A DNA stretch of 64,000 nucleotides, taken from assembly GCA_012837335.1 (NCBI GenBank), contig DURM01000008.1:2224-66223 (forward strand), given 5' to 3'. Positions 1 through 64,000 of this stretch are shown here, piece after piece. Origin of the DNA: Bacillota bacterium. Lineage in GTDB: Bacteria > Bacillota > Limnochordia > Darwinibacteriales > DTU012. A model generated the notes under the pieces. It was not told the origin of the DNA. It worked only from the letters and a program-made list of their open reading frames with translations, and ran no database searches. The translations under genes and the position numbers were made by a program. The number at the start of each line of letters is the position of its first letter. Within the stretch, counting starts at the first letter, position 1.

Positions 1-1073
1 CACACCTGAGAATTTACTTCTCCAAGGGAGTGTGTGGCATTCTTGGTTCTGCTTGCTGCTATGCCATACTCGTTGATCTGCTCCGGAGTCAGGCGCAGAT
101 CTGTAGGCAGCAGTGTCTGCATCAATTCTGCAAACTCACCAATATCCCTTAAGTTTAAAAGCTGCAGGATTCTCTCTACTCGTGACTTGGCGTACTGCAG
201 GTTATAGCGGAGATATTCAGCCATCAGCAAGCCATTGGCTTTACCGTGGGGTATCCCATGGAAATACGTAAGAGGATATCCCAAGGCGTGGACTACCGTT
301 GTACCGGTATGGGCAATCGCCATGCCGCCAAGAGCCGATGCTGTCAGCAGGCTTTCCCGCATTCCAGTAGAGAAAGCAGCCGACTTCAAATCTGGCAGGG
401 CTCGCCCCCATAAACGCAAGCCAGTTTTCACCAGCATGTCACTGCTGCCGGAAGCCCTCCGCGATAAATATGCCTCGATTAGATGAGACAGGGCATCAAC
501 CGCTGTGTTGCGGGTGATATCAAGTTCCAAAGACTCAGTATAGCGGTGATCTAAGAAAGCAATCTTTGGAAAGATGCTCCGATCACCAAATCCAGCTTTG
601 GTCTGTTTGTCCGGAAGTGTCAGCACCGAATACTGGGTTACCTCGCTGCCTGTGCCGGCTGTTGTGGGAACAGCAATGATCGGCAGTGGCTGATTAGGGT
701 AATCGCCGCTGTAAAGATGCTCTGGTGTAAAGCTGTTGACCGCTAATACTGCAATAGCCTTCGCAGCATCCAAAGCTGATCCCCCGCCGATTCCAACGAT
801 GAAGTCCGGTTTAAACTTGCGGGCAGCTTTAGCTCCTTGAACAACGTTAACGGTGGATGGATTGTTTTCCACATCATCAAAAACCTGATAAGCAATCCCA
901 TACTTGTCCAGAACCGCTGTTACGTCCCCGAAGGCACCGCTGGCCTTTGCTGAGTGTTTTCCGGTAACCAAGAGCGCTTTACTGCCGAACTTCTTAAATC
1001 TATCTCCACAGCGCGCAACCACTTCCTGACCCTGAATAATCTCCGTAGGCATATAAAAGCTGAAATTTAGCAC
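1..1073 (-). CDS. Iron-containing (group III) alcohol dehydrogenase; C-terminus cut off by the window edge
   Basis: The minus-strand frame is open from the window edge up to GTG at 1073, with an in-frame ATG at 1052. My hand translation reads (V/M)LNFSFYMPTEIIQGQ...GIGGGSALDAAKA...AVPTTAGTGSEVT...HALGYPL, which fits Fe-ADH family motifs. It is absent from the ORF track because the stop lies outside the window. Confidence 0.85.
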   Translation of the reverse strand, partial: MLNFSFYMPTEIIQGQEVVARCGDRFKKFGSKALLVTGKHSAKASGAFGDVTAVLDKYGIAYQVFDDVENNPSTVNVVQGAKAARKFKPDFIVGIGGGSALDAAKAIAVLAVNSFTPEHLYSGDYPNQPLPIIAVPTTAGTGSEVTQYSVLTLPDKQTKAGFGDRSIFPKIAFLDHRYTESLELDITRNTAVDALSHLIEAYLSRRASGSSDMLVKTGLRLWGRALPDLKSAAFSTGMRESLLTASALGGMAIAHTGTTVVHALGYPLTYFHGIPHGKANGLLMAEYLRYNLQYAKSRVERILQLLNLRDIGEFAELMQTLLPTDLRLTPEQINEYGIAASRTKNATHSLGEVNSQV

Positions 1074-1092
1074 TCGATCAACTCCCTCTGAT

Positions 1093-1812
1093 TCACTCAC
1101 TGCGTACATTTACACTGCTAAACCACGAACGGGTTACCAGCAGCAGGCGCGGATTGGCTTCATTTGCAGCTGGGCTTTGAAGAGTTTCTCCACCTAATAT
1201 TTTGCGGTTTCGCTCACCAAATAATCTCGTCGATGAAAAACGCGTTTTAACTTCAGCTAACACTCCTACATCTTCTGGGACTATGATTTCAACTTTGCCA
1301 AAAAGTGAAAGTACGTCTAAGCGCACCGCCCGATGCGTAATCGATTCCTCGCTCATCACAAAAGTCAGCTTGCCGAACACCGCGATCAGCGATGTATCCA
1401 GCAGTTCTTCTTTGGGGCATACAACAGTCTTGGGCAAGAGGTAAGCTTTGTATACAGTCTCCCCTCGCTCAAAAAGGCTGATAATGACGGCAATCAAAAA
1501 GATAAAAATAATCACCGGCCAAAAAACTACAATGCCCATGATCATTAAATAATAAATGGACTCTTGGCCCTTGGTAAACAGCTCAATTAGGTTTAACGCC
1601 AGCATGAATCCGGAAAAGACCATCAGCACAAATCCCGAGATCTTCATGCTTCTCTCTTCCTGCCTGAGCAGCTTGAACCCATACCACATTGGAATTACAA
1701 ACCAGAGTCGCGATATGACATAAATCAGGCCAAAGTCAATAACACCTAATACGTTCAAAATCCAAATAGCTGCGAGTATTGCTGTGATAGATCCAATCAG
1801 GATTTTGCGCAT
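1093..1812 (-). CDS. Polytopic membrane protein with a soluble C-terminal domain; possibly a LiaF/YvqF-like cell-envelope stress protein
   Basis: ORF track gives 1093..1839. A GGGGGAG Shine-Dalgarno sits 5 nt upstream of an internal ATG at 1812, which favours the shorter start. There are several N-terminal TM helices, then a beta-rich tail (GKLTFVMSEE...LDVLSLFGKVEIIVPEDVG). The family assignment is from memory only. Confidence 0.45.
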   Translation of the reverse strand: MRKILIGSITAILAAIWILNVLGVIDFGLIYVISRLWFVIPMWYGFKLLRQEERSMKISGFVLMVFSGFMLALNLIELFTKGQESIYYLMIMGIVVFWPVIIFIFLIAVIISLFERGETVYKAYLLPKTVVCPKEELLDTSLIAVFGKLTFVMSEESITHRAVRLDVLSLFGKVEIIVPEDVGVLAEVKTRFSSTRLFGERNRKILGGETLQSPAANEANPRLLLVTRSWFSSVNVRSE

Positions 1813-1884
1813 AACTTCTCCCCCATATTTTTCATGCATTTAAACTTCAATACAATAATGGGAAAATCCTGCCTTGGTTTTATA

Positions 1885-1920
1885 TAATAAAAAGCCCAAT
1901 CCTTTGGAGAGGATCAGGCT
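1885..1920 (-). terminator. Rho-independent terminator downstream of the 1935..2366 gene
   Basis: On the minus strand the sequence is AGCCUGAUCCU-cuccaa-AGGAUUGGGCU, an 11-bp stem that includes two G-U pairs. It is followed by UUUUUAUU. Confidence 0.5.
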
Positions 1921-1934
1921 CAGCAGTACTATAT

Positions 1935-2366
1935 TTAGGCATGAGCTTCCTTGAAACTTGGTTCGGCTTCGCTGACCACCGCCACATCATAGGTCGGTCC
2001 ATCCTTAATAATCTCAACCGCAATTACGGATCCTTCCACTTCAATCTCTGTGGGCTTCTGCTTGCGGCTAACTTGATACAGTGTGGAGCGGATTGTCGAC
2101 TCATTGACATCCTGGCGGTGCTTAAAGAACTCCTTAACCACGGCCTTAGCAGTAATTGGCTCGTTCTCAGCTTTCACCAATCTGTAAACTATTTCCACTA
2201 CTGACTTGGTCAGTGAAGTTCCGTTGCGGCCGCTCGTGTATGGTTCTCTAAGAAACGAATCAAGTTTGCGCAGATGCTGCTCTTTTTTCGCTAATTCATC
2301 TTTAAGATGGTTAATCTCCGAGATTAACAGTTCCCGGGCCTGCCTTAAAGAATCTTCATATCCCAC
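1935..2366 (-). CDS. Hypothetical protein with an N-terminal coiled coil and a possible winged-helix/HARE-HTH-like C-terminal half
   Basis: ORF track gives 1935..2375. AAGGAG lies 8 nt upstream of GTG at 2366, so the start is probably there (MGYEDSLRQ...). I recognise no enzymatic motif. The HTH idea rests only on the pattern SLTKSVVEIVYRLVKAENEPITAKAVVKEF...STIRSTLYQ. Confidence 0.5.
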   Translation of the reverse strand: MGYEDSLRQARELLISEINHLKDELAKKEQHLRKLDSFLREPYTSGRNGTSLTKSVVEIVYRLVKAENEPITAKAVVKEFFKHRQDVNESTIRSTLYQVSRKQKPTEIEVEGSVIAVEIIKDGPTYDVAVVSEAEPSFKEAHA

Positions 2367-2439
2367 AGTTTTCACTCCTTCTCAAATATTGGCCTCAAAC
2401 TCAACGCTCCAGTACTTATTATTGTCCAATATTTGTGCA

Positions 2440-2468
2440 ATTATAACTGCCCTCAATAAGTCCGTAAA
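2440..2468 (-). promoter_or_regulatory. Sigma-A type promoter for the 1935..2366 gene
   Basis: Minus strand reads TTTACG (2468..2463), a 17-nt spacer, then a perfect TATAAT (2445..2440). It sits about 70 nt upstream of the start codon. Confidence 0.5.
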
Positions 2469-2477
2469 CGTTTCCGG
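2462..2477. promoter_or_regulatory. 16-bp near-perfect palindrome CCGTAAACGTTTCCGG; LacI-family-type operator overlapping the -35 element
   Basis: Read directly from the sequence. It shares the core GTAAACGTTT(C/G)CG with the two sites upstream of the LacI gene at 50279..50326. Confidence 0.5.
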
Positions 2478-2562
2478 AATAAATGAGTCTCTAATTATAA
2501 AATATCATATTATGCATTATAAGTCAAAATAAATTTACAACTTCGCTATATTTATTTACTTT

Positions 2563-4113
2563 TCACCTATTCTCAACTTCAAAAACCAGACTGTGCCAAT
2601 CTGATACGGTGTAAATATCGATGAGGGTAATATCCTGATAAAATGCCTGTAAAATATCCTCATAGCTGTAACCAGCTTCAGCCATCCCTCTTGCTCCCCA
2701 TTGGCTCATACCGACACCGTGACCGATGCCGCCGCCGTAAACTATTACCTCCGCAATTTCATTATTATTCCGGTTAATCTCAAACGCGATATTAGCGCTG
2801 GGCAGCAGAGAGTAATTCAATATTTGATCATGCATTCTGTGAATAACAATGTCCTCTGAGCCAGTATAGCGATTAGTCGGACACAATAAACTGCGGATAT
2901 TCAATTCTTTGCTCACCCGGAAAGTGCCATTAGTGCTGACGATGTCAACTGACAGGGCATTGCCCCCACTGCCGCGGGCACTGACTTTGATATCCAAAAG
3001 CTCTCCGATTCCATCCTCCGGTATAGGAGCTGATACAAACTCTCCGCTGCTGTTTTGCGTAAGCACAAATTCAGGCTGAGCCCGATAGCGATCAGCAAGA
3101 TTGGCATTGATGATTTGTTCCAGCTGCTTACGGGTGAACTTAACCTGCCAGCGAAACCACGGAGACTGCTTTTCATAGCTATCAATAGTTTTATCCCGCA
3201 AAAATGCGAAAGCCTGCTCTTCGTCGCTCCAATCTACTACGAGATCCGAAGTCAAAACAGAACGGGAGAGCAGATAGGAAATCGGGGTTCCGGGAAAACT
3301 TGAGCGGGTGCTTCCTCCCCATACCTCATGGGCTGCAGCGGTAAAACCACTGGAAGTGGAATGGAAATAGGAACGCACCAAAAGACCGCTGCTGTCAAGC
3401 ATGACTATGCCGGAAGTCTGATCAACAGCTTCCTTTGCCCTACTGTCCTCCTGCCGATTGTTATAGACCTGGGCAAACACGCTGTCATCAACATGGTAAC
3501 TGCGCCCCGCTGATCTCGCCTCAATAATCGCCCTGACAACATAGGTGCGGGAAGCGACAGCCTGAGCTTTCAGCGCCTCTAAAGGCGATGAAACCGGCAT
3601 TTCGCTGGGCACCACCCCATAGAGATAGTCTTCAACAGTTACCGTATTGATGATCTGCAGTTTGTGGGACTCGGTTAAGGTGATTTCTAGAAAGCCCCGA
3701 TAAGAGGGACTAAAACCCCAAGCATCTCCCCGCTTAATACTTTCCAATGTTAAGCGGCAGTTATGCTCAGGGTAGACCCAGACCGGGGATCCCATTAATA
3801 ACTGTTCGTGATCATCCGCCACTAAAATACCTTCAGCGGTAGGGACAATTGTAACCGGACCGGAACTGACAAAGTTGTGCTCGAAACCGATCAGGATTAT
3901 CGGGCCGCCATCACTGCTGACCACAGCCTGGTCGTGATCTAATTCGGTGAATCCATCAGTTTTAATCGCAACCCGAAACTCTGCGTTGCGGGCGCTGACT
4001 GCGCCGCAGGTAAAAATAAGCAAAACTAAAACTAACCAATACTTCAAGCGATACACCAAATCCCAGACACCCACCTTGATCAGCTGCCTAAAAGAGCTTT
4101 GCCATTTGATCAT
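2563..4113 (-). CDS. SpoIID/LytB domain protein (stage II sporulation protein D family), long form
   Basis: 516-aa ORF with an N-terminal signal/anchor. It carries LEALKAQAVASRTYVV and GGGIGHGVGMSQWGARGMA motifs typical of SpoIID/LytB. The start overlaps the xylB stop by 26 nt, so the true start may be further downstream. Confidence 0.8.
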   Translation of the reverse strand: MIKWQSSFRQLIKVGVWDLVYRLKYWLVLVLLIFTCGAVSARNAEFRVAIKTDGFTELDHDQAVVSSDGGPIILIGFEHNFVSSGPVTIVPTAEGILVADDHEQLLMGSPVWVYPEHNCRLTLESIKRGDAWGFSPSYRGFLEITLTESHKLQIINTVTVEDYLYGVVPSEMPVSSPLEALKAQAVASRTYVVRAIIEARSAGRSYHVDDSVFAQVYNNRQEDSRAKEAVDQTSGIVMLDSSGLLVRSYFHSTSSGFTAAAHEVWGGSTRSSFPGTPISYLLSRSVLTSDLVVDWSDEEQAFAFLRDKTIDSYEKQSPWFRWQVKFTRKQLEQIINANLADRYRAQPEFVLTQNSSGEFVSAPIPEDGIGELLDIKVSARGSGGNALSVDIVSTNGTFRVSKELNIRSLLCPTNRYTGSEDIVIHRMHDQILNYSLLPSANIAFEINRNNNEIAEVIVYGGGIGHGVGMSQWGARGMAEAGYSYEDILQAFYQDITLIDIYTVSDWHSLVFEVENR

Positions 4114-5614
4114 ACATTGGTTTTAACGCCGGATAGAGACTCTTGTAAACCTGGTAAACATCTAAATAAATACCATGCCATTCTTCATTAGGATCGATAG
4201 TGCTGGTCACCTTTAAGATTGCTTCGGAAGCCTCTTTAGGATCACTGAACGCGCCAACACCTACTCCAGCCAGAAGCGCAGCGCCTACACCAGGACCTTC
4301 ATCCACATTGAGTGTCTGCATCTGCAGCCCCAGAATACTTGCTAAAATCTCTAACCACAGGCGGGACTTAGCACCGCCCCCGATGCATCTCATGGAGTCT
4401 CCGGTCCAGCCTGCCTGCTGCAGCAGACAGAGCGAATCGCGAAAAGCAAAGCCAACTCCCTCTAAAATTGCCCGGACCAGATCGCGCCGCCCATGAGAAG
4501 CGCTCAAACCAAAGAAACCACCCCGGGCATTGCCATCGCCGTGAGGAGTGCGCTCTCCGGTTAGATAGGGCAGGAAGATCAGGCCTTTACTTCCCGGTGG
4601 ACTGAGTTCTGCTTCGGTGCTGAGCAGTGTGTAGGGATCTGTGCCGAGACTGCCCGCAACTGCAGTTTCCATCTGCCCAAAATGATTTCTAAACCACCCG
4701 AATGATAAACCGGCAGAAAGAATTACACCCATCATATAAAAGCGATCTTTAACCGCGTGGTTAAACATATGAATTGTACCGCCATTAGGGAGCTTGGGCA
4801 CATCCAAATGGGCAAGCATCACACCGCTTGTCCCTAAACTGATCATAGCACGCCCGGCTGCCACTATCCCGGCTCCAACAGCACCGCACGCGTTATCAGC
4901 GCCGCCGCCGACTACCGGAGTGCCAGGAGCTAATCCGGTTATATCTGCGGCCTCTGGTGTGATTGTACCCGCAATCTCACTCGATCCTACCAGCTCCGGC
5001 AGGATCTCCATGGGAAGACCGAGTTTGTTCATAATCACATCCGACCACCGCTGCTCCTTAACATTCAGCAGCAGGGTACCGGCAGCATCGCTCAGTTCCA
5101 TTTTTAACTCACCGGTCAGGCGGAAGCGGATGTAGTCCTTAACCAGCACCAACCAGCGCACTTTTTCGAAATTCTCCGGCTCATTTTCCTTCAGCCACAG
5201 AACCTTAGGCGCAGTAAACCCTTCCAGCGCCGGATTGCAGGCCTCTTTGAGCAGCTGCTCTTTCCCAACTATGGTTTCAATATCATAGCACTGTTTTGTG
5301 GTGCGGCTGTCATTCCATAAAATTGCCGGTCGGATCACATTCCCTTCACTGTCAAGAAATACAGAACTGTGCATCTGACCGGATAGACCGATACCTTTGA
5401 CTTCGGTTGAATCAACATCATATTTATCGAGTACTTTTCTTAACGCAGTAACTGTTCCCTGCCACAGTTCTTCTGGCTCCTGCTCTGTCCATCCGGGTCG
5501 AGGCGAATACAGGGGATATTCCTGTGATGCAGAACCAACAATCTCGCCATCGACGGTAATCAGCAGTGCTTTAACCTGCGATGTGCCAATATCTAAACCT
5601 ATTAAATAACCCAT
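4088..5614 (-). CDS. xylB: Xylulokinase (FGGY carbohydrate kinase family)
   Basis: 508-aa ORF. The N-terminus YLIGLDIGTSQVKALLI...PGWTEQEPEELW and the GGGAKS motif near the C-terminus are typical of XylB-type FGGY kinases. AAGGAGAGA Shine-Dalgarno lies upstream. Confidence 0.8.
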   Translation of the reverse strand: MGYLIGLDIGTSQVKALLITVDGEIVGSASQEYPLYSPRPGWTEQEPEELWQGTVTALRKVLDKYDVDSTEVKGIGLSGQMHSSVFLDSEGNVIRPAILWNDSRTTKQCYDIETIVGKEQLLKEACNPALEGFTAPKVLWLKENEPENFEKVRWLVLVKDYIRFRLTGELKMELSDAAGTLLLNVKEQRWSDVIMNKLGLPMEILPELVGSSEIAGTITPEAADITGLAPGTPVVGGGADNACGAVGAGIVAAGRAMISLGTSGVMLAHLDVPKLPNGGTIHMFNHAVKDRFYMMGVILSAGLSFGWFRNHFGQMETAVAGSLGTDPYTLLSTEAELSPPGSKGLIFLPYLTGERTPHGDGNARGGFFGLSASHGRRDLVRAILEGVGFAFRDSLCLLQQAGWTGDSMRCIGGGAKSRLWLEILASILGLQMQTLNVDEGPGVGAALLAGVGVGAFSDPKEASEAILKVTSTIDPNEEWHGIYLDVYQVYKSLYPALKPMYDQMAKLF

Positions 5615-5734
5615 GCCCGTCTCTCCTTACTTGCTTTATTCACTCTCTCCGCTGTTCACGGAAGTTGCTGAACTAGTCTTAGCTTGTTGTTTATGTTATA
5701 ATGACGATAATGTATTGCTTAAAGGAGTTTAAGA

Positions 5735-6595
5735 ATGAATGAATGCTGTATAATAATCGATGGATTTGCTCTGGTATATCGCGCTTATTTCGGTCTGCCC
5801 AACTCAATTCGCAACATAGACGGCACAGCAATTAATGCCGTACTTGGTTTTTACAACACCCTTTCCTCGCTGATCAACCAAATGCAGCCAAAATACTTAG
5901 TGGCAGTATTTGATCACCATGAACCTACCTTCCGCCACAAGCTCTATCCCCAATACAAAGCCAACCGGCCGCCCATGCCTGAGGATCTCCAGGCTCAGTT
6001 GCCTTTAATCAAAGAGCTCTTGACGGCATGCAGCATCCCCATCATTAAGCTGCCTGGCTATGAGGCCGATGATGTAATCGGTACACTTACCCGCGCTCTG
6101 CCGGATGATACCGAAGCGTATGTTGTTACCGTTGATCGCGATACCCTGCAGCTGGTCAATGAGCGGGTTACCGTCTTAATCCCCAACAGCAGAGAAAATA
6201 AAATCTATACACCGGACACTGTTAAAGCTGAAACACAGGTAGCTCCAAAGCTGATACCTGACTTGAAGGCTTTAATGGGAGACTCCAGTGATAACATTCC
6301 GGGAATCAGCTTAGTTGGACCTAAAACAGCAGTAAAGTGGCTGAAGCGCTTTGGCAGTTTGGAAGCAATTCTTGCCGAAGCAGATCAACTGCCGGGTAAA
6401 GCCGGAGCCAACCTGCGGGCCAGCAAAGAGCTTGCACTGCTGTACAAGAACTTGACAACAATTAGGACAAATGCGCCCATCATGTGCTGCTGGAACCACT
6501 GCAGGTTGACTGCGGATTTTCGACCACTCCACGCGACTTTAGAGGAGATCGGCATCAGAGCCAAACTGCCTCAAACAGCCGATGTCGCGCGGTGA
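5735..6595 (+). CDS. Stand-alone 5'-3' exonuclease / flap endonuclease (Pol I N-terminal domain family)
   Basis: 286-aa ORF with AAGGAG 7 nt upstream. Contains PGYEADDVIGTL and GDSSDNIPGI (H3TH) motifs. Confidence 0.85.
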   Translation: MNECCIIIDGFALVYRAYFGLPNSIRNIDGTAINAVLGFYNTLSSLINQMQPKYLVAVFDHHEPTFRHKLYPQYKANRPPMPEDLQAQLPLIKELLTACSIPIIKLPGYEADDVIGTLTRALPDDTEAYVVTVDRDTLQLVNERVTVLIPNSRENKIYTPDTVKAETQVAPKLIPDLKALMGDSSDNIPGISLVGPKTAVKWLKRFGSLEAILAEADQLPGKAGANLRASKELALLYKNLTTIRTNAPIMCCWNHCRLTADFRPLHATLEEIGIRAKLPQTADVAR

Positions 6596-6664
6596 TTTAA
6601 CACATATATAATATTCTTGACAAAATTAAAAAACCCTGCGGAATTTTCCAACCCAAATCCCGAT

Positions 6665-8473
6665 TTATTCAACCTCCGCTATCAACTGCTCCATCTGGTC
6701 AATTAGACCGCCGAATACCTCAATCGCTTTGACAATCGGTTCTGGAGTAGTCATATCCACCCCAGCTCGCTTTAAGAGATTGAGAGGATAATCCGATCCG
6801 CCGCTCTTGAGGAAGTTGAGATAGCGCTCAACAGCCGGTTCTCCCTCTTCTAAAATCTGCTGGGACAGCGCCACTGCTGCTGAAAATCCGGTTGCATACT
6901 TATATACATAAAACGGACGGTAGAAATGGGGAATCCGAGCCCACTCCAGGGCAATTTCCGGATCGCTGACAACATCTGGTCCGTAGTATTTCTGGTTGAG
7001 CTCATGATAGGTTTGACAGAGGCTTTCGGCAGTCATGGGATTGCCACTGCCAATCTGTCTGTGGACAATTTCTTCGAATTCGGCGAACATGGTCTGCCGG
7101 AAAACAGTCCCGCGGAACTGCTCTAAATAATGGTTGAGCAGATAGAGTTTCTGCTTCGGATCGGTTGTTTTCGCAAGCAAATCATGCATCAGCAGTGACT
7201 CGTTAACAGTCGATGCGACTTCAGCTACGAAAATTGTGTAATCTGAGTTTACATATTCCTGGTTCAGATCCGAGTAATAAGTGTGCATCGCGTGACCCAT
7301 TTCGTGAGCAAGCGTGAACATATTGTCAACATTGTTTTCATAGTTCATCAGCACATAAGGATGCACGCCATAAACACCGGCAGAGTAAGCTCCGCTGGTT
7401 TTCCCTTGGTTTTCAAACCAGTCAATCCATCCTTCTGCGAAGCCCCGAGCCAGATCGGCAGAATACTGCTCCCCAAGTGGAGCTAAACCTTCCTTCACCA
7501 TCTCAACAGCCTGCTCAGGGGTTATCTCCATATCGATATCCTGCACAAGAGGCACATAGATATCATACATATGCAGCTCATCTAAATCAAGCATGCGTTT
7601 CCGCAGCTTTGTGTAGCGGTAAAAAGTCGGCAAGCTGTCGTGAATAGTTTTAATTAGATTATGGTATACTTCCGGCTTAACATTATCGGCATTCAAAGCA
7701 GCTTCCAGAGATGAATCGTACTTCCGAGTCTTAGCAAAAAACAGTGCCTTTTTGACCGCAGAAGTATAGGTAGCTGCCAAAGTGTTCTTCCACTTGCCAT
7801 AAGTAGAATACATGGCTTCAAAAGCGCTTTTGCGCACACTCCGATCCTTGCTTTCCATGAAACTGATGTATCGGCCGTGAGTCAGTTCCACCTCACTGCC
7901 GTCCTCATCTTTGATGGTGGGAAACTTCAAATCGGCATTGTTGAACATCCTAAAAATCTGGCTGGCCGCTTGAGCCATCTCGCCAGCGCTCGCTAAAATC
8001 TCTTCCTGCTCGGTGGGCAGTGTATGGGGTTTGGTTCTGAGGATATTGTCCAGATAATGCTGGTATACTTTCAGCTCTTCATGCTCCTGGGCCCATTTGC
8101 GAACCGTTTCTTCGGGCAGGCTTAAGATCTCCGGCTCCACATAAGCCAGATTGCTGGCAATTACCGCGCTGATATTGATTACCCGATCGTAGAACTCCTG
8201 GTAGAGCGGATTGGTGTTGTCCTGATCCTTGCTCATCATGGCATAACCAGCCAGTTTATCAAACTTCATGCCCACTTCATCCTGGGCACGCAGACATGCC
8301 GCAAGATTCTCCGGCGAATCTAACTTACCGCGGAAATCCTGCAATCGGGGAATAAACTCCTTCAGCGCTTCAAAGTCTTCCCTCCAAGCATCGTCAGAAG
8401 GATAAATATCAGTCAGCTTCCACTTATGCTCGCTGGGAATTTCGCTGCGCTTCGGCACAGTTTTCGTACTCAT
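6665..8473 (-). CDS. pepF: Oligoendopeptidase F (M3B metallopeptidase)
   Basis: Contains the HEMGH zinc motif and has the length and sequence pattern typical of PepF. The tracked ORF starts at TTG 8491, but AGGAG lies 9 nt before ATG at 8473. Confidence 0.9.
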   Translation of the reverse strand: MSTKTVPKRSEIPSEHKWKLTDIYPSDDAWREDFEALKEFIPRLQDFRGKLDSPENLAACLRAQDEVGMKFDKLAGYAMMSKDQDNTNPLYQEFYDRVINISAVIASNLAYVEPEILSLPEETVRKWAQEHEELKVYQHYLDNILRTKPHTLPTEQEEILASAGEMAQAASQIFRMFNNADLKFPTIKDEDGSEVELTHGRYISFMESKDRSVRKSAFEAMYSTYGKWKNTLAATYTSAVKKALFFAKTRKYDSSLEAALNADNVKPEVYHNLIKTIHDSLPTFYRYTKLRKRMLDLDELHMYDIYVPLVQDIDMEITPEQAVEMVKEGLAPLGEQYSADLARGFAEGWIDWFENQGKTSGAYSAGVYGVHPYVLMNYENNVDNMFTLAHEMGHAMHTYYSDLNQEYVNSDYTIFVAEVASTVNESLLMHDLLAKTTDPKQKLYLLNHYLEQFRGTVFRQTMFAEFEEIVHRQIGSGNPMTAESLCQTYHELNQKYYGPDVVSDPEIALEWARIPHFYRPFYVYKYATGFSAAVALSQQILEEGEPAVERYLNFLKSGGSDYPLNLLKRAGVDMTTPEPIVKAIEVFGGLIDQMEQLIAEVE

Positions 8474-8593
8474 ACTTTCATCTCCTTGCAATCCTATTTT
8501 TGCCTATGTGGTACTATTATACCAAAAACTACAAAGGAAAGTCGGACTTTTTTGTGGAAGTAAAGTATCATCACTGCTTGAGGATGAGAGTAC

Positions 8594-10537
8594 ATGAGTG
8601 AAACTGTATTTGCCTTAGATATCGGCACAAGAAAAATTGCGGGTTTATTAATGGAGAAAGCTGAGGACCATTACCTAATTCAGCATGTGGTTATGAATGA
8701 GCAGCTGCCCAATGCGATGCAGGACGGGCAGATCCATGACATTCCTAAAGTAGCCCAGATTATCAAGGAAACGGCAGCTCAAACCGCAGCTTGCATAGCA
8801 CAGCCAATCAAAACTGCAGCTGTAGCTGCCGCGGGGCGGTCCCTGAAAACCCAGCAGGGTCAGGCTACCATCAAGCTGGCTCCCAATCAGGTAATCACCA
8901 GCCATGACCTGAGCGAGCTGGAATTAAGCGCAGTCGCCGACGCCTTAGATAAAATGAACCAGTATCAGGTTCAGACCGCTGTTGATACCTATTTATGCGT
9001 GGGCTATTCCATTATTCAAAGCTACCTTGATGACCAGCCGATCCAAAATCTCTTGGGCCATCAGGGCTACTCAGCATCGGTTGAGGTAATTGCAACGTTT
9101 CTGCCGCGCATTGTAATCGATGCGCTGACAACAGCTCTGCGCACTGCTGGCTTGGAAATGCAGTCCTTAACCCTGGAACCGATTGCCGCTATGAACGCGG
9201 TGATTCCTCAATCAATGCGGCTGCTGAATCTAGCTTTGGTGGATGTGGGCGCAGGCACATGCGATATTGCTATTACCGCGGGCGGTACGGTTAAAGCTTT
9301 TGGCATGATCGCTCAAGCTGGCGATTTAATCACCAGAATAATCGCCGAAGCATACCTGCTGGATTTCATGGAAGCGGAGCAGGTTAAGCGCAAGCTCTGT
9401 CAGGAAACAGAGATTGCCTGCCTTGATGTGCTGGGCAATCAGTTAGAACTAAAAGTGGAAGATGTGCTCAGTCTGATCCAGCCGTCTGTGCAGCAGCTGG
9501 CTGAGGAGATCGCAGCTGAAATTCTTGCTTTAAATGATGGACCGCCTAAGGGTGTGATTTTAATCGGTGGCGGCAGCTTAACACCGGGACTGGAGCAGGA
9601 GCTGGCCAAACGCTTGGAGCTGGCACCTAATTTAGTGCGCATTCGGGACCGAGCCAGCCTCAGCCATGTACTTGGTGCCGAGGAGTATTTGGGACCACAG
9701 CTGATCACCCCGATCTGCATTGGCTGCAATCATTTAGATCGAGCGGCTATGGAAATGCAGAAAGTTACTATTAACGGTCAGCCGGTTCAGTTTCTGCGCC
9801 TGACCAATGCTACAGTCGGAGATGCGCTGCTGAACAGCGGTTACAGCATCGAAGATCTGCTCACATCCAGCCAAACAGCCCTGACAATCTCGGTTAATCA
9901 AAAGCCGTTCACCATCAGCTCCCGCAGCGCAGGTCGAACCCACGTGTACCGCAATGGGGAGCCCGCGTATCTGCATTCGAAAATAAAAGCCGGCGACAGA
10001 ATTGAAATCAAAACCGATGAGGCAGTGGAAGCGTTTACACTCAAAGATGCGGCCGCTCAGTTAAAGCTTGCCAAGCGGTTAACCATCAACGGCAGACATC
10101 TTACCGTAATGCCGCAAATCAAGGTTAACAACCAGATTCAGCCGCTTACTTACACTCTGAATGATGGTGATTGTTTGACTTTTGAGCCGCTGGAAACAAT
10201 CGCCGAGGCTTTAAAACAAGCTGGGATCGATGTTCAGCCGAACGCGATTGTGGTAAGCGTTAATAATCAGCCGGTAAGACTGCAGGGACCGGTGCGGGTG
10301 CTTGTTAACGGCAAACCCGGAACTTTGGACCAAGCCGTGGAAGATGGTGACCGGATTGAATACCAGGCTCAACCTAAAGCTCGGTTTATTCTCACTGATA
10401 TTTTCCGGGTTTATCAGCCGGAGCAGCTTGACCAAGTAAAGCAGATTAAGTTTGTGCTGAACGGCAAACCAGCGGGATACACTGATCCCATCAACGATGG
10501 AGATCAAATTGAACTGCTCATAGATCATAAAAGCTGA
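8594..10537 (+). CDS. Actin-fold ATPase (FtsA/EutJ/PilM-like) fused to a C-terminal array of ThiS/MoaD-like beta-grasp repeats
   Basis: 647-aa ORF. The N-terminal roughly 380 aa carry ALDIGTRKIAG, LVDVGAGTCDIAI and ILIGGGSLTPGL phosphate/adenosine motifs. The C-terminal roughly 260 aa contain repeated (I/V)x(I/V)N(G/N)xP ... GDxIE units. Confidence 0.7.
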   Translation: MSETVFALDIGTRKIAGLLMEKAEDHYLIQHVVMNEQLPNAMQDGQIHDIPKVAQIIKETAAQTAACIAQPIKTAAVAAAGRSLKTQQGQATIKLAPNQVITSHDLSELELSAVADALDKMNQYQVQTAVDTYLCVGYSIIQSYLDDQPIQNLLGHQGYSASVEVIATFLPRIVIDALTTALRTAGLEMQSLTLEPIAAMNAVIPQSMRLLNLALVDVGAGTCDIAITAGGTVKAFGMIAQAGDLITRIIAEAYLLDFMEAEQVKRKLCQETEIACLDVLGNQLELKVEDVLSLIQPSVQQLAEEIAAEILALNDGPPKGVILIGGGSLTPGLEQELAKRLELAPNLVRIRDRASLSHVLGAEEYLGPQLITPICIGCNHLDRAAMEMQKVTINGQPVQFLRLTNATVGDALLNSGYSIEDLLTSSQTALTISVNQKPFTISSRSAGRTHVYRNGEPAYLHSKIKAGDRIEIKTDEAVEAFTLKDAAAQLKLAKRLTINGRHLTVMPQIKVNNQIQPLTYTLNDGDCLTFEPLETIAEALKQAGIDVQPNAIVVSVNNQPVRLQGPVRVLVNGKPGTLDQAVEDGDRIEYQAQPKARFILTDIFRVYQPEQLDQVKQIKFVLNGKPAGYTDPINDGDQIELLIDHKS

Positions 10538-10564
10538 CAGGGAGGCATCTTGCCTCCCTGTCAG
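10534..10564. terminator. Shared hairpin between convergent genes
   Basis: CTGACAGGGAGGCA-tct-TGCCTCCCTGTCAG forms 14-bp perfect arms. A U-tract (GCUUUUAU) is present only for the minus-strand transcript. The hairpin touches both stop codons. Confidence 0.6.
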
Positions 10565-10813
10565 CTAACTGCCGAGATTTAAGGAAAACTGGTAAAGTAC
10601 ATCCCGTTCCTTTTGCTTTACCAATTGCATGTCCCGCAGCAGAGAGAGATCATTCCAGAGCGATTCTAGGTATCTGCAGCTTTTCGGCACCAGCAGATCT
10701 TTGTCGCTCATCCTAATTAAAATATCCAAGAGCTGCGGCGGCAGATTTTTCAGCAGAAATTGCTGTTCCTCTGTGGCCATTTCCCACAAATGCTCAGGAA
10801 TCTCTGCCTTCAA
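10565..10813 (-). CDS. Hypothetical small protein (82 aa)
   Basis: ORF track entry, with GGGAGG about 10 nt upstream of a TTG start. No recognisable motif. Confidence 0.4.
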   Translation of the reverse strand: MKAEIPEHLWEMATEEQQFLLKNLPPQLLDILIRMSDKDLLVPKSCRYLESLWNDLSLLRDMQLVKQKERDVLYQFSLNLGS

Positions 10814-10886
10814 TATATCTATGCCTCCCGTGAATCTCTTCTCTTGGGTGCAATTATCTACTTCTACTTTTTTCCTATAATTCCTT

Positions 10887-11420
10887 TTACGGGTGTTGAA
10901 ATACTACAACATATTCGTACTGCTGCTCTTCACCGGTAAAAACTTGATGGTAGCGGACTAACTCATTGCCGTACTGATCCTGCACAATAATCTCTTCATT
11001 GATCAGCTGGCTCCGCTTAAGCAGCAGATAATCATAGGGATGAGTTGGACCGAAGCCATAGCTAACTCCCTTGGATGGAGACCGGCGGGCAATGGTGATA
11101 ACTGTACGCTCATCCTGCTTAACTATGCTGCTGATCTCCACTTCATATCCGGCATCTGGACGCTCTCCTAAATAAACTAGAATCGGGATAAATTCGCTGT
11201 CATCAAAATGGTGATATTTCCGAAAATCATAATCGAAAGATTCGAGGGTATTTACCCACTGCTCGCTGTCAAAACCGATGACAATCTGAGTGCGGGAATC
11301 ATTGCTGTGCCACTGCCAATCTTCTGTATCGCGGTCGCTTTCATAGATCACGATCGTCAGAGATTGGGCATTGAGCAGAATCAGCAGTACAAGCGCTGTC
11401 AGCAAAACACTCCTTACCAT
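10887..11420 (-). CDS. Secreted PrcB-like (protease complex subunit PrcB C-terminal domain) protein
   Basis: 177-aa ORF with a signal peptide. ILVYLGERPDAGYEVEISSIVKQDERTVITI resembles the PrcB_C beta-domain pattern. The call is from memory. Confidence 0.45.
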   Translation of the reverse strand: MVRSVLLTALVLLILLNAQSLTIVIYESDRDTEDWQWHSNDSRTQIVIGFDSEQWVNTLESFDYDFRKYHHFDDSEFIPILVYLGERPDAGYEVEISSIVKQDERTVITIARRSPSKGVSYGFGPTHPYDYLLLKRSQLINEEIIVQDQYGNELVRYHQVFTGEEQQYEYVVVFQHP

Positions 11421-11435
11421 ATCGGCTCCTCCTCT

Positions 11436-12608
11436 TTAACTGCAGGTACAGCATTGATTTTTTCCTGAAGTTTTAGCCCTGTACATCGCCATATCAGCCC
11501 GACGCAGCAGTTCCATGCGGTCCTGTGCATCATCAGGGTAGCTGGCAACTCCAATTGACACTGTCAGCTCCCGTTCCAGTTCCAGTTCTGACAGCTCTGC
11601 CAACTTAGCCTGGATTCTTTTAGCAAACACCAAACCACGAGCGCGATTAGTGTGAGGCAGAATTACCACAAACTCCTCCCCACCAAAACGGACTACATAG
11701 TCTTCATCCCGGACACTGCTGCGAATTGTCTGGGCAACTGTCTTAAGAACCTCGTCACCGTATTCATGCCCATATGTATCATTGAACAGCTTAAAATCAT
11801 CAATATCAATGAACAGCATCGTTACCGGATAGTCGCTGTCCTGATCCAGCCATTCGCTCAAAAACCGGTAATTATAAACTTTGGTTTTAGAATCTAAAAC
11901 TAGTTCCTGCTCAGCCTGAATTCTCCGCTGCTGTTCAGCCACAAGATAGAAACTGTAGCGGATAATCTCGGAAATTCCAAGCAGCAGCGCACCAAAAATC
12001 AAGAGACCCTCCATCTGCCAGGTGGCGATAAAAAACGAGAAAATCACTCCAACATATCCAAACATCAGATAATAGAACCAAATCCGCGGGTGGAAGATAT
12101 GCTTGATGCCGGCATAAGCGCTGCTGTCCAGCAGCACAGTAATAACAGATACTAAGACAAGATTAACAAAGTTATACAGCACCAAGCCGATCAGCATTGC
12201 CGGCAAGCTGTGGGGAACCGAAAGCTCCCCAATGTTAGGGTGGAGAAATGAGAAAACCAACCCAACCAGCAGAACGGTTAGCGACCGCTGGAGCAAATTA
12301 AGAAAGACCTTGATCAAATCAATATCAGCCATAAGGCCGTAGATGAGATTAGCTAAAATTGCCAACCACATAGCTTCCCCGGTGCCAAAGACAAAGATGG
12401 CTGTCAGATAGATAGAAACAGATAGAGAATGCCTGATATAGCGGGATACCCCTATTCCCCTAAATTTAAAGATGACGAGCAGCACCAGCAGGAGCAGCAG
12501 TTCCGTCCACCGCTCCCAAGCCAGCATTGGAGTGAAAAAGATCAAACCGGCAGCAGCTGTCAGCGCTGCTGCCGTACTGACAACCATTAACTTTGTGTTG
12601 GTTTTCAT
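11436..12608 (-). CDS. Membrane-bound diguanylate cyclase (GGDEF domain)
   Basis: About 8 TM helices, then a GGDEF domain with a GGEEF active site. An RDED inhibitory-site motif sits 5 residues upstream of it. GAGGGA lies 7 nt before ATG at 12608; the tracked ORF starts at 12623. Confidence 0.85.
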   Translation of the reverse strand: MKTNTKLMVVSTAAALTAAAGLIFFTPMLAWERWTELLLLLVLLVIFKFRGIGVSRYIRHSLSVSIYLTAIFVFGTGEAMWLAILANLIYGLMADIDLIKVFLNLLQRSLTVLLVGLVFSFLHPNIGELSVPHSLPAMLIGLVLYNFVNLVLVSVITVLLDSSAYAGIKHIFHPRIWFYYLMFGYVGVIFSFFIATWQMEGLLIFGALLLGISEIIRYSFYLVAEQQRRIQAEQELVLDSKTKVYNYRFLSEWLDQDSDYPVTMLFIDIDDFKLFNDTYGHEYGDEVLKTVAQTIRSSVRDEDYVVRFGGEEFVVILPHTNRARGLVFAKRIQAKLAELSELELERELTVSIGVASYPDDAQDRMELLRRADMAMYRAKTSGKNQCCTCS

Positions 12609-12628
12609 CAACGAATCCCTCACTTACC

Positions 12629-13201
12629 CTACATAAACTGATTTAGCACCGCAATGAGGTCTTCTCGTCCTGATTTGGTGGCAGCAGAGAAAATAAGTCC
12701 TGGCAGATGTAGTGCGCTGATTATTCGATTCATGTGCTGTTTATATTTTCCGCGGCTAATTTTATCAGCTTTTGTCGCTACTACCCAAGCAGGTATATCC
12801 ATAGCGGCGATCCATTCAGCCATCATTTGGTCATCGGCTGTCGGGCGATGTCTGATATCAACAATCATTAAGATCGCCACTAAGTTCTCGCGTTCTGTCA
12901 AGTAACCTTCGATCATGGGCTTCCACTGAGCTCTGACCGATTCTGACACCTTGGCATACCCGTAACCGGGTAAATCGACCAGAACCAGTCGATCTACCCG
13001 GTAGAAATTCAGGGTTTGGGTTCTGCCGGGCTGTCCCGACACCCTTGCTAATTTTTTGCGGTTGACCAAAGCATTGATCAGAGAAGACTTGCCAACATTT
13101 GAACGTCCTACTAGGGCAATCTCCGGATACGGATGTACCGGATACTGGTTGGATTTGACCGCACTGGTTATGAACTCACAATCGTGGATATTGATACTCA
13201 T
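12629..13201 (-). CDS. engB: Ribosome biogenesis GTPase YsxC/EngB
   Basis: G1 motif [14 protein letters not shown] and G3 motif [11 protein letters not shown] start/stop overlap with lon. Same position as in the Bacillus lonA-ysxC arrangement. Confidence 0.9.
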
Positions 13202-15588
13202 TGCCGCTCAATCCACTGCTGAGAATCGGGATACTGTTCAGGCGGTACAAAATCCAAATTCTTGTCGCTGTCTTCATCATCTGTATCTGCCAGTGCAATC
13301 TCTAAAACCGTATCCATATGGTCAACAAAGTCTATCTCAATCTTGCGAAGCACATCTTCAGGGATGTCTTCCAAGTTCTTTTCATTGTCTTTAGGAAGCA
13401 GCACATGGGAAATTCCCCCGCGGTGAGCTGCCAGCAGTTTTTCTTTAACTCCACCGATTGGCAGAACTCTGCCCCGCAGCGTAATCTCTCCGGTCATTGC
13501 CACCTGATGCTTAACAGGACGGCCTGTTAAGGCGCTGACCACTGCGGTAGCAATGGTGATCCCTGCTGATGGACCATCTTTCGGAATTGCTCCTTCCGGG
13601 ACATGCACGTGAATATCGTATTTCTCATGAAAATCAGGCTCTATCCCCAGCTGGGCTGCCCGCGAGCGGATATAGCTGATCGCGGTCTGAGCTGATTCCC
13701 GCATTACTTCGCCCAACTTGCCTGTCAGGATTATCTTACCTTTGCCCTCAATGATCGTTACCTCTATGGAGAGCATTTCTCCTCCCACCGATGTGTAAGC
13801 TAAACCGGTCGCAACACCGATGCGATCTTCGGTATCCATCAGCTGATGCTTGTATCTTGGTGCTCCCAAGTACTTGTGAAGTGAGCTGACTGTTACCCTA
13901 ATCGGTGTTTTGCCGCCGCGCACAACTTCGGTGGCAATTTTCCGGCAGATTGCGGCCAGTTCCCGCTCCAAATTCCGCACACCGGCTTCGCGGGTGTAAT
14001 TTGAGATCACGCGCGCAAAGGTGTTTTCCGAAATAATTACCTGGTCTTCGCTGAGGCCATGAACCTTTAACTGTTTAGGCCAGAGATGGCGTTTGACGAT
14101 TTCCAGTTTCTCCAACTCCGTGTAGCCCGGAATTTCAATTACTTCCATCCGATCTCGCAGCGGAGCCGGTATCTGATACAGTACATTCGCCGTGGTTAGG
14201 AACATTACCTGCGACAAATCAAAAGGAACTTCCAAATAGTGATCGCTGAATGCATTGTTCTGCTCCGGATCTAAAGCTTCTAAAAGCGCAGAAGTAGGAT
14301 CGCCCCGAAAATCGGAAGCCAGCTTATCGATCTCATCTAGGAGAAAGACCGGATTGCGGCTGCCGGCTGTTTTCAGCGCTTGAATGATTCGGCCCGGCAG
14401 CGCACCTACATAAGTGCGGCGGTGACCTCGAATTTCTGCTTCATCCCTAACTCCACCCAAAGAAATGCGGACAAACTGTCTGCCTAAAGCTTCTGCTACC
14501 GAACGAGCAAGCGAAGTTTTCCCCACTCCCGGAGGTCCGACTAAACAAAGAATCGGGCCTTTCAGCTCCTTGGTCAGCTGCCGTACCGCAAGATACTCCA
14601 AAATCCGCTGTTTAACCTTGTCGAGTCCGAAATGGTCCCGATCCAAAATCTGCTCAGCTTCATTAATGTCCAAGCGGTCCTTTGTGGTCTTGGACCACGG
14701 CAGAGCCAGCATCCAATCCAAGTAATTGCGGACTACGACTGTTTCTGCGGCCATGGGCGGCATTTTTTCGAAGCGGTGCAGCTCGTGAATCACTTTGGCT
14801 TTGGCTTCTTTAGGCAGTTTTGCTGCTTTGAGCTTCTTTTTATACTCTTCCACTTCGCTGACGCGGTCATCTTTGTCGCCCAGCTCACCCTGAATCGCTT
14901 TCATCTGCTCCCGCAGATAGTACTCGCGCTGAGTTTTTTCCATCTGTTTGCGGACCTTAACTTGAATTTTTCTTTCTAATTCTAGCAGGTCCAGTTCTTT
15001 GGCTAGAAGCTGAAGCATCAGCTCCAGTCGGCTTTTAACATCCGTTTCTTCAAGTAACTGCTGTTTATCTTCTATCTTAGTAATAATCTGACCGGCGACT
15101 GCATCGGCAAAGCGGTCAGGATCACTGATACTGCTTACAGAACCAACTGCTTCAGTTGGGATCTTCTTAGACATCTTCACATACTTCTCAAAAAAGTCCA
15201 AGACACTGCGCTGTAAGGCTTCCACCTCTAGATCATAACTGACAATGCTGTCCATGGGTGTTACAGCAACTTCAAAAAATTCGTCGTTTTCAGTGAAGTA
15301 ACCTATCTCAACACGCTGCAGACCTTCGATCAGAACGCGAATCTGGCCTTCAGGCATTCGCAGCAGCTGTTTTACTTCACACAAGGTACCAACAGTAAAG
15401 ATGTCCTCTTGGAGCGGTTCGATAACACTGGCATCTTTCTGGGCAGCCAAAACCAACCTCTTATCAGCGGTCATGGCTGCTTCCAGCGCATGGATCGATA
15501 GCTCTCTGCCAACCTCAAGTGGTGTAACCATGTTTGGGAATACGATTATGCCTCGTAAAGCTAGTAAAGGATATACCATATCTTTCAT
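13198..15588 (-). CDS. lon: ATP-dependent Lon protease (LonA)
   Basis: Has a Lon N-domain, Walker [10 protein letters not shown] and the protease motif [16 protein letters not shown] lies 5 nt upstream of ATG at 15588. The first 20 codons of the tracked ORF (to 15648) are therefore probably not translated. Confidence 0.95.
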
Positions 15589-15671
15589 TATTTCCACCTC
15601 CATTACGCAGACATCTACCCTTGGTACCATTATACCATAATGATCCAAAAATCCATAGCCGTGGAAGAAAG

Positions 15672-17381
15672 TCAGAGTTTCTGCGCTCCTTGAGTTGGAT
15701 AGACTCCAGCCGCTGAGAGCAGTTCGCCCTGCTTAGTACCCACTCTGACTGCCGCATCGCCTTCTTCCCACAGTAAAGCCGCTGCTATTACATCCTCAAT
15801 TTGAACTACCGGCTCGATCTCAATGCCTTTGAACTCTGCAAACATGTCCTGCCAGTTGTCCTTGGGAATCAACACTTTCTTAACCCCTGCCAGCTGAGCG
15901 GCTTCGATTTTGGCGGGAACTCCTCCTACCGGCTTAACGGTACCATGAATGGACACCTCTCCAGTCATGGCAATGTCATTGCGCACTTTGATTCGGGTAA
16001 TCGCAGAGTATATGGCGGTGATAATGGAGACCCCCGCTGACGGACCATCGATCGGGGCACCGCCGGGAAAATTGATATGCAGGTCATAGTCCTGGGGACA
16101 CAGTCCTAGATTGGCCCGCAACACAGTCATGACATTATCAATAGAAGAGCGAGCCAGGGATTTGCGCCGGACTGTGCGGCCAAAGCCGCTGCCAGTCTCT
16201 TCCTCATCAACAATGCCGGTAATTTGGATTTTGCCCTGTCCCCGCTCACTCGGGATAGCTACTGCCTCTACCTCGATCAGAGTACCCAGGTTAGGTCCGT
16301 AAACCGCTAAACCATTCACCGAACCTATCGCAGGTTTGTCGGGGATCTGCACGTCAGGGCGAGGGCTGTACTGACCGCTGTTGACTACCCATTCAATGTC
16401 TTTCTTATCAATTTGATTTCTGTTTTCTGAAAGCACGATTCCGCCTGCAATCTGAATCATATTAACTGCGTCGCGACCGTTGTTGGCGTACTTAGTCACC
16501 TCAGCGAGAGCATCATCAGAAATGTGAAAACCCACTTTTTCTGCTGCGTTTTTGGCTATCTTTTTGATTTCCTGAGGTGTAAGCGCCCGGAAAAAGATTT
16601 CCAGACAGCGGGAGCGGATTGCCGGAGGCAGTTCGTGGGGCATCCTGGTAGTGGCTCCGACCAACCGGAAATCTGCAGGCAGACCATTTTGGAAAATCTC
16701 ATGGATATACTGGGGAATATTGGTGTCCTCTGAAGAATAATATGCGCTTTCCAAGAAAACCTTGCGATCCTCGAGCACTTTCAAGAGTTTATTCATTTGG
16801 ATGGGATGGAGCTCCCCGATTTCATCGATGAACAAAACACCGCCGTGAGCCTTGGTCACCGCCCCGGGTTTCGGCTGGGGAATGCCGGCGATCCCGAGCG
16901 GTCCAGCTCCCTGATAGATAGGATCGTGCACTGATCCCATTAAAGGATCGGCTATACCCCGATCATCAAAACGCGCTGTGGTAGCATCAATCTCGACAAA
17001 TTTAGCATCGGGTCTAAAGGGAGAGTGGGGGCTCCGTTTTGCTTCCTCAAGCACTACGCGGGCAGCCGCGGTTTTACCTACTCCCGGTGGACCGTAGATA
17101 ATCACATGCTGGGGATTGGGACCGCATAAAGCAGCCCTTAAAGCCTTAATGCCATCTTCCTGCCCAACCAAGTCAGAGAAAGAAGCGGGTCGCGTCCGCT
17201 CTGCTAAAGGTTCGGTGAGGGATATGGCTTTCAGTTTATGTAATTTTTCCATTTCTTTTTTTGATTCCCGGTCAACCGCCGTCTTATTCCCCTGCTGCTG
17301 TTTGAGGAGATTGTAGAAATACAAGCCGATCACAACAGCAAAGAAAAAGTTGACCAAACCAAAGATACCCATCAAATCCAT
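15672..17381 (-). CDS. lonB: Membrane-anchored Lon-like protease LonB (sporulation type)
   Basis: N-terminal TM helix, Walker A GPPGVGKT and a C-terminal Lon protease domain with IDGPSAGVS. It sits between clpX and lon, as in Bacillus. Confidence 0.85.
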
Positions 17382-17430
17382 GGCACTACCTCCCTGATAT
17401 CCTTAACAGACTTAGTATATCCGCGGAGGC

Positions 17431-17462
17431 AAAAAAAATAAGGCAGGTACTGCACCTGCCTT
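17431..17462 (-). terminator. Rho-independent terminator after clpX
   Basis: Minus strand reads AAGGCAGGU-gcagu-ACCUGCCUU, a 9-bp perfect stem, followed by AUUUUUUUU. Confidence 0.8.
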
Positions 17463-17470
17463 ATTTATAT

Positions 17471-18724
17471 CTATGCGGTTTCATCCTTGGCTTGGTCAAC
17501 TCGAATCAGCCGCGGCGGCTCATGTTTAAGCACTGCTTCTTTGGTGATCACACACTTCTTCACATCAGACTGTGACGGAACTGTGTACATGGTGTCCTGC
17601 ATAATCGATTCAAGAATCGAGCGCAGACCCCGGGCGCCAGTCTTTTGTTCCAAAGCGAGCTCAGCAATTGCTTGCAGAGCATCAGGCTGAAACTCCAGTT
17701 CCACATCATCCATTTCGAACAGTTTCTGGAACTGCTTGACCAGTGCATTTTTCGGTTTAACCAAAATATCGATTAAAGCTTCTTGATCCAGGGCATCCAA
17801 GGATACAACTACTGGCACACGGCCGATAAACTCTGGAATCAAACCAAACTTCAGCAAATCTTCCGGCATGATCTGGCGGAGAATATCGCCAATCTTTTTC
17901 TCTTCTTTGGTCTTAATCTCAGCGCCAAAGCCCATTGTTTTTTCACCAATGCGCTGCTCAATGATTTTTTCCAAACCATCGAAGGCTCCGCCGCAGATGA
18001 AGAGAATATTGGTGGTATCGATCTGGATGAACTCCTGGTGGGGATGCTTGCGGCCTCCCTGCGGGGGCACACTAGCGATTGTTCCTTCCAGAATTTTCAG
18101 AAGTGCCTGCTGCACTCCTTCTCCGGATACATCCCTGGTGATCGACGGATTTTCCGATTTGCGAGCAATTTTGTCTATCTCATCGATGTAGATAATGCCT
18201 CGCTCAGCTCTCTCTACATCGTAATCGGCTGCTTGGATCAGTCTCAGTAAGATGTTTTCAACATCCTCACCCACATATCCAGCTTCAGTCAAGCTGGTAG
18301 CATCTGCGATTGCAAACGGTACATTTAAGATCTTTGCCAATGTTTGAGCCAACAGGGTTTTACCGCTGCCGGTTGGACCAAGCAGGAGGATATTGCTCTT
18401 CTGCAGTTCGACATCATCTGCTCTGCCAACGTTGTTAATGCGTTTGTAGTGATTATACACCGCTACTGCTAACGATTTTTTGGCCTGCTCTTGTCCGATT
18501 ACGTATTCATCGAGAGTTTTGCGAATTTCCATCGGCTTGGGAATGCTGTGGAAATAAGCATCTGTTTCTTCAGTGAACTCCTCCTCGATAATCTCGTTGC
18601 ACAGCTCAATACATTCATCGCAGATGTACACCCCGGGGCCGGCGATGAGCTTTTTTACCTGTTCCTGCTGTTTACCGCAGAAAGAACATTTCAGCTGCCC
18701 TTTTTCATCGCCAAATTTTAACAT
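17471..18724 (-). CDS. clpX: ATP-dependent Clp protease ATP-binding subunit ClpX
   Basis: N-terminal zinc ribbon (CSFCGK...CDEC), Walker A GPTGSGKT, and ClpX-typical sequence throughout. Confidence 0.97.
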
Positions 18725-18745
18725 CTTATCACCTCTCTCAAGCGC

Positions 18746-19348
18746 TTACGCCTCGTTCATATCTTTTTTGTGATGCATGATGCCGTCGATTATTCCGTAT
18801 TTTACTGCTTCTTCCGCCGACATATAGTAATCACGATCTGTGTCATGTTCAATTTTCTCCAGTGGCTGCCCTGTGTGATGGTGGAGAATCTGGTTTCCCA
18901 TGTGCTTCAAGCGCAGAATCTCTTTAGCAACAATCTCAATTTGAGTTGCCTGACCCTGGGCGCCACCCATCGGCTGATGAATCATCACCCGGGAATGGGG
19001 CAGCGCAAACCGCTTACCCTTCGCTCCTGCTGTTAGAAGCAGGGCGGCCATGCTGGCTGCTAAGCCTACACAAATGGTAGATACATCAGGTTTAATGTAC
19101 TGCATTGTATCGTAAATAGCCAGTCCGGAATAAACCTCGCCACCCGGGCTGTTAATGTACAAATGAATATCTTTACTGGGATCCTCCGACTCCAGATAAA
19201 GCAGCTGCGCTACAACTAAATTAGCAACATGATCATTAATCGGTCCTCCGAGAAACACAATCCGTTCTCTGAGCAAACGCGAATAAATATCAAACGCTCT
19301 TTCTCCCCGATTGGTTTGTTCAACCACCATTGGAACTAAAGTGCTCAT
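18746..19348 (-). CDS. clpP: ATP-dependent Clp protease proteolytic subunit ClpP
   Basis: 200 aa. [33 protein letters not shown] (catalytic Ser) and MIHQP (His) are typical of ClpP. Confidence 0.97.
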
Positions 19349-19402
19349 TGTTCACGACTCCTTTCTGCAGCTTTAAGTATATTCGAGCAGAGTCTCAGCA
19401 CA

Positions 19403-20755
19403 TTACTCGGTCGCAGAAGCCTCGTCCTCGTCCGCTGCTTCTTCAGCTGCATCTTCTGAATCGACTTCAACCTCAGTCACTTCAGCGTTTTCGAATAAGA
19501 AATCCCAAGTTTTGTCAATTTTGATCATGGTAGTTAATCTATCTCTACTGTTTTCCCAGTTCTGACGAGTCTGCTCTGGATCGCTGCTTTCTTCTACCAT
19601 CTCATCGATTTTACGTTCAATTTCTTCATCTGAAACAGAAATTCCTTCCCGCTCAGCGACCTCATCCAGAATTAGACTGCGCTTCAACTGCCTGATTGCT
19701 TCCGGTTCCATTTCTTTTTGGAGTTCTTCTTCTGTCTGGTTGGTAAACTCCAGATACTGCTCAAGTGTCATTCCAGAATACATCAGATTGAATCTAAAAT
19801 TGTTGAACATGGTTTCTACCTGACCCTGAATCATGGAGCGGGGCAGATTTATAGTGCTGTTCTCAATAATCTGCTCTATTAATTTATTCTCCATTTCTTC
19901 TTTGGTTACGCGGGTCAAGGATGCTTCTAATCTTTCCCTGATGCTGTCTCTTAATTCTGCCAAAGTTTCGTATTCACCTAAATCTTTAGCGAACTCATCA
20001 TCAAGCTCCGGCAGAGACCGCTCTTTCAGTCCGTTAATCTTAACATTAAATGTAACCTCTTTACCGGCAAGCTCTTCGTTGTAGTATTGTTCTGGGAAAG
20101 TTACATTTATATCCTTTTCTTCGCCGACTTTCATACCAATGAGCTGTTCTTCAAATCCGGGAATGAACTGTCCGGAACCGATTTCCAGTGTATATCCGGC
20201 AGCAGCTCCACCTGAGAACGGCTTGCCGTCCAGGTAGCCCTTAAAGTCAATATTGGCAAAATCGCCTTCCTGAACATCATCACGGGAATCAACGGCGATC
20301 AGCTCACTGTGCTGCATCCGCAGCTGTTCCAGCTCCCGATCAACATCGGCTTTATCTACTTTTCTAACCCGCTTTTCCACCGACAGTCCCTTGTACTGGC
20401 CTAATTCAATTTCCGGATAAACATCAACTTCAAAGACAAGGCTTAATCCTTCACCGGGTTCGATTTTCTCAAGATCAAGCTCAGGCTGGTCAACCGGGGT
20501 AATGCCAGTTTCTTTAACTGCTGCTTCGTATAACTGCGGAACCAAATAATCCAGGGCATCTTCAAAAAAGATGCTCACTCCGTAGTATCTTTCCACAATA
20601 CTGCGCGGCGCTTTCCCTTTGCGGAATCCGGGAATAGCAATCTGCCTATTAACAGTGCGATATGCGTGAGCTAAACCTTCTTCAAGTTTAGCAGCATCGG
20701 CCTCTACTGTTAACCGAACTCTACTGTTCTCGAGTTTCTCCAAATTAACATTCAT
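19403..20755 (-). CDS. tig: Trigger factor (ribosome-associated PPIase chaperone)
   Basis: N-terminus MNVNLEKLENSRVRLTVE, an FKBP-like core and an acidic C-terminal tail. GGAGGA lies upstream of ATG at 20755; the tracked ORF starts at 20773. Confidence 0.95.
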   Translation of the reverse strand: MNVNLEKLENSRVRLTVEADAAKLEEGLAHAYRTVNRQIAIPGFRKGKAPRSIVERYYGVSIFFEDALDYLVPQLYEAAVKETGITPVDQPELDLEKIEPGEGLSLVFEVDVYPEIELGQYKGLSVEKRVRKVDKADVDRELEQLRMQHSELIAVDSRDDVQEGDFANIDFKGYLDGKPFSGGAAAGYTLEIGSGQFIPGFEEQLIGMKVGEEKDINVTFPEQYYNEELAGKEVTFNVKINGLKERSLPELDDEFAKDLGEYETLAELRDSIRERLEASLTRVTKEEMENKLIEQIIENSTINLPRSMIQGQVETMFNNFRFNLMYSGMTLEQYLEFTNQTEEELQKEMEPEAIRQLKRSLILDEVAEREGISVSDEEIERKIDEMVEESSDPEQTRQNWENSRDRLTTMIKIDKTWDFLFENAEVTEVEVDSEDAAEEAADEDEASATE

Positions 20756-20903
20756 GATATTTCCTCCCCACAATCGCTACTACCGACATTAATTGGTAGT
20801 ATTAACCATATTTTTTAAAAATAAACATCCTGCCGCCTATGTAATTGAATACAAAAAAATCGAGCGGCAATCTATCTTTTACCGCCCTCGACTAACCAAA
20901 TTT

Positions 20904-20989
20904 TGGTGCAGGCGGAGAGAGTCGAACTCTCACGGGGGTTGCCCACTAGATCCTAAGTCTAGCGCGTCTGCCAATTCCGCCACGCCTGC
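20904..20989 (-). tRNA. tRNA-Leu (anticodon TAG), long variable arm, CCA encoded
   Basis: Hand-folded. Acceptor stem GCAGGCG/CGCCUGC, anticodon loop CUUAGGA, T arm GAGAGUUCGACUCUCUC, 86 nt in total. Confidence 0.9.
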
Positions 20990-20996
20990 AGGTTAA

Positions 20997-21072
20997 TGGT
21001 GAGCCATCCGCGACTCGAACGCGGGACACCCGGATTAAAAGTCCGGTGCTCTACCGACTGAGCTAATGGCTC
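20997..21072 (-). tRNA. tRNA-Lys (anticodon TTT), CCA encoded
   Basis: Hand-folded. Acceptor stem GAGCCAU/AUGGCUC, anticodon stem CCGGA with loop CUUUUAA, T loop GUUCGAG, 76 nt in total. Confidence 0.9.
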
Positions 21073-21095
21073 AAACCATATCATCACGCTTAGTT

Positions 21096-21124
21096 ATTAT
21101 AACAAAGAGGTTTTGTTTGGTCAA
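21096..21124 (-). promoter_or_regulatory. Near-consensus sigma-A promoter for the tRNA-Lys/tRNA-Leu operon
   Basis: Minus strand reads TTGACC (21124..21119), a 17-nt spacer, then TATAAT (21101..21096). It lies about 24 nt upstream of the tRNA-Lys 5' end. Confidence 0.75.
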
Positions 21125-21198
21125 GACCTTTTTCTCTTAGTTTTCTAAACCCCGGATCTCATGTATAATATAATTAGAAAACATAAGGAGCGGTGAGC

Positions 21199-22335
21199 GT
21201 GAAAGAAATCCCACGCCGGTACTGGCGCAATTTAGACATCCCTCTAATTCTCGCTGTCCTAGGATTAATCCTGCTCGGACTTTTTGTAATCTATTCAGCA
21301 TCAGCCTCAAGACTGCTTAATCTCAATGCTGATCCTTTTCATTATGTTAAAAGGCAGGCAATAGCTGCCTTAGTTGGGTTTATGGGGTTGATCGTAGTCT
21401 TGTCAATCGATTATCGCGCTTGGCGCCGCTGGACAAAAATCGGCTATTTGGTAACAGTTTTAGCGCTGGCCGTTATTCTTATCACTGGGAAAATAGCTCA
21501 AGGTTCCCAACGCTGGTTCAGCTTAGGAGGCTTCAACATCCAGCCCTCGGAGCTTGCCAAATTAGTGATGATTGTGGTCTTGGCTCATCTGATGGAAAAA
21601 CAGAGCAATATCGAAGGCCGCAAGATTTTCCTTCCTTTTGTAATAATCGGTGTCCCCATGGCTTTAGTTTTTTCCCAGCCGGACTTGGGTACTGCGATGG
21701 TATTTGTGGGAATTGTATTTGCCATGACTTATATTGGCGGCGGAGATCTGCGCCATCTCGGCATTATTGCTGCAGTGGGCATAGCGGCAGCGCTTGCGGC
21801 TATTCTCCTCTCTTATTATGAAGTTATCAAGATCATCAAACCTTATCAGCTGAGACGACTTTTGATTTTCCTCGATCCTTATTCCGATCCCACGGGTGAT
21901 GGCTGGAACGTGATCCAATCCATGATCGCCATCGGCTCGGGAGGATTCTTTGGCAAAGGTTATTTAAACGGCACCCAGGGCCAGCTGTATTTTCTCCCAG
22001 CCAATCACACCGACTTTATCTTCTCTGTGGCCGCCGAGGAATTCGGTTTTGTCGGTGCCAGCGCTATTCTGCTTTTATACGCGTTCTTTATCTGGCGCGG
22101 GATTAAAATCGCCATCAATGCTAAAGACCGTTTTGGCAGCCTCCTGGCTGTCGGCTGCATCAGCTACTTTGTGTGCCACTTAGTAATCAACATCGGCATG
22201 ACTATGGGAATCATGCCGATTACGGGACTGCCCCTGCCCTTCCTTACCTATGGAGGAAGTACTCTCCTTACCAGCTTATTAGCTGTGGGGATCCTTCTCA
22301 ACGTGGGACTGCGCCGGCAGAAGATTATGTTTTAG
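21199..22335 (+). CDS. rodA: SEDS family peptidoglycan glycosyltransferase (FtsW/RodA/SpoVE); RodA-like N-terminus
   Basis: About 10 TM helices and the C-terminal PITGLPLPFLTYGGSTLL motif. AAGGAG lies 8 nt before the second GTG at 21199; the tracked start is 21193. Assigning it to RodA rather than FtsW or SpoVE is tentative. Confidence 0.8.
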   Translation: MKEIPRRYWRNLDIPLILAVLGLILLGLFVIYSASASRLLNLNADPFHYVKRQAIAALVGFMGLIVVLSIDYRAWRRWTKIGYLVTVLALAVILITGKIAQGSQRWFSLGGFNIQPSELAKLVMIVVLAHLMEKQSNIEGRKIFLPFVIIGVPMALVFSQPDLGTAMVFVGIVFAMTYIGGGDLRHLGIIAAVGIAAALAAILLSYYEVIKIIKPYQLRRLLIFLDPYSDPTGDGWNVIQSMIAIGSGGFFGKGYLNGTQGQLYFLPANHTDFIFSVAAEEFGFVGASAILLLYAFFIWRGIKIAINAKDRFGSLLAVGCISYFVCHLVINIGMTMGIMPITGLPLPFLTYGGSTLLTSLLAVGILLNVGLRRQKIMF

Positions 22336-24456
22336 AGACAAGGCTAGCGTCAGCATAGTGGTAGCTGCAAAGAAACTGCAGGTAGCCGCTGCCACAACCC
22401 CGGAATCATTAAAGATGAGCGCCGCGGTGGTTCCAGTTAAAGTCCCGACAATGCCCACTACCAAATCAGGGTAGTTTTTCAGCAGCCACTGCAGATAGCG
22501 GCTTGGCCAAATGAGGCTGGCACCCATAGCCGCAATCGCGATCAGCAGCGCCCTGCTCCAGATGCTGTAGCGGAGCAGCCGCAGATTCATGCTCAGCTTG
22601 CGAACAATAATATCTTTTACTGTGTTTAATCCGTTGGCACTGATCAGCCCGGTAGTCTGCCCGATATGGGACTGGAGATCCTCGGGGCGCCCGACGTCAA
22701 GCTGCATTAAGCCTATTAAAGCTGCTGCCACTGCCAAACCGACGACAACCACGCAGCTGTACCAAGGCAGCCGACTGTGAGCAAGCAGCCAGGCGATACC
22801 GAAGCCGCAGATAGCGGCTATCATGCCGCCAACATTAGTTCCCCATTGGGGCGCAGCAATGATAAAAACAACTGCCAAAAACACCGCCAGATCTAAGAAT
22901 GCGGTGTTTTTTGTTTTCACCCAAGGTCTTTCCCGAAGCAGTGCCCAACCCATAATCGCAGACCCGATCAGGATACCCATGTACTCATTGCCGATGCCGT
23001 AATAGCGGGCTCCTCCTACCGGGTCATACCCGAGAAAGGAATAGCGAATCCATACCCCACCTCGAATCACATCAACAATAATTAGTCCCGCTGTGATTAA
23101 GGCAACTGCCATGATGCTGGCCAGCTGGTTTTGGCAGCGCAGATTAACCAGAACCAAAAGCAGGATGATCAGCATAGGCCAATACCAGCCCTGGGGCAGA
23201 AGTAAGAGAATCAGCGGCAGTGATAAGCTGAGCACAAGGCACAGCTGAACCGACCTAACAAACCTGCGGCTCAGCACCTTGGGAATAATTAAGAGTGCCA
23301 GGGTAACAAGATAGAGAACCACCTGAATCCCTACCAGAATTCGAAGCACACTGCCGCGGTGCTGATTAACCCAAAAGACTCTTTCCTCGAGCTGCTCGAT
23401 TAGAGCCAGCGCCGCTTGAGACTCCATTCGGTCAACCGTCACTGCCCGCCCCAGCATCGGCCCTTTATCGGCGTTTAACCGATTAGCTATGGTGGGAGCG
23501 AGATCAATATTACTGATAATTCCAGGCCACTTGGTAGTACCCGAAGTTAACAAGCCGGCATCACCGCCGATGACAATCACAGGCGCAAACCAGCGGCCAA
23601 CTTCTGCCCTGTCAGCAGAAGGATAAGGAGCGGCGATGAGTATTTCGGCTTGAGGCAGCTCAGCATAAAGCTCGGCAATAAAATCCCAGGCTTCCCTTAC
23701 CATGCGTGCTTTCAGCTTATCCAGCTGTTCGGGTATCAGATGTTGGACATATGTGCTTAAGCGGTAGGGATCGCCTAGATCCACCACTGCCAAGTCCGCA
23801 TCTGAACCTAAGACAGCTGCCAAAAGTTTGTGGTAATCAGTCCGCTTTCCGTGGGGATAGGCGGAGTCTTCAATTAGTACTTCGTCACTTACCAGCCCCA
23901 GCGCTGCTTGCCCATCACTATCCATACCGACCAAAGCGGCCCAGCGAACCCTTTGATCCTGCAGATCACTGTTTCCAAACACACCTATTTTCAAGTTAGC
24001 GCGACGAAGGGCATCTGCCAGAGCACCTACCTCCAGTGGATATTTGGCCTCAGCAAATGCACTTCTGATCGATGCAATTTGCGGATTGACAATCCGATTG
24101 TTACCAGTCCGGCCTGTTCTCAGCTCATAGAGCTGCCCGGCTTTAACCCCACCAGTCTGCTCATGGCTGTGATACATAGCGGCAGCTCCATGCGTTCCAA
24201 ACGCACGGGAACCGCTGCTTATCGTAAGATAGGCACCGGAAATCATCTCCCCGCCACCGATGCGGGTATTCATGGTCCCCAGCGCCATCAAACCATCAGC
24301 GTACAGCTGACTAGCTTTAAGATCATCCCAAGTCAAACCGTGCCAGAGAACTAGAACCAGTTTCGGTCCTGCAGCCAAGACCGGGATGTTCAATAAATTC
24401 ACAATTGCTGCCAGCAGAATTACCCGCAAAATGCGCTGTCTCAGCCCTTTCACCAC
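22279..24456 (-). CDS. Uncharacterised envelope protein: signal anchor, a roughly 340-aa ectodomain (possibly a degenerate alkaline-phosphatase/sulfatase-like fold) and a C-terminal polytopic membrane domain
   Basis: 725-aa ORF. Its GTG start sits inside the GTGGTGA overlap with the GT4 stop, with GAGGAAGGGA upstream. The ectodomain carries KLVLVLWHGLTWDDL and ISNIDLAPTIANRL motifs. These are followed by about 9-10 TM helices containing YYGIGNEYMG. Confidence 0.6.
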   Translation of the reverse strand: MVKGLRQRILRVILLAAIVNLLNIPVLAAGPKLVLVLWHGLTWDDLKASQLYADGLMALGTMNTRIGGGEMISGAYLTISSGSRAFGTHGAAAMYHSHEQTGGVKAGQLYELRTGRTGNNRIVNPQIASIRSAFAEAKYPLEVGALADALRRANLKIGVFGNSDLQDQRVRWAALVGMDSDGQAALGLVSDEVLIEDSAYPHGKRTDYHKLLAAVLGSDADLAVVDLGDPYRLSTYVQHLIPEQLDKLKARMVREAWDFIAELYAELPQAEILIAAPYPSADRAEVGRWFAPVIVIGGDAGLLTSGTTKWPGIISNIDLAPTIANRLNADKGPMLGRAVTVDRMESQAALALIEQLEERVFWVNQHRGSVLRILVGIQVVLYLVTLALLIIPKVLSRRFVRSVQLCLVLSLSLPLILLLLPQGWYWPMLIILLLVLVNLRCQNQLASIMAVALITAGLIIVDVIRGGVWIRYSFLGYDPVGGARYYGIGNEYMGILIGSAIMGWALLRERPWVKTKNTAFLDLAVFLAVVFIIAAPQWGTNVGGMIAAICGFGIAWLLAHSRLPWYSCVVVVGLAVAAALIGLMQLDVGRPEDLQSHIGQTTGLISANGLNTVKDIIVRKLSMNLRLLRYSIWSRALLIAIAAMGASLIWPSRYLQWLLKNYPDLVVGIVGTLTGTTAALIFNDSGVVAAATCSFFAATTMLTLALSLKHNLLPAQSHVEKDPHS

Positions 24457-25562
24457 ACGGTCCCTTCCTCTATAAGTTGTTGGTACTGCAGCTTTGTCGC
24501 TTGAATCATGTGGTCAACCCCAAAGGAGCGGATGACCGACTGATAATTATGCTCCCCCATGCGGCGTTTCTTGCTCTGGTCTTTGGCAATTTTAAGTACG
24601 GCAGCTGCTAATCCCGGAGCATTGTCAGGGGCAAAGAAATAGCCACCTTTTCCCTGCTCCACCACCTCTCGCGTGCTGGGAAGATCGCTAACTACCACCG
24701 GCAGCTTCGCGGCCATCGCCTCAAGCACACTTACGCTCAAGCCTTCGCTTAAACTAGGCAGCACAAACAGATCCCATCCAGCCATTAAGGCAGGAACATC
24801 GCTGCGAAAACCCAAAAACTTCACATATGGTTCCAACTGCAGCGCTTGGCTGTACAGCTCTAACTGGTGGCGCATCGGACCATCTCCCACAATTACTATC
24901 CGCATCTGCGGTAGGACGTTCCGCAGAAGCACCGCTGCCTTCAGCAGGCAGGCAATCCCTTTTTCCGCGATGAGTCGAGCGACTGCACCAATAATGAAAT
25001 GTTTTGAGTCAAGCCCCATTAAAGCCAGCGCTTCTCGGCGGGAATAGCCTTCAAACCGGTGGTAATCCACGCCGTTGCGGATCGTGACAATGCGGTTGTA
25101 GGGTACAAACTCTGCCAGCTCACTGCCAACTGTATCGCTGACCGCAATGATTCGACCCAAGGCCTTCAGCAGAGTGCGGTTAACCAGCCCATGGGTCGCT
25201 CGATACCAGCGCGTCTGGGGTTGAGGAAGCATGTTATGGGCGGTAAACAAGGTTTTCTTAACTCCGCTGAGTTTAGCTGCCGGAACAGCAATCATTACAG
25301 ATTTTAAGCCGTGAATATGGATCAGCTCTGGTTTAACTGCCCGCAGCACTTTAGTCAACTGCCAAACTGCTTTCAGATCCTGCTTAGGCTCGATCCCATC
25401 TGTGATCTCGATAGGATAAAAGGGGCAGCCTTCAGCCCACTCTTCCAATTCTTGGGGGCCGCAGACAATGATCTCACAGCAGCTGCTGAGACCCCTACGC
25501 AAGTAGTTTAAGTGCTGCTTAATGCCGCCCGCTGCGGGACGTATAACCCAAGCTACTTTCAA
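24450..25562 (-). CDS. Glycosyltransferase family 4 (GT-B, retaining)
   Basis: 370-aa ORF with an E-x7-E motif (SEGLSVSVLEAMAAKLPVVVSD) and a typical GT4 layout. TTG start with GGAAGGGA Shine-Dalgarno. Confidence 0.85.
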   Translation of the reverse strand: MKVAWVIRPAAGGIKQHLNYLRRGLSSCCEIIVCGPQELEEWAEGCPFYPIEITDGIEPKQDLKAVWQLTKVLRAVKPELIHIHGLKSVMIAVPAAKLSGVKKTLFTAHNMLPQPQTRWYRATHGLVNRTLLKALGRIIAVSDTVGSELAEFVPYNRIVTIRNGVDYHRFEGYSRREALALMGLDSKHFIIGAVARLIAEKGIACLLKAAVLLRNVLPQMRIVIVGDGPMRHQLELYSQALQLEPYVKFLGFRSDVPALMAGWDLFVLPSLSEGLSVSVLEAMAAKLPVVVSDLPSTREVVEQGKGGYFFAPDNAPGLAAAVLKIAKDQSKKRRMGEHNYQSVIRSFGVDHMIQATKLQYQQLIEEGTVW

Positions 25563-25637
25563 CGGCTGATCCCTTCCTTCGCTGACAGCTTATTTATAAC
25601 CCGATTGTGGGCACCCTATTCTCGAGGAGGTAGACCG

Positions 25638-26024
25638 ATGAGCAGACCGATTGTTATAGTCACTGTACTGCTGGTGGCTGCTGTTTTCTTTGGTACTTAT
25701 CAGGCTTTCGTACAGAACTCGCCTCCAGTACCTGAACCAGGTCCCGAAATCCGCAGCAGTACCGTTAATCTCCAGGATCTGACTGATAAAGCTGCCCAAG
25801 CAGCGCTTGACGAAGAATGGCTCCTGTGCCAGTACTATACTCAGCTGCTGTTAGCCGAGTGGGATCGGTTGAAACCTAATTCCCCCAATCGGCTCAGCGC
25901 AGTCATGGAAATAGATCAGATCCTGTTCGAGCTGGATGATCTAGTTCTCAACCAGAATCAAACTGGCGTTATTTCAGCTACTACTCGGCTTACCCACGCT
26001 TTCGCATATCTGTTCAACAGCTAA
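25638..26024 (+). CDS. Hypothetical membrane-anchored protein (128 aa)
   Basis: GGAGG lies 7 nt upstream of ATG at 25638. The tracked ORF starts at 25512 inside the divergent GT4 gene, which is unlikely to be real. There is one N-terminal TM helix and no recognisable domain. Confidence 0.5.
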   Translation: MSRPIVIVTVLLVAAVFFGTYQAFVQNSPPVPEPGPEIRSSTVNLQDLTDKAAQAALDEEWLLCQYYTQLLLAEWDRLKPNSPNRLSAVMEIDQILFELDDLVLNQNQTGVISATTRLTHAFAYLFNS

Positions 26025-26030
26025 AACTCA

Positions 26031-26054
26031 GGGAGCAGCAGAGCTGCTCCCTTT
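26031..26054. terminator. Bidirectional terminator hairpin between convergent genes
   Basis: GGGAGCAGC-aga-GCTGCTCCC forms a 9-bp perfect stem. It is followed by TTTAT on the plus strand and by UGAGUUUU on the minus strand. Confidence 0.65.
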
Positions 26055-26058
26055 ATCG

Positions 26059-26220
26059 TTAAGATTTCCGTTTCTTAGGATTGTTGACTTGCTGTTTTAC
26101 ATTAGTTTCTGTTTCCGGTTTTCCCAATAGTTCATCTGCAGTTTCATAGTAATTATCGGTACGCTGCAGCTTCTTGTTGAGATTCTGGTTGACCTGATCG
26201 ACTTTCCGCTTTTTTGCCAT
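26059..26220 (-). CDS. Small, highly basic hypothetical protein (53 aa); below the ORF-track size cut-off
   Basis: Hand translation: MAKKRKVDQVNQNLNKKLQRTDNYYETADELLGKPETETNVKQQVNNPKKRKS. A strong GGGAGGGTGG Shine-Dalgarno lies 3-4 nt upstream of the ATG at 26220, and a terminator follows directly. Confidence 0.55.
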   Translation of the reverse strand: MAKKRKVDQVNQNLNKKLQRTDNYYETADELLGKPETETNVKQQVNNPKKRKS

Positions 26221-26348
26221 CTACCACCCTCCCTTCCCTGATAGTATAGACAGGAGCACAAAAAAATAAACTTCCCGCTTGATTGCAGGAAGATTCCAAA
26301 GTGGGGAAGAAATTGTTAGGGCATTAGATTTAGGAAGCGAGTGGTAGT

Positions 26349-27224
26349 ATGAGTATAGCAATAGTTGCAAATCCATCTGCAGGAAGAGGTCGCGGCCGCA
26401 AAGTAGCTGAATCTGTCGCAAATGTTTTGCGGGATCGGAACCAAGATTTTGAACTTTTCCTTACTGAAGGTCCCAAGCACGCTGTTGAGCTTGCTTATCA
26501 GGCCAGCCGCAAGCATGAGATTGTCGCAGCTCTAGGCGGTGACGGTACCATCAACGAGGTCTTAAGCGGTATCTGGGAAACAGAATCTAAATTAGCGATT
26601 ATTCCCGGCGGAACAGGAAACGACTACGCCCGGGGGTTGGATATTCCTCGCGATCCGCTAGCCGCCCTAGATCTCATCCAGAATGGCAGGGCAGTTAAAG
26701 TTGATGTTGTTAAGGAAACGGACCGGATGTTTGGGGTAGTATCTACAATCGGATTTCCATCCACTGTTTTGGTGAATGTCAACGCACACCGCGATTCCTG
26801 GCTGAAAGGTTCGCCGGTGTTTTTAGCTTCGGTAGCCAAAACAATCCGGGAGCTGGAAAGCTATCGGGTTAAGATTACTCTTGATCACAAAGAGATTGAT
26901 ACTAAGGTTGTGGGCGTTGTGCTGATGAATATGCCCTACGGAGGTGGAGGTCTGAAGTTTGCACCTGATGCTCGCTACAACGATGGTCTGATTTCGGTCG
27001 TGATTATTAAAGAAGTCGGGAAATTCGAGCTGATGCGGGCGCTGCCGACAGTCTATTTCGGCAAGCACGTAAACCATCCGAAGGTTGAAATTCTCCAGGG
27101 TAAGAAAGTAAGGATTGAAGCGGAGCAGCCCCTGATTAAGTCATTTGACGGGGATTTAGCAGGCACTACGCCTTTAGAAGCGGAGATTTATCCGGAGAAA
27201 GCAGAAGTTATTGTTGGGGTGTAA
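26349..27224 (+). CDS. Diacylglycerol/lipid kinase family protein (YegS/BmrU/DagK type)
   Basis: 291-aa ORF with the ALGGDGTINEV and IIPGGTGNDYAR motifs of the DAGK catalytic domain. Confidence 0.85.
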   Translation: MSIAIVANPSAGRGRGRKVAESVANVLRDRNQDFELFLTEGPKHAVELAYQASRKHEIVAALGGDGTINEVLSGIWETESKLAIIPGGTGNDYARGLDIPRDPLAALDLIQNGRAVKVDVVKETDRMFGVVSTIGFPSTVLVNVNAHRDSWLKGSPVFLASVAKTIRELESYRVKITLDHKEIDTKVVGVVLMNMPYGGGGLKFAPDARYNDGLISVVIIKEVGKFELMRALPTVYFGKHVNHPKVEILQGKKVRIEAEQPLIKSFDGDLAGTTPLEAEIYPEKAEVIVGV

Positions 27225-27242
27225 TTAAAAATTAATAAAAAA

Positions 27243-27321
27243 ATGGGGTGAGTAACCGGATTCGAACCGGCGACCTCCAGGGCCACAACCTGGCGCTCTA
27301 ACCAACTGAGCTATACCCACC
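27243..27321 (-). tRNA. tRNA-His (anticodon GTG) with encoded G-1 and CCA
   Basis: Hand-folded. The extra 5' G pairs with C73, the anticodon stem is CCAGG with loop UUGUGGC, and the T loop is GGUUCGAAUCC. Confidence 0.88.
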
Positions 27322-27359
27322 ACACTAATATATATAATTATAACAGCTAATAGACCACA

Positions 27360-27435
27360 TGGCGCGCCTGGCAGGATTCGAACCTGCGGCACTCGGATTA
27401 GAAGTCCGATGCTCTATCCCCTGAGCTACAGGCGC
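27360..27435 (-). tRNA. tRNA-Arg (anticodon TCT), CCA encoded
   Basis: Hand-folded. Acceptor stem GCGCCUG/CAGGCGC, anticodon stem UCGGA with loop CUUCUAA, 76 nt in total. Confidence 0.88.
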
Positions 27436-27448
27436 ATCGTTTCAAAAG

Positions 27449-27522
27449 TGGAGCGGGTGAAGGGAATCGAACCCTCACAGCTGGCTTGGAAGGCCAGTGC
27501 TCTACCATTGAGCTACACCCGC
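27449..27522 (-). tRNA. tRNA-Gly (anticodon TCC), CCA encoded
   Basis: Hand-folded. Acceptor stem GCGGGUG/CACCCGC, anticodon stem CUGGC with loop CUUCCAA, 74 nt in total. Confidence 0.88.
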
Positions 27523-27533
27523 TTTTTTAATCA

Positions 27534-27611
27534 TGGTCGGGGCGAGAGGATTTGAACCTCCGGCCTCCTGCTCCCAAGGCAGGCGCGCTAGCCAAACTGC
27601 GCCACGCCCCG
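27534..27611 (-). tRNA. tRNA-Pro (anticodon TGG), CCA encoded
   Basis: Hand-folded. Acceptor stem CGGGGCG/CGCCCCG, anticodon stem CCUGC with loop CUUGGGA, 78 nt in total. Confidence 0.88.
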
Positions 27612-27644
27612 ATTTTGTCGCCTTATATCGGACTGACAAATGCT

Positions 27645-27673
27645 ATGATACCATATCTGAACAGGTATGTCAA
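27645..27673 (-). promoter_or_regulatory. Consensus-like sigma-A promoter for the Pro-Gly-Arg-His tRNA operon
   Basis: Minus strand reads TTGACA (27673..27668), a 17-nt spacer, then TGgTATCAT, an extended -10 (27650..27645). It lies directly downstream of the rdgB stop. Confidence 0.75.
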
Positions 27674-27677
27674 CACA

Positions 27678-28283
27678 TTATCGGGAAAATTTTTCAATCA
27701 AAATGCTGCGGAGTTGACTTAAAGCTTTAGCGCGGTGGCTGATCTTATTTTTGACCTCGGCATCAAGTTCAGCAAAGGTTTTATCATACTCCGGAACGAT
27801 GAAAAGCGGATCATATCCAAATCCATTATCCCCCCGCGGCTGATAACCAATCCTGCCTCGGCAGACCCCGGTGCAGATTTCTACCTCGCCATTAGGTTCA
27901 GCATAAGCGATAACACACTCGAAGTGCGCGTCCCGCTTTTCCCAGGGAACATCCTGCATTTTGTACAGCAGCTTTTCGTTATTGCGCTGATCATTAGTGG
28001 GTATGCCAGCGTACCGCGCCGAATGAATCCCCGGCTCCCCATTGAGAAACTCCACTACCAGTCCAGAATCATCTCCGATAGCAGGCAGATTTAAAGCTTT
28101 GGCTGTTTCCAGCGCCTTTTTGACCGCATTCGCGGTAAATGTGCGCCCATCTTCAACAATTTCGGGTAGATCAGCTATTTCCGCTGCCCCCTTCACGATA
28201 ATGGGCAAATCAGCGAGGATGGCTTTTATTTCCTCTACTTTGTGCTGATTCTTTGACGCAACTACCAACACCGGCTCAGTCAC
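27678..28283 (-). CDS. rdgB: Non-canonical purine NTP pyrophosphatase (XTP/dITP diphosphatase, Ham1/RdgB family)
   Basis: 201 aa with [15 protein letters not shown] and FGYDPLF motifs. An 8-nt overlap with rph matches the conserved rph-rdgB pairing. Confidence 0.9.
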
Positions 28284-29031
28284 CAGACGTTCCTCCCCAC
28301 ATTGTAGTCAAACCTGATGTTAATTCGCGTCTCTGGATTTTAATTAACTCGTCTACGCCTTTTTCTGCCATCTCCAGCATGGCATTTAGCTCCTGACGGC
28401 TGAATGTCTTTCCTTCGGCTGTTCCCTGAACTTCCACCAGCTGTCCGGAACCAGTCATTACAACATTAAAATCTACTTCCGCTTGGGAATCCTCCTGATA
28501 GCATAAGTCCAAAAGAACCTCACCATCGACAACTCCGACGCTGACTGCCGCCAGGTAATCGCTGACCGGGATGGTTTCCCATTTTTCCTGCTCCTTAAGC
28601 TTGCTCAAAGCATCCACTAAAGCAATGTACGAACCTGTAATGGCGCTGGTACGGGTACCTCCGTCAGCCTGAATTACATCACAGTCAATCCAGATTGTCC
28701 GCTCTCCGATTGCTTTTAAATCCACCACTGCTCGCAGTGCTCTTCCGATTAGGCGCTGGATCTCATGGGTGCGGCCGCCCTGCTTTCCTCGCGATGCCTC
28801 GCGAATGTTGCGCACCTCGGTTGCCCTGGGGAGCATACCATACTCCGCAGTAATCCAACCTTCACCCATTCCCCGCAGAAAAGGAGGAACTTTATCTTCC
28901 ACAGAAGCAGTACAAAGTACTTTGGTGTCTCCCACAGTGATCAGTACCGAGCCCTCTGCATACTTGTTTACATTCCGTTCAATTTTTACCGGCCGCAGTT
29001 GATCCGCTTTACGACCATCCACTCTATCCAC
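28276..29031 (-). CDS. rph: Ribonuclease PH
   Basis: [11 protein letters not shown]...EGSVLI...[13 protein letters not shown]...IQADGGTRT matches RNase PH end to end. GGAGG lies 8 nt upstream of GTG at 29031; the tracked ORF starts at 29061. Confidence 0.93.
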
Positions 29032-30430
29032 TAACCATACCTCCATTTTTAGTACTTTCATCCATCTTGGCAGCTAAGTCCTGCACAATCCTGCGAAAAT
29101 GATCGCCGCGGGCTTCGAAATTAGGATACATATCAAAGCTGGCGCATGCCGGTGATAAAAGCACAGTATCCCCGGATCCAGCCAACTGAGAAGCGATATC
29201 AACTGCGTGATTAAGGTCATGAGCGCGGTAAATCTGCCCATATTCAGGCTCTACGGCTAAGATTTCCCGCTGAATCTGGTCAGCAGTCTGGCCCATTAGA
29301 ATCACTGCTTTGACACTTTCAACTACCGCTTCAGCCAAGCCCCGATAACTAAGTTTTTTATCGTATCCACCTGCAATTAAAATCACTGGATTTGTGAAAG
29401 CCTCGATTCCCGCAATTGTTCGAGCAGGGCTTGTAGCTATTGAGTCGTTAACATAACTTACCTCATTTATGACTGCAACTGGTTCAAGTCGATGTTTAAC
29501 TCCCTTAAAGTTCCGAGCGACTGTACGGATTGCGTCCCAATCTGCACCGGCTAGGTGAGCAGCAAGAGCAGCAGCCATAATATTTTGGACATTATGCTCT
29601 CCGATTAAACCAATGTCCTGCTTCGATATTAATGGCACAATTCCTGCCTGATCTTGGAAAACCAGCATGTCTGCCTCATCAACATAGATGCCGGGATTGA
29701 CTTTAGTTCTTAAGCTGAAATAGTAGACCGATCCAACCGCCTCCTCAGCCATGGCTGCAACAATCGGATCATCGAAGTTAAGCACCACCACATCTTGAGG
29801 GGTTTGGTGCAGGTAGATCTGCTTTTTTGCGTGGATATACTTGTCCATGGTCAGATGCACGTCGAGATGGTTCTCGCTGATATTGGTAATTAGAGCTAAA
29901 TGGGGGCTCTGCTCAAGCAGCTCCAGCTGAAAGCTGGACAGCTCCATAACTATCGGCTCATCTGCAGGAATCTCCTCAATTCGCTCTATTAATGGGGTGC
30001 CAATATTGCCGCCGACATGGCACTCGATATTGGCGGCTTTGAGCATTTCCCCAACTAAAGTGGTGGTAGTGGTTTTGCCGCTGCTGCCGGTTATACCAAA
30101 AACCGGAGCTTTGGCCTGCTTAAGCACCAGCGCAACTTCACTGAGAAGTGGAACTCTGCCGATCAGCGCTTGGATTTCCGGCAGATGTTTCGGTATCCCC
30201 GGTGTGAGAAACACCGCGTCATAATGGTCGAGATCAACGAGGTAATCTGCTCCTAAGCGCAGATCCACACCAAGTTCCCGCAAAAGCTCATACCGTTCCC
30301 CAAGCTCTGCGGCGGTTTTGCGGTCCCGGCCTGAGATCGCCGCTCCATGCGCTTGCAGATACCTAATTAAGGGCACATTACTGATGCCCAATCCAACCAC
30401 CGCTACCTGTTTTCCCTGCCATTGTTTCAT
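29024..30430 (-). CDS. murD: UDP-N-acetylmuramoyl-L-alanine--D-glutamate ligase
   Basis: N-terminal Rossmann motif VVGLGISN and P-loop [11 protein letters not shown], with MurD-typical length. GAGGAGAG lies 8 nt before ATG at 30430, giving an ATGA overlap with the murI stop. Confidence 0.9.
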
Positions 30431-31299
30431 TGATCTTTCTCTCCTCGCCACACCGGAGACAGCTCGCCCAGAAAAGCTTCCATCGCGCTCGGCAGGGCTT
30501 CTGCCGGCTTATGAAAGCGCACTGACTTGATCTCCTGTCCAATAAAAAAGCTGGCCTTTTTGCGAAATTCTTCCGGATCTCCACTGGTCCAAAAGACCTC
30601 GGCAGATGGCTGCGGGTTCTCAGCATAGCCGTGATCCTGCAGCCAATCCCGCACATCTTCAGCCAGCTGCCATGCGGGATCAACAATGTTTATTCTCGGT
30701 CCGATGATCTCTCGGATTGGTTTCAGCAAAAACGGATAGTGGGTGCACCCCAAAATCAAAGTATCGATCCCCTGTTTTACCAGTGGATCTAAATATTGAT
30801 GAAGAGCTGTATACACTTCCAGACCATCGACTTTTCCTGCTTCAATTAAAGGCACCAGCTTGGGGCAGCTCTGGGCAAAGACCTGAATGTCCGGTGCAAG
30901 TTTGCGGAACTCTTTCTGATAGCTGCCGCTGTTTACCGTTCCCACAGTGGCAATTAAGCCGATGCGGTTGTTTTTGGTGGCAGCGGCAGCTTTTTTCACC
31001 GCCGGTTCAATCACGCCAAACATGGGAATACTGGCGCTTAACTGCAGGGTAGGTAAAGCAAGGGCGGATGACGTGTTGCAGGCAGCAACAATGACCCGCG
31101 CCCGCTGTTGTTTTAAGAAACTCACGATGCCGTGGGAATAAAACAAGATCTGTTCCTTAGTCTTGTCTCCATAAGGAATATGGGCAGTATCAGCGTAATA
31201 AATCAGATCCTGCTTCACCAGTTGTTTAAAAGCCAGCCAGACTGTTAAGCCTCCCACACCGGAATCATAAATTCCGATTGGTGCTTTTGCCATTTCCAT
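30427..31299 (-). CDS. murI: Glutamate racemase
   Basis: IGIYDSGVGGLTV plus both catalytic-Cys motifs, AACNTSS and GCTHYPFL. A C-terminal tail of about 25 aa extends beyond the usual end. Confidence 0.92.
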   Translation of the reverse strand: MEMAKAPIGIYDSGVGGLTVWLAFKQLVKQDLIYYADTAHIPYGDKTKEQILFYSHGIVSFLKQQRARVIVAACNTSSALALPTLQLSASIPMFGVIEPAVKKAAAATKNNRIGLIATVGTVNSGSYQKEFRKLAPDIQVFAQSCPKLVPLIEAGKVDGLEVYTALHQYLDPLVKQGIDTLILGCTHYPFLLKPIREIIGPRINIVDPAWQLAEDVRDWLQDHGYAENPQPSAEVFWTSGDPEEFRKKASFFIGQEIKSVRFHKPAEALPSAMEAFLGELSPVWRGEKDQ

Positions 31300-31322
31300 A
31301 ATTTATCCTCCACTTATATCTA

Positions 31323-31829
31323 TTATCGTGCTCCGATTAATGATTCATCTCTGCTGAGAGGTTGTGACAAATCAACGTGACCGGCGATAGTTGCAATACT
31401 TCGCCCCTCAACCAGAATGCGAACATACTCAATTTGGGCATCTTCGGTCAAGGTATTAACCAACCCATAAACAGTGATCAGCTCTGCCGAACTGCCTCCC
31501 GGATGATTTTCGACCAGCGCTGCGTTGAAATTGACCAGAATCAAATTACCTTCAACTTGGTAATTAATCACTTGGGTTCCCTCTGGCAGGATCGGTCTCA
31601 AACTTTTATTCTGGGGTCCGTTAACCAAAGCCTGCAGTCGGTCTCCGAGCGTGGGGCTGCCAGTTCGCATTTCCGGCTGCAGATAGACATCCTCACCGGA
31701 TGCAAAATAGACCACCCAGAAAGGCTCTGAGCTGGCCGGGCTCTCTGTTTGAAAGAAAGCTGTTCGAATCAAAAACCCGACACTTACAATCAGCAGTATG
31801 ACAGCAATCCACTGTTTAAGTTTGGTCAT
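31323..31829 (-). CDS. GerM-like (sporulation/germination Germane domain) protein
   Basis: 168 aa with an N-terminal anchor. The segment LQALVNGP...LPEGTQVINYQVEGNLILVNFN...TVYGLVNTLTE fits the GerMN/Germane domain pattern. It neighbours murI, as gerM neighbours racE in Bacillus. Confidence 0.65.
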   Translation of the reverse strand: MTKLKQWIAVILLIVSVGFLIRTAFFQTESPASSEPFWVVYFASGEDVYLQPEMRTGSPTLGDRLQALVNGPQNKSLRPILPEGTQVINYQVEGNLILVNFNAALVENHPGGSSAELITVYGLVNTLTEDAQIEYVRILVEGRSIATIAGHVDLSQPLSRDESLIGAR

Positions 31830-31851
31830 TAGTAAACACCTACCTCAGCCG

Positions 31852-33636
31852 TCAGCGGTAATTTTGGAAAAACAGCAGTACACCGTTAAGCAGACCTTCA
31901 GCTATCTTTTTCTGGTAGTCAGGATCAATCAGCAGTTTTTCTTCTTCCGGGTGACTTACAAAACCGACTTCGACTAAAACGGCAGGCATTTCAGCATTGT
32001 TTAAAACATGCAGGTCTGTCCGGGGGCGCACACCTCGATTCTTGGCATCCAAATGGTTCACCAGTTCACTCTGGACAACTTGTGCCAGGCGGAAGTTTTC
32101 AAGATAGAGAGGATTGTACAAGGTTTCAACCCCTCTGGCTGCGGTGCCCTCATAAGAATTGGCGTGGACAGAAATGAAGATTTCCGCGTTTACCATATTC
32201 GCTATTGCTACCCGATCAAAATAGGATACGTAGCGGTCATCATTTCTGGTATACACCACAATGGCACCCTGCTCTTCCAGCAGGCGTCCCAGCTCAAGGC
32301 TGATGGGCAGTACCACATCTTTCTCAAATACTCCCAATACATTCCCAATTGTGCCGGGGTCGGAGCCTCCGTGACCGGGATCAACAACTAAAATGCGGTG
32401 AGCAAGGGGCAGGCTGTCGTCAATTTTCCGATCTTCTGGAATCAACAGCTCCGGTTCTACCGGTTTCGGAGCTTCCCGCTCCAGCTTCGCCTGATACTCC
32501 TGCTCGGTTCCTTCGAATAATATGATTTCATAGCGGCCATTAATCTCTTCGACTTCAATCGGAATCATCGGTCCGTCTAAATCCAAAACCATACGGGTAA
32601 TCGATGGAGTGTTCTGGCTGATGCGCACCGACCGCAGCGGCGGATCGCCTACCTGCAGCTCTCTGGCTCCGTCCAGCAGTGTTGTGGATTGAAAATCCAG
32701 TACCAGCCGCATCGGCGAAGGCAGCATCTGAACGCTGAACATGGGCTGCTCATTGGCTTCAAACCAGATCCGAGGATTCTGCTCTTCATCTCTATAATAG
32801 CCAATATCCCTAATTTGATAATTAAATTCGATCTCTAATCCACCATCAGGCCAGCGATTAATCTCATAATCGGTAGCCCGGTTCAAATCAAACACAATTC
32901 GGATCGTGCGGTGATCAAACTGATCAGAGCGGATCCGGCGCACCAGTGTGTCATTAATCACCTGTTCCGGGAACGGACCATCCCAGCGAACACCGGTCAA
33001 ATCAATTACCATCCGATCCGGATTAGTCAGCAAAAAGCTTTCATACGCGGCAAATCCATCCAAATCAATAAAAACCCGCGATCTGGGTCCTCCCATAAAC
33101 ACAATCTTTTTCAACACCGGCGTACCAATAGTTGTGCTCTGCTCCGGATTAAGAAATTCGGGCAGATTCAAATCAGCCGGCTCTCCTTCTGCTCGAGCCC
33201 TAACCCAATCCGCCAGTTCATCTGATAAGTTTATGTAAAGAACTGCCTGCTTAGCATCAAAAGACAGCTGCAGACCTAATAAATCCACAACAAAACGAAG
33301 AGGAATCATAAACTCCCCATCGACAGCTTGGGGAGCAACATCCATAATCTGCTCTTCCCCATTCACCTTTGCTGTCGGCGAACCGATCTCCATTATAATA
33401 GTGTGGGTTGGGAATGAGATGGAAAGCTTACCTGCTTCCAAATCACTTTCCACGTCAGCAGCCATGTAGTCTCTCAGTACTGAAGCCGGAATTAGGATAT
33501 TGCCATTCACTACCTGAGATGCTGCCAGTTCTACCTTCTGCCCACCAATATAGAAGCTGAAAGCAGCATCTGCGGCAGAATTTGCTGAAAAAAACATAAT
33601 AAGGGCGATAAATATTATTAGTCCGTATTTCTGCAT
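31852..33636 (-). CDS. N-acetylmuramoyl-L-alanine amidase (Amidase_3) with a copper-amine-oxidase-like N-terminal domain and tandem AMIN-like domains
   Basis: The C-terminus carries ILVVDPGHGGSDPG...SVHANS...VLVEVGFVSHPEE. The middle has repeated xRxVxDL motifs (RVFIDLDG, RMVIDLTG, RIVFDL, RLVLDFQ, RMVLDLDG). AGGAGG lies before ATG at 33636; the tracked ORF starts at 33699. Confidence 0.85.
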   Translation of the reverse strand: MQKYGLIIFIALIMFFSANSAADAAFSFYIGGQKVELAASQVVNGNILIPASVLRDYMAADVESDLEAGKLSISFPTHTIIMEIGSPTAKVNGEEQIMDVAPQAVDGEFMIPLRFVVDLLGLQLSFDAKQAVLYINLSDELADWVRARAEGEPADLNLPEFLNPEQSTTIGTPVLKKIVFMGGPRSRVFIDLDGFAAYESFLLTNPDRMVIDLTGVRWDGPFPEQVINDTLVRRIRSDQFDHRTIRIVFDLNRATDYEINRWPDGGLEIEFNYQIRDIGYYRDEEQNPRIWFEANEQPMFSVQMLPSPMRLVLDFQSTTLLDGARELQVGDPPLRSVRISQNTPSITRMVLDLDGPMIPIEVEEINGRYEIILFEGTEQEYQAKLEREAPKPVEPELLIPEDRKIDDSLPLAHRILVVDPGHGGSDPGTIGNVLGVFEKDVVLPISLELGRLLEEQGAIVVYTRNDDRYVSYFDRVAIANMVNAEIFISVHANSYEGTAARGVETLYNPLYLENFRLAQVVQSELVNHLDAKNRGVRPRTDLHVLNNAEMPAVLVEVGFVSHPEEEKLLIDPDYQKKIAEGLLNGVLLFFQNYR

Positions 33637-33771
33637 GTTGATCCTCCTAAAAGCACGGTCAAACGATGTTTCGCTCTTGCTGATGGAAATTCCTGCCACA
33701 AAAATAATGCCCTATTACTATATGTTTTCTGCTCTCTCCGTGTCAAAGCAGTTGCAGAAAATGCTTCCACC

Positions 33772-33800
33772 TTGCAGGATAAGTCCTGGTTTGCTATACT
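33772..33800 (+). promoter_or_regulatory. Sigma-A promoter for smpB(-ssrA)
   Basis: TTGCAG (33772..33777), a 17-nt spacer, then TATACT (33795..33800). It lies 30 nt upstream of the smpB GTG. Confidence 0.6.
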
Positions 33801-33829
33801 ATAAATACCAATAGTAAGGGGGAAGCTGC

Positions 33830-34294
33830 GTGGCTGACGACATCAAAGTTATTGTTGAAAATCGCAAGGCGCGCCATGATTACCATATTATTGAAACCAT
33901 CGAAGCAGGAATAGTTCTGACAGGAACCGAAGTCAAGTCATTAAGACTGGGCCGGGTTAATGTGCGGGACAGCTTTGCCAGGGTTAAAGATGGCGAAGTA
34001 TTTCTCCATGGAATGCACATCAGCCCTTATGAGCAGGGCAACCGCTTTAACCACGACCCGCTGCGCATCCGCAAGCTGCTGCTGCATCGGCGGGAGATCA
34101 ATCGCCTTGTGGGCAAGATCCAAGAGCGAGGCTACACCATGGTTCCCCTAAAATTGTACTGGAAAAATGGCAGGTGCAAAGTCGAGCTGGCACTGGTAAA
34201 AGGCAAGCGTCTTCATGACAAAAGGGAAACACTCGCCCGAAAAGACGCGGAGCGCCGCATAGAACGGGTTCTTAAGAGTACTAATTACCATTGA
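33830..34294 (+). CDS. smpB: SsrA-binding protein SmpB
   Basis: 154 aa. [11 protein letters not shown]...[15 protein letters not shown]...[12 protein letters not shown]...[10 protein letters not shown] is typical of SmpB. GTG start with AAGGGGGA Shine-Dalgarno. Confidence 0.95.
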
Positions 34295-34296
34295 TC

Positions 34297-34324
34297 TTTA
34301 CTAACGTTTATGTTAAAGTATAGA
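34297..34324 (+). promoter_or_regulatory. Possible dedicated ssrA promoter
   Basis: TTTACT, a 16-nt spacer, then TATAGA. The -10 ends 9 nt before the mature tmRNA 5' end. Confidence 0.4.
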
Positions 34325-34333
34325 TACACCTCT

Positions 34334-34688
34334 GGGGGTGAATTAGGTTCGACATAGGTAGGAATGGCATCAGAAGCGAGCCGAGGTCCCCAACCACCTC
34401 GTTAAACCTTGGGACTTAACAATAAGTGCAAACGATAATTATTCCTTAGCTGCTGCATAGCAGGCTAACGCCTCGTTATTCTTTGCCTGTGAGAATAGTG
34501 CAGGTGTCAACCCAGCAGGCTACCTAATCGGCATCACCCGGGGTTGATTAGGGAAATTAACGGGTTAGTCGTTTACTCATCTGGCTGCAGAGAGGGGTAA
34601 ATGATGAAAATTAAAACTGCAGCTGCGCTCGGAGAAGCTGGTGTGGTTTCACCTATGGACAGCGGTGCAACTCCGCTCACCTCCACCA
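34334..34688 (+). ncRNA. ssrA: tmRNA (SsrA), tag peptide ANDNYSLAAA
   Basis: The 5' GGGGGUG pairs with the 3' CACCUCC-A-CCA, including the G3-U70 alanine identity pair. The resume codon GCA is followed by AAC GAT AAT TAT TCC TTA GCT GCT GCA TAG. A tRNA-like T arm lies at the 3' end. Confidence 0.92.
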
Positions 34689-34693
34689 TAAAC

Positions 34694-34734
34694 AAAAAAA
34701 CAACCTAGCAGTTTTACCTGCTAGGTTTATTTTA
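34694..34734. terminator. Bidirectional rho-independent terminator shared by ssrA (+) and secG (-)
   Basis: ACCTAGCAG-ttttac-CTGCTAGGT forms a 9-bp perfect stem. It is flanked by an A7 run upstream and TTATTTTATT downstream. Confidence 0.8.
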
Positions 34735-34741
34735 TTGCATT

Positions 34742-34960
34742 TTACAGAAGGCTCAGTACTACTGCAATCACCATGAAGGCACATGCTAAGTACTTAGTGG
34801 CCCTTTCTAAAATAATCTCTGATTGCGAAGCTTTGTTAAAGAACATCTTGCCGCCGCCACCAATCGATCCCAGACCTTCACCTTTACTCTCCTGGAGTAC
34901 CACAGCGACAGTTAGTCCTATGCAGACTAGAAATTGAATCACCATTAAAAAGGTTTGCAT
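34742..34960 (-). CDS. secG: Preprotein translocase subunit SecG
   Basis: Two TM helices flank LQESKGEGLGSIGGGG, the SecG signature. GGGGGGTG lies upstream of ATG at 34960; the tracked ORF starts at 34984. Confidence 0.85.
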   Translation of the reverse strand: MQTFLMVIQFLVCIGLTVAVVLQESKGEGLGSIGGGGKMFFNKASQSEIILERATKYLACAFMVIAVVLSLL

Positions 34961-35000
34961 CTCGAGCAGACACCCCCCTGCCATAACAGTTACCTCTTAC

Positions 35001-35029
35001 AGTTTACCACAGAAACAGCCTGTCTGCAA
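35001..35029 (-). promoter_or_regulatory. Sigma-A promoter for secG
   Basis: Minus strand reads TTGCAG (35029..35024), a 17-nt spacer, then TGgTAAACT, an extended -10 (35006..35001). Confidence 0.6.
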
Positions 35030-35044
35030 CCAATAAATGTCGGA

Positions 35045-35311
35045 TTATTCATCCCAGCGGGACTGCTGGGGATGGGGACAGGAACCGGTTCGGTACTTAG
35101 CTTTAACCTGCACAATACAGCCGCATAACATACATGTGGTTCCGTACTCAAGGTATGAGCAGTCCAGACACTTGCCTAAACGTCTGTTGTAGACTTCGTC
35201 CTCAACAGCTTGGCCGGAGCGCTCCACCTGGGCAACCATCTGCGCGATTGAATCAGGAGAGACCTCAACCGACTCACTGCAGCCTTTGCACAAATCCCGC
35301 TTCTCGTCCAT
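35045..35311 (-). CDS. Small Cys-rich protein (8 Cys in CxxC-type pairs), DUF6171-like
   Basis: 88 aa. The pattern is CKGC ...(34 aa)... CLDC ... CMLCGC ... SCPHP ... RW. I recall this as the pattern of the family labelled DUF6171, but that is unverified. The start lies 3 nt after the GH51 stop. Confidence 0.55.
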   Translation of the reverse strand: MDEKRDLCKGCSESVEVSPDSIAQMVAQVERSGQAVEDEVYNRRLGKCLDCSYLEYGTTCMLCGCIVQVKAKYRTGSCPHPQQSRWDE

Positions 35312-35313
35312 TG

Positions 35314-36789
35314 CTATTCCACCTTGAGGACTGCGACCGACATTGGCGGCAGTTTCACGCTCAGTTTGTTTTGATTCAGAACTGCCTCATCGAAAGCAGA
35401 TGGCGCAACTTTATCAGGCTCATCGAAGGTGTTGTGGTCATTCATGACATCTGCTGTCAGGATTGTTCCACTGACAAACACTGCATCCATCCCCCGCAGG
35501 TCGCAGTCAATCTCAGCAGCATTTTGCGGATCCAAATTGCAGAGGGAAATATGCAGTTGACCTTCGGCATTGCGGGACGCGGAAACAGTCACCTGTGGAA
35601 TCGATTCATTTTCAAACTGATACAGGTCGCTTTCACAGTAAACGTCCACAGCGTCCGCATCCTGGTGAACTTTATACATATCGAATACATGGTAGGTCGG
35701 GGTCTTAACTAGTTTATCGCCTTCGGTCAGCAGCACTGCCTGGAGTACGTTAACAGTCTGGGCAATGTTGGTCATCTGCACACGCTGGCAGTGTTTGTGG
35801 AAGATGTTAAAGTTAATTCCCGCTACCAGAGCATCTCTGATGGTATTCTGCTGATACAGGAAGCCTGGGTTGGTGCCCGGCTCTACATTATACCAAGTTC
35901 CCCATTCATCGATAATCAGCCCGACCCGCTTATGGGGATCATAGAAATCCATAATTGCACCGTGGCGGGTAATCAGGTCATCCATAACCATCGTTTTTTT
36001 CAGAGTCACAAACCACTCTTTGTGGTCAAAATCTGTTGCCGAACCTTTATCGCCCCATGTGCCAGGTACAGTATAATAGTGGAGACTTAAGCCATTCATC
36101 ATCCGTCCCGCTTCCCGCATCATAACTTCGGTCCAGCGGAAGTCATGGCCGTTGGCACCACAGGCGATTTTGTAGATATTATTGCCTCGATAGTTGCGGA
36201 CATAAGTCGCATAGCGCCGGTACAAGTCCGCATAGTACTCGGGGCGCATATTGCCGCCGCAGCCCCAGTTTTCATTACCAACCCCGAAATAAGGCAGTTT
36301 CCAAGGCTCGTCCCGGCCGTTTTCCCGCCGCAAGTTGGCCATCGGCGATTCGCCATCAAAGGTCATGTACTCCACCCACTGCTCCATTTCATGGACACTG
36401 CCGCTGCCTACATTACCGCAGATATATGGCTCGGCACCGATTAATTCACACAGCAGCATAAATTCATGGGTTCCAAAGTGGTTGTTTTCAACCACACCGC
36501 CCCAGTGGGTGTTGATCATCTCAGGGCGCTGATCTCTTGGACCGATGCCGTCTTTCCAGTGGTATTCATCGGCAAAACAGCCGCCAGGCCAGCGTAAAAC
36601 CGGTATCTGCAGCTGTCTTAATGCTTCAATCACATCATTGCGGATACCTTTGGTATTGGGGATGGGTGAATCCTCTCCCACCCAAATGCCTTCGTAAATA
36701 CAGCGACCCAGGTGTTCCGAAAAATGACCGTAGATGTTCCGATTGATTTTACCCCGCTTTATATCAGCATTAATAATAATTTTCGTCAT
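35314..36789 (-). CDS. abfA: Alpha-L-arabinofuranosidase, GH51, cytoplasmic
   Basis: 491 aa with no signal peptide. [23 protein letters not shown]...[20 protein letters not shown]...[11 protein letters not shown] matches the GH51 AbfA pattern. Confidence 0.9.
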
Positions 36790-36873
36790 CGCTAAACCTC
36801 CTTGTTTTTTTGCTGGAACAAGTTCCCTTCCTTCTATTAGACTAGTTGGCTTAAAATCCTGCTTAAACCAGAC

Positions 36874-37848
36874 TTATTCTACCAAACCAGTCCTTTCAAT
36901 ACTTTCCGTAAACCAGCGCTGGGCAATGAAATAAAGGATCAGAATTGGGAAAATCACTAAAAACGCTCCGGCCATCCGCACCGGCTCAGTCATTGTGCTC
37001 AAGCCATAAGGGTTCACATCGTAAATCTCATCAAGAGTCTGCTGCAAGCCCTGGAGTCTGCGCACCAGCGACCACATATTTTGATTCGAGACAAACATCG
37101 AAGGCAGGTAGTAATCGTTCCAGTGCCAGACAAAGGAAAACAAGCTGACTACCAGCACAGCCGGTCTTGCCAGCGGCAGCATAATTCTGGTAAAGATCGT
37201 TACTGAATTAGCCCCGTCTAAGCGAGCTGCTTCCTCTAACGACTGGGGCTGGCCCATGAAAAACTGCCGGTAGATTATGATAAATAAGCTCCCCTTCAAT
37301 CCCAATCCCAGCATTTCCGGCACAATCAGCGGATAATAAGTATTCAACCAGCCAAAATTCCGGTAAAGCAGGTATAACGGGATCACGATTGTCTGAGGCG
37401 GCACGATAAAGGTAAGGAACACCAGCAAAAACAGGATGTTTTTACCCGGAAAGTTGTAGCGGGCAAATCCGTATCCGGCAACTGCGCAGGATATAGTCTG
37501 GGCAACAGTGGCAATTGCTGCTATAAACACAGTCTGCCCCAGTCCCTGCCAGTACTCGAGTCCTTCAAATGCTTTTGCCAGGTTATCCCAATTCAGGGCT
37601 GTGGGAATCCAGCGAATGGTAGGATCTACCAGATCAAGCGTGCTCATCATCATTGTGGACAGCATGTAAAGAATTGGGTAAACATAAATAAACGCTACAT
37701 CAACAAGGAGGATGAACACAATAATCTTGTTGATCACACCGGTCTTCATGCCCCGGCCGAACAGGATTCCTCTCAGACTCAGCCACCGCGGCCTCAGCCC
37801 CTCCCGCAGCGCATCAGTTCTTTGTGCAAATGTAGGTCTGATACTCAC
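36874..37848 (-). CDS. Carbohydrate ABC transporter permease (MalG-like, CUT1)
   Basis: 6 TM helices and the EAA loop EEAARLDGANSVTIFTRIMLPLARP. GGGAGGGGAG lies before GTG at 37848. The tracked ORF start at 37902 would overlap the upstream gene by 41 nt. Confidence 0.85.
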   Translation of the reverse strand: MSIRPTFAQRTDALREGLRPRWLSLRGILFGRGMKTGVINKIIVFILLVDVAFIYVYPILYMLSTMMMSTLDLVDPTIRWIPTALNWDNLAKAFEGLEYWQGLGQTVFIAAIATVAQTISCAVAGYGFARYNFPGKNILFLLVFLTFIVPPQTIVIPLYLLYRNFGWLNTYYPLIVPEMLGLGLKGSLFIIIYRQFFMGQPQSLEEAARLDGANSVTIFTRIMLPLARPAVLVVSLFSFVWHWNDYYLPSMFVSNQNMWSLVRRLQGLQQTLDEIYDVNPYGLSTMTEPVRMAGAFLVIFPILILYFIAQRWFTESIERTGLVE

Positions 37849-37861
37849 CGCGCTCCCCTCC

Positions 37862-38725
37862 CTAGTATCTTTCCACTTTCCGCATTCCCAGAGTATAGAC
37901 AATTACTAACGCAACCAAGATCAGGGCGAAATAAATCCAACCCAATGCCGCGGCGTAGCCCATTCCTGTCCGCACGCTGAACATATGCCTGTTGATCGTG
38001 CCGAGCATTTGGTTAAATGGTGATACAGACAGCTCCACAATCGTATACACAGTAGTTAAGACTATAAACGGCCGCAGTGCTGGCAGAGTGATCTTCCAAA
38101 ATGATTCCCACCGCCCTGCTCCGTCAATAGCAGCCGCCTCGTAGACGCTGTCACTGATAGTCTTTAACGCTGCCAGAATCAGCAGAATCTGCACACCAGA
38201 GCTCCACAGCACCAGAGTAAAGCGGGACAGCACAGCGGTGACCGGTTCATTTAGTGACTCAGGCAGCGCGTTGATCAGCATGTTGAACACGTTAAACCGC
38301 GTCATAAAGCTGCCTCCGCCGGCTCCCAGATCAAAGAGCGTGGTAATTACCTGACTTGTTGAGAAGATTACCGGCAGGAAGAAAATCGCCCGGAAGATGC
38401 CTCTACCCCACACTTCCTCGTTAATTAACAGTCCGACCAAGAGTGAGAAAATCACGATAATCGGCACAGAAATCAGGGATTCCTGAACAAAAGCTGCCAG
38501 TTCCACGGGAAAAACGTTATCGCTCAGGAACGCGTAGATATAGTTATCCCAGCCGACAAAAGTGAAGTTGATGGCAGTGGCGGTTACCTGCACTTCCGTA
38601 AAACTCATATACAGGGAATAAGCCAGCGGAAAAGCCATAAACACGATAAAACCTACCAGCCACGGCAGGATGAAGGTAAATCCCTCCAGCGAACGACGAG
38701 CAGCTAAGGACAGCTTCAGTTTCAT
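37862..38725 (-). CDS. Carbohydrate ABC transporter permease (MalF-like, CUT1)
   Basis: 6 TM helices and the EAA loop YEAAAIDGAGRWESFWKITLPALRP. ATGA overlap with the upstream 729-aa gene. Confidence 0.85.
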   Translation of the reverse strand: MKLKLSLAARRSLEGFTFILPWLVGFIVFMAFPLAYSLYMSFTEVQVTATAINFTFVGWDNYIYAFLSDNVFPVELAAFVQESLISVPIIVIFSLLVGLLINEEVWGRGIFRAIFFLPVIFSTSQVITTLFDLGAGGGSFMTRFNVFNMLINALPESLNEPVTAVLSRFTLVLWSSGVQILLILAALKTISDSVYEAAAIDGAGRWESFWKITLPALRPFIVLTTVYTIVELSVSPFNQMLGTINRHMFSVRTGMGYAAALGWIYFALILVALVIVYTLGMRKVERY

Positions 38726-40911
38726 TGGATTTGTCCCTCCTTATCAAAGACGGCAAAGGAATTGCCCATCACTGTTGTGCCGCTGTAATCATAAGGGCGG
38801 GTGCCGTAATTAACCACAAAGCGGGTTCCATCTTCATACTCAGTCAGAAACACATCAGCCGCTAGCGGTCTGTGGTCGACGATAAACTGATCATGCACCT
38901 GCTGCAGCTTTAGATTAATCTTCTGGTACTGCTCCACGGTTCGATCCAGCCAATCAAGATAATAGGTACTGTACATGTCGCTGGACAGTGTGTAGCGGAG
39001 ATGCCATGACGGCTCAGCTGTCAGCACAAAGCTGGGCAGCGCGCCGTACTCAACCGCCCGCAGCAGATCTCTGGTAGGATTGATGCTGAGATTGAGATGG
39101 TCGGTATAATATGTTACCAGCCCGTGCACAGCAATTTGGTAAAAAGGTATCGACTGGTCGATAAAGGAATCCTGGGTAGTCTGCAGGGGAATATCCTGAA
39201 TGAAATCTATCGACCCGATTAAATACGCGTTACCGGTAGTAACGCCGATGGTGTCAACATACTCCCGGGTTAAATCGATCAGCTGTTTGTAAAGCAAGCG
39301 CGCATCGCGGCGTTGAATCTTCGCTTCGATGTTGGGATTGTGATCGCTGTTCAGAGCAGACCCAATGGAAAGGTGCACCAGACCGTCCACTCCATACTGG
39401 GCGATTTTGGGAATATCCCGCTCTGCATACTCCAAGCTGATCTTAGGCGAGATCAGATAGGTGGTGACGTCCGGCGCGCCAATCGCAAAGCCATAGGATG
39501 ACATCCGGATTAAGTCATTAAACGCAGTGCGGCTGGCCTGAGTAGACGGCTGAAATCCATTGTTTGAACCGCGCGCGATCGTATAATCATCGGCCAGCAG
39601 AATTCTAATGCCGCGTTCATGCAGCTGGTCAACCAGTGAGCGAAGTCCTTCTTCTCCGCCCAGTTCTTTCTCCGGTGGTAACCGCCTTGGCAGATTGCCG
39701 TGGATTCCCATCCGGTTCCAGCCTCTGAAATTGATGATTAAGTTATCAACACCACTGGCGAGCAGCTGGTCAACAACTTCAACTGCCTGCTCAAAGGTGG
39801 TAACAGGCTTGATGACCGGCCCGAAAATGTTGGTCTCATAATCGGCTCCTAACAGCTCAACCAAAAGCGGCGCCTGCCAGGTTTTTGAGTCAATGCGCTT
39901 GGCACCTTGCTCAGCGATTAAATACTCGCGGTAGGTCTGAGCCATTCCCACATAGTCCGCCTGGTCATCGGTCAAGAAGTAGAACCTAATCCGGCGATCG
40001 CCGGGAATTGGATTTTCGTCAAAAATGCGGATGCCGCCTCCCTGCCGAGATGTCCGCATGATAATGGATTGACTGTACCACAGTTCGGCAGTAATCCAGT
40101 TAAGATTAGTAATAACTCCTGCCGGAGTCGCAATTACCTTTGCGGACTCCTGACCTTCCTCAATAATGCCGAGAAATGCTTGGTCCCAAGTTTTCATCCC
40201 GAAAATGGGCATTACCACAGGCTCACGGTAGGGATCGTAAGTGGGCTCTGCCGAAGCCGGATCCAAACCGTAAATCCACTGGTTGTACCCAGTTTGGGAA
40301 AGAGACACCTGCTCCTTAAACCACACTAACCCACCGGATCCATCAGGAACAACCATATAACCAGACGGATCTGCTTCACTGGGTTGAGCTCCCAAAAACG
40401 GCAGCAGCCTCAAGGCCAGCAGCTGCAGGTCGCCATTGCCAATCTGGACCTGTTCCCAAGGCACATAGGCAGTCAGTGAGTTATCGGCGAGGGTGTATTC
40501 CACCGTAAAACCGATGCCCGTGTTTTCAAAGTAATAGCGCATGGCAAAACCATTATCGATCTCGGCATACTCAATCTGCACATCCTTTGAATAAGCGTTA
40601 GCTCCCCGCACATTGCGCCTTTTGTCGAAGTAATCTAGATAAATTGGCGACTGAAGATTGCCCTGCCACGCATCAGAAAGCCACATAAATCCATCGATTG
40701 TGCTCACATCGGGATTGGAGTACCAGACTCCCCCGGCACGATCTCGCACAATCAGCTGTCCGTCCTCAGGGCGGGCATACAGCTCAAGATATTCGTTTTG
40801 AGCAGTAAGCTGAAAATCTTCCGGTATTTCTACCGCTGCAACGCTGACACCGGCAGTTACAAATATCAGCAGGAATCCTGTCATCATGAGCATCCGTTTG
40901 CTAGAAAACAC
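38722..40911 (-). CDS. Large secreted protein of unknown function; possibly a TIM-barrel glycoside-hydrolase-like protein (DUF5696-like architecture)
   Basis: 729 aa with a signal peptide (LLIFVTAGVSVAAVE). The central region (VDNLIINFRGWNRMGIHGNLP...IRILLADDY...GVDGLVHLSIGS) alternates beta/alpha segments like a (beta/alpha)8 barrel. The family name is from memory and unverified. Confidence 0.5.
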   Translation of the reverse strand: MFSSKRMLMMTGFLLIFVTAGVSVAAVEIPEDFQLTAQNEYLELYARPEDGQLIVRDRAGGVWYSNPDVSTIDGFMWLSDAWQGNLQSPIYLDYFDKRRNVRGANAYSKDVQIEYAEIDNGFAMRYYFENTGIGFTVEYTLADNSLTAYVPWEQVQIGNGDLQLLALRLLPFLGAQPSEADPSGYMVVPDGSGGLVWFKEQVSLSQTGYNQWIYGLDPASAEPTYDPYREPVVMPIFGMKTWDQAFLGIIEEGQESAKVIATPAGVITNLNWITAELWYSQSIIMRTSRQGGGIRIFDENPIPGDRRIRFYFLTDDQADYVGMAQTYREYLIAEQGAKRIDSKTWQAPLLVELLGADYETNIFGPVIKPVTTFEQAVEVVDQLLASGVDNLIINFRGWNRMGIHGNLPRRLPPEKELGGEEGLRSLVDQLHERGIRILLADDYTIARGSNNGFQPSTQASRTAFNDLIRMSSYGFAIGAPDVTTYLISPKISLEYAERDIPKIAQYGVDGLVHLSIGSALNSDHNPNIEAKIQRRDARLLYKQLIDLTREYVDTIGVTTGNAYLIGSIDFIQDIPLQTTQDSFIDQSIPFYQIAVHGLVTYYTDHLNLSINPTRDLLRAVEYGALPSFVLTAEPSWHLRYTLSSDMYSTYYLDWLDRTVEQYQKINLKLQQVHDQFIVDHRPLAADVFLTEYEDGTRFVVNYGTRPYDYSGTTVMGNSFAVFDKEGQIQ

Positions 40912-43012
40912 GGTAGATCACCTCTTTGTAAAGACCTACAGCAAAGTCGCTGACGTTAAAGGTCATGCCAATCACTAAACCGCCGATTGCACCAATCACC
41001 ACCATCATCAGCACCGATAGGATGCAGTTGGGAATCGCTTCGAAGATCTCGTAGTTATGGATGGTGTAGACCATGACAAAGAACAGAATTGCGCTCCAAA
41101 TCACTGCCACATTCTGGAAGAAATGGTAAACAGGCGCCTCGTAGTTTGTCATCACATTGGAAATTAGGGTTAAAGGAAGCATGATGACGATATAAGGAAC
41201 GAGACAATAAGCACTGGCGATAAACACATCTTTGAATCTGCCTTCACCCTCTTTGAGCGCGCTGATTAGGTAGTGGCCGATTACCCAGATCACCCACGGC
41301 AGAATGAACGTCATGGCTTCAATGCCGAGATTAATGCGATTGCGGTCAATGCTCATAAAGATTAGGTTGGTATAGTAAAGGGAAAAGAGCTTGGTGGCAA
41401 ATGCCAGCAGCACAATGACGCAGGCAGATAACCACGATCCTTTATTGGACCAGCGCACATCATAAAAGCCTTCCGAGGGATGGAAAATAACCGTCTTGGC
41501 GTGCATTAAATCGCCTAATAGACGGTTAACCCGATACCAATCCCGCTTTTGTCTGGGGCGGTGGCGCAGGTACACGCGATTAACAATCTGATAAACAACC
41601 CAAACTGCTGCTAAAATAATCAGGACCTTGTCAAAGTGGTTCAGAAGCCAAGCTCGCCTTGCCCACCAAAATGCATCGGAGTAACCATCAGCGTACTGGG
41701 CGAGATAAAAATGGTCCATGGCTGTCTCAAACTCCTCATTTTGATAGGCTGCCATGCCCAATCCGCGGTGCGCAAAGTCAAAGTTGGAATTGCGCCGCAG
41801 TACTTCTTCCCAGTATTTAGCACTGTCATCGTATCTGCCGTCTTCAAACAAATAAACCGCTTCATGAACTAACTGGGCGAATTCCGTCGGTTTAAAGACA
41901 TGCAGGGTATTGCTGCGGGAATCGGATACGATGATCAGACCATCGGAGCGGATCGCCAGCCCCGCTGCCTGGTTGATCAAACCCATTCTCTCAATCGCAG
42001 CAATACTGCGGCCGCCAAAAACAAACAGCTTATCTCCGTTTGGGGTATATTGGAAAATCTGCCCGGTATTAGCATCCACTGCCGTAATAATGCCTTTCGG
42101 ATCTACAGCTACAGCATTAAACATGGAAACGCCGGTGCGGAAATAGGGTGCGCCATAATCTCTTTCCGGCAGGGTGTTGATGCCGCCGAGGTTAAAGCGC
42201 TTGACCTGAGCATGACTAGTCGAGATCGTAGCAGTGTAGATCTGCCCGCGCTGATCAATCGTTACAAAGCTGGGAGAACCGGGCAGGCGCCGTTTTTCCC
42301 GTCCTAACTGTTCTTCAGTAAAGAAGATCTGCTTTAAGACCCACATTAAGTCAAAACCGGCCTGATTGCCGCCGATAAAACCAAGAAACTCACCAGATTC
42401 TGACAGCTGCACTAAGCCCCGATAGCCGCCCTCGGTAACGATAAACAGTGAGCCGCGGTGATCCACTACCAGCGATACCGGGGCAAACCGGTAATCCACG
42501 CCAAAGATCTGGGAATCTGGTCTGCCGTACGCCTGCATGAACTCACCGGTAGGGCTGAATACAGCCACCCGGCTGTTGCCGGTATCCGCCACAAAGATGC
42601 GGCCATCCTCATGCACAAATACACCCTGCGGCCGCGACAGGCGTCCCTGGCCGGAACTATCCCCGATCGAGCGCAAATAATTAAACTCATCATCATACTC
42701 GACGATGCGGTTATTGCCTGCATCCGCGATGTAGAGATGGTTCTTGCTGTCTACTGCTAAGCCCTGCGGCTGACTGAAGGGCACTATTGCATAGCCTGAT
42801 ATTGACCAGGGATCCTCCAAGCGGATATCAAACCCATCCAGCATGAGAATCGGTTCATAGGGGGCCGGAGACACAACCGGCTGGCCCCAGGCATCAAAAC
42901 TGAAACTGGGGTACGGAACGGCAGCTGAGATCGGCACTTTCAGCCCAACAATCACCAGACCGATAATCACTAAACTAACTGATAACCTGTAAAATCGCTG
43001 CACCGAATCCAC
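40901..43012 (-). CDS. Membrane protein with an extracytoplasmic NHL-repeat beta-propeller, a TPR-like linker and a C-terminal Yip1-type 5-TM domain
   Basis: 703 aa. NHL-like blades include LYIADAGNNRIVEYD, IFVADTGNSRVAVFS, IITAVDANTGQIFQY and LIIVSDSRSNTLHVF. The C-terminal 230 aa form 5 TM helices like Yip1/DUF1282. An alternative GTG start at 43003 has a better Shine-Dalgarno (GAGGTGG). Confidence 0.65.
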   Translation of the reverse strand: MDSVQRFYRLSVSLVIIGLVIVGLKVPISAAVPYPSFSFDAWGQPVVSPAPYEPILMLDGFDIRLEDPWSISGYAIVPFSQPQGLAVDSKNHLYIADAGNNRIVEYDDEFNYLRSIGDSSGQGRLSRPQGVFVHEDGRIFVADTGNSRVAVFSPTGEFMQAYGRPDSQIFGVDYRFAPVSLVVDHRGSLFIVTEGGYRGLVQLSESGEFLGFIGGNQAGFDLMWVLKQIFFTEEQLGREKRRLPGSPSFVTIDQRGQIYTATISTSHAQVKRFNLGGINTLPERDYGAPYFRTGVSMFNAVAVDPKGIITAVDANTGQIFQYTPNGDKLFVFGGRSIAAIERMGLINQAAGLAIRSDGLIIVSDSRSNTLHVFKPTEFAQLVHEAVYLFEDGRYDDSAKYWEEVLRRNSNFDFAHRGLGMAAYQNEEFETAMDHFYLAQYADGYSDAFWWARRAWLLNHFDKVLIILAAVWVVYQIVNRVYLRHRPRQKRDWYRVNRLLGDLMHAKTVIFHPSEGFYDVRWSNKGSWLSACVIVLLAFATKLFSLYYTNLIFMSIDRNRINLGIEAMTFILPWVIWVIGHYLISALKEGEGRFKDVFIASAYCLVPYIVIMLPLTLISNVMTNYEAPVYHFFQNVAVIWSAILFFVMVYTIHNYEIFEAIPNCILSVLMMVVIGAIGGLVIGMTFNVSDFAVGLYKEVIYRVF

Positions 43013-43013
43013 C

Positions 43014-43871
43014 TCACTTCAGGCCCGAATGTGCCATAGTTTGAATTACTCGGTTCTGCATGACCAGGAAGAAGATCAAGTTTGGCAGAAACATCAGCAA
43101 ACCTGCGGCAGCCGCTGCTCCCTGTCCGGCCACATTGTTAGCTAGACCGGAAGTGAGGGTGCCGAGGAAAAACGGCAGCGTCCGCATGGCTTCGTTTTCA
43201 ATATAATAAATCGATGGCTCCATGGTATTCCACGCTGATTGAAAAGTCAGCAGCGCGATTGTGCTCACTGCCGGACGGCAGATCGGATAAATAATCCGAA
43301 ACAGGATATGCCACTCTGACGCACCGTCGATTCTGGCGGCAGCCAGCAGATCTTCGGGTACCTGATCCACAAACTGCTTAAACAAAAACACACTCACGGG
43401 CGCTGCTACCAGCGGCAGGATATGGGCCAAGTATGTATCAATAATTCCCAGACGCTGCACAATGATGTAACGGGGAATGATCACTGCCTGAGGAGCAAAC
43501 ATCAAGGCCATAATGGTCATATTGAGAATCGCGTTTTTGCCGAGAAAATTATGTTTAGATAGGGCAAATGCTACCATCGTGCTGAAAGCAACTACTACAA
43601 TCACCGTTGCCGCAGCCGAAAATACACTGTTAAACAGATACCTAACTACCGGTACCACCGCAGCATCTACCGAAGTCAGCAGCTGAGAAAAGTTGTCCAG
43701 CGTAGGATTCATCACATAAAAGCGGGGTGGATAAAGAAATAATTCGCTTAAAGGCTTAAACGCCTGCATGAAGATGAACACAATCGGCAGCAGCATAAAA
43801 ACAGCTAGAAAACTTAAGAACAGCGTCAGGATAATTTGGGTTAAGTCCATCTTAAAGAGCCGAAAGCGCAT
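43014..43871 (-). CDS. Carbohydrate ABC transporter permease (MalG-like, CUT1)
   Basis: 6 TM helices and the EAA loop LAAARIDGASEWHILFRIIYPICRP. AAGGAGGGGG lies upstream within the end of the preceding gene. Confidence 0.85.
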   Translation of the reverse strand: MRFRLFKMDLTQIILTLFLSFLAVFMLLPIVFIFMQAFKPLSELFLYPPRFYVMNPTLDNFSQLLTSVDAAVVPVVRYLFNSVFSAAATVIVVVAFSTMVAFALSKHNFLGKNAILNMTIMALMFAPQAVIIPRYIIVQRLGIIDTYLAHILPLVAAPVSVFLFKQFVDQVPEDLLAAARIDGASEWHILFRIIYPICRPAVSTIALLTFQSAWNTMEPSIYYIENEAMRTLPFFLGTLTSGLANNVAGQGAAAAAGLLMFLPNLIFFLVMQNRVIQTMAHSGLK

Positions 43872-43874
43872 CGA

Positions 43875-44849
43875 TTATTCCCCCTCCTTTGGCCCAAAAA
43901 GTGCCCACGCAAGCTTGCTGGATATATAAACAATAATCAGCAGAACTACGGAAATTGCCGCGGCATAACCCATTTCGAAGCGCTGGAAAGCAAAGTCATC
44001 GATATGGTTGAGAATCAGCTGACCCGCGTAGTTGGGAGTTGGGTTTTGACCAGACAGAGTCACCCCGATTGCCCCCGCTTGGAGAGTGTTGACAATTGAC
44101 ATCACTGCTCCAAACAGCATCTGCGGTTTAACCGATGGAATTGTGATGTAAAAGATCTCCTGAGCCCGATTTTTAATTCCGTCGATCCGAGCTGCTTCAT
44201 ACAGCTGGGGATCAACATTTAGAATACCGGCCATCATTGCCAAGAAACCTACTCCCATACTGCTCCACAGTGTGACGATAATCATAACAGGCATCAGCCA
44301 CTGCTCACTGTGGAGCCAGTTAATCGGTTCGGTAATAACTCCCAGCCCCAGCAAAAAGCTGTTCAGATAGCCAACCCGGTCTCCGCTGAACAAAACCAGC
44401 CAAATGGCTGACATGGCCACCGCGGCTGCCATCGAAGGGGTGTACAGAGCTAAGCTATAGACGGTCCGCATCCGCTGGGGCAGCTGGGCAATCAGCCAGG
44501 CTAACAGAAACGACAGCAGATATCCGCCCGGACCCACAATTATGGCAAACGTAAAGGTATTGGGCAGGACATGGGTCATAAATACATCATCTTCAGTAAA
44601 AAGATAGATATAGTTGAGCAGCCCTACAAACCGAGGTGTTTCAATCATATTGTAAAAGGTAAAGGAAAGCCCGATCGCTCCTAAAACCGGCAGGAGAATG
44701 AAAATCGTAAAGCAGATTACATATGGGGCAACCATGACATAGGATACCCGGTCCTGCCAGAGGCGCCGGCCGAAGCTCCTAAGCCTTGCTCCGAGCCCCG
44801 GTGAAGTAGGCCGCAGCGCCCGCTCATATGCCGGAGTTTGAGATTTCAT
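43875..44849 (-). CDS. Carbohydrate ABC transporter permease (MalF-like, CUT1)
   Basis: 6 TM helices and the EAA loop [26 protein letters not shown]. The ATG directly abuts the TAG of the 967-aa SBP gene. Confidence 0.85.
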
Positions 44850-47753
44850 CTATTGACCCTCCTTTTCCCAATCCCAAGGCTCATTAACCACTGGAATACT
44901 AAACTCTACTACTCGTTCGCCCTCTTCGTTAATTAAACCAAACTCAAGCTGTTTGCGGAGCAGTTCGCGGCGGACATTCCGGTCTGCTTCATGCAGAGCC
45001 AGCCGCGTATTTTGGGCTCCTGACGCAGTGCCGATTACCACGCGGTTCCAAGCAAAGGACAGCTCCCGCTCGAGAATGTAGCCGCCTGGTACTTGGGGAA
45101 CGTCTTTGAGCCAGCGCCACTGTTCTTTAATCGTCTCTAATTCTTCTAAGGTCCAGGGAATCTGAGTAATAGCTGCTAAGTTGGCCGTATTCCAGCGATA
45201 AGCCACACTGAACATGGCTTCCACTTCGTTGCCGAAGCGAGCCTGTACTTCTGCTGAAGTCCACCACTTAATCCATTCCCAAGCTTCTTCTTTATGATCA
45301 CTTAATTCAAACATAATAATCGACTGCATCGCCCCGGGTGCCCAGCGGACAGTTTCGCCATCATCTTTCTTAACTCCAGGCATGGGCGCAATGCCCCACA
45401 GCTCCCGCAACTCAGGAGCAGCAGCTTTCAGCTGGACAAAAGTGTTGTAATCCGAGACACCAAGCGGTATATCTCCCGAGCGGAAGTTCTGGAAAAACCA
45501 TGCTACGAAGTTATCTAAGGCATAAACCGTATATAGATCGGTTAAACGCCTGAAGCCGGTGAGGGCTTCGGGAGTTAACAGACTTGTGCGCAGTCCATCA
45601 GGTGAGTAAAGCTCAGCATCCGCTTGATAGAAAAATGGCGCCATAACATTTAAGGCTTTGATACCGGTACCGGCTGAAACCGGAATGTAGAAATTCATGC
45701 CCATCTGCTGAAGCAGCGGCAAGAGTTCAACAACGTCATCCCAGGTATCCGGAAGCTCGATGCCCAATTCCTCAACAATGTCTTTGCGATAAAACAAGAC
45801 CCAGAAATTTTGGGTTTCGGGCATGGCGTAAACGCCATCTAAATAGTGATAGGACAAGAATGCGCCGGGATGGAAGCGAGCAGCCACCTCGTCAAAATCC
45901 GGAAACTGCGTTAAATCAACCAGCGCACCCCGGCTCGCTAAGTTAAACGGTGTAGTATACCAGACACTCGCCGCCAAATCCGGGGGAGTTCCATTGGAAT
46001 TAGCCAAAATCAATTGGTCTTCTCGAGGCATTAAGCTGAACGCCACTTTGATGCCGGTTTGGGGTGTAAACCACTGATCGGTAAGCTGCTGCATCACCGA
46101 GACGAAGTCTCGTCCCCGGCCGACCCAAATCTCTAAGGTATCTTCATCGCCTAAGCCAACAGCATTATAATTTTTAAAGAATGACTGGACAAAGTTTTTA
46201 ATCGTGACCCAGGTCCGCGCTGCAAAGCTCGATTTGCCCGGCGGCAGCGGATGCCCCGGTGATGTAATGAAGATTTTATCGATCTGCAGCGGTTCATCCT
46301 GAAGCGATAGAATCACGTTGCCAATCACTTCCGAAATCGAACCCGAATCAACTGATAGCTGAGTATAGCGAAGCGGCAGCATTTCCGGCTCTTCTGCTAG
46401 AGCTTCCAGCTGTTCCGCGCTGACAATTAGGTTGGCTGCAGCATCAGGAGCTCTGCCGGTAATGGCTTTTAATCTCTGATACTCTGCTCTAAGCCGCGCT
46501 GCGCTGTCTAAAATCCGATCAATTGCATCCGGTATCTGCTTATCCAAATCCCAATCCCGATACCGATCCGGGTTGCGGCCGGTGGCCATGGCGATACTGA
46601 TGGATAAGTCCCGCAGATCGGAGATTACATCTAAAATAGTATTGATTGTCGGCTGAACAACCTGATTAATCGCAGTTAAGCGCAGTTTGTGCGTTCCTTT
46701 GGTGAGGTAAAAGAGCATCGGCTCACCATCAGCAGCTTCAAAGAAAGTTGACTGCCAGTTTTGATCATAATGAAATGAATACAGCAGCAGTTCTGGTGCG
46801 GGGACTTGATCATCGATTTCGATTTTGCGGTAGGTAGGCATGTTATGCTTAAAGTTCTGGGCAAATCGAAGCCCGATCTGGTAATAGCCATCTTCTGGCA
46901 CAGTAAATTCCCACTCTGCCCACTCACCGGCAGCGTGCCAGTATAAAGTATTATAAATCGTGACACCATCTTCACGGGGAGTAACCAAGGGATCACCACT
47001 GGCGTTTACCATTACCGATGAGTGAGATTTGGAAAGCGGATTCTCGGCCTCGATTTCCAGCTTCCATTCTTTAACGGCCTTCAAATCAAGCTGGGGTTTT
47101 TGATACTCGGTCACCACCTGCGGAGGAACTAAAGCAATGCTTTTTAGAATCACGTGGGAGCGGAGTCCATGTATTCGAATTGTATGAGTGCCTTGAGAAA
47201 AATACCACTTAAAAGGTTCCACGTACTTGCCGTTAATATCGCTAAGTCTCATGGAACGCATGGTAAAAATCTGCTCTTGGAAGGCCCGTCTTTCATTATT
47301 AAAATCATCCCGCTCAAAGGGATAAACGCTGTTGCGCCACTGGCGATCCAGGGCAGTGCGGCGCGCTTCTCGAAATGGATATTCACCATTTATCTCGATG
47401 CCAATCTCAATGTTAAACATCTGGCTGCCGAGAGGCATATACTCCACCATAATATTATATAAGCCGGGTTGGTCTACAAATATTTGGTACTCAACCCAGC
47501 CGTCATCAGCCTGCCAATACAGCAAATCATCTTCTGTCCTGAATTTAGCCGGATCAGAAACTTCATTATAATAAACAGCAGGTATAATTATTCCAGTCTG
47601 GTTTAAAGGAATCTGCTGGATACCTTGGTCAATCAAATTTACAAGATAATCTCCATAGGTCGGCTCACTGAAAATACTGCTTGCAGCAGCAGAGCCGGCT
47701 AAGATTATTAGTATTAATATCAGTGCAGAGACGATTTTCCAAGACTTCTGCAT
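44850..47753 (-). CDS. Giant extracellular solute-binding protein: a roughly 480-aa N-terminal extension with two CBM-like modules, fused to a family-1 SBP domain
   Basis: 967 aa with a signal peptide that lacks Cys. An internal duplication is visible: LYWQADDGWVEYQIFVDQPGLYNIMVEY...FSQGTHTIRIHGL versus LYWHAAGEWAEWEFTVPEDGYYQIGLRF...LTKGTHKLRLTAI. The C-terminal roughly 450 aa look like SBP_bac_1. Confidence 0.7.
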   Translation of the reverse strand: MQKSWKIVSALILILIILAGSAAASSIFSEPTYGDYLVNLIDQGIQQIPLNQTGIIIPAVYYNEVSDPAKFRTEDDLLYWQADDGWVEYQIFVDQPGLYNIMVEYMPLGSQMFNIEIGIEINGEYPFREARRTALDRQWRNSVYPFERDDFNNERRAFQEQIFTMRSMRLSDINGKYVEPFKWYFSQGTHTIRIHGLRSHVILKSIALVPPQVVTEYQKPQLDLKAVKEWKLEIEAENPLSKSHSSVMVNASGDPLVTPREDGVTIYNTLYWHAAGEWAEWEFTVPEDGYYQIGLRFAQNFKHNMPTYRKIEIDDQVPAPELLLYSFHYDQNWQSTFFEAADGEPMLFYLTKGTHKLRLTAINQVVQPTINTILDVISDLRDLSISIAMATGRNPDRYRDWDLDKQIPDAIDRILDSAARLRAEYQRLKAITGRAPDAAANLIVSAEQLEALAEEPEMLPLRYTQLSVDSGSISEVIGNVILSLQDEPLQIDKIFITSPGHPLPPGKSSFAARTWVTIKNFVQSFFKNYNAVGLGDEDTLEIWVGRGRDFVSVMQQLTDQWFTPQTGIKVAFSLMPREDQLILANSNGTPPDLAASVWYTTPFNLASRGALVDLTQFPDFDEVAARFHPGAFLSYHYLDGVYAMPETQNFWVLFYRKDIVEELGIELPDTWDDVVELLPLLQQMGMNFYIPVSAGTGIKALNVMAPFFYQADAELYSPDGLRTSLLTPEALTGFRRLTDLYTVYALDNFVAWFFQNFRSGDIPLGVSDYNTFVQLKAAAPELRELWGIAPMPGVKKDDGETVRWAPGAMQSIIMFELSDHKEEAWEWIKWWTSAEVQARFGNEVEAMFSVAYRWNTANLAAITQIPWTLEELETIKEQWRWLKDVPQVPGGYILERELSFAWNRVVIGTASGAQNTRLALHEADRNVRRELLRKQLEFGLINEEGERVVEFSIPVVNEPWDWEKEGQ

Positions 47754-47784
47754 GTGACAACCCCCTTACCAGAACTGCGGTAGC

Positions 47785-47818
47785 ACGTTCGCTCCCTCCA
47801 TAAGAAGAGAGCGAACGT
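47785..47818 (-). promoter_or_regulatory. Intercistronic stem-loop after the first SBP gene (mRNA stabiliser or partial attenuator)
   Basis: ACGTTCGCTC ... GAGCGAACGT forms a 10-bp perfect stem with a 14-nt loop. No U-tract follows it on the minus strand. Confidence 0.55.
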
Positions 47819-47831
47819 TTTAACTTAAAGC

Positions 47832-49190
47832 TTATTTACCAAGTGCTGCATCAAGCTTAGCGTTGTTAGCTGCCCACGCTTCTTCAAGATATTTGTTTGC
47901 CTGCTCTACAGCTGCTGGCATAACATCCTCAAACGCAGCAGCGCCAAGTCTCAGCTGATCGCGTGCAGGTGTGATAAAGTTGTCCCAGACATAGCCCAAT
48001 TCCGGAACATAGCGGTTCGGATCAACCACGCCGCCATCCAGAGTTGCATGGACATTGCGCATGCCTGCCGGAACGTTTTCATTTCCGAAGTAAAGATCCC
48101 AAGCTTCAGGCGCATCGATGGTCGGCATACTGTAAGGAACAGGAACTTCTGCCTGCATTCTCGCTGCCCAGCCGTCTTGATCGTAGCTCATCCAGCGCAG
48201 GAAGGTGAATGCTTCTTCCGGATGCTTGGTGGTTGGAGAAATACCCATATGGTCTACGATCAGAGGAGTTGCTTGACGGGCAGGACCATGTGGATAAGGA
48301 ATGATATCCCACTCAGATTCATAGTTCTCTGTCCACCAGGAGAAGGACCAGCTCCAACCTACGTGGAACGCAGCCTTATTCTGCATCCAAGGCGAAACGT
48401 TGCCGTATGCGTCAACAAACGCCGGGTGATCCCATGGAGTCAGAATTGAACCATCAGCTAATCCAATGCTTACTGCTGCATTTTCTCTTTCCCAGCGGAT
48501 TGCAGTCTTGAGGGCTTCAATTACATTTGGGTCATCCATCATTAAGCGGGTACCATCAACACGCAGAGCATCCCAGGTAGTGCCGTCAAGATATGCCGGC
48601 GGCATAAATGCCCAGAACATCCACGGATCTTCCATGCCGTAGTAGTTTTGAGCCGGACGGTTCATTCTCTGGCAGAATGCCCACAGATCATCCCAAGTCC
48701 AGGACGGATCCGGCAGGCGCATGCCAAAGTAATTCAGAACATCGAGATTCGCCACGAGGAAGCTTGCCTGCAGTTGGAACGGCAGACCGAAATAGCGGTC
48801 TTTAAACTGCATTGGTTCAAGAGAGTTACCCCAGAACAGATCCGGATCAAAAGTTGGATCATTTTCCAAAAAGTCGGTAATATCGGCTACCCATTGATTA
48901 TAAACATACATGTTGTTGTCCATAATCCACAGGACGTCCGGAAGTGTACCGGCAGCAGCTAAAGCGGTAATCCGATCATTAAATTGTCCCGCTTCAACAT
49001 ACTCATAAGTAACGATAATGTTTGGATACATCTCCATAAACGCATCCAGGCGAGGCTCCTGCGGCTGGTCGCCGGGCCACGCCCAACCCATATACCACAG
49101 CTCAACAACATCGTCCTGAGCAACGACAAAACCGGACAAGCTGAACAGTAAAGATAATGCAAGCACTAAGCACACTACAGCTTTTCTCAT
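47832..49190 (-). CDS. Carbohydrate ABC transporter solute-binding protein (family 1)
   Basis: 452 aa with a cleavable-type signal peptide (SLSGFVVAQDD) and no lipobox Cys. The overall pattern is SBP_bac_1-like. Confidence 0.85.
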   Translation of the reverse strand: MRKAVVCLVLALSLLFSLSGFVVAQDDVVELWYMGWAWPGDQPQEPRLDAFMEMYPNIIVTYEYVEAGQFNDRITALAAAGTLPDVLWIMDNNMYVYNQWVADITDFLENDPTFDPDLFWGNSLEPMQFKDRYFGLPFQLQASFLVANLDVLNYFGMRLPDPSWTWDDLWAFCQRMNRPAQNYYGMEDPWMFWAFMPPAYLDGTTWDALRVDGTRLMMDDPNVIEALKTAIRWERENAAVSIGLADGSILTPWDHPAFVDAYGNVSPWMQNKAAFHVGWSWSFSWWTENYESEWDIIPYPHGPARQATPLIVDHMGISPTTKHPEEAFTFLRWMSYDQDGWAARMQAEVPVPYSMPTIDAPEAWDLYFGNENVPAGMRNVHATLDGGVVDPNRYVPELGYVWDNFITPARDQLRLGAAAFEDVMPAAVEQANKYLEEAWAANNAKLDAALGK

Positions 49191-49265
49191 AACAATCTCC
49201 TTTCTAAAATTTCGCTAGGTCGTTAAAAGCTGGACATTTGGGACGCTCCAAGACCACCCCCAATT

Positions 49266-50255
49266 TTAGGTTGAAGCTCTTTCAACCAGTTTAGGTGATA
49301 AAATCATTTGCTCAGGCTTGGCAGTTGGCTCCCGCAGCTTTCTGAGAAGAATTTCTGCGCTTAAAATCCCCATCTCCTGGTTTTGGATATCAATGGAGGT
49401 CAGCGGCGGATCCGTGATTTCAGTAATCAGCAGATTATCCACGCCCATTACCGCTATATCATCGGGTACCTTAAGACCCCTTTCTTTGATTCCGTGAAGT
49501 ATTTCAAGCGCCATATAATCACAGAAACAGAAAACTGCGCTGGGTTCCAACCCCTGCTCCAGAGCTTCAAACAACTTATACTTTGCATCAGTGTGGAAAG
49601 GTACTGATTTAATCCACTTCGGGTCGAGTTTAATCCCCAGTTCCTTCATTCTGGCCGCAAAACCTCGCGCCCGTAACTGCGCGCTGTAGTTAAGCGATGA
49701 GTTGATGAACAGAATCCGCTCATGTCCTTTAGCAGTTAAATGCTCAGCTGCCATTGCCCCTATTTGATAGTCATCACAGACCACATAGCTGGTATCGATT
49801 CCGGGAATTGTTCTGCCCACCAGAACGAAAGGAAGATTATTCTTTTGCAGCCTTTCAACAACTTCCGGTTTGCTCTGGACGGGAGCTAAGATCAAGCCAT
49901 CCACCCGCTGTTCCAGAAGTACAGTTATGGCTCCCGATTCCTGCTGGATATCTTCATAGGAGCTGCACAGCAGAATATTATAGCCCTGTTCCTTTAAGAC
50001 TTTTTCAATTCCGGAAACAACGTTGGCATAAAATGGGTTCTCGATTGTAGTAATGATTACTCCGATTACTCTGGTTTCTCCCGACCAGAGCCCCTTGGCC
50101 AAAGAACTGGGCACATAGCCGATCTGCTCTGCAACCTGCAGCACTCTCGCCCGAGTTTCCGGATTAACCTCCCCCCGGTTATTAATTGCTCTTGAAGCTG
50201 TCGCTAGCGAAACTCCGCTCAGCCTGGCCACGTCTTTTAGTGTAGCTGGTGCCAT
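49266..50255 (-). CDS. LacI family transcriptional regulator
   Basis: 329 aa. N-terminal HTH ATLKDVARLSGVSLATASRAINN followed by a periplasmic-binding-protein-like sugar-binding core. Confidence 0.92.
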   Translation of the reverse strand: MAPATLKDVARLSGVSLATASRAINNRGEVNPETRARVLQVAEQIGYVPSSLAKGLWSGETRVIGVIITTIENPFYANVVSGIEKVLKEQGYNILLCSSYEDIQQESGAITVLLEQRVDGLILAPVQSKPEVVERLQKNNLPFVLVGRTIPGIDTSYVVCDDYQIGAMAAEHLTAKGHERILFINSSLNYSAQLRARGFAARMKELGIKLDPKWIKSVPFHTDAKYKLFEALEQGLEPSAVFCFCDYMALEILHGIKERGLKVPDDIAVMGVDNLLITEITDPPLTSIDIQNQEMGILSAEILLRKLREPTAKPEQMILSPKLVERAST

Positions 50256-50278
50256 ATCTCTATCTCCTTTAAAATAAT

Positions 50279-50292
50279 CGGAAACGTTTACA
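50279..50292. promoter_or_regulatory. LacI-type operator 1 (minus-strand reading TGTAAACGTTTCCG)
   Basis: A palindromic AAACGTTT core, 24-37 nt upstream of the LacI start codon. Confidence 0.55.
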
Positions 50293-50312
50293 TTGTGAAG
50301 AAATTATTAACA

Positions 50313-50326
50313 CGCAAACGTTTACG
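50313..50326. promoter_or_regulatory. LacI-type operator 2 (minus-strand reading CGTAAACGTTTGCG)
   Basis: A 14-bp palindrome with one mismatch. Its centre is 34 bp from the centre of operator 1. Confidence 0.55.
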
Positions 50327-50384
50327 GTTAATTAATCATTCTACTTTCTTAACAATCTTCCTTCATCATTTCCAAAAAAAGTAA

Positions 50385-50422
50385 ACTAAAAAAGACTACC
50401 GCTGCAGGAGCGATAGTCTTTT
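50385..50422 (-). terminator. Rho-independent terminator of the glycolytic operon (after eno)
   Basis: Minus strand reads AAAAGACUA-u-CGCU-ccugc-AGCG-g-UAGUCUUUU, followed by UUAGUUUACUUUUUUU. Confidence 0.75.
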
Positions 50423-50434
50423 CATAATTGAAGT

Positions 50435-51718
<1,284 letters not shown>

Positions 51719-51743
51719 TTAATTTCCTCCTTTACTATGGTAA

Positions 51744-53285
51744 CTAGCTGGTAACAAGACTCTCTCCGGTCATTTCCTGCGGTTTTTCCAGTCCCATTAA
51801 ATCTAAAAGTGTGGGAGCAATATCCGCCAGAATTCCGGATTTTAACTGCTTGCCTTCACCGGCGTTAAAGAGCCAAATGGGAACCAGGTTAGTGGTATGA
51901 GCAGTGTGCGGCTCTTTTGTATCTGGATCCACCATCTGCTCAGCATTGCCGTGGTCAGCGGTAACAAGCGCTGCGCCGTTCTGCTGTTTCAGCGCTTCCA
52001 AGACCTTTGCCAGGCCTGTGTCAACTGCTTCTACCGCTTTCACCGCCGCTTCCATCACACCGGTATGCCCAACCATGTCGCAGTTGGCGTAGTTGAGGAT
52101 GATCAAATCATACTTGCCTTCATTGATCAACTCCACTACCGCTTCGGTTACTTCCGGGGCACTCATCTCAGGCTGGAGATCATAGGTAGCCACCTTGGGC
52201 GAAGGAATCAGTTTCCGATCTTCGCCGGGGAATGGCTGCTCGATGCCGCCGTTAAAGAAAAAGGTAACATGGGCATATTTTTCAGTCTCGGCGATGCGCA
52301 GCTGCTTTAAGTTCAGGCTGGACACATATTCGCCGAGAGTGTTTTTCAGGTCTTGAGGGGGAAACGCGTACGGCGCTTTAACAGTTACATCATATTGAGT
52401 CATGGTAATGAAGCAGAGATCAAGCTTGCCGCCGGGACGCGCAAAACCGTCAAATTCATCATTGGTAAATGCCCAGGTAAGTTCCCGAGCCCTATCAGCG
52501 CGGAAGTTAAAGTAGATTACCGCATCATTGTTTTCAATTTTGGCTGTAGGCTGCTGATTCTCATCAACAATGACAGTCGGAATTACAAACTCATCAGTTT
52601 CGCCATTTTCATAAGCGTAAGTAATGGCTGCAGAACTTGAGTCGGAGAAGCGTCCCTGCCCTGCGGTTAGAGCCAGATACGCTTTTTCTACCCGATCCCA
52701 GCGTTTATCCCGGTCCATGGCATAGTATCTGCCGGAAATTGTGGCAATTTTGCCTACGCCTATTTTCTGCATTTCTGCTTCAAGCTCGGCTAAATATTCT
52801 TTAGCACTGGATGGCGGAACATCCCTGCCGTCTAAAAAGGCGTGGACATAAACATCTGTCAATCCGCTGTCCTTAGCCATCTTCAGCAGCGCATATAAAT
52901 GGGTGGAGTGGCTGTGCACCCCGCCGGGAGAAACCAAACCCATTAAGTGCAGTTTAGTGCCCTGCTCTTTGGCGTGGTTAATAGCAGTTAACAGCTGCTC
53001 GTTTTGGAAGAAGTCTCCATCCCGCACTGCTTTAGAAATTAACGCCACATCTTGATAAACGATTCTGCCAGCGCCCAAATTTAAATGGCCGACGTTAGAA
53101 TCTCCCATTTGTCCTTCCATCAATCCCACTGCTTCACCACTGGCTTTCAAAGTGGCATGGGGACAGTTCTCCCACAACCAATTGATTGTCGGAGTATTCG
53201 CTGCTTTAGTTGCATCACCTTCTGGATAGCCGCTGAGACCAAAACCATCAAGAATGATTAGTGCAACCGGTCCTTTCTTGTTCAT
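51744..53285 (-). CDS. gpmI: 2,3-bisphosphoglycerate-independent phosphoglycerate mutase
   Basis: 513 aa. LIILDGFG...GDSNVGHLNLGAGR...ADHGNAE is typical of iPGM. Confidence 0.96.
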   Translation of the reverse strand: MNKKGPVALIILDGFGLSGYPEGDATKAANTPTINWLWENCPHATLKASGEAVGLMEGQMGDSNVGHLNLGAGRIVYQDVALISKAVRDGDFFQNEQLLTAINHAKEQGTKLHLMGLVSPGGVHSHSTHLYALLKMAKDSGLTDVYVHAFLDGRDVPPSSAKEYLAELEAEMQKIGVGKIATISGRYYAMDRDKRWDRVEKAYLALTAGQGRFSDSSSAAITYAYENGETDEFVIPTVIVDENQQPTAKIENNDAVIYFNFRADRARELTWAFTNDEFDGFARPGGKLDLCFITMTQYDVTVKAPYAFPPQDLKNTLGEYVSSLNLKQLRIAETEKYAHVTFFFNGGIEQPFPGEDRKLIPSPKVATYDLQPEMSAPEVTEAVVELINEGKYDLIILNYANCDMVGHTGVMEAAVKAVEAVDTGLAKVLEALKQQNGAALVTADHGNAEQMVDPDTKEPHTAHTTNLVPIWLFNAGEGKQLKSGILADIAPTLLDLMGLEKPQEMTGESLVTS

Positions 53286-53306
53286 AACAAAGCCCCCTAT
53301 CCTGCT

Positions 53307-54059
53307 TTACTGCTCTTTATATCGTACAATGGCAGTAAAGTCTTGAACATCTAAACTGGCGCCGCCAACCAATGCTCCATCGATTTCCGGCTGCGCCATT
53401 AATTCCTTGATATTGCCAGGTTTGACGCTGCCGCCGTATTGGATGCGGATTTGATCGGCTGTCGCCTGATCGTAAATTTCAGCCAGGGTTTTTCGGATGG
53501 TACCGATTACTGCGTTGGCATCCTCGGCACTGGCAGTTTCTCCAGTCCCGATCGCCCAAATCGGCTCATATGCGACAACAATTTCTGAAGCTTTATCTGC
53601 GCTGACGCCATCAAAAGCAGCCTTGGTCTGCCTGACAACCACTGCTTCTGTCTGATCTGCCCTGCGCTCTTCTAGAGTCTCGCCAACACAGACGATAGGT
53701 TTGAGATGGTGCTTCAATGCCAAATGGATTTTTTGATTGACCATTTCGTCAGTTTCGCCAAAAATCTGCCGCCGTTCAGAGTGACCGATAATCACATAGG
53801 TACAGCAGACATCTACCAGCATCTCTGGTGAAATCTCACCGGTGTAAGCACCGGATTCAGCGATGCTTACATTTTGAGCGCCAATTTTAACCTTATCCAT
53901 CCCTAAGCTGCAGACTGCAGATAGAGCAGTAAAAGGCGGGCAGACTACTACTTCCACATCAGTATCCTCCACAGCTCGTTCCAGGCGCTCACAGAGTTCA
54001 AGTGCTTCTGATACCGTTTTATGCATCTTCCAATTGCCCGCAATAATAGGTTTACGCAC
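53307..54059 (-). CDS. tpiA: Triosephosphate isomerase
   Basis: 250 aa with the IAGNWKMHK, IIGHSERR and AYEPIWAIGTG motifs. Confidence 0.97.
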   Translation of the reverse strand: MRKPIIAGNWKMHKTVSEALELCERLERAVEDTDVEVVVCPPFTALSAVCSLGMDKVKIGAQNVSIAESGAYTGEISPEMLVDVCCTYVIIGHSERRQIFGETDEMVNQKIHLALKHHLKPIVCVGETLEERRADQTEAVVVRQTKAAFDGVSADKASEIVVAYEPIWAIGTGETASAEDANAVIGTIRKTLAEIYDQATADQIRIQYGGSVKPGNIKELMAQPEIDGALVGGASLDVQDFTAIVRYKEQ

Positions 54060-54071
54060 TAGCCCTTCCTC

Positions 54072-55256
54072 CTATTTATCATTGAGTGCAGCTACACCAG
54101 GCAGCTCCTTGCCTTCTAAAAACTCTAACGAAGCGCCGCCGCCGGTAGAAACATGTGTCATTTTTTCAGCTAAACCGGCCTGCTCAACCGCTGCTGCGGA
54201 ATCTCCGCCGCCAATGATAGTAATTGCATCGCTTTCAGCCATAGCTTGCGCAACTTGTTTGGTGCCATTGGCAAAAGCTTCCCACTCGAACACGCCCATT
54301 GGACCGTTCCAGACTACTGTAGCTGCGCTTTTCACCGCTTCGCTGAACAGTTCAACAGTCTTGGGTCCGATATCCAGACCTTCCCAGTCAGCAGGAATTT
54401 GATCCGCTGCAACGACTTTGTTCTCAGCATCAGCTGCAAATTCTTTCGCAACAACAATGTCAACAGGAAGCAGAAGCTTAACGCCTTTAGCTTCAGCCTG
54501 CTCCATGATGGTGCGGCAGAAATCAATGCGATCAGCATCCAGAAGAGATTTGCCGATTTCATAGCCTTTGGCTTTTAAGAATGTGTAAGCCATGCCGCCG
54601 CCGATAATTAATGTGTCAACTTTATTCAACAGTGATTCAATCACTGCAATTTTATCTTGAACCTTAGCTCCGCCTAGGATTGCCACAAACGGCCGCTTTG
54701 GATCGTTAACCGCTCCGCCCAGGAACTTCAGCTCTTTTTCCATTAAAAATCCGGCAACTGCAGGCAGATAATGGGCAACTCCCTCTGTGGAAGCGTGAGC
54801 GCGGTGCGCTGTTCCGAACGCATCGTTCACGTAGACATCGCCTAAAGCTGCTAATTTCTTGGCAAATTCCGGATCATTGGCTTCTTCCTCAGCGTAGAAA
54901 CGGACATTTTCTAACAGCATCACGTCGCCGTCCTGCATTTCAGCCGCTTTAGCTTCAACTTCAGGCCCAATGCAGTCGTCAACTTTAATCACAGTTTTAC
55001 CCAAAAGCCTGCCTAAATGCTCGGCAATTGGATCCATTCGCATCGAGTCAACTACTTTGCCCTTCGGACGGCCAAAGTGAGACATTAAAATAACTTTGGC
55101 ACCCTGCTCAACTAAATATTGAATGCTGGGCAGGGCTGCGGTAATCCGTTTATCGTCAGTAATTTCTCCCTGGTCATTCATGGGAACGTTGAAATCAACA
55201 CGCATTAACACCCGTTTGCCTTTTACATCCACGTCTTGAATCATCTTTTTATTCAT
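54072..55256 (-). CDS. pgk: Phosphoglycerate kinase
   Basis: 394 aa. RVDFNVP...SHFGRPKG...[14 protein letters not shown]. Confidence 0.97.
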
Positions 55257-55278
55257 CCGGATACCTCCTAACTCAGTT

Positions 55279-55303
55279 AATGAGGGGGAAAATCCCCCTC
55301 ATT
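55279..55303 (-). promoter_or_regulatory. Strong stem-loop between gap and pgk (candidate processing or 3'-end stabilising element)
   Basis: AAUGAGGGGG-auuuu-CCCCCUCAUU forms a 10-bp perfect stem 15 nt downstream of the gap stop. No U-tract follows. The pgk Shine-Dalgarno AGGAGG comes after it. Confidence 0.55.
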
Positions 55304-55317
55304 GTTCTGCAGTTTTA

Positions 55318-56322
<1,005 letters not shown>

Positions 56323-57360
56323 CTACATGTCCTCCTTATTTTTTAGTATTTGAATCACCTTCCGGGCTGCCCCTTCATCGGTGATACAGACATCACAGTA
56401 TCCGAGACGTACAACTGACAGCATTGCCCAGGCTTTGCTTCTGCCCCCACCTACTCCTACAACTAATGGTATTTTAGCCAAATCTTCCATTCGTATCCCT
56501 ACTGAAGCGGTGGAATAAACTACTTTTCCGTGCTCATTGAAGTAATAGCCGAACGCTTCGCCAACCGCGCCATTGATGATCAGCTGCATTACATCTTCTT
56601 CAGCAAGACCTCGGCGTTTAGCCATCTCTTCCGCGGTCCCGATGCCGTGCAGCAGCACATCGGCCCGGCGGCCAAGGGAGACTACTTCGCGGATGCTCGG
56701 TTCTTTAAGAATTGTGTCGATGAGGTGCGGCTCTACATTGTCCGGGGCGTGAAGCAGGCGGTAGTATCCGCCCAAACCTTGGGCAAGTTTGGCTGCAATG
56801 GTGTTAGCCTGCAGCTCCACATCTTCACCCAAACCGCCTCGAGCTGGAACAACTACAACGTTACGCTTGGTTCCGTCAGCAGCAAAGCAGCCTGCAACCT
56901 GCGCTAAGGTTGTGCCGCCAGTGACCGCTAAAACATCGCCGTCTTCGAGAGAACAACGCAGATAGCGGGCAGCTGCTTTGGCTAAATCTTTTTTCACTAC
57001 TGCATCTTGATCGGAATCTCCGGGAACGATAATTACTGCGTTGAGTTTCAATCTGCAGGCTAGTTCCTGCTCTAATTCGCTTAATCCGCGGATCTCCCGG
57101 ATGTAATCGGACAGCTCCAAAAACATCCGCTCTCCCGCTGGATTCAGCTGCATTCCCGCAGGGCTTTTAGCAAGGAACCCCGAGTCGTATAAAAAATCTA
57201 GTTCGTTTCTGATTGTGCGCTCCGGCTTGTCTAATTTCAGCGCAAGAGCGCGGCGTCCAATCGGTGCTTTATAGTATACTGCGCGTAAAATCGCGTAACG
57301 CTGTTCTATGATGCTGATTACTTCTGGTGCTATTTGATGTAAGACATTGATGAAATTCAC
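56323..57360 (-). CDS. cggR: Central glycolytic genes regulator (SorC/DeoR family)
   Basis: 345 aa with an N-terminal wHTH and a SorC sugar-phosphate-binding domain. It lies immediately upstream of gap (its stop abuts the gap ATG), and a cognate operator repeat lies upstream. GTG start. Confidence 0.88.
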   Translation of the reverse strand: MNFINVLHQIAPEVISIIEQRYAILRAVYYKAPIGRRALALKLDKPERTIRNELDFLYDSGFLAKSPAGMQLNPAGERMFLELSDYIREIRGLSELEQELACRLKLNAVIIVPGDSDQDAVVKKDLAKAAARYLRCSLEDGDVLAVTGGTTLAQVAGCFAADGTKRNVVVVPARGGLGEDVELQANTIAAKLAQGLGGYYRLLHAPDNVEPHLIDTILKEPSIREVVSLGRRADVLLHGIGTAEEMAKRRGLAEEDVMQLIINGAVGEAFGYYFNEHGKVVYSTASVGIRMEDLAKIPLVVGVGGGRSKAWAMLSVVRLGYCDVCITDEGAARKVIQILKNKEDM

Positions 57361-57379
57361 GAATAAGACTCCCTAAGTG

Positions 57380-57415
57380 GATCGTTTTTGTCCCGCCAAC
57401 ATCATAATTGTCCCG
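57380..57415 (-). promoter_or_regulatory. CggR operator: tandem direct repeat CGGGAC-N6-GATG-N4-CGGGAC-N6-GATC
   Basis: Minus strand reads CGGGACAATTATGATGTTGGCGGGACAAAAACGATC. The two CGGGAC boxes are exactly 20 nt apart. That is the same spacing I recall for the B. subtilis operator (CGGGAC-N6-TGTC-N4-CGGGAC-N6-TGTC). Confidence 0.7.
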
Positions 57416-57509
57416 CGCGATTCATACAGACTATAACTATGAATCACGCTATGGTATTCTCCGAATAGGAGAATGTTTCCTGCCTTGCTTTGTTAAGAAA
57501 ATGGTAATT

Positions 57510-58412
57510 TTAATCCAAACTTTTGCTCATATTAATCAGCTGCTGGATCCGATAGCTGACCCCTGACTTGCTGATGGGCGGTTCCGCCATCTCCCCCAGC
57601 TCCTTTAAAGAGGCGTAGGGATTTTCAACTCTTAAGCGAGCTATCTCCGCCATTTTCGGAGGCAGTTCAGACAGATCCATATGTTTTTGAATTTTTTCTA
57701 CTGCTTCGATTTGGGCAACTGCCGCTTTGATAGTCTTGTCCACATTGGCAGTTTCGCAGTTAACTAACCGGTTGACTTGGTTGCGCATATCCTTGACAAT
57801 GCGGACATTCTCCACATGGAGAAGCGCTTTATGGGCTCCCATTAAATTAAGTAAAGTAACAATCTGATCGCCGTCTTTGAGATAGACTACCAGATCTCCT
57901 TTGCGCCCGGTCATTCGCGCTGATAAGCCAAGAGAATTGATGGTTAAAAGTACCCTCTCCGCCACCTCAGACTTCTCGGTAAAAATCTCTAAATGATAGG
58001 TTCTTTCTGGATTCGTTACCGAACCGTGGCTTAAAAACGCTCCTCTGACATACGCTCTCTGGCAGCAGTTCTTAGCCAGCACTTTTTTATCATCATCGAG
58101 ATAATCTTGATCCCGCAGCGCTTGATAAAACTCTTCGGCTGCCTGCTTTGTTAAAACTCTAACGGTACAGACTTGATTTTTGCGAGCCCGGGCTTTTTGC
58201 ACCAGCACCTGGGTCGCAGCTTCCGGAAAAACCTGCTTGGTTAAAGTCAAGATTTTCCGGGCAATCAGCGGCATAAAGTGATTGATATCTAAGTAACTGC
58301 CGAAGTGGTAACCGTTAAAATCATAGTAGGCACTTAATTCTGCAAGGCGGCAGCAATTTGTTTCCGGATAAACATGCGCCAGCTCCCGCTTGGTTTCTTC
58401 TGAAAAACCCAC
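57510..58412 (-). CDS. whiA: DNA-binding protein WhiA (sporulation/cell-division regulator)
   Basis: FSEETKRELAHV..., a LAGLIDADG-like middle domain and a C-terminal HTH (ISKSGVSYRIQQL). GGGAGGAAG lies 4 nt before GTG at 58412; the tracked ORF starts at TTG 58427. Confidence 0.9.
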   Translation of the reverse strand: MGFSEETKRELAHVYPETNCCRLAELSAYYDFNGYHFGSYLDINHFMPLIARKILTLTKQVFPEAATQVLVQKARARKNQVCTVRVLTKQAAEEFYQALRDQDYLDDDKKVLAKNCCQRAYVRGAFLSHGSVTNPERTYHLEIFTEKSEVAERVLLTINSLGLSARMTGRKGDLVVYLKDGDQIVTLLNLMGAHKALLHVENVRIVKDMRNQVNRLVNCETANVDKTIKAAVAQIEAVEKIQKHMDLSELPPKMAEIARLRVENPYASLKELGEMAEPPISKSGVSYRIQQLINMSKSLD

Positions 58413-58413
58413 G

Positions 58414-59250
58414 CTACTTCCTCCCAACTATCCATACTCGCACCCGCCAGCCTTGGATTTCTCCTTTTACTATTATAGGATATTCGCTGTTGTTGCGGAA
58501 TTTAAAGTCCGTATGGGGCCAAGCCACCGTAGCATCCATGCCGTGGCGGATATAACTGGGTGCGATTGAGTGCATCCTACGCTCCACAATCTCCAACTCA
58601 GCTCGGCGCACAGCGTTATACAATGTAGTTGACGTTTGGCAGATGCCTCCCCCAACTCCATCTGCAACCGACTCCCCATAGATTACCGGTGCCGGTTTAT
58701 AGCCTTTTTCTGGAGTGCGCTCACCAACAACTTCATTAAAAGAAAAAACTTCGCCAGGAAAAACTATCGTGTTGTTGATCGCCGCCAGCGAGAGGCGGAT
58801 ATTGTTCACCCTGCCTGGAGAACCCATCACCGGGGTACTGAAGTCGCCTAAAATCTCGGTAAGCGGCTCTAAATGCTCCGAGCGAACCAAAGGAACTGTT
58901 TCGATGATAACTGGTTCAAGGCGGGAGTTTGCCGAAGCATTCATCACCAGCTCCACTGTAGCTTCTACATCAACGAAATAACCGTTCTGCTCAGGAATGA
59001 TATTTCCACTTTCCTTGTGGATGGACGCATTTACCTCAGGCTGATCAATTTCCCGGGCAATCCCCCGGACAATGGTGCGGACTTCATCGCGAAAATAGTA
59101 CTCCATGCTGCGGTAACCCAAATATACTCCCGGATTCACACCGACTATGCGCCGCTCAATTTGGCGGATAACCGGAGCAAATACTCCAAACAAACTGACG
59201 ATCAGAAAAACCGCAATCCAGCGCTTCAAGCCCATCGCCTCCTCAAACAA
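58414..59250 (-). CDS. VanW domain protein with an N-terminal membrane anchor
   Basis: The C-terminal half carries GGGICQTSTTLYNAVRRAELEIVERRMHS, typical of VanW. The start is uncertain: TTG 59250 (track), ATG 59235, or TTG 59229, which has the best spacing from GAGGAGG. Confidence 0.8.
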   Translation of the reverse strand: MFEEAMGLKRWIAVFLIVSLFGVFAPVIRQIERRIVGVNPGVYLGYRSMEYYFRDEVRTIVRGIAREIDQPEVNASIHKESGNIIPEQNGYFVDVEATVELVMNASANSRLEPVIIETVPLVRSEHLEPLTEILGDFSTPVMGSPGRVNNIRLSLAAINNTIVFPGEVFSFNEVVGERTPEKGYKPAPVIYGESVADGVGGGICQTSTTLYNAVRRAELEIVERRMHSIAPSYIRHGMDATVAWPHTDFKFRNNSEYPIIVKGEIQGWRVRVWIVGRK

Positions 59251-59282
59251 TAATATGAGGATTAGAGGCGATTTACGACATT

Positions 59283-60575
59283 CTAGAAATGGTTGATACC
59301 GGATTTCGCTTCCAGAACCAGACCCATCAAAGCGCGAGCTAACGCCTGGGCATCGTGGCGCACTAACACATTGCGTTCCAGCAGCTGGGCGGTGATCGGG
59401 GTCACGCCCAGTTTTTTGATCTGGTTGACATCTGCTTTAATTGCAAAAGCGTTCTCACTGCTGTATTTGCGCGCCTGCGCCGCAGTGAGCCGCTGGTTGT
59501 TCACAAGGGCGTACTCAAATATTTTCTGTCCGCCAGTATGTTTAAAAATTGCTTCAATATGATCGGCTGCGGACATCTGGTCTGTCTCGCCGGGCTGCGT
59601 CATCACATTGCAGACATAAACCTTAAGCGCCTGAGAGTCAACCAACGCCTCACAGATACTATTGACCAAGAGGTTGGGTATCACACTGGTGTATAAACTT
59701 CCAGGCCCCAGTACAATTAAATCTGCAGCGGCAATAGCTTCCAATGCTTCCGGCAGCGGCTCGACATTTTTGGGAATCAGACTGATCGATTCAATCTTCC
59801 TGCCCGGCTGAGGAATATTGTGCTCACCGATAATCTCAGAGCCATCCGTGTACTTGGCTTTCAGCTGCACAGGTGATAATGTACTGGGCAGCACAACTCC
59901 TCCCACTGCCAAGACTTTACCGAACTGCTTAATGGCAGTTTCAAAGTCACCAGTAATATCTGTCATAGCAGCTATAAACAAATTGCCGAAGCTGTGTCCT
60001 TCCAAACCTTCACCCCAGGAGAAGCGGTATTGAAACAAGCGCTCCATCAAAGGTTCGGTATCGGCTAAGGCAACAAGGGTATTGCGGATATCCCCAGGCG
60101 GAAGGATGCCCAGCTCCTCACGAATCCGTCCGGAACTGCCCCCATCATCAGCAACTGTAACGATAGCGGTAATATTACTGGAATATGATTTCAAGCCCCG
60201 CAGAAGGGTGCTTAAACCCGTGCCTCCGCCAATCACCACAATCCGCGGACCCCTCTCCAGGCTGCGCTTACGGTAGACTACTTCTGCTAAATCATTAACT
60301 TCTTCTGGTGAGACCACTTCAATTATGGAGCGAATCAGATTGCTGATTCCAATAAAACTGATGCTTACTCCCACAACCAGCAGCACTACTGCTGCCAGCA
60401 GGATGTTATCCACATATTTGGTCAGAATCTGCAGAAACTTGGCTTCGACCGGGGATGAGGAATGCAAATCCCAAACAACAATTCCTAACGAAAACAGCAG
60501 TAAACCAAATAAGATAACAGCAATCCAGCGCTTAACTCCCATTCCGGGAATCAGCCACTTATAATTACTGCGCAT
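59283..60575 (-). CDS. yvcK: YvcK/GlmR family (CofD-like, UPF0052) protein with a 2-TM N-terminal extension
   Basis: IVVIGGGTGLSTLLRGLK...VTVADDGGSSG...PGSLYTSVIPNLLV. GGGAGGAA lies 7 nt before ATG at 60575; the tracked ORF starts at 60632. Confidence 0.88.
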   Translation of the reverse strand: MRSNYKWLIPGMGVKRWIAVILFGLLLFSLGIVVWDLHSSSPVEAKFLQILTKYVDNILLAAVVLLVVGVSISFIGISNLIRSIIEVVSPEEVNDLAEVVYRKRSLERGPRIVVIGGGTGLSTLLRGLKSYSSNITAIVTVADDGGSSGRIREELGILPPGDIRNTLVALADTEPLMERLFQYRFSWGEGLEGHSFGNLFIAAMTDITGDFETAIKQFGKVLAVGGVVLPSTLSPVQLKAKYTDGSEIIGEHNIPQPGRKIESISLIPKNVEPLPEALEAIAAADLIVLGPGSLYTSVIPNLLVNSICEALVDSQALKVYVCNVMTQPGETDQMSAADHIEAIFKHTGGQKIFEYALVNNQRLTAAQARKYSSENAFAIKADVNQIKKLGVTPITAQLLERNVLVRHDAQALARALMGLVLEAKSGINHF

Positions 60576-60615
60576 TGTCCCATTCCTCCCAACAATTCCA
60601 CGCGGCCCGATCTCA

Positions 60616-61353
60616 CTACTTCGGTCTGGCATTCAGAATCAAATCAGGTGTTAATCCTGCCTCTTTCGCCAGCGCAATCCCGTGCTCAAAATCCCCAATG
60701 CGGCTGGGATGATGCGCATCGCTGCCGATTACAAACTTTACACCTTCACTTGCAGCGATTTCAATCAGTTCCACCGTCATGTTTTTATGGCTGGTATTAA
60801 TCTCAAACGCTGTATTCCTGATGGCGCACGCTTTCGCCAACTCCCGGGTGTCAATGTTAAAACGATGGCCGGGATGGGTTACAATATCAATTTTATGCCG
60901 ATAAACAGCATTGATGATTGCTTCCGTATTTAACAGGCGGCTTTTGCGCTTGATCCCCGGCGCCAGCCCCCTGAGTAAATGCAGCGCTGTGCGGTTGAGA
61001 CCGTCCAGCAGCTGCTCCGGTTTAACCATAAAATGCAGTCCAATCTGGACAATATCCAGCTTATCAAGATACTCCGGCGTGATATCGATATCTCCATTAA
61101 TACTGGTCACATTCGCTTCTATACCTAATTTCACGTTCACATGCGGATAAACCTGCACGGCAGCGTTTATTTCACCGCGAATCTGGTCCAAAACCTCCAG
61201 GTTGTTAATGCCAATGCCCATCAGATGACCGGGACCATGGTCGCTGATGGCTATTTCCTCCAAACCGATCTCACCAGCCCGCTTCACATTTTCCAGTACT
61301 GTTCCTTTACCATGGCTGTGGATGGTATGGGTATGGTAATCTGCAAATATTTC
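60616..61353 (-). CDS. PHP-domain metal-dependent phosphoesterase
   Basis: N-terminal FADYHTHT, ISDHG, GIEAN, HPG and GSDAHH motifs are spaced as in PHP/histidinol-phosphatase-like proteins. ATG at 61353 is preferred over the tracked GTG at 61365. Confidence 0.8.
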   Translation of the reverse strand, partial: EIFADYHTHTIHSHGKGTVLENVKRAGEIGLEEIAISDHGPGHLMGIGINNLEVLDQIRGEINAAVQVYPHVNVKLGIEANVTSINGDIDITPEYLDKLDIVQIGLHFMVKPEQLLDGLNRTALHLLRGLAPGIKRKSRLLNTEAIINAVYRHKIDIVTHPGHRFNIDTRELAKACAIRNTAFEINTSHKNMTVELIEIAASEGVKFVIGSDAHHPSRIGDFEHGIALAKEAGLTPDLILNARPK

Positions 61354-61470
61354 CATGTCTATCACCCTTTACAATCTCTCCGTCCTACTGCAGGATTATA
61401 AATTACTTCAGCATTAATATCCATCCATTTATCCCACTTTAAACATTACATTTATTTAACAAACAAGGTG

Positions 61471-61499
61471 TTGCAATCTCCACCACAGCTTGCTATAAT
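61471..61499 (+). promoter_or_regulatory. Sigma-A promoter of the amino acid ABC transporter operon
   Basis: TTGCAA (61471..61476), a 17-nt spacer, then TATAAT (61494..61499). Confidence 0.7.
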
Positions 61500-61516
61500 C
61501 AATGTATCATTTTACT

Positions 61517-61546
61517 GTTTCGTTGCATATATATGCAAGCCGAAAC
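61517..61546. promoter_or_regulatory. Leader palindrome containing the perfect 16-mer TTGCATATATATGCAA (ARG-box-like operator candidate)
   Basis: GTTTCG-TTGCATATATATGCAA-gc-CGAAAC. The perfect 16-bp palindrome is at 61523..61538 and has extra flanking arms. It lies about +11 to +40 relative to the predicted transcription start. Confidence 0.5.
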
Positions 61547-61595
61547 GGATATGCACGTTTAGAGTAACTGCAGCGAAAAAGAAAGGTGGATAATT

Positions 61596-62339
61596 ATGAA
61601 AAAAACTGTTGTGTTTTTAATGCTGATGGTAATGGTTTTAGGAACTACTTCGGCGGCACTGGCGCAAAAACCTGTTTTAACAGTAGCCGGCGATGCAGCC
61701 TTTGTTCCCTTCGAGTTTGTTGACGAGAAAAACCAGATTGTTGGTTTTGACGTGGATCTGGCTAAAGCAATCGGTGAAGCGATGGGCTATGAAGTAGTAT
61801 ACCTCAATCTTGCCTGGGATGGCCTGATTCCGAGCCTGCTCAACAAAAACATCGATATGATCGCTTCGGGAATGTCCATAACCGAAGAAAGAGCCAAGCA
61901 GGTCAATTTCTCTGAACCGTATTTCACATCGGTTTTAACAATCGTGGTGCACCAAAACAATAACTCGATCCAGACTTTGGAAGACCTGGCCGGCAAGATA
62001 GTAGCTGTTCAGATTAACACTACCGGTGATTTTGCTGCATCGGAGATTGACGGTGTTAAAATCAACCGCTACAATACTGTACCGGAAGCGCTCCAGAATA
62101 TCGTCATCGGCATCGTTGACGCAGCGGTAATCGACCTACCGGTAGCTGAAGCTTTCTTTGCAGCTAATCCCCACGCACCGCTAAAGCATGTCGGCAAAGT
62201 TTCGGATGATGATACCTTTGGTTTAGCTCTGCGGAAGGAAGATACAGACCTTTTAGAGAAAGTAAACGCAGCACTCGCCCAAATCAAAGCAGATGGCACT
62301 TACGATCAAATCTACGATAAGTGGTTTTCTGGTAACTAA
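61596..62339 (+). CDS. Polar amino acid ABC transporter substrate-binding protein (family 3)
   Basis: 247 aa with signal peptide ...SAALA/QK and no Cys. FVPFEFVDEKNQIVGFDVDLAKAIG...DMIASGMSITEER is typical of SBP_bac_3. Confidence 0.9.
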   Translation: MKKTVVFLMLMVMVLGTTSAALAQKPVLTVAGDAAFVPFEFVDEKNQIVGFDVDLAKAIGEAMGYEVVYLNLAWDGLIPSLLNKNIDMIASGMSITEERAKQVNFSEPYFTSVLTIVVHQNNNSIQTLEDLAGKIVAVQINTTGDFAASEIDGVKINRYNTVPEALQNIVIGIVDAAVIDLPVAEAFFAANPHAPLKHVGKVSDDDTFGLALRKEDTDLLEKVNAALAQIKADGTYDQIYDKWFSGN

Positions 62340-62352
62340 GTCACAACAACAG

Positions 62353-62384
62353 GGTGCGTTCGCCTGATACGCACCTTTTTTCTT
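62353..62384 (+). terminator. Intra-operon terminator/attenuator after the SBP gene
   Basis: GGTGCGT-tcgcctgat-ACGCACC forms a 7-bp stem followed by TTTTTTCTT. It lies 20 nt upstream of the permease Shine-Dalgarno. Confidence 0.6.
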
Positions 62385-62403
62385 GTGATAAAGGAGGACG
62401 ACA

Positions 62404-63060
<657 letters not shown>

Positions 63061-63061
63061 T

Positions 63062-63784
63062 ATGGGCATACTTAAAGTCAGGGATCTGCACAAAAAGTTT
63101 AAGGACTTGCACGTTTTAAAGGGAATTACAACCGATATTAAGCAGGGGGAAGTTGTCGTTGTGATTGGTCCTTCCGGCAGCGGCAAGAGTACTTTTCTGC
63201 GCTGCTTAAACTTCTTGGAAGAGCCGACCAGCGGTGAAATCTATTTTGAGGACAATCTGATTACCCCTGAAAACTTAAATCTAGTGCGGCGGGAAATGGG
63301 TATGGTGTTTCAGCGCTTTAATCTCTTTCCCCATATGAAAGTTATTGACAACATCACCCTCGCTCCCAAAAAGGTCCGCAAGATTGAGGAACAAGAGGCA
63401 TCAGCACAGGCTTATGAGCTGTTAGAAAAAGTGGGATTAAGCGATAAAGCTGATGCCTATCCAGACCAGCTCTCCGGCGGCCAGCAGCAGCGGGTAGCCA
63501 TCGCTCGTGCCCTTGCCATGAAGCCGAAAGTGATGCTCTTTGATGAGCCAACCTCCGCCCTTGATCCGGAGATGATTGGCGAGGTTTTGGATGTCATGAA
63601 GGAACTGGCCAAGGAGGGGATGACCATGGTGGTGGTTACCCACGAAATGGGCTTTGCCCGTGAAGTGGGCGATCGGGTCATTTTCATCGATGATGGCCTC
63701 TTGGTGGAAGAGAATACGCCCCATGAGCTGTTCAGCAGCCCTCAGCATCCCCGCACCCAGAGTTTCTTAAGTAAAATACTTTAA
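63062..63784 (+). CDS. Polar amino acid ABC transporter ATP-binding protein
   Basis: Walker [10 protein letters not shown], signature [15 protein letters not shown] and Walker [15 protein letters not shown] at 63062 lies right after the permease stop; the tracked start is 63050. Confidence 0.93.
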
Positions 63785-63790
63785 AATAAA

Positions 63791-63828
63791 AAGTCTATGC
63801 AGCGGTCTCTGCATAGACTTTTTATTTT
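63791..63828 (+). terminator. Rho-independent terminator of the amino acid ABC operon
   Basis: AAGTCTATGCAG-cggtct-CTGCATAGACTT forms a 12-bp perfect stem followed by TTTATTTT. Confidence 0.85.
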
Positions 63829-64000
63829 GGTTTTACTGCGGTCTGCTTTAATTTTAGTTCCCGCCAATCAGGACCCTGCACTACTAAATCCAGGGAGTTG
63901 TACAGGATGCGGGAAGCCAGTCTCGATCCAATCCGCAGCTCCAGCTCATTTAAATTGAAATTAGTGGTATAAACTGTCGGTTTAAACCGATTCAACCTGC
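63822..64000 (-). CDS. C-terminal fragment of a DnaC/DnaI/IstB-like AAA+ helicase-loader protein; N-terminus lies outside the window
   Basis: Hand translation of the only open minus-strand frame: ...RLNRFKPTVYTTNFNLNELELRIGSRLASRILYNSLDLVVQGPDWRELKLKQTAVKPK*. The TTNxxxxEL...G.R..SR...........G.D.R pattern resembles DnaC/DnaI C-termini. Confidence 0.4.
   Translation of the reverse strand, partial: RLNRFKPTVYTTNFNLNELELRIGSRLASRILYNSLDLVVQGPDWRELKLKQTAVKPK

Follow-up and report, generated by a model that had tools for sequence, protein, structure and literature searches.

Results

Gene content and junctions of the eno–secG interval

We analyzed a stretch of 64,000 nt (the window), in which eleven co-directional genes lie on the minus strand between eno and secG (Table 1). 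All of the open reading frames that a first-pass annotation had placed in this interval were present at the coordinates given there. The six tight junctions it had listed (44850/44849, 43875/43871, 43014/43012, 40911/40901, 38725/38722, and 35314/35311) were exact, and comprise gaps of 0, 3, 1, and 2 nt and overlaps of 11 and 4 nt. A further junction depends on the choice of start codon: permeases 3 and 4 overlap by 41 nt if permease 4 begins at the TTG at 37902, up to which its reading frame extends, and are separated by 13 nt if it begins at the GTG at 37848. The GTG is the more likely start; it is preceded by the ribosome-binding site GGGAGGGG, and permease 4 orthologs are 324 aa long. Permease 3 scored 26.3 bits against BPD_transp_1, just under the 26.4-bit cut-off. 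No ATPase gene was found in the cluster of the window.

Table 1. Features of the eno–secG interval, with positions in the window
Feature	Coordinates	Strand	Match or property
eno (upstream flank)	50435-51718		TIGR01060, E 2e-219
Two LacI-type operator-like palindromes upstream of lacI (putative)	50279..50326	-	Motif and overlap with promoter-like sites
LacI-family repressor, 329 aa	49266..50255	-	Pfam LacI HTH and Peripla_BP_1/3
Ordinary-size CUT1 SBP, 452 aa	47832..49190	-	SBP_bac_1 and SBP_bac_8; N-terminal hydrophobic segment (signal/anchor)
Stem-loop between ordinary SBP and long SBP	47785..47818	-	15-bp stem, -30 kcal/mol, no T run
Long SBP, 967 aa (cassette gene 1)	44850..47753	-	Pfam SBP domain, aa 562-840
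ABC permease 1, MalF-like, 324 aa (cassette gene 2)	43875..44849	-	BPD_transp_1; EAA loop YEAARIDG
ABC permease 2, MalG-like, 285 aa (cassette gene 3)	43014..43871	-	BPD_transp_1; EAA loop AAARIDG
NHL/TPR/Yip1 membrane protein, 703 aa (cassette gene 4)	40901..43012	-	Pfam NHL 3.6e-25, TPR_16, Yip1 7e-14
DUF5696 protein, 729 aa (cassette gene 5)	38722..40911	-	PF18952, E 5.5e-176
ABC permease 3, divergent, 287 aa (cassette gene 6)	37862..38725	-	EAA loop YEAAAIDG
ABC permease 4, ~324 aa (cassette gene 7)	36874..37848	-	BPD_transp_1, 1.9e-16
GH51 alpha-L-arabinofuranosidase, cytoplasmic, 491 aa	35314..36789	-	Alpha-L-AF_C, 9e-54
Small Cys-rich DUF6171 protein, 88 aa	35045..35311	-	PF19668, E 1e-7
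secG (downstream boundary of block)	34742-34984	-	TIGR00810

The intrinsic terminator previously assigned to eno is real, with a 15-bp stem at 50389–50423 on the minus strand followed by a T run, and it also appears in the fold of the intergenic region; it delimits the block on its upstream side. At the opposite end, the promoter that had been proposed for secG (TTGCAG-17-TAAACT with an upstream TG, at 35001–35029) is plausible but unsupported because it matches at only 8 of 12 positions and falls under the scan threshold. No terminator was found between the Cys-rich gene and secG, and the next good one downstream lies past secG at 34702–34727; read-through from the block into secG is possible. 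Upstream of lacI, two promoter-like sites (50331–50303 and 50299–50271) are overlapped by the palindromes CGTAAACGTTTGCG (50313–50326) and TGTAAACGTTTCCG (50279–50292), which we regard as putative operators. On the two strands of the window together, this operator-like motif is present 8 times, compared with 1.1 occurrences expected. We additionally observed a strong hairpin, missed previously, between the two SBP genes, which could act as an mRNA stabilizer or attenuator.

Seven of the eleven genes form a conserved cassette

As our main synteny sample we collected 86 loci through DUF5696. The order long SBP, permease pair, NHL/TPR/Yip1 membrane protein, DUF5696, permease pair was exact in 73 loci, and all parts were present in 3 more. 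Contig ends cut 6 of the remaining loci, and 4 carry a reduced form (NHL-Yip1, DUF5696, a permease pair, and an SBP) that lacks the long SBP and the first permease pair. Eight further loci, to which DUF5696 (including distant proteins at 26–27% identity), the long SBP, and NHL-Yip1 led independently, have the same cassette. Each of the four permeases has its own orthologous group and keeps to one place in the cassette.

DUF5696 and the NHL/Yip1 protein were adjacent in the 94 loci examined and in the same order in all but L174, where an IS110 element lies between their genes and all cassette parts are nonetheless retained. Among these 94 loci we never saw DUF5696 without the NHL/Yip1 protein, nor, where the contig reached far enough, either protein without ABC permeases; given such contig reach, the two lie between or beside permease pairs down to 23–27% identity. 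The short overlap between their genes recurs in distant taxa, and overlapping or near-touching cassette junctions are also found in Paenibacillus, Bacillus, and other loci. The only fusions seen join NHL with Yip1 and permease 3 with permease 4; none was found of DUF5696 or NHL-Yip1 to a permease. Between Bacillota and Chloroflexota, where protein identity is 23–30%, the cassette retains its gene order and content while all flanking genes have been replaced. Such recurrence of one gene order in different phyla goes far beyond what is expected by chance. The cassette recurs, with its order kept, in hundreds of Gram-positive species, and the DUF5696 family comprises 4,091 clusters at 50% identity (E ≤ 1e-30). 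We found no published study of the cassette or of a characterized homologous cluster in the literature.

The first-pass annotation had argued that the two then-unknown proteins are integral and not passengers, and their fixed slot in 94 loci strongly supports this. Its further proposal, that they are stoichiometric parts of an uptake apparatus, implies a physical association, which we infer. The block also appears to have been inserted into a core region, as had been suggested: among 68 contigs that lack the cassette and have a 66–77% identical enolase, 21 place secG no more than 400 nt from eno. In other taxa the cassette sits in unrelated neighborhoods.

Variable genes surround the cassette

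The eleven-gene block had been taken as a unit, but only its seven cassette genes are conserved; the LacI, ordinary SBP, GH51, and Cys-rich DUF6171 genes are variable add-ons. A LacI gene adjoins the cassette in only some of the 86 loci, and regulators near it (LacI, AraC, two-component systems) vary, with none fixed to it. For the LacI of the window, the best NCBIfam matches fall under equivalog cut-offs. An SBP of normal size is a frequent eighth gene of varying position: in at least 53 of the 86 loci its gene immediately precedes that of the long SBP or follows that of the fourth permease. In the window, this protein probably binds substrate for one of the permease pairs. In 22 of the 86 loci, the long SBP is closely preceded by a gene for an MsmX-like ATPase. 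The DUF6171 gene was in none of the 86, and was absent between GH51 and secG in 66–70% identical relatives (L001, L002, L007, and L008); its product is a lineage-specific passenger.

The GH51 protein of the window matches the ArfA model at 2.7e-76, under the equivalog cut-off, has intact GNEN and IDEWG catalytic motifs, and lacks a hydrophobic N terminus or signal peptide. This variable add-on probably sets the substrate class in this genome. Elsewhere the neighboring CAZymes are GH51/GH43/araBDA, GH94 SOGP with GH144 and GH3, GH16 with GH3, GH88 with an RG-I lyase and GH95, GH38, GH30, or GH8/GH10/GH115, which target xylan, β-1,2-, β-1,3-, and β-1,6-glucans, pectin/RG-I, arabinan, and mannosides. 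Because the neighboring CAZymes vary, we conclude that the cassette is a generic platform and is not arabinan-specific.

Three tethered proteins accompany the permeases

The long SBP, DUF5696, and NHL-Yip1 all have N-terminal anchor, signal, or lipoprotein sequences. In its AlphaFold2 model (pLDDT 84) the long SBP consists of an N-terminal transmembrane anchor, two homologous CBM6/35-like β-sandwiches, a helical bundle, and a CUT1 SBP domain. One sandwich matches the other (E 1e-6), and we predict that they are CBM-like from sub-threshold matches: those of long-SBP homologs to CBM_35/CBM_6 all fall below threshold, and the profile matches the CBM35 of 5x7g. The closest solved relative of the SBP domain is Lin1841 (5YSB; E 7.5e-29).

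The NHL/TPR/Yip1 protein, which in relatives is a single gene or split into two, has seven predicted transmembrane segments (hydrophobic stretches at 4–22 and 455–473 and five between 527 and 681), and its NHL propeller and TPR are predicted to be extracytoplasmic. Among propellers, those of TRIM71 and PknD most closely resemble the NHL region.

In DUF5696 of the window, a signal or anchor sequence at the N terminus precedes a predicted GH129-like fold of three domains (AlphaFold2 pLDDT 88, pTM 0.91), and all homologs of the protein have a signal, lipoprotein, or transmembrane N terminus. The best Foldseek matches of the model were 5opq/8rzk and 5wzn (E 2e-35 to 5e-31, TM 0.64–0.74), followed by GH101, GH31, and GH36; sequence similarity to 5opq/8rzk and 5wzn is weak but significant (E 1e-11), at an identity of only 14–16%. 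GH129 enzymes share a catalytic Asp (NagBb Asp435, ZgDagB Asp486; PMC5698469). This column corresponds to Leu514/Ser515 in the window protein and holds Asp or Glu in only 30 of 87 DUF5696 homologs, which makes enzymatic activity doubtful; Zg Asp202 aligns with Gln211. Other polar or aromatic residues are conserved (D190, Y214, W398, D523 (89%), R534, Y563, N607, and E621), and the high conservation of D190, D523, E621, N607, and R534 means that activity may still exist. DUF5696 may therefore be either a divergent glycosidase or a non-catalytic partner. GH51 had been named as the only clear enzyme of the block; that assignment holds, but the 729-aa protein then listed as unknown belongs to DUF5696 and has a predicted GH129-like fold, so that GH51 need not be the sole enzyme.

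Discussion

We consider it probable that the block is a glycan-utilization locus, a Gram-positive PUL under LacI control, that was inserted in the region between eno and secG and has at its core an ancient seven-gene cassette working as one unit. Among the closest known counterparts of the cassette are CUT1 ABC carbohydrate importers of Firmicutes that share an MsmX/MsmK ATPase, such as AraNPQ-MsmX of Bacillus subtilis and AbnEFJ of Geobacillus. Common to both are SBP_bac_1-type SBPs, MalF/MalG-like permease pairs with EAA loops, the lack of an operon-encoded ATPase, and coupling to intracellular GH51/GH43 arabinofuranosidases and a LacI-type repressor. The cassette differs in its two permease pairs in one fixed arrangement, in an SBP of ~970 aa bearing a transmembrane anchor, two CBM-like modules, and a helical bundle, and in the obligatory tethered NHL/TPR/Yip1 and DUF5696 proteins encoded between the permease pairs. 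Lin1841, the sophoro-oligosaccharide-binding protein of Listeria innocua, resembles the SBP domain of the long SBP but is a plain SBP of ~400 aa with a single permease pair and without CBM-like modules or DUF5696 and NHL-Yip1 partners. Bacillaceae cassettes adjoin GH94 SOGP, GH144, and GH3 genes, which we take to be the same enzyme families as in the Listeria β-1,2-glucan system.

Like gpPULs (Sheridan et al. 2016, PMC5320581) and Sus-like PULs of Bacteroidota, the block unites regulator, transporter, and CAZymes in one locus, and, as for SusC/SusD, the enzymes vary around a constant core that serves capture and import. The block has no TonB-dependent transporter or SusD; its constant core is instead twin ABC translocators, a CBM-bearing SBP, DUF5696, and NHL-Yip1. 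The gpPUL definition does not recognize the cassette as a unit.

DUF5696 shares its three-domain fold with the GH129 α-N-acetylgalactosaminidase NagBb (5WZN) and the GH129-like 3,6-anhydro-D-galactosidase ZgDagB (5OPQ/8RZK), from which it differs in being membrane-tethered, always encoded inside an ABC transporter cassette, and unconserved at the catalytic Asp. It could nevertheless be an active tethered hydrolase of a new GH129-related family, with the NHL propeller as an extracellular enzyme or binding protein, the products being co-regulated and uncomplexed in an ordinary PUL. The confidently modeled GH129-, GH101-, GH31-, or GH36-type fold of the whole protein, its location outside the cytoplasm, and its conserved sugar-site-like residues argue for this reading. 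We consider it unlikely, though, given that DUF5696 and NHL-Yip1 stay constant and in the same slot beside enzymes for chemically unrelated glycans, an unusual pattern for a substrate-specific enzyme, and given the unconserved nucleophile column and the gene overlap kept across distant taxa.

Still less probable is that the NHL-Yip1/DUF5696 pair senses or gates an extracellular polymer, controlling transport or expression without handling substrate. A pseudo-enzyme fold without the catalytic Asp could act as a receptor, and the propeller most resembles NHL domains that bind ligands, among them the extracellular sensor propeller of the kinase PknD; neither protein, however, has a signaling output domain (kinase, HTH, or GGDEF), and the associated regulators are not fixed. 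We find it very improbable that two independent ABC importers and two unrelated genes are held together by selfish co-transfer or operon inertia without shared function. The differing genomic sites per taxon, as for a mobile accessory block, and the reduced form are consistent with such a history, but inertia would not keep a seven-gene order over the divergence spanned by the DUF5696 clusters and from Bacillota to Chloroflexota amid changed flanks, and L174 has kept every part through insertion and rearrangement.

A precedent for an accessory role of the Yip1 protein is YknW of Bacillus, a Yip1-family subunit that modulates assembly of the YknXYZ ABC transporter (PMC4887032). Both systems encode a bacterial Yip1-domain membrane protein together with an ABC transporter, and in Ykn this protein is required for the transporter to assemble. 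Ykn is an exporter of the MacB type that includes a membrane-fusion protein, whereas the cassette is an SBP-dependent type I importer, with its Yip1 domain joined to, or encoded next to, a large NHL propeller and TPR outside the cytoplasm. By analogy, we postulate an assembly role for the cassette protein.

Under the favored interpretation of a cassette working as one unit, two MalFG-type ABC translocators would operate with three membrane-tethered extracytoplasmic proteins, of which DUF5696 and NHL-Yip1 would be accessory subunits of the twin importers. The CBM-like modules of the long SBP would hold glycan at the membrane surface, and its SBP domain would hand oligosaccharide to one permease pair, the ordinary SBP presumably serving the other. 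DUF5696 would trim the captured glycan or act as a non-catalytic binding and hand-over subunit, while the Yip1-anchored NHL-propeller/TPR protein would organize the assembly as YknW does for YknXYZ, and ATP hydrolysis would come from a shared MsmX-type ATPase encoded elsewhere. In the window genome, since the add-on enzyme is a cytoplasmic GH51, the cargo is most likely α-L-arabinofuranose-decorated oligosaccharides, a reading based on this one add-on gene; these would be imported and then debranched by GH51 in the cytoplasm.

The gene block between eno and secG contains a conserved seven-gene cassette

As the first-pass annotation had described, eleven co-directional genes, all on the minus strand, separate eno from secG, and recomputed coordinates for the six tight junctions that it listed agree exactly. 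We refer to seven of these genes (long SBP, permeases 1 and 2, the NHL/TPR/Yip1 protein NHL-Yip1, DUF5696, and permeases 3 and 4) as the cassette and to the rest (LacI, an ordinary SBP, GH51, and the Cys-rich DUF6171) as add-ons. To the features in the table we add a start codon for permease 4, most likely the GTG preceded by the candidate ribosome-binding site GGGAGGGG; this start leaves a 13-nt gap and gives a 324-aa protein, and the orthologs are equally long.

Features of the block and its surroundings, with the junctions between neighboring genes
Feature	Coordinates	Strand	Description
eno	50435-51718		TIGR01060, E 2e-219; upstream flank
eno terminator	50389-50423		15-bp stem, then T run
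LacI-type palindromes (two, 14 bp)	50279-50292, 50313-50326		overlap promoter-like sites upstream of lacI
Hairpin	47785-47818	minus	ordinary SBP/long SBP spacer; perfect 15-bp stem, -30 kcal/mol, no T run
Long SBP/permease 1			gap 0 nt
Permease 1/permease 2			gap 3 nt
Permease 2/NHL-Yip1			gap 1 nt
NHL-Yip1/DUF5696			overlap 11 nt
DUF5696/permease 3			overlap 4 nt
Permease 4 start (most likely)	37848	minus	GTG
GH51/Cys-rich gene			gap 2 nt
DUF6171	35045-35311	minus	88 aa, Cys-rich
Candidate secG promoter	35001-35029		TTGCAG-17-TAAACT
secG	34742-34984		TIGR00810; downstream flank
tmRNA	34334-34688		
smpB	33830-34294		
Amidase	31852-33699	minus	615 aa; Cu_amine_oxidN1, two AMIN, Amidase_3
ABC ATPase-like ORF	63047-63781		244 aa
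tRNA-Asp call (ARAGORN)	53432-53515	plus	84 nt; probable false positive
Palindrome CGTAAACGTTTCCG	2463-2476		LacI/cre-like
SpoIID-domain ORF	2563-4113	minus	
FGGY sugar-kinase gene	4088-5614		
Palindrome TGGAAGCGTTTACA	10026-10039		LacI/cre-like
ORF with internal palindrome	8594-10537		

We traced DUF5696 homologs to their contigs and compared neighborhoods at 66%, 45%, 36%, 31%, and 27% identity. At all five levels the order of the cassette was identical and the long SBP measured ~970–1000 aa; NHL/TPR and Yip1 were either fused or encoded by two adjacent genes. A scan of species representatives (one genome per species; 12-sequence alignment) revealed at least 548 stretches that encode a relative, and the best 80 of these, which we fetched, came from Paenibacillaceae, Bacillaceae, Lachnospiraceae, Oscillospiraceae/Ruminococcaceae, Limnochordia, Halanaerobiaceae, and Anaerolineae. 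To score completeness, the window proteins were mapped onto the ORFs of 86 loci fetched through DUF5696 and counted by order string. The exact cassette order was found in 73 of the 86 loci and all parts in 3 more, while 6 were interrupted by contig ends. The remaining 4 (L012, L066, L077, and L083) had a reduced, paralogous form from which the long SBP and the first permease pair are missing; it consists of NHL-TPR-Yip1, DUF5696, one permease pair, and an ordinary SBP. DUF5696 is longer in this form (~800–970 aa, stop to stop), and two of the four loci, L066 and L083, are second copies from the MAGs that also contain L007 and L008. The reduced module suggests that the downstream half of the cassette is the minimal functional unit.

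The same cassette was reached from three more distant DUF5696 proteins (26–27% identity), from one very common long SBP, and from three NHL-Yip1 proteins. Each permease has its own orthologous group and its own slot across loci. In one locus, permeases 3 and 4 form a single 864-aa fusion protein (L173, 13929–16523); in another (L174, 11293–12524), an IS110-family transposase separates NHL-Yip1 from DUF5696, and the long SBP is preceded by a relocated permease pair, with every cassette part retained. The family is large: 1.84 billion representative proteins, searched with a profile, yielded 4,091 DUF5696 clusters (50% identity) at E ≤ 1e-30. Among the loci examined, no DUF5696 gene was seen without an adjacent NHL/Yip1 gene, and none without ABC permeases alongside where the contig was long enough; the co-occurrence search proposed in the first-pass annotation thus turned up no occurrence of the two genes independent of ABC components.

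The block appears to be an insertion, with its own candidate regulatory signals

The window has the order pgm, eno, block, secG, tmRNA, and smpB, and the ORFs upstream of pgm have sizes and an order that would fit a putative cggR-gap-pgk-tpi. In the closest relatives (L001, L002, L007, and L008) this block occupies the same site; relatives at 45% identity carry it elsewhere, before rplM-rpsI. The earlier proposal that the block was inserted between eno and secG was examined by synteny on 68 metagenomic contigs with a 66–77% identical enolase and enough downstream sequence, none of which contained cassette parts. On these contigs secG lay within 400 nt of eno in 21 cases (16/33 of those with pgm upstream) and farther away in 4. 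This comparison supports insertion into an otherwise tight eno–secG junction. We rejected the idea that base composition marks the block as foreign: GC content is 0.47–0.53 inside against 0.44–0.50 in the flanks, and neither an abrupt shift nor a sharp signal of recent transfer is seen.

The terminator previously assigned to eno was recovered. The secG promoter sequence is likewise present, but it is weak (8/12 matches) and falls under the scan threshold, and we found no terminator between the last cluster gene and secG. The palindromes at lacI and the hairpin between the two SBP genes are additions to the first-pass annotation; the hairpin could act as an intra-operon mRNA stabilizer or as a partial terminator that keeps SBP expression above that of the downstream genes. 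Rfam reported no riboswitch or other known RNA family within the cluster. Two further copies of the palindrome found at lacI lie far from the block, one just downstream of the SpoIID-domain ORF, which itself follows the FGGY sugar-kinase gene, and one within an ORF; these may be cre sites or operators for other LacI-family regulators.

Two other features of the surroundings were recorded. The tRNA-Asp called antisense within a 250-aa ORF, the one that separates pgm from the next gene upstream, is probably spurious because Rfam reports no tRNA there at its gathering threshold. Beside smpB, where the Bacillus order predicts rnr, stands an amidase gene, as it does in L001 and L008. AMIN domains typically occur in diderm bacteria, and this amidase therefore raises the question of an outer membrane in the window lineage; if the lineage has one, the cassette proteins described as "secreted" would reside in the periplasm.

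The transport genes resemble a CUT1 importer that would borrow its ATPase

Of the features of a CUT1 importer, the block has SBPs (SBP_bac_1/SBP_bac_8 class, E 7e-22 and 2e-23, Pfam) and BPD_transp_1 permease pairs with an EAA loop. The EAA-x-x-DG motif is legible in the translations of all four permeases, including permease 3, which scored 26.3 bits against a 26.4-bit cut-off for BPD_transp_1. A dedicated MalK/MsmX-type ABC ATPase was not found between eno and secG, and the sole ABC ATPase-like ORF in the window is short and far from the cluster. Sharing of an ATPase among ABC importers is common in Firmicutes. In 22/86 loci an MsmX-like ATPase gene lies directly upstream of the long SBP.

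The ordinary SBP (452 aa) is of the CUT1 type. An ordinary SBP gene directly precedes the long SBP or follows permease 4 in at least 53/86 loci, a lower bound set by search sensitivity. The long SBP (967 aa) has its SBP domain only at aa 562–840. Its structural model (pLDDT 84) places a TM helix, beta-sandwiches at ~55–210 and 230–362, and a helical bundle at 364–485 ahead of that domain. The two sandwiches are mutually homologous (E 1e-6), homologs of the protein have sub-threshold CBM_35/CBM_6 matches, and its profile matches the CBM35 of 5X7G. Foldseek of the full model was dominated by SBP/MBP matches and was uninformative on the N terminus, so that the CBM assignment rests on this weaker sequence evidence. 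The SBP domain is nearest to solved oligosaccharide binders; the closest of them (E 7.5e-29) is Lin1841, a binder of beta-1,2-gluco-oligosaccharides. By hydropathy, both SBPs and DUF5696 have one N-terminal anchor or signal sequence each.

DUF5696 has a predicted GH129-like fold and appears to lack the catalytic Asp of GH129

DUF5696 (729 aa, 38722–40911) matches its family (PF18952) over the full length (model 3–612 of 612, E 5.5e-176, 587 bits against a 25.6-bit cut-off). Its AF2 model (pLDDT 88, pTM 0.91) shows the predicted arrangement of the GH129 fold, with an N-terminal beta-sandwich, a (beta/alpha)8 domain, and a C-terminal beta-sandwich. The top Foldseek matches were GH129 and GH129-like structures over the whole length (TM 0.64–0.74), among them the Zobellia GH129-like 3,6-anhydro-D-galactosidase (5OPQ/8RZK; E 2e-35, TM 0.66/0.72) and, end to end, the GH129 enzyme NagBb (5WZN); GH101, GH31, and GH36 came next. 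Sequence profiles also reach GH129 (E 1e-11).

An Asp common to NagBb (Asp435) and the Zobellia enzyme ZgDagB (Asp486) has been described (PMC5698469). In an alignment by sequence only, in which a shift is possible, this column corresponds to L514/S515 of the window protein and is acidic (Asp or Glu) in 30 of 87 DUF5696 homologs, with D523 (89% conserved) 8–9 residues downstream; Zobellia Asp202 aligns with Gln211. Because the catalytic Asp is not conserved in this alignment, we rejected DUF5696 as a bona fide GH129 member and do not file it under that family. A set of polar and aromatic residues is conserved nonetheless (D190, 98%; D523, 89%; N607, 100%; E621, 100% acidic; and Y214, D217, W398, R534, and Y563), making a sugar-binding site likely. 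Catalysis using relocated residues is possible, and we give roughly equal weight to a protein that trims the substrate and one that merely holds it. All homologs have a signal, lipoprotein, or TM N terminus.

NHL-Yip1 would place a propeller and TPR outside the cytoplasm

NHL-Yip1 (703 aa, 40901–43012) has NHL repeats, TPR, and a C-terminal Yip1 domain (Pfam), the last being a clear member of PF04893 (aa 507–673, E 7e-14, 52 bits against a 28.6-bit cut-off). Its NHL region is nearest to TRIM71 NHL domains and the PknD sensor propeller. There are seven hydrophobic segments: the first is N-terminal, the second follows the TPR, and the other five lie within Yip1, a layout that on hydropathy would put propeller and TPR outside the cytoplasm. 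The Yip1-family protein YknW modulates assembly of the YknXYZ ABC transporter (PMC4887032), and we found no other bacterial Yip1-family precedent. It is curious that YknW belongs to an exporter of the type found directly downstream of the cassette in L035, where a MacB/FtsX-type ABC exporter is accompanied by an HlyD-like membrane-fusion protein (~14000–18620). Extra ABC-ATPase matches at the corresponding position in L015, L018, and L020 suggest the same arrangement there.

The add-on genes and neighboring enzymes vary between loci

In the window genome, the LacI protein has both a LacI HTH and a periplasmic-binding-protein-like effector domain (Pfam) and, with the putative palindromic operators, is assigned as a LacI-family repressor. 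GH51 is assigned as an alpha-L-arabinofuranosidase by its domains (Alpha-L-AF_C, 9e-54, and ASD1_dom, Pfam) and by intact GNEN and DEWG motifs, legible as GVGNENWG and IIDEWGTW, whose glutamates we take to be the acid/base and the nucleophile, respectively. It scored 257 against the NCBIfam ArfA model, under the equivalog cut-off of 625, and is without a signal peptide. DUF6171 translationally abuts GH51; it was not found between GH51 and secG in 66–70% identical relatives, nor in any other cassette locus, and is thus a lineage-specific small gene.

We rejected a cassette dedicated to arabinan because GH51, GH43, or araABD were near it in only 15/86 loci. Other loci have GH94 sophoro-oligosaccharide phosphorylase with GH144 and GH3/GH35, GH16 with GH3, GH88 with RG-I lyase and GH95, GH38, GH30, or GH20. 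L090 and L091, with GH8, a GDSL esterase, GH10, GH115, GH43, and an AraC regulator, look like a xylan variant, and in their clade DUF5696 has Asn in place of D523, which is otherwise conserved. This variant is very common: its long SBP (982 aa) appears in 262 index blocks and has a record on 141 contigs, and other matches to this SBP are from human-gut assemblies. Cassette-associated regulators also differ by locus (LacI, AraC, and two-component systems). Because the neighboring enzymes, the regulators, and the position of the ordinary SBP vary, we regard the cassette as a generic platform, whose substrate in the window genome is likely set by GH51.

A gpPUL, as Sheridan et al. (2016) are said to define it, combines in one locus a transport system, a transcriptional regulator, and one or more enzymes that degrade polysaccharide. 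By its gene content the block qualifies: LacI and two ABC systems are encoded together with GH51 and, possibly, a second enzyme in DUF5696. It differs from a Bacteroidota Sus-like PUL, in which a SusC (TonB-dependent transporter) and a SusD are adjacent; no SusC or SusD domain was found in the eleven proteins.

Discussion

The usual picture of a Gram-positive ABC sugar importer comprises an SBP, two permeases, and an ATPase. We class the cassette as an ABC glycan importer or gpPUL with two obligatory, uncharacterized accessory components, which are what it adds to this picture. That its products form one machine is argued by the fixed order with tight or overlapping junctions across phyla, by the presence of three tethered extracytoplasmic proteins, and by a core that stays constant while the enzymes beside it vary; physical association of the proteins is putative. 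In the mechanism that we propose, two ABC translocators would be fed by the CBM-bearing tethered SBP and the ordinary SBP, DUF5696 and the propeller/TPR/Yip1 protein would serve as accessory subunits on the outward-facing side of the membrane, and a shared MsmX-type ATPase would supply the energy. In the window genome, the cytoplasmic GH51, controlled by LacI, would then debranch arabinofuranose-decorated oligosaccharides after their import.

More tentatively, and with considerable doubt, we entertain the possibility that the cassette is a hitherto unrecognized multi-subunit glycan import machine of monoderms and some Chloroflexota, a functional counterpart of SusCD, in which a Yip1-anchored propeller/TPR scaffold joins the two translocators and a largely non-catalytic GH129-fold protein holds or threads the substrate. 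If this were true, the machine, with its CBM-bearing tethered SBP, would capture and import large oligosaccharides, and specificity would be supplied by exchanging the neighboring enzymes and the second SBP. We found no description of the cassette in the full-text literature, in which subscription papers are thinly covered and a mention under another name is possible, and it is absent from PMC8990778 and PMC5320581.

The large DUF5696 family gains a concrete hypothesis, possibly as a case in which a glycosidase fold has been co-opted for a non-catalytic subunit, and the seven-gene order can serve as a genomic marker when annotating Gram-positive PULs. If the two partners act as subunits of the transporter or as processing factors at the surface, they would fill a gap in the picture of how Bacillota, in the absence of an outer membrane, capture fragments of polysaccharide, in abundant fiber-degrading Lachnospiraceae and Oscillospiraceae as well as in industrial Paenibacillus and Bacillus.

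Follow-up and report, generated by a model that had tools for sequence, protein, structure and literature searches.

The window, by which we mean the whole 64,000-nucleotide stretch of Bacillota DNA analysed here, contains a gene (40901..43012, minus strand; 703 aa when read from the first GTG) whose product combines an NHL beta-propeller, TPR-like helices and a Yip1 domain (NHL-TPR-Yip1). This protein is probably an undescribed additional component of a widespread bacterial sugar-uptake machine. Judging from the gene context, its link to the transporter is strongly supported. The more specific proposal, that it is a membrane-embedded subunit dedicated to a conserved CUT1-type ABC importer of glycans with two translocons, in which it serves as accessory and organiser, stands in our opinion an even chance of being correct.

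The gene is one of seven in a cassette that reads giant substrate-binding protein (SBP), two permeases, NHL-TPR-Yip1, DUF5696 and again two permeases (all genes given here are on the minus strand). The giant SBP (44850..47753, 967 aa) begins with a signal peptide or anchor that lacks a lipobox. Its N-terminal module of ~500 aa is without assignment, and a sugar-binding domain of the CUT1 type occupies the C-terminal part (aa ~535-930). Permeases A (43875..44849) and C (37862..38725) are of the MalF type, and permeases B (43014..43871) and D (36874..37902, probably starting downstream of the listed TTG) of the MalG type. The EAA motif is readable in all four and, together with the SBP_bac_1 and BPD_transp_1 Pfam matches, marks these partners as importer-type. 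The DUF5696 protein (38722..40911, 729 aa) has an N-terminal hydrophobic helix and then a GH129-like three-domain ectodomain. The same locus encodes an ordinary sugar SBP (47832..49190, 452 aa), which presumably partners one of the permease pairs, a candidate LacI-type repressor of the locus (49266..50255), proposed because of its own sequence and because it matches LacI-family genes beside other cassettes, and a GH51 alpha-L-arabinofuranosidase (35314..36789, identified with Pfam), which represents the variable enzyme cargo here. A bidirectional terminator-like hairpin (34702..34727) closes the minus-strand unit and a counterpart is found at 50389-50423, upstream of the LacI gene. The original prediction had placed the gene within an ABC importer operon. 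A sugar-importer operon it is, although the double translocon and the non-lipidated giant SBP do not correspond to a single importer.

A conspicuous property of the cassette is its constancy. All seven genes were present in 55 of the 55 related loci that had enough flank, to which the synteny count was restricted, and the order was identical in 54 of them. The neighbourhood survey thus places the homologues within transporter operons and not mostly outside them, the outcome that would have refuted the original prediction. The main sources are Bacilli (Paenibacillus, Cohnella, Bacillus, Lederbergia, Alkalibacterium) and Clostridia (Ruminiclostridium, Roseburia, Lachnospiraceae, Ruminococcus, Oscillospiraceae); outside these classes a complete cassette appeared in one Chloroflexota MAG, and truncated or degraded fragments in two further MAGs, one of Thermotogota and one of Anaerolineales. 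The gene order is kept across several bacterial phyla at 25-35% protein identity. When the search was reversed, starting from three divergent DUF5696 homologues (23-27% identity), all of them were found in the same cassette. The two permuted loci, L049 and L061, have permeases C and D displaced and keep the run from the giant SBP through permeases A and B to NHL/Yip1 unbroken; DUF5696 comes next in L049, and L061 ends at the contig edge before reaching it. The enzymes that flank the cassette vary with the lineage (GH51; GH26/GH130/CBM65; GH16/GH3), and this variation around a constant cassette makes the latter look like a substrate-independent uptake core.

The cassette has in common with the CUT1 importers of Firmicutes (MalEFGK2 or MsmEFGK-type) the family-1 SBP and the MalF/MalG-type permeases with EAA loops. 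Unlike the canonical systems, it always links two permease pairs, one of its SBPs is ~950 aa long, with the ~500-aa N-terminal module and usually no lipid anchor, and it includes two additional invariant components, NHL-TPR-Yip1 and DUF5696. By our own heuristics, used for all lipobox and signal-peptide assignments in place of a trained predictor, a lipobox Cys is found in ~9/56 giant SBPs, versus 35/37 of the ordinary SBPs of the same loci. Another difference among loci concerns the ATPase. Many loci of Bacilli have an ABC ATPase of ~370 aa in the operon, whereas the cassette locus of the window contains no ABC ATPase gene. Where present, the ATPase gene lies directly upstream of the cassette (loci of Paenibacillus, Cohnella, Bacillus, Lederbergia and Ruminiclostridium hungatei); one cluster representative was confirmed by Pfam as ABC_tran, and only the length types these ATPases as MsmX-like. 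A shared ATPase is the arrangement known for MsmX of B. subtilis, and by analogy the missing gene in the window fits an arrangement of this type. We found no paper on the seven-gene cassette in the literature, and the words accessory, NHL, DUF and propeller are all absent from a 2026 review of glycoside transporters.

Regarding the NHL-TPR-Yip1 protein itself, both of its namesake domains were recovered well above the Pfam cutoffs: NHL (PF01436) with E=3.6e-25 and 87 bits (cutoff 20), and Yip1 (PF04893) with E=7.3e-14 and 52.4 bits (gathering cutoff 28.6) at aa 507-673, a match that covers profile positions 2-169 of 173. The AlphaFold model, built with 67 homologues (pLDDT 91.3, pTM 0.80), contains the expected propeller and transmembrane bundle. 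The propeller (aa 37-375, 41888..42904), supported by Pfam, the model and Foldseek and predicted to be extracytoplasmic, is a closed fold of six four-stranded blades, where at least five NHL-like blades had been read by eye, and has a helical insert (aa 222-240) that carries a conserved FTEEQ motif. Its phmmer matches to NHL proteins reach E-values down to 1e-38 and include the sensor domain of PknD, and the top Foldseek matches are the NHL domains of Thin, TRIM71, TRIM2 and Brat (TM ~0.8). With all of these it shares the fold and the repeat motif. However, those of TRIM71, Brat and Thin are cytoplasmic RNA- or protein-binding modules, that of PknD is the sensor of a kinase, and none is fused to Yip1 or tied to a transporter.

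The propeller is followed by the TPR-like segment of the original prediction, which the model resolves into two helical hairpins (aa 377-438; the region aa 377-440 corresponds to 41693..41884). As modelled, aa ~377-440 are TPR-like in shape only, with Pfam scores below the cutoffs for TPR_16 (29.0 bits, E=1.4e-6, cutoff 32.7) and TPR_2 (22.6, cutoff 27). A long helix (aa 441-484, 41561..41692; hydropathy and model) then provides TM2 at ~aa 460-480, and its first turns hold a juxtamembrane motif, GYSDAFWW (aa ~443-450), which together with the TPR region is the most conserved part of the family. Such conservation is more easily reconciled with a protein partner that stays constant than with a glycan that varies. 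The following loop (about aa 485-526, 41435..41560) is rich in K/R (11 residues) and, from hydropathy, predicted to be cytoplasmic; it has a conserved HPxxGFY motif, and the model shows short cytoplasmic helices at aa 492-521. The Yip1 domain (aa 527-703, 40904..41434; Pfam, hydropathy and model) has five hydropathy peaks (527-545, 560-586, 596-614, 628-649 and 663-681) just behind the K/R-rich loop, which the model renders as five long TM helices across aa 527-702; one of its loops, predicted to lie in the cytoplasm, carries the conserved motif GEGRFKD. A topology with the propeller outside and the K/R-rich loop inside is indicated by hydropathy, the positive-inside rule and the model. The five-TM Yip1 part of the original description thus holds, but one additional TM helix precedes the bundle by hydropathy, and DUF1282, named there as an alternative, is absent from the listed Pfam matches of the protein. 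Searched with the TPR-TM-Yip1 part, 356 clusters (50% identity) matched at E<=1e-30.

The beginning of the gene also required some revision. Translation probably begins at the second GTG (43003), for a product of 700 aa, since this codon has a GAGGTG Shine-Dalgarno (SD) sequence 6 nt upstream and agrees with a 700-aa database protein (P0001). This start leaves a gap of 10 nt after the stop of the upstream permease, in place of the 1 nt proposed originally; the 11-nt overlap of the DUF5696 gene with the 3' end was correctly described, and the GTG of that gene has its own SD. The hydrophobic N terminus (aa 1-30, 42923..43012; hydropathy), which had been taken for a signal anchor, looks more like a cleavable Sec signal peptide, probably cut at ISA|AVPY. 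Most of the 13 homologue N-termini that we compared have a small-x-small (AxA-type) motif 1-3 residues before a conserved P-Y, the typical pattern being A-x-A and then EVPY, and the pLDDT of the model dips at aa 27-30.

The Yip1 domain is the part of the protein for which a precedent exists, although the original prediction knew of no established role for the bacterial versions. The nearest one is YknW, of the YknWXYZ system of B. subtilis, a Yip1-family ABC accessory that is reported to modulate the assembly of the complex (PMC4887032, PMC4338810). Likened by family and description only, both are polytopic membrane proteins of the Yip1 family encoded together with an ABC transporter. The analogy is loose, because the transporter of YknW is an exporter of the MacB type that includes a membrane-fusion protein, whereas the partners here are BPD_transp_1 permeases and family-1 SBPs, that is, an importer, and because YknW lacks an extracytoplasmic domain. 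The eukaryotic Yip1/YIPF proteins also have a five-TM bundle behind a cytoplasmic N-terminal segment, but their role in ER-Golgi trafficking with Rab GTPases has no counterpart in this setting.

As an accessory subunit, NHL-TPR-Yip1 could work in the following way. Once the signal peptide is cleaved, the propeller and the TPR stalk would face outwards, anchored to the membrane by one TM helix and then the five-TM Yip1 bundle. The propeller and the TPR/juxtamembrane region might form a docking platform keeping the GH129-like DUF5696 protein and the giant SBP, usually devoid of the lipid anchor that ordinary SBPs have, directly above the permeases. The Yip1 bundle would pack sideways against one permease dimer or against both, a role comparable to the modulation of YknXYZ assembly by YknW. 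The analysis itself establishes the architecture, the topology, the strict co-inheritance with the six partner genes and the fission and fusion of the NHL-TPR and Yip1 halves; the physical contacts, the tethering and any ligand of the propeller are inferred, and the substrate-presenting or substrate-gating function suggested by the original prediction would be a further conjecture. Some giant SBPs appear to be TM-anchored or lipidated, so that tethering cannot be the sole role.

Synteny alone fits a transporter subunit, a partner of DUF5696 only and an enzyme of the same pathway alike. We consider it unlikely that NHL-TPR-Yip1 works with DUF5696 only, in a surface glycan-processing complex where it would, for example, hold or activate the enzyme, with no permease contact and a co-localisation due to the shared pathway. 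DUF5696 is an invariant partner, which the original prediction did not notice, always adjoining the gene and overlapping it in the window, and in L049 it stays in place while permeases C and D move away, but permeases A and B are just as invariant on the upstream side. The five-TM bundle and the predicted cytoplasmic motifs HPxxGFY and GEGRFKD also exceed what a simple anchor would need. In favour of such a complex, DUF5696 has a complete GH129-like fold (full-length three-domain Foldseek match, E=1e-33 to 1e-36, TM 0.65-0.75; phmmer E=3e-9); unlike the GH129 proteins NagBb and ZgGH129, it is tethered to the membrane or secreted and is encoded within a transporter cassette. Nevertheless, in an alignment of only ~15% identity a Ser occupies the place of D435 of NagBb (numbering from the printed alignment), which we take to be the catalytic nucleophile; the conserved acids nearby (D523, D585 and E621) might or might not take its place.

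That the propeller is itself a lactonase-, lyase- or esterase-like enzyme, modifying the glycan before import with the membrane part as a mere anchor, seems quite improbable. The partial match to Pfam SGL (SMP-30/gluconolactonase; 33.4 bits, cutoff 26.3) spans two blades only, as is typical of repeat cross-matching, and the weak Phytase-like matches in homologues, the weak PDB matches to peptidylglycine amidating lyase and JGI names such as 'sugar lactone lactonase YvrE' among related database proteins have to be set against best structural matches that are non-enzymatic NHL domains. No conserved His/Glu/Asn set of a metal site is present among the invariant propeller residues, which are those of the structural NHL motif (ADxGNxR, G, P), and the propeller is kept while the enzymes of the locus change with the lineage. 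Even less probable is a sensor whose propeller binds an extracellular ligand, as has been suggested for that of PknD, and whose membrane domain regulates the transporter or signals to adjacent regulators. The PknD match would agree with such a role, as would the response regulator and histidine kinase found directly downstream in five loci (Cohnella, Paenibacillus, Bacillus, Lederbergia) and LacI in others; however, an output domain in the cytoplasm is lacking, where the protein has only a ~40-aa loop, and the type of regulator is variable or absent where the cassette is constant. Finally, that the gene is a passenger of the operon with no functional tie to the transporter we regard as hardly credible, given the conservation of order over several phyla at such low identity and the tight coupling of start and stop codons.

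Going further than an accessory subunit, the whole cassette might be a general, substrate-independent engine for glycan capture and import, mainly in Bacillota, with NHL-TPR-Yip1 as the membrane hub of a supercomplex. We put this forward tentatively and find it rather doubtful. If true, the cassette would correspond in function to the SusC/SusD core within the polysaccharide utilisation loci of Bacteroidota, the hub would join two ABC translocons with the GH129-like protein and with a giant binding protein that is not lipidated, for the uptake of large oligosaccharides, and lineage-specific enzymes (GH51, GH26/GH130, GH16/GH3) would plug in around it.

The propeller-Yip1 fusion, from which the original prediction started, exists in the window protein but is not obligatory. 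The NHL-TPR-TM and Yip1 parts are fused in 31 of 64 loci and encoded by separate ORFs in the other 33, always split in the cytoplasmic loop between TM2 and the Yip1 bundle. The halves were neighbouring genes in all 18 junctions examined, and translational coupling was clear in 17 of them, in which the Yip1 ORF has its own nearby start codon, mostly an ATG preceded by a GGAGG-type SD, and the overlaps are of the ATGA type. The separate Yip1 ORFs match PF04893 by themselves.

The protein encoded at positions 40901..43012 of the window (minus strand, 703 aa counted from the first GTG) appears in the databases only as a 'YIP1 family protein' or as 'hypothetical', and NCBIfam has no curated family for it or for its neighbor DUF5696. 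Both domains named in the original prediction, the NHL repeats (E=3.6e-25) and the Yip1 domain (aa 507-673, E=7.3e-14), were found by Pfam over their curated cutoffs. The AlphaFold model (pLDDT 91.3, pTM 0.80), built from an alignment of 67 full-length homologues, begins with an N-terminal helix, followed at aa 37-375 by a propeller of six four-stranded blades, where at least five had been counted, and a helical insert (aa 222-240) that contains a conserved FTEEQ motif. The best Foldseek matches of this model are solved NHL domains (TM ~0.8). The short TPR-like segment takes the form of two hairpins (aa 377-438), although the Pfam TPR matches (aa 383-444) stay below threshold. The chain continues with a 44-residue helix that turns into a TM segment (aa 441-484), short helices within a K/R-rich loop and five long TM helices (aa 527-702); the C-terminal 5-TM domain had been described correctly, but the further TM helix ahead of it had been missed. 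There are 11 K/R residues within aa 478-530, and in the topology predicted from hydropathy and the positive-inside rule the propeller and TPR face outward and the K/R-rich loop lies inside. Within the family, conservation peaks in the TPR hairpins and the juxtamembrane GYSDAFWW motif and is lower in the TM bundle and in the propeller taken overall, a pattern that fits a constant protein partner. In the longer family members (740-912 aa) Pfam gave only the propeller, TPR and Yip1 types of match and no extra domain.

Two details at the beginning of the gene needed correction. In most of the 13 homologues whose N-termini were read, an AxA-type motif ends shortly ahead of a conserved P-Y, as a rule immediately ahead of (E)VPY, and therefore the supposed signal anchor is probably a cleaved signal peptide. 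The start had been placed right after the permease stop; the SD sequence and a database twin of 700 aa (P0001) favor the second GTG (43003). The gene does overlap its downstream neighbor by 11 nt, and the neighbor has an SD of its own.

A scan with one genome per species yielded 80 loci (L numbers hereafter), whose six-frame ORFs we have searched with the window's proteins. This neighborhood survey, suggested along with the original prediction, found all seven core genes (giant SBP, permeases A and B, the NHL-Yip1 gene, DUF5696, permeases C and D) in 55/55 loci with a true homologue and enough flank, and in the same order in 54 of them. The exception was L049, with permeases C and D shifted upstream; both here and in L061 (Ruminococcaceae/Oscillospiraceae) they precede the giant SBP. 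Another 15 loci are incomplete, cut by contig ends save for one unclear case (L029), and L070-L080 are unrelated NHL proteins without the cassette. The carriers are chiefly Bacilli and Clostridia (Paenibacillus, Cohnella, Bacillus, Lederbergia, Alkalibacterium, Ruminiclostridium, Roseburia, Acetatifactor, Lachnospiraceae, Ruminococcus and Oscillospiraceae). The full cassette was also present in one Chloroflexota MAG, and only truncated or degraded fragments in an Anaerolineales MAG and a Thermotogota MAG. In the latter (L060, positions 151-6831) the cassette genes are broken, overlapping ORFs and the NHL/Yip1 split point differs from all other loci; this locus may represent a copy in decay or a fault of the assembly. 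The reciprocal test gave the same picture: three divergent homologues of DUF5696 (23-27% identity), among them the most distant recovered, were located by exact-protein look-ups in the same cassette, each adjoining an NHL/TPR/Yip1 gene of 673-691 aa. With the TPR-TM-Yip1 half as query we retrieved 356 clusters (50% identity) at E<=1e-30 and 1223 at E<=1e-10, mostly of 660-730 aa among the matches listed.

A way to look at the relationship between the two halves of the protein is to compare loci where they are fused, as in the window (31), with those where they are two ORFs (33). Each half matches Pfam alone, and the break always falls in the cytoplasmic loop (query aa ~470-509). In 17 of the 18 split junctions examined, the Yip1 ORF begins at a nearby start codon of its own, in most cases an ATG preceded by a GGAGG-type SD, and either overlaps the stop of the upstream ORF or directly adjoins it (ATGA, TAATG), which indicates that these are real genes and not sequencing errors. 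The coexistence of fused and split forms is classic evidence that the halves work together, and shows the fusion itself to be incidental.

The remaining components are those of a sugar importer. All four window permeases are of MalF or MalG type with readable EAA loops, and the two pairs share only 25-28% identity. The giant SBP (967 aa, 44850-47753, minus strand) has a CUT1-type sugar-binding domain as its C-terminal 400 aa; its N-terminal ~500 aa matched no family or PDB entry with confidence, and a faint GH115_C-like match is the only hint. An ordinary SBP of ~470 aa lies within the sampled flanks of 33 loci, usually right after permease D. By our own lipobox pattern and heuristic signal-peptide calls, 35/37 of the ordinary SBPs in cassette loci have a lipoprotein lipobox (the other two read TTAC and TGAC), versus only ~9/56 of the giant ones (~950 aa; that of the window plus those of L001-L069), the rest of which have a plain signal peptide or TM anchor. 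This contrast suggests a possible clue to the mechanism. In the Eubacteriales MAGs L022, L024, L028, L052 and L055 the giant SBP reaches ~1,000-1,300 aa and DUF5696 ~1,100-1,700 aa, and these enlarged proteins must carry further domains. An ABC ATPase gene (~370 aa) immediately precedes the cassette in loci of Paenibacillus, Cohnella, Bacillus, Lederbergia and Ruminiclostridium hungatei. The R. hungatei locus (L010, 2784-5064) has two in tandem (~375 aa), possibly one per translocon. No dedicated cassette ATPase was found in the 64-kb window, and its only ABC ATPase, at 63050-63784, was discarded as part of an amino-acid-type transporter. A cassette without its own ATPase would fit a shared-ATPase arrangement, as for MsmX of B. 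subtilis.

DUF5696 matches the GH129 enzyme NagBb in sequence (phmmer E=3e-9), and its confident model (pLDDT 89.3, pTM 0.91) finds GH129 structures first, along its entire length, followed by GH101, GH36 and GH31. At the position aligned to the NagBb catalytic nucleophile, which we take to be D435, it has a Ser; D523, D585 and E621 are conserved.

The best-supported reading, to which we give about an even chance, is that the NHL-Yip1 protein is an accessory and organizer subunit of a double ABC glycan importer. It would form an outward propeller-TPR platform, anchored in the membrane by the Yip1 bundle, that might keep the giant SBP, the GH129-like protein or both above the permeases through putative contacts. 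The original prediction knew of no established role for bacterial Yip1 domains; two secondary papers describe YknW, the only characterized bacterial Yip1-family protein, as modulating the assembly of an ABC transporter (PMC4887032, PMC4338810). The likeness lies in a Yip1-family protein tied to an ABC transporter, but that of YknW is an exporter and the one described here an importer. A partnership with DUF5696 only appears unlikely to us. We think it less probable still that the propeller is an enzyme, since its SGL match spans only two blades and it has no conserved set of catalytic residues, and a sensor is the least probable of the three, given that the protein has no output domain.

Five parts make up a type I ABC importer: one SBP, a pair of transmembrane domains and a pair of ATPase domains. 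What we rate as new is a CUT1 importer with a doubled translocon and two extra invariant components. If the organizer reading is true, it would be a new architectural class of these importers, and bacterial Yip1 domains would gain a second and general role. The cassette could explain how, in its carriers, binding proteins and enzymes that lack an anchor stay at the membrane and how complex plant glycans are imported. It is conserved over hundreds of sequence clusters, in carriers that include human-gut Roseburia, Lachnospiraceae and Ruminococcus as well as soil Paenibacillus, and provides a simple genomic marker of glycan-uptake loci in Bacillota, where they are far harder to recognize than in Bacteroidota. 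No paper mentioning DUF5696 was found in the literature search, nor any published account of the seven-gene cassette among results judged in part on titles or abstracts; a 2026 review on the glycoside transporters of bacteria never uses the terms accessory, NHL, DUF or propeller.

The flanks change by lineage while the cassette is constant. GH51 flanks it in the window and in loci of the Roseburia/Acetatifactor type, whereas two metagenomic loci have GH16 and GH3. GH26-CBM35, GH130, CBM65 proteins, DUF624 and GDSL esterases occur next to it in many loci of Lachnospiraceae and Oscillospiraceae and in some of Paenibacillus. Other Paenibacillus flanks contain a response regulator and histidine kinase, or an aldo-keto reductase and luciferase-like monooxygenases. 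Within the latter type, L003, L007, L009 and L030 (Paenibacillus / Bacillus sp. FJAT-28004) have the reductase upstream, 2-3 monooxygenase genes and SBPs downstream and no flanking glycoside hydrolases, which hints at a non-standard or oxidized substrate. A protein of ~500-890 aa, with three CBM65 modules in one scanned representative, comes right after permease D in 11 Lachnospiraceae/Oscillospiraceae-type loci (L027, L042, L043, L045-L048, L053, L058, L059, L067), often with DUF624 small membrane proteins near its gene. A relationship of DUF624, found beside several cassettes, to Yip1 was rejected on an hhalign probability of 0.5%.

In the window the minus-strand unit reads LacI, 452-aa SBP, 967-aa SBP, permeases A and B, the NHL-Yip1 gene, DUF5696, permeases C and D and GH51, bracketed by strong terminator-like hairpins (50389-50423 and 34702-34727). 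In the region 34742-57360 the whole sugar locus lies between the conserved glycolytic operon cggR-gap-pgk-tpi-pgm-eno and secG, with smpB just past secG on the plus strand (pgm and eno were read from sequence, the others confirmed by Pfam), and looks like an insertion into a housekeeping backbone. A small DUF6171 ORF (35045-35311) sits between GH51 and secG. Elsewhere, Pfam gave no match at E<=1e-4 for a 725-aa ORF (22279-24456) that overlaps a GT4 glycosyltransferase gene (24450-25562) at its end. The closest relatives in the databases are MAGs labeled only 'Firmicutes bacterium'. The window also encodes a cell-wall amidase (31852-33699) with AMIN domains and a copper-amine-oxidase-N1 domain, and its three extracytoplasmic cassette proteins and the 452-aa SBP have no lipobox Cys; taken together, these amidase domains and the absent Cys suggest that the source organism may have a periplasm-like compartment, as a diderm Bacillota lineage.
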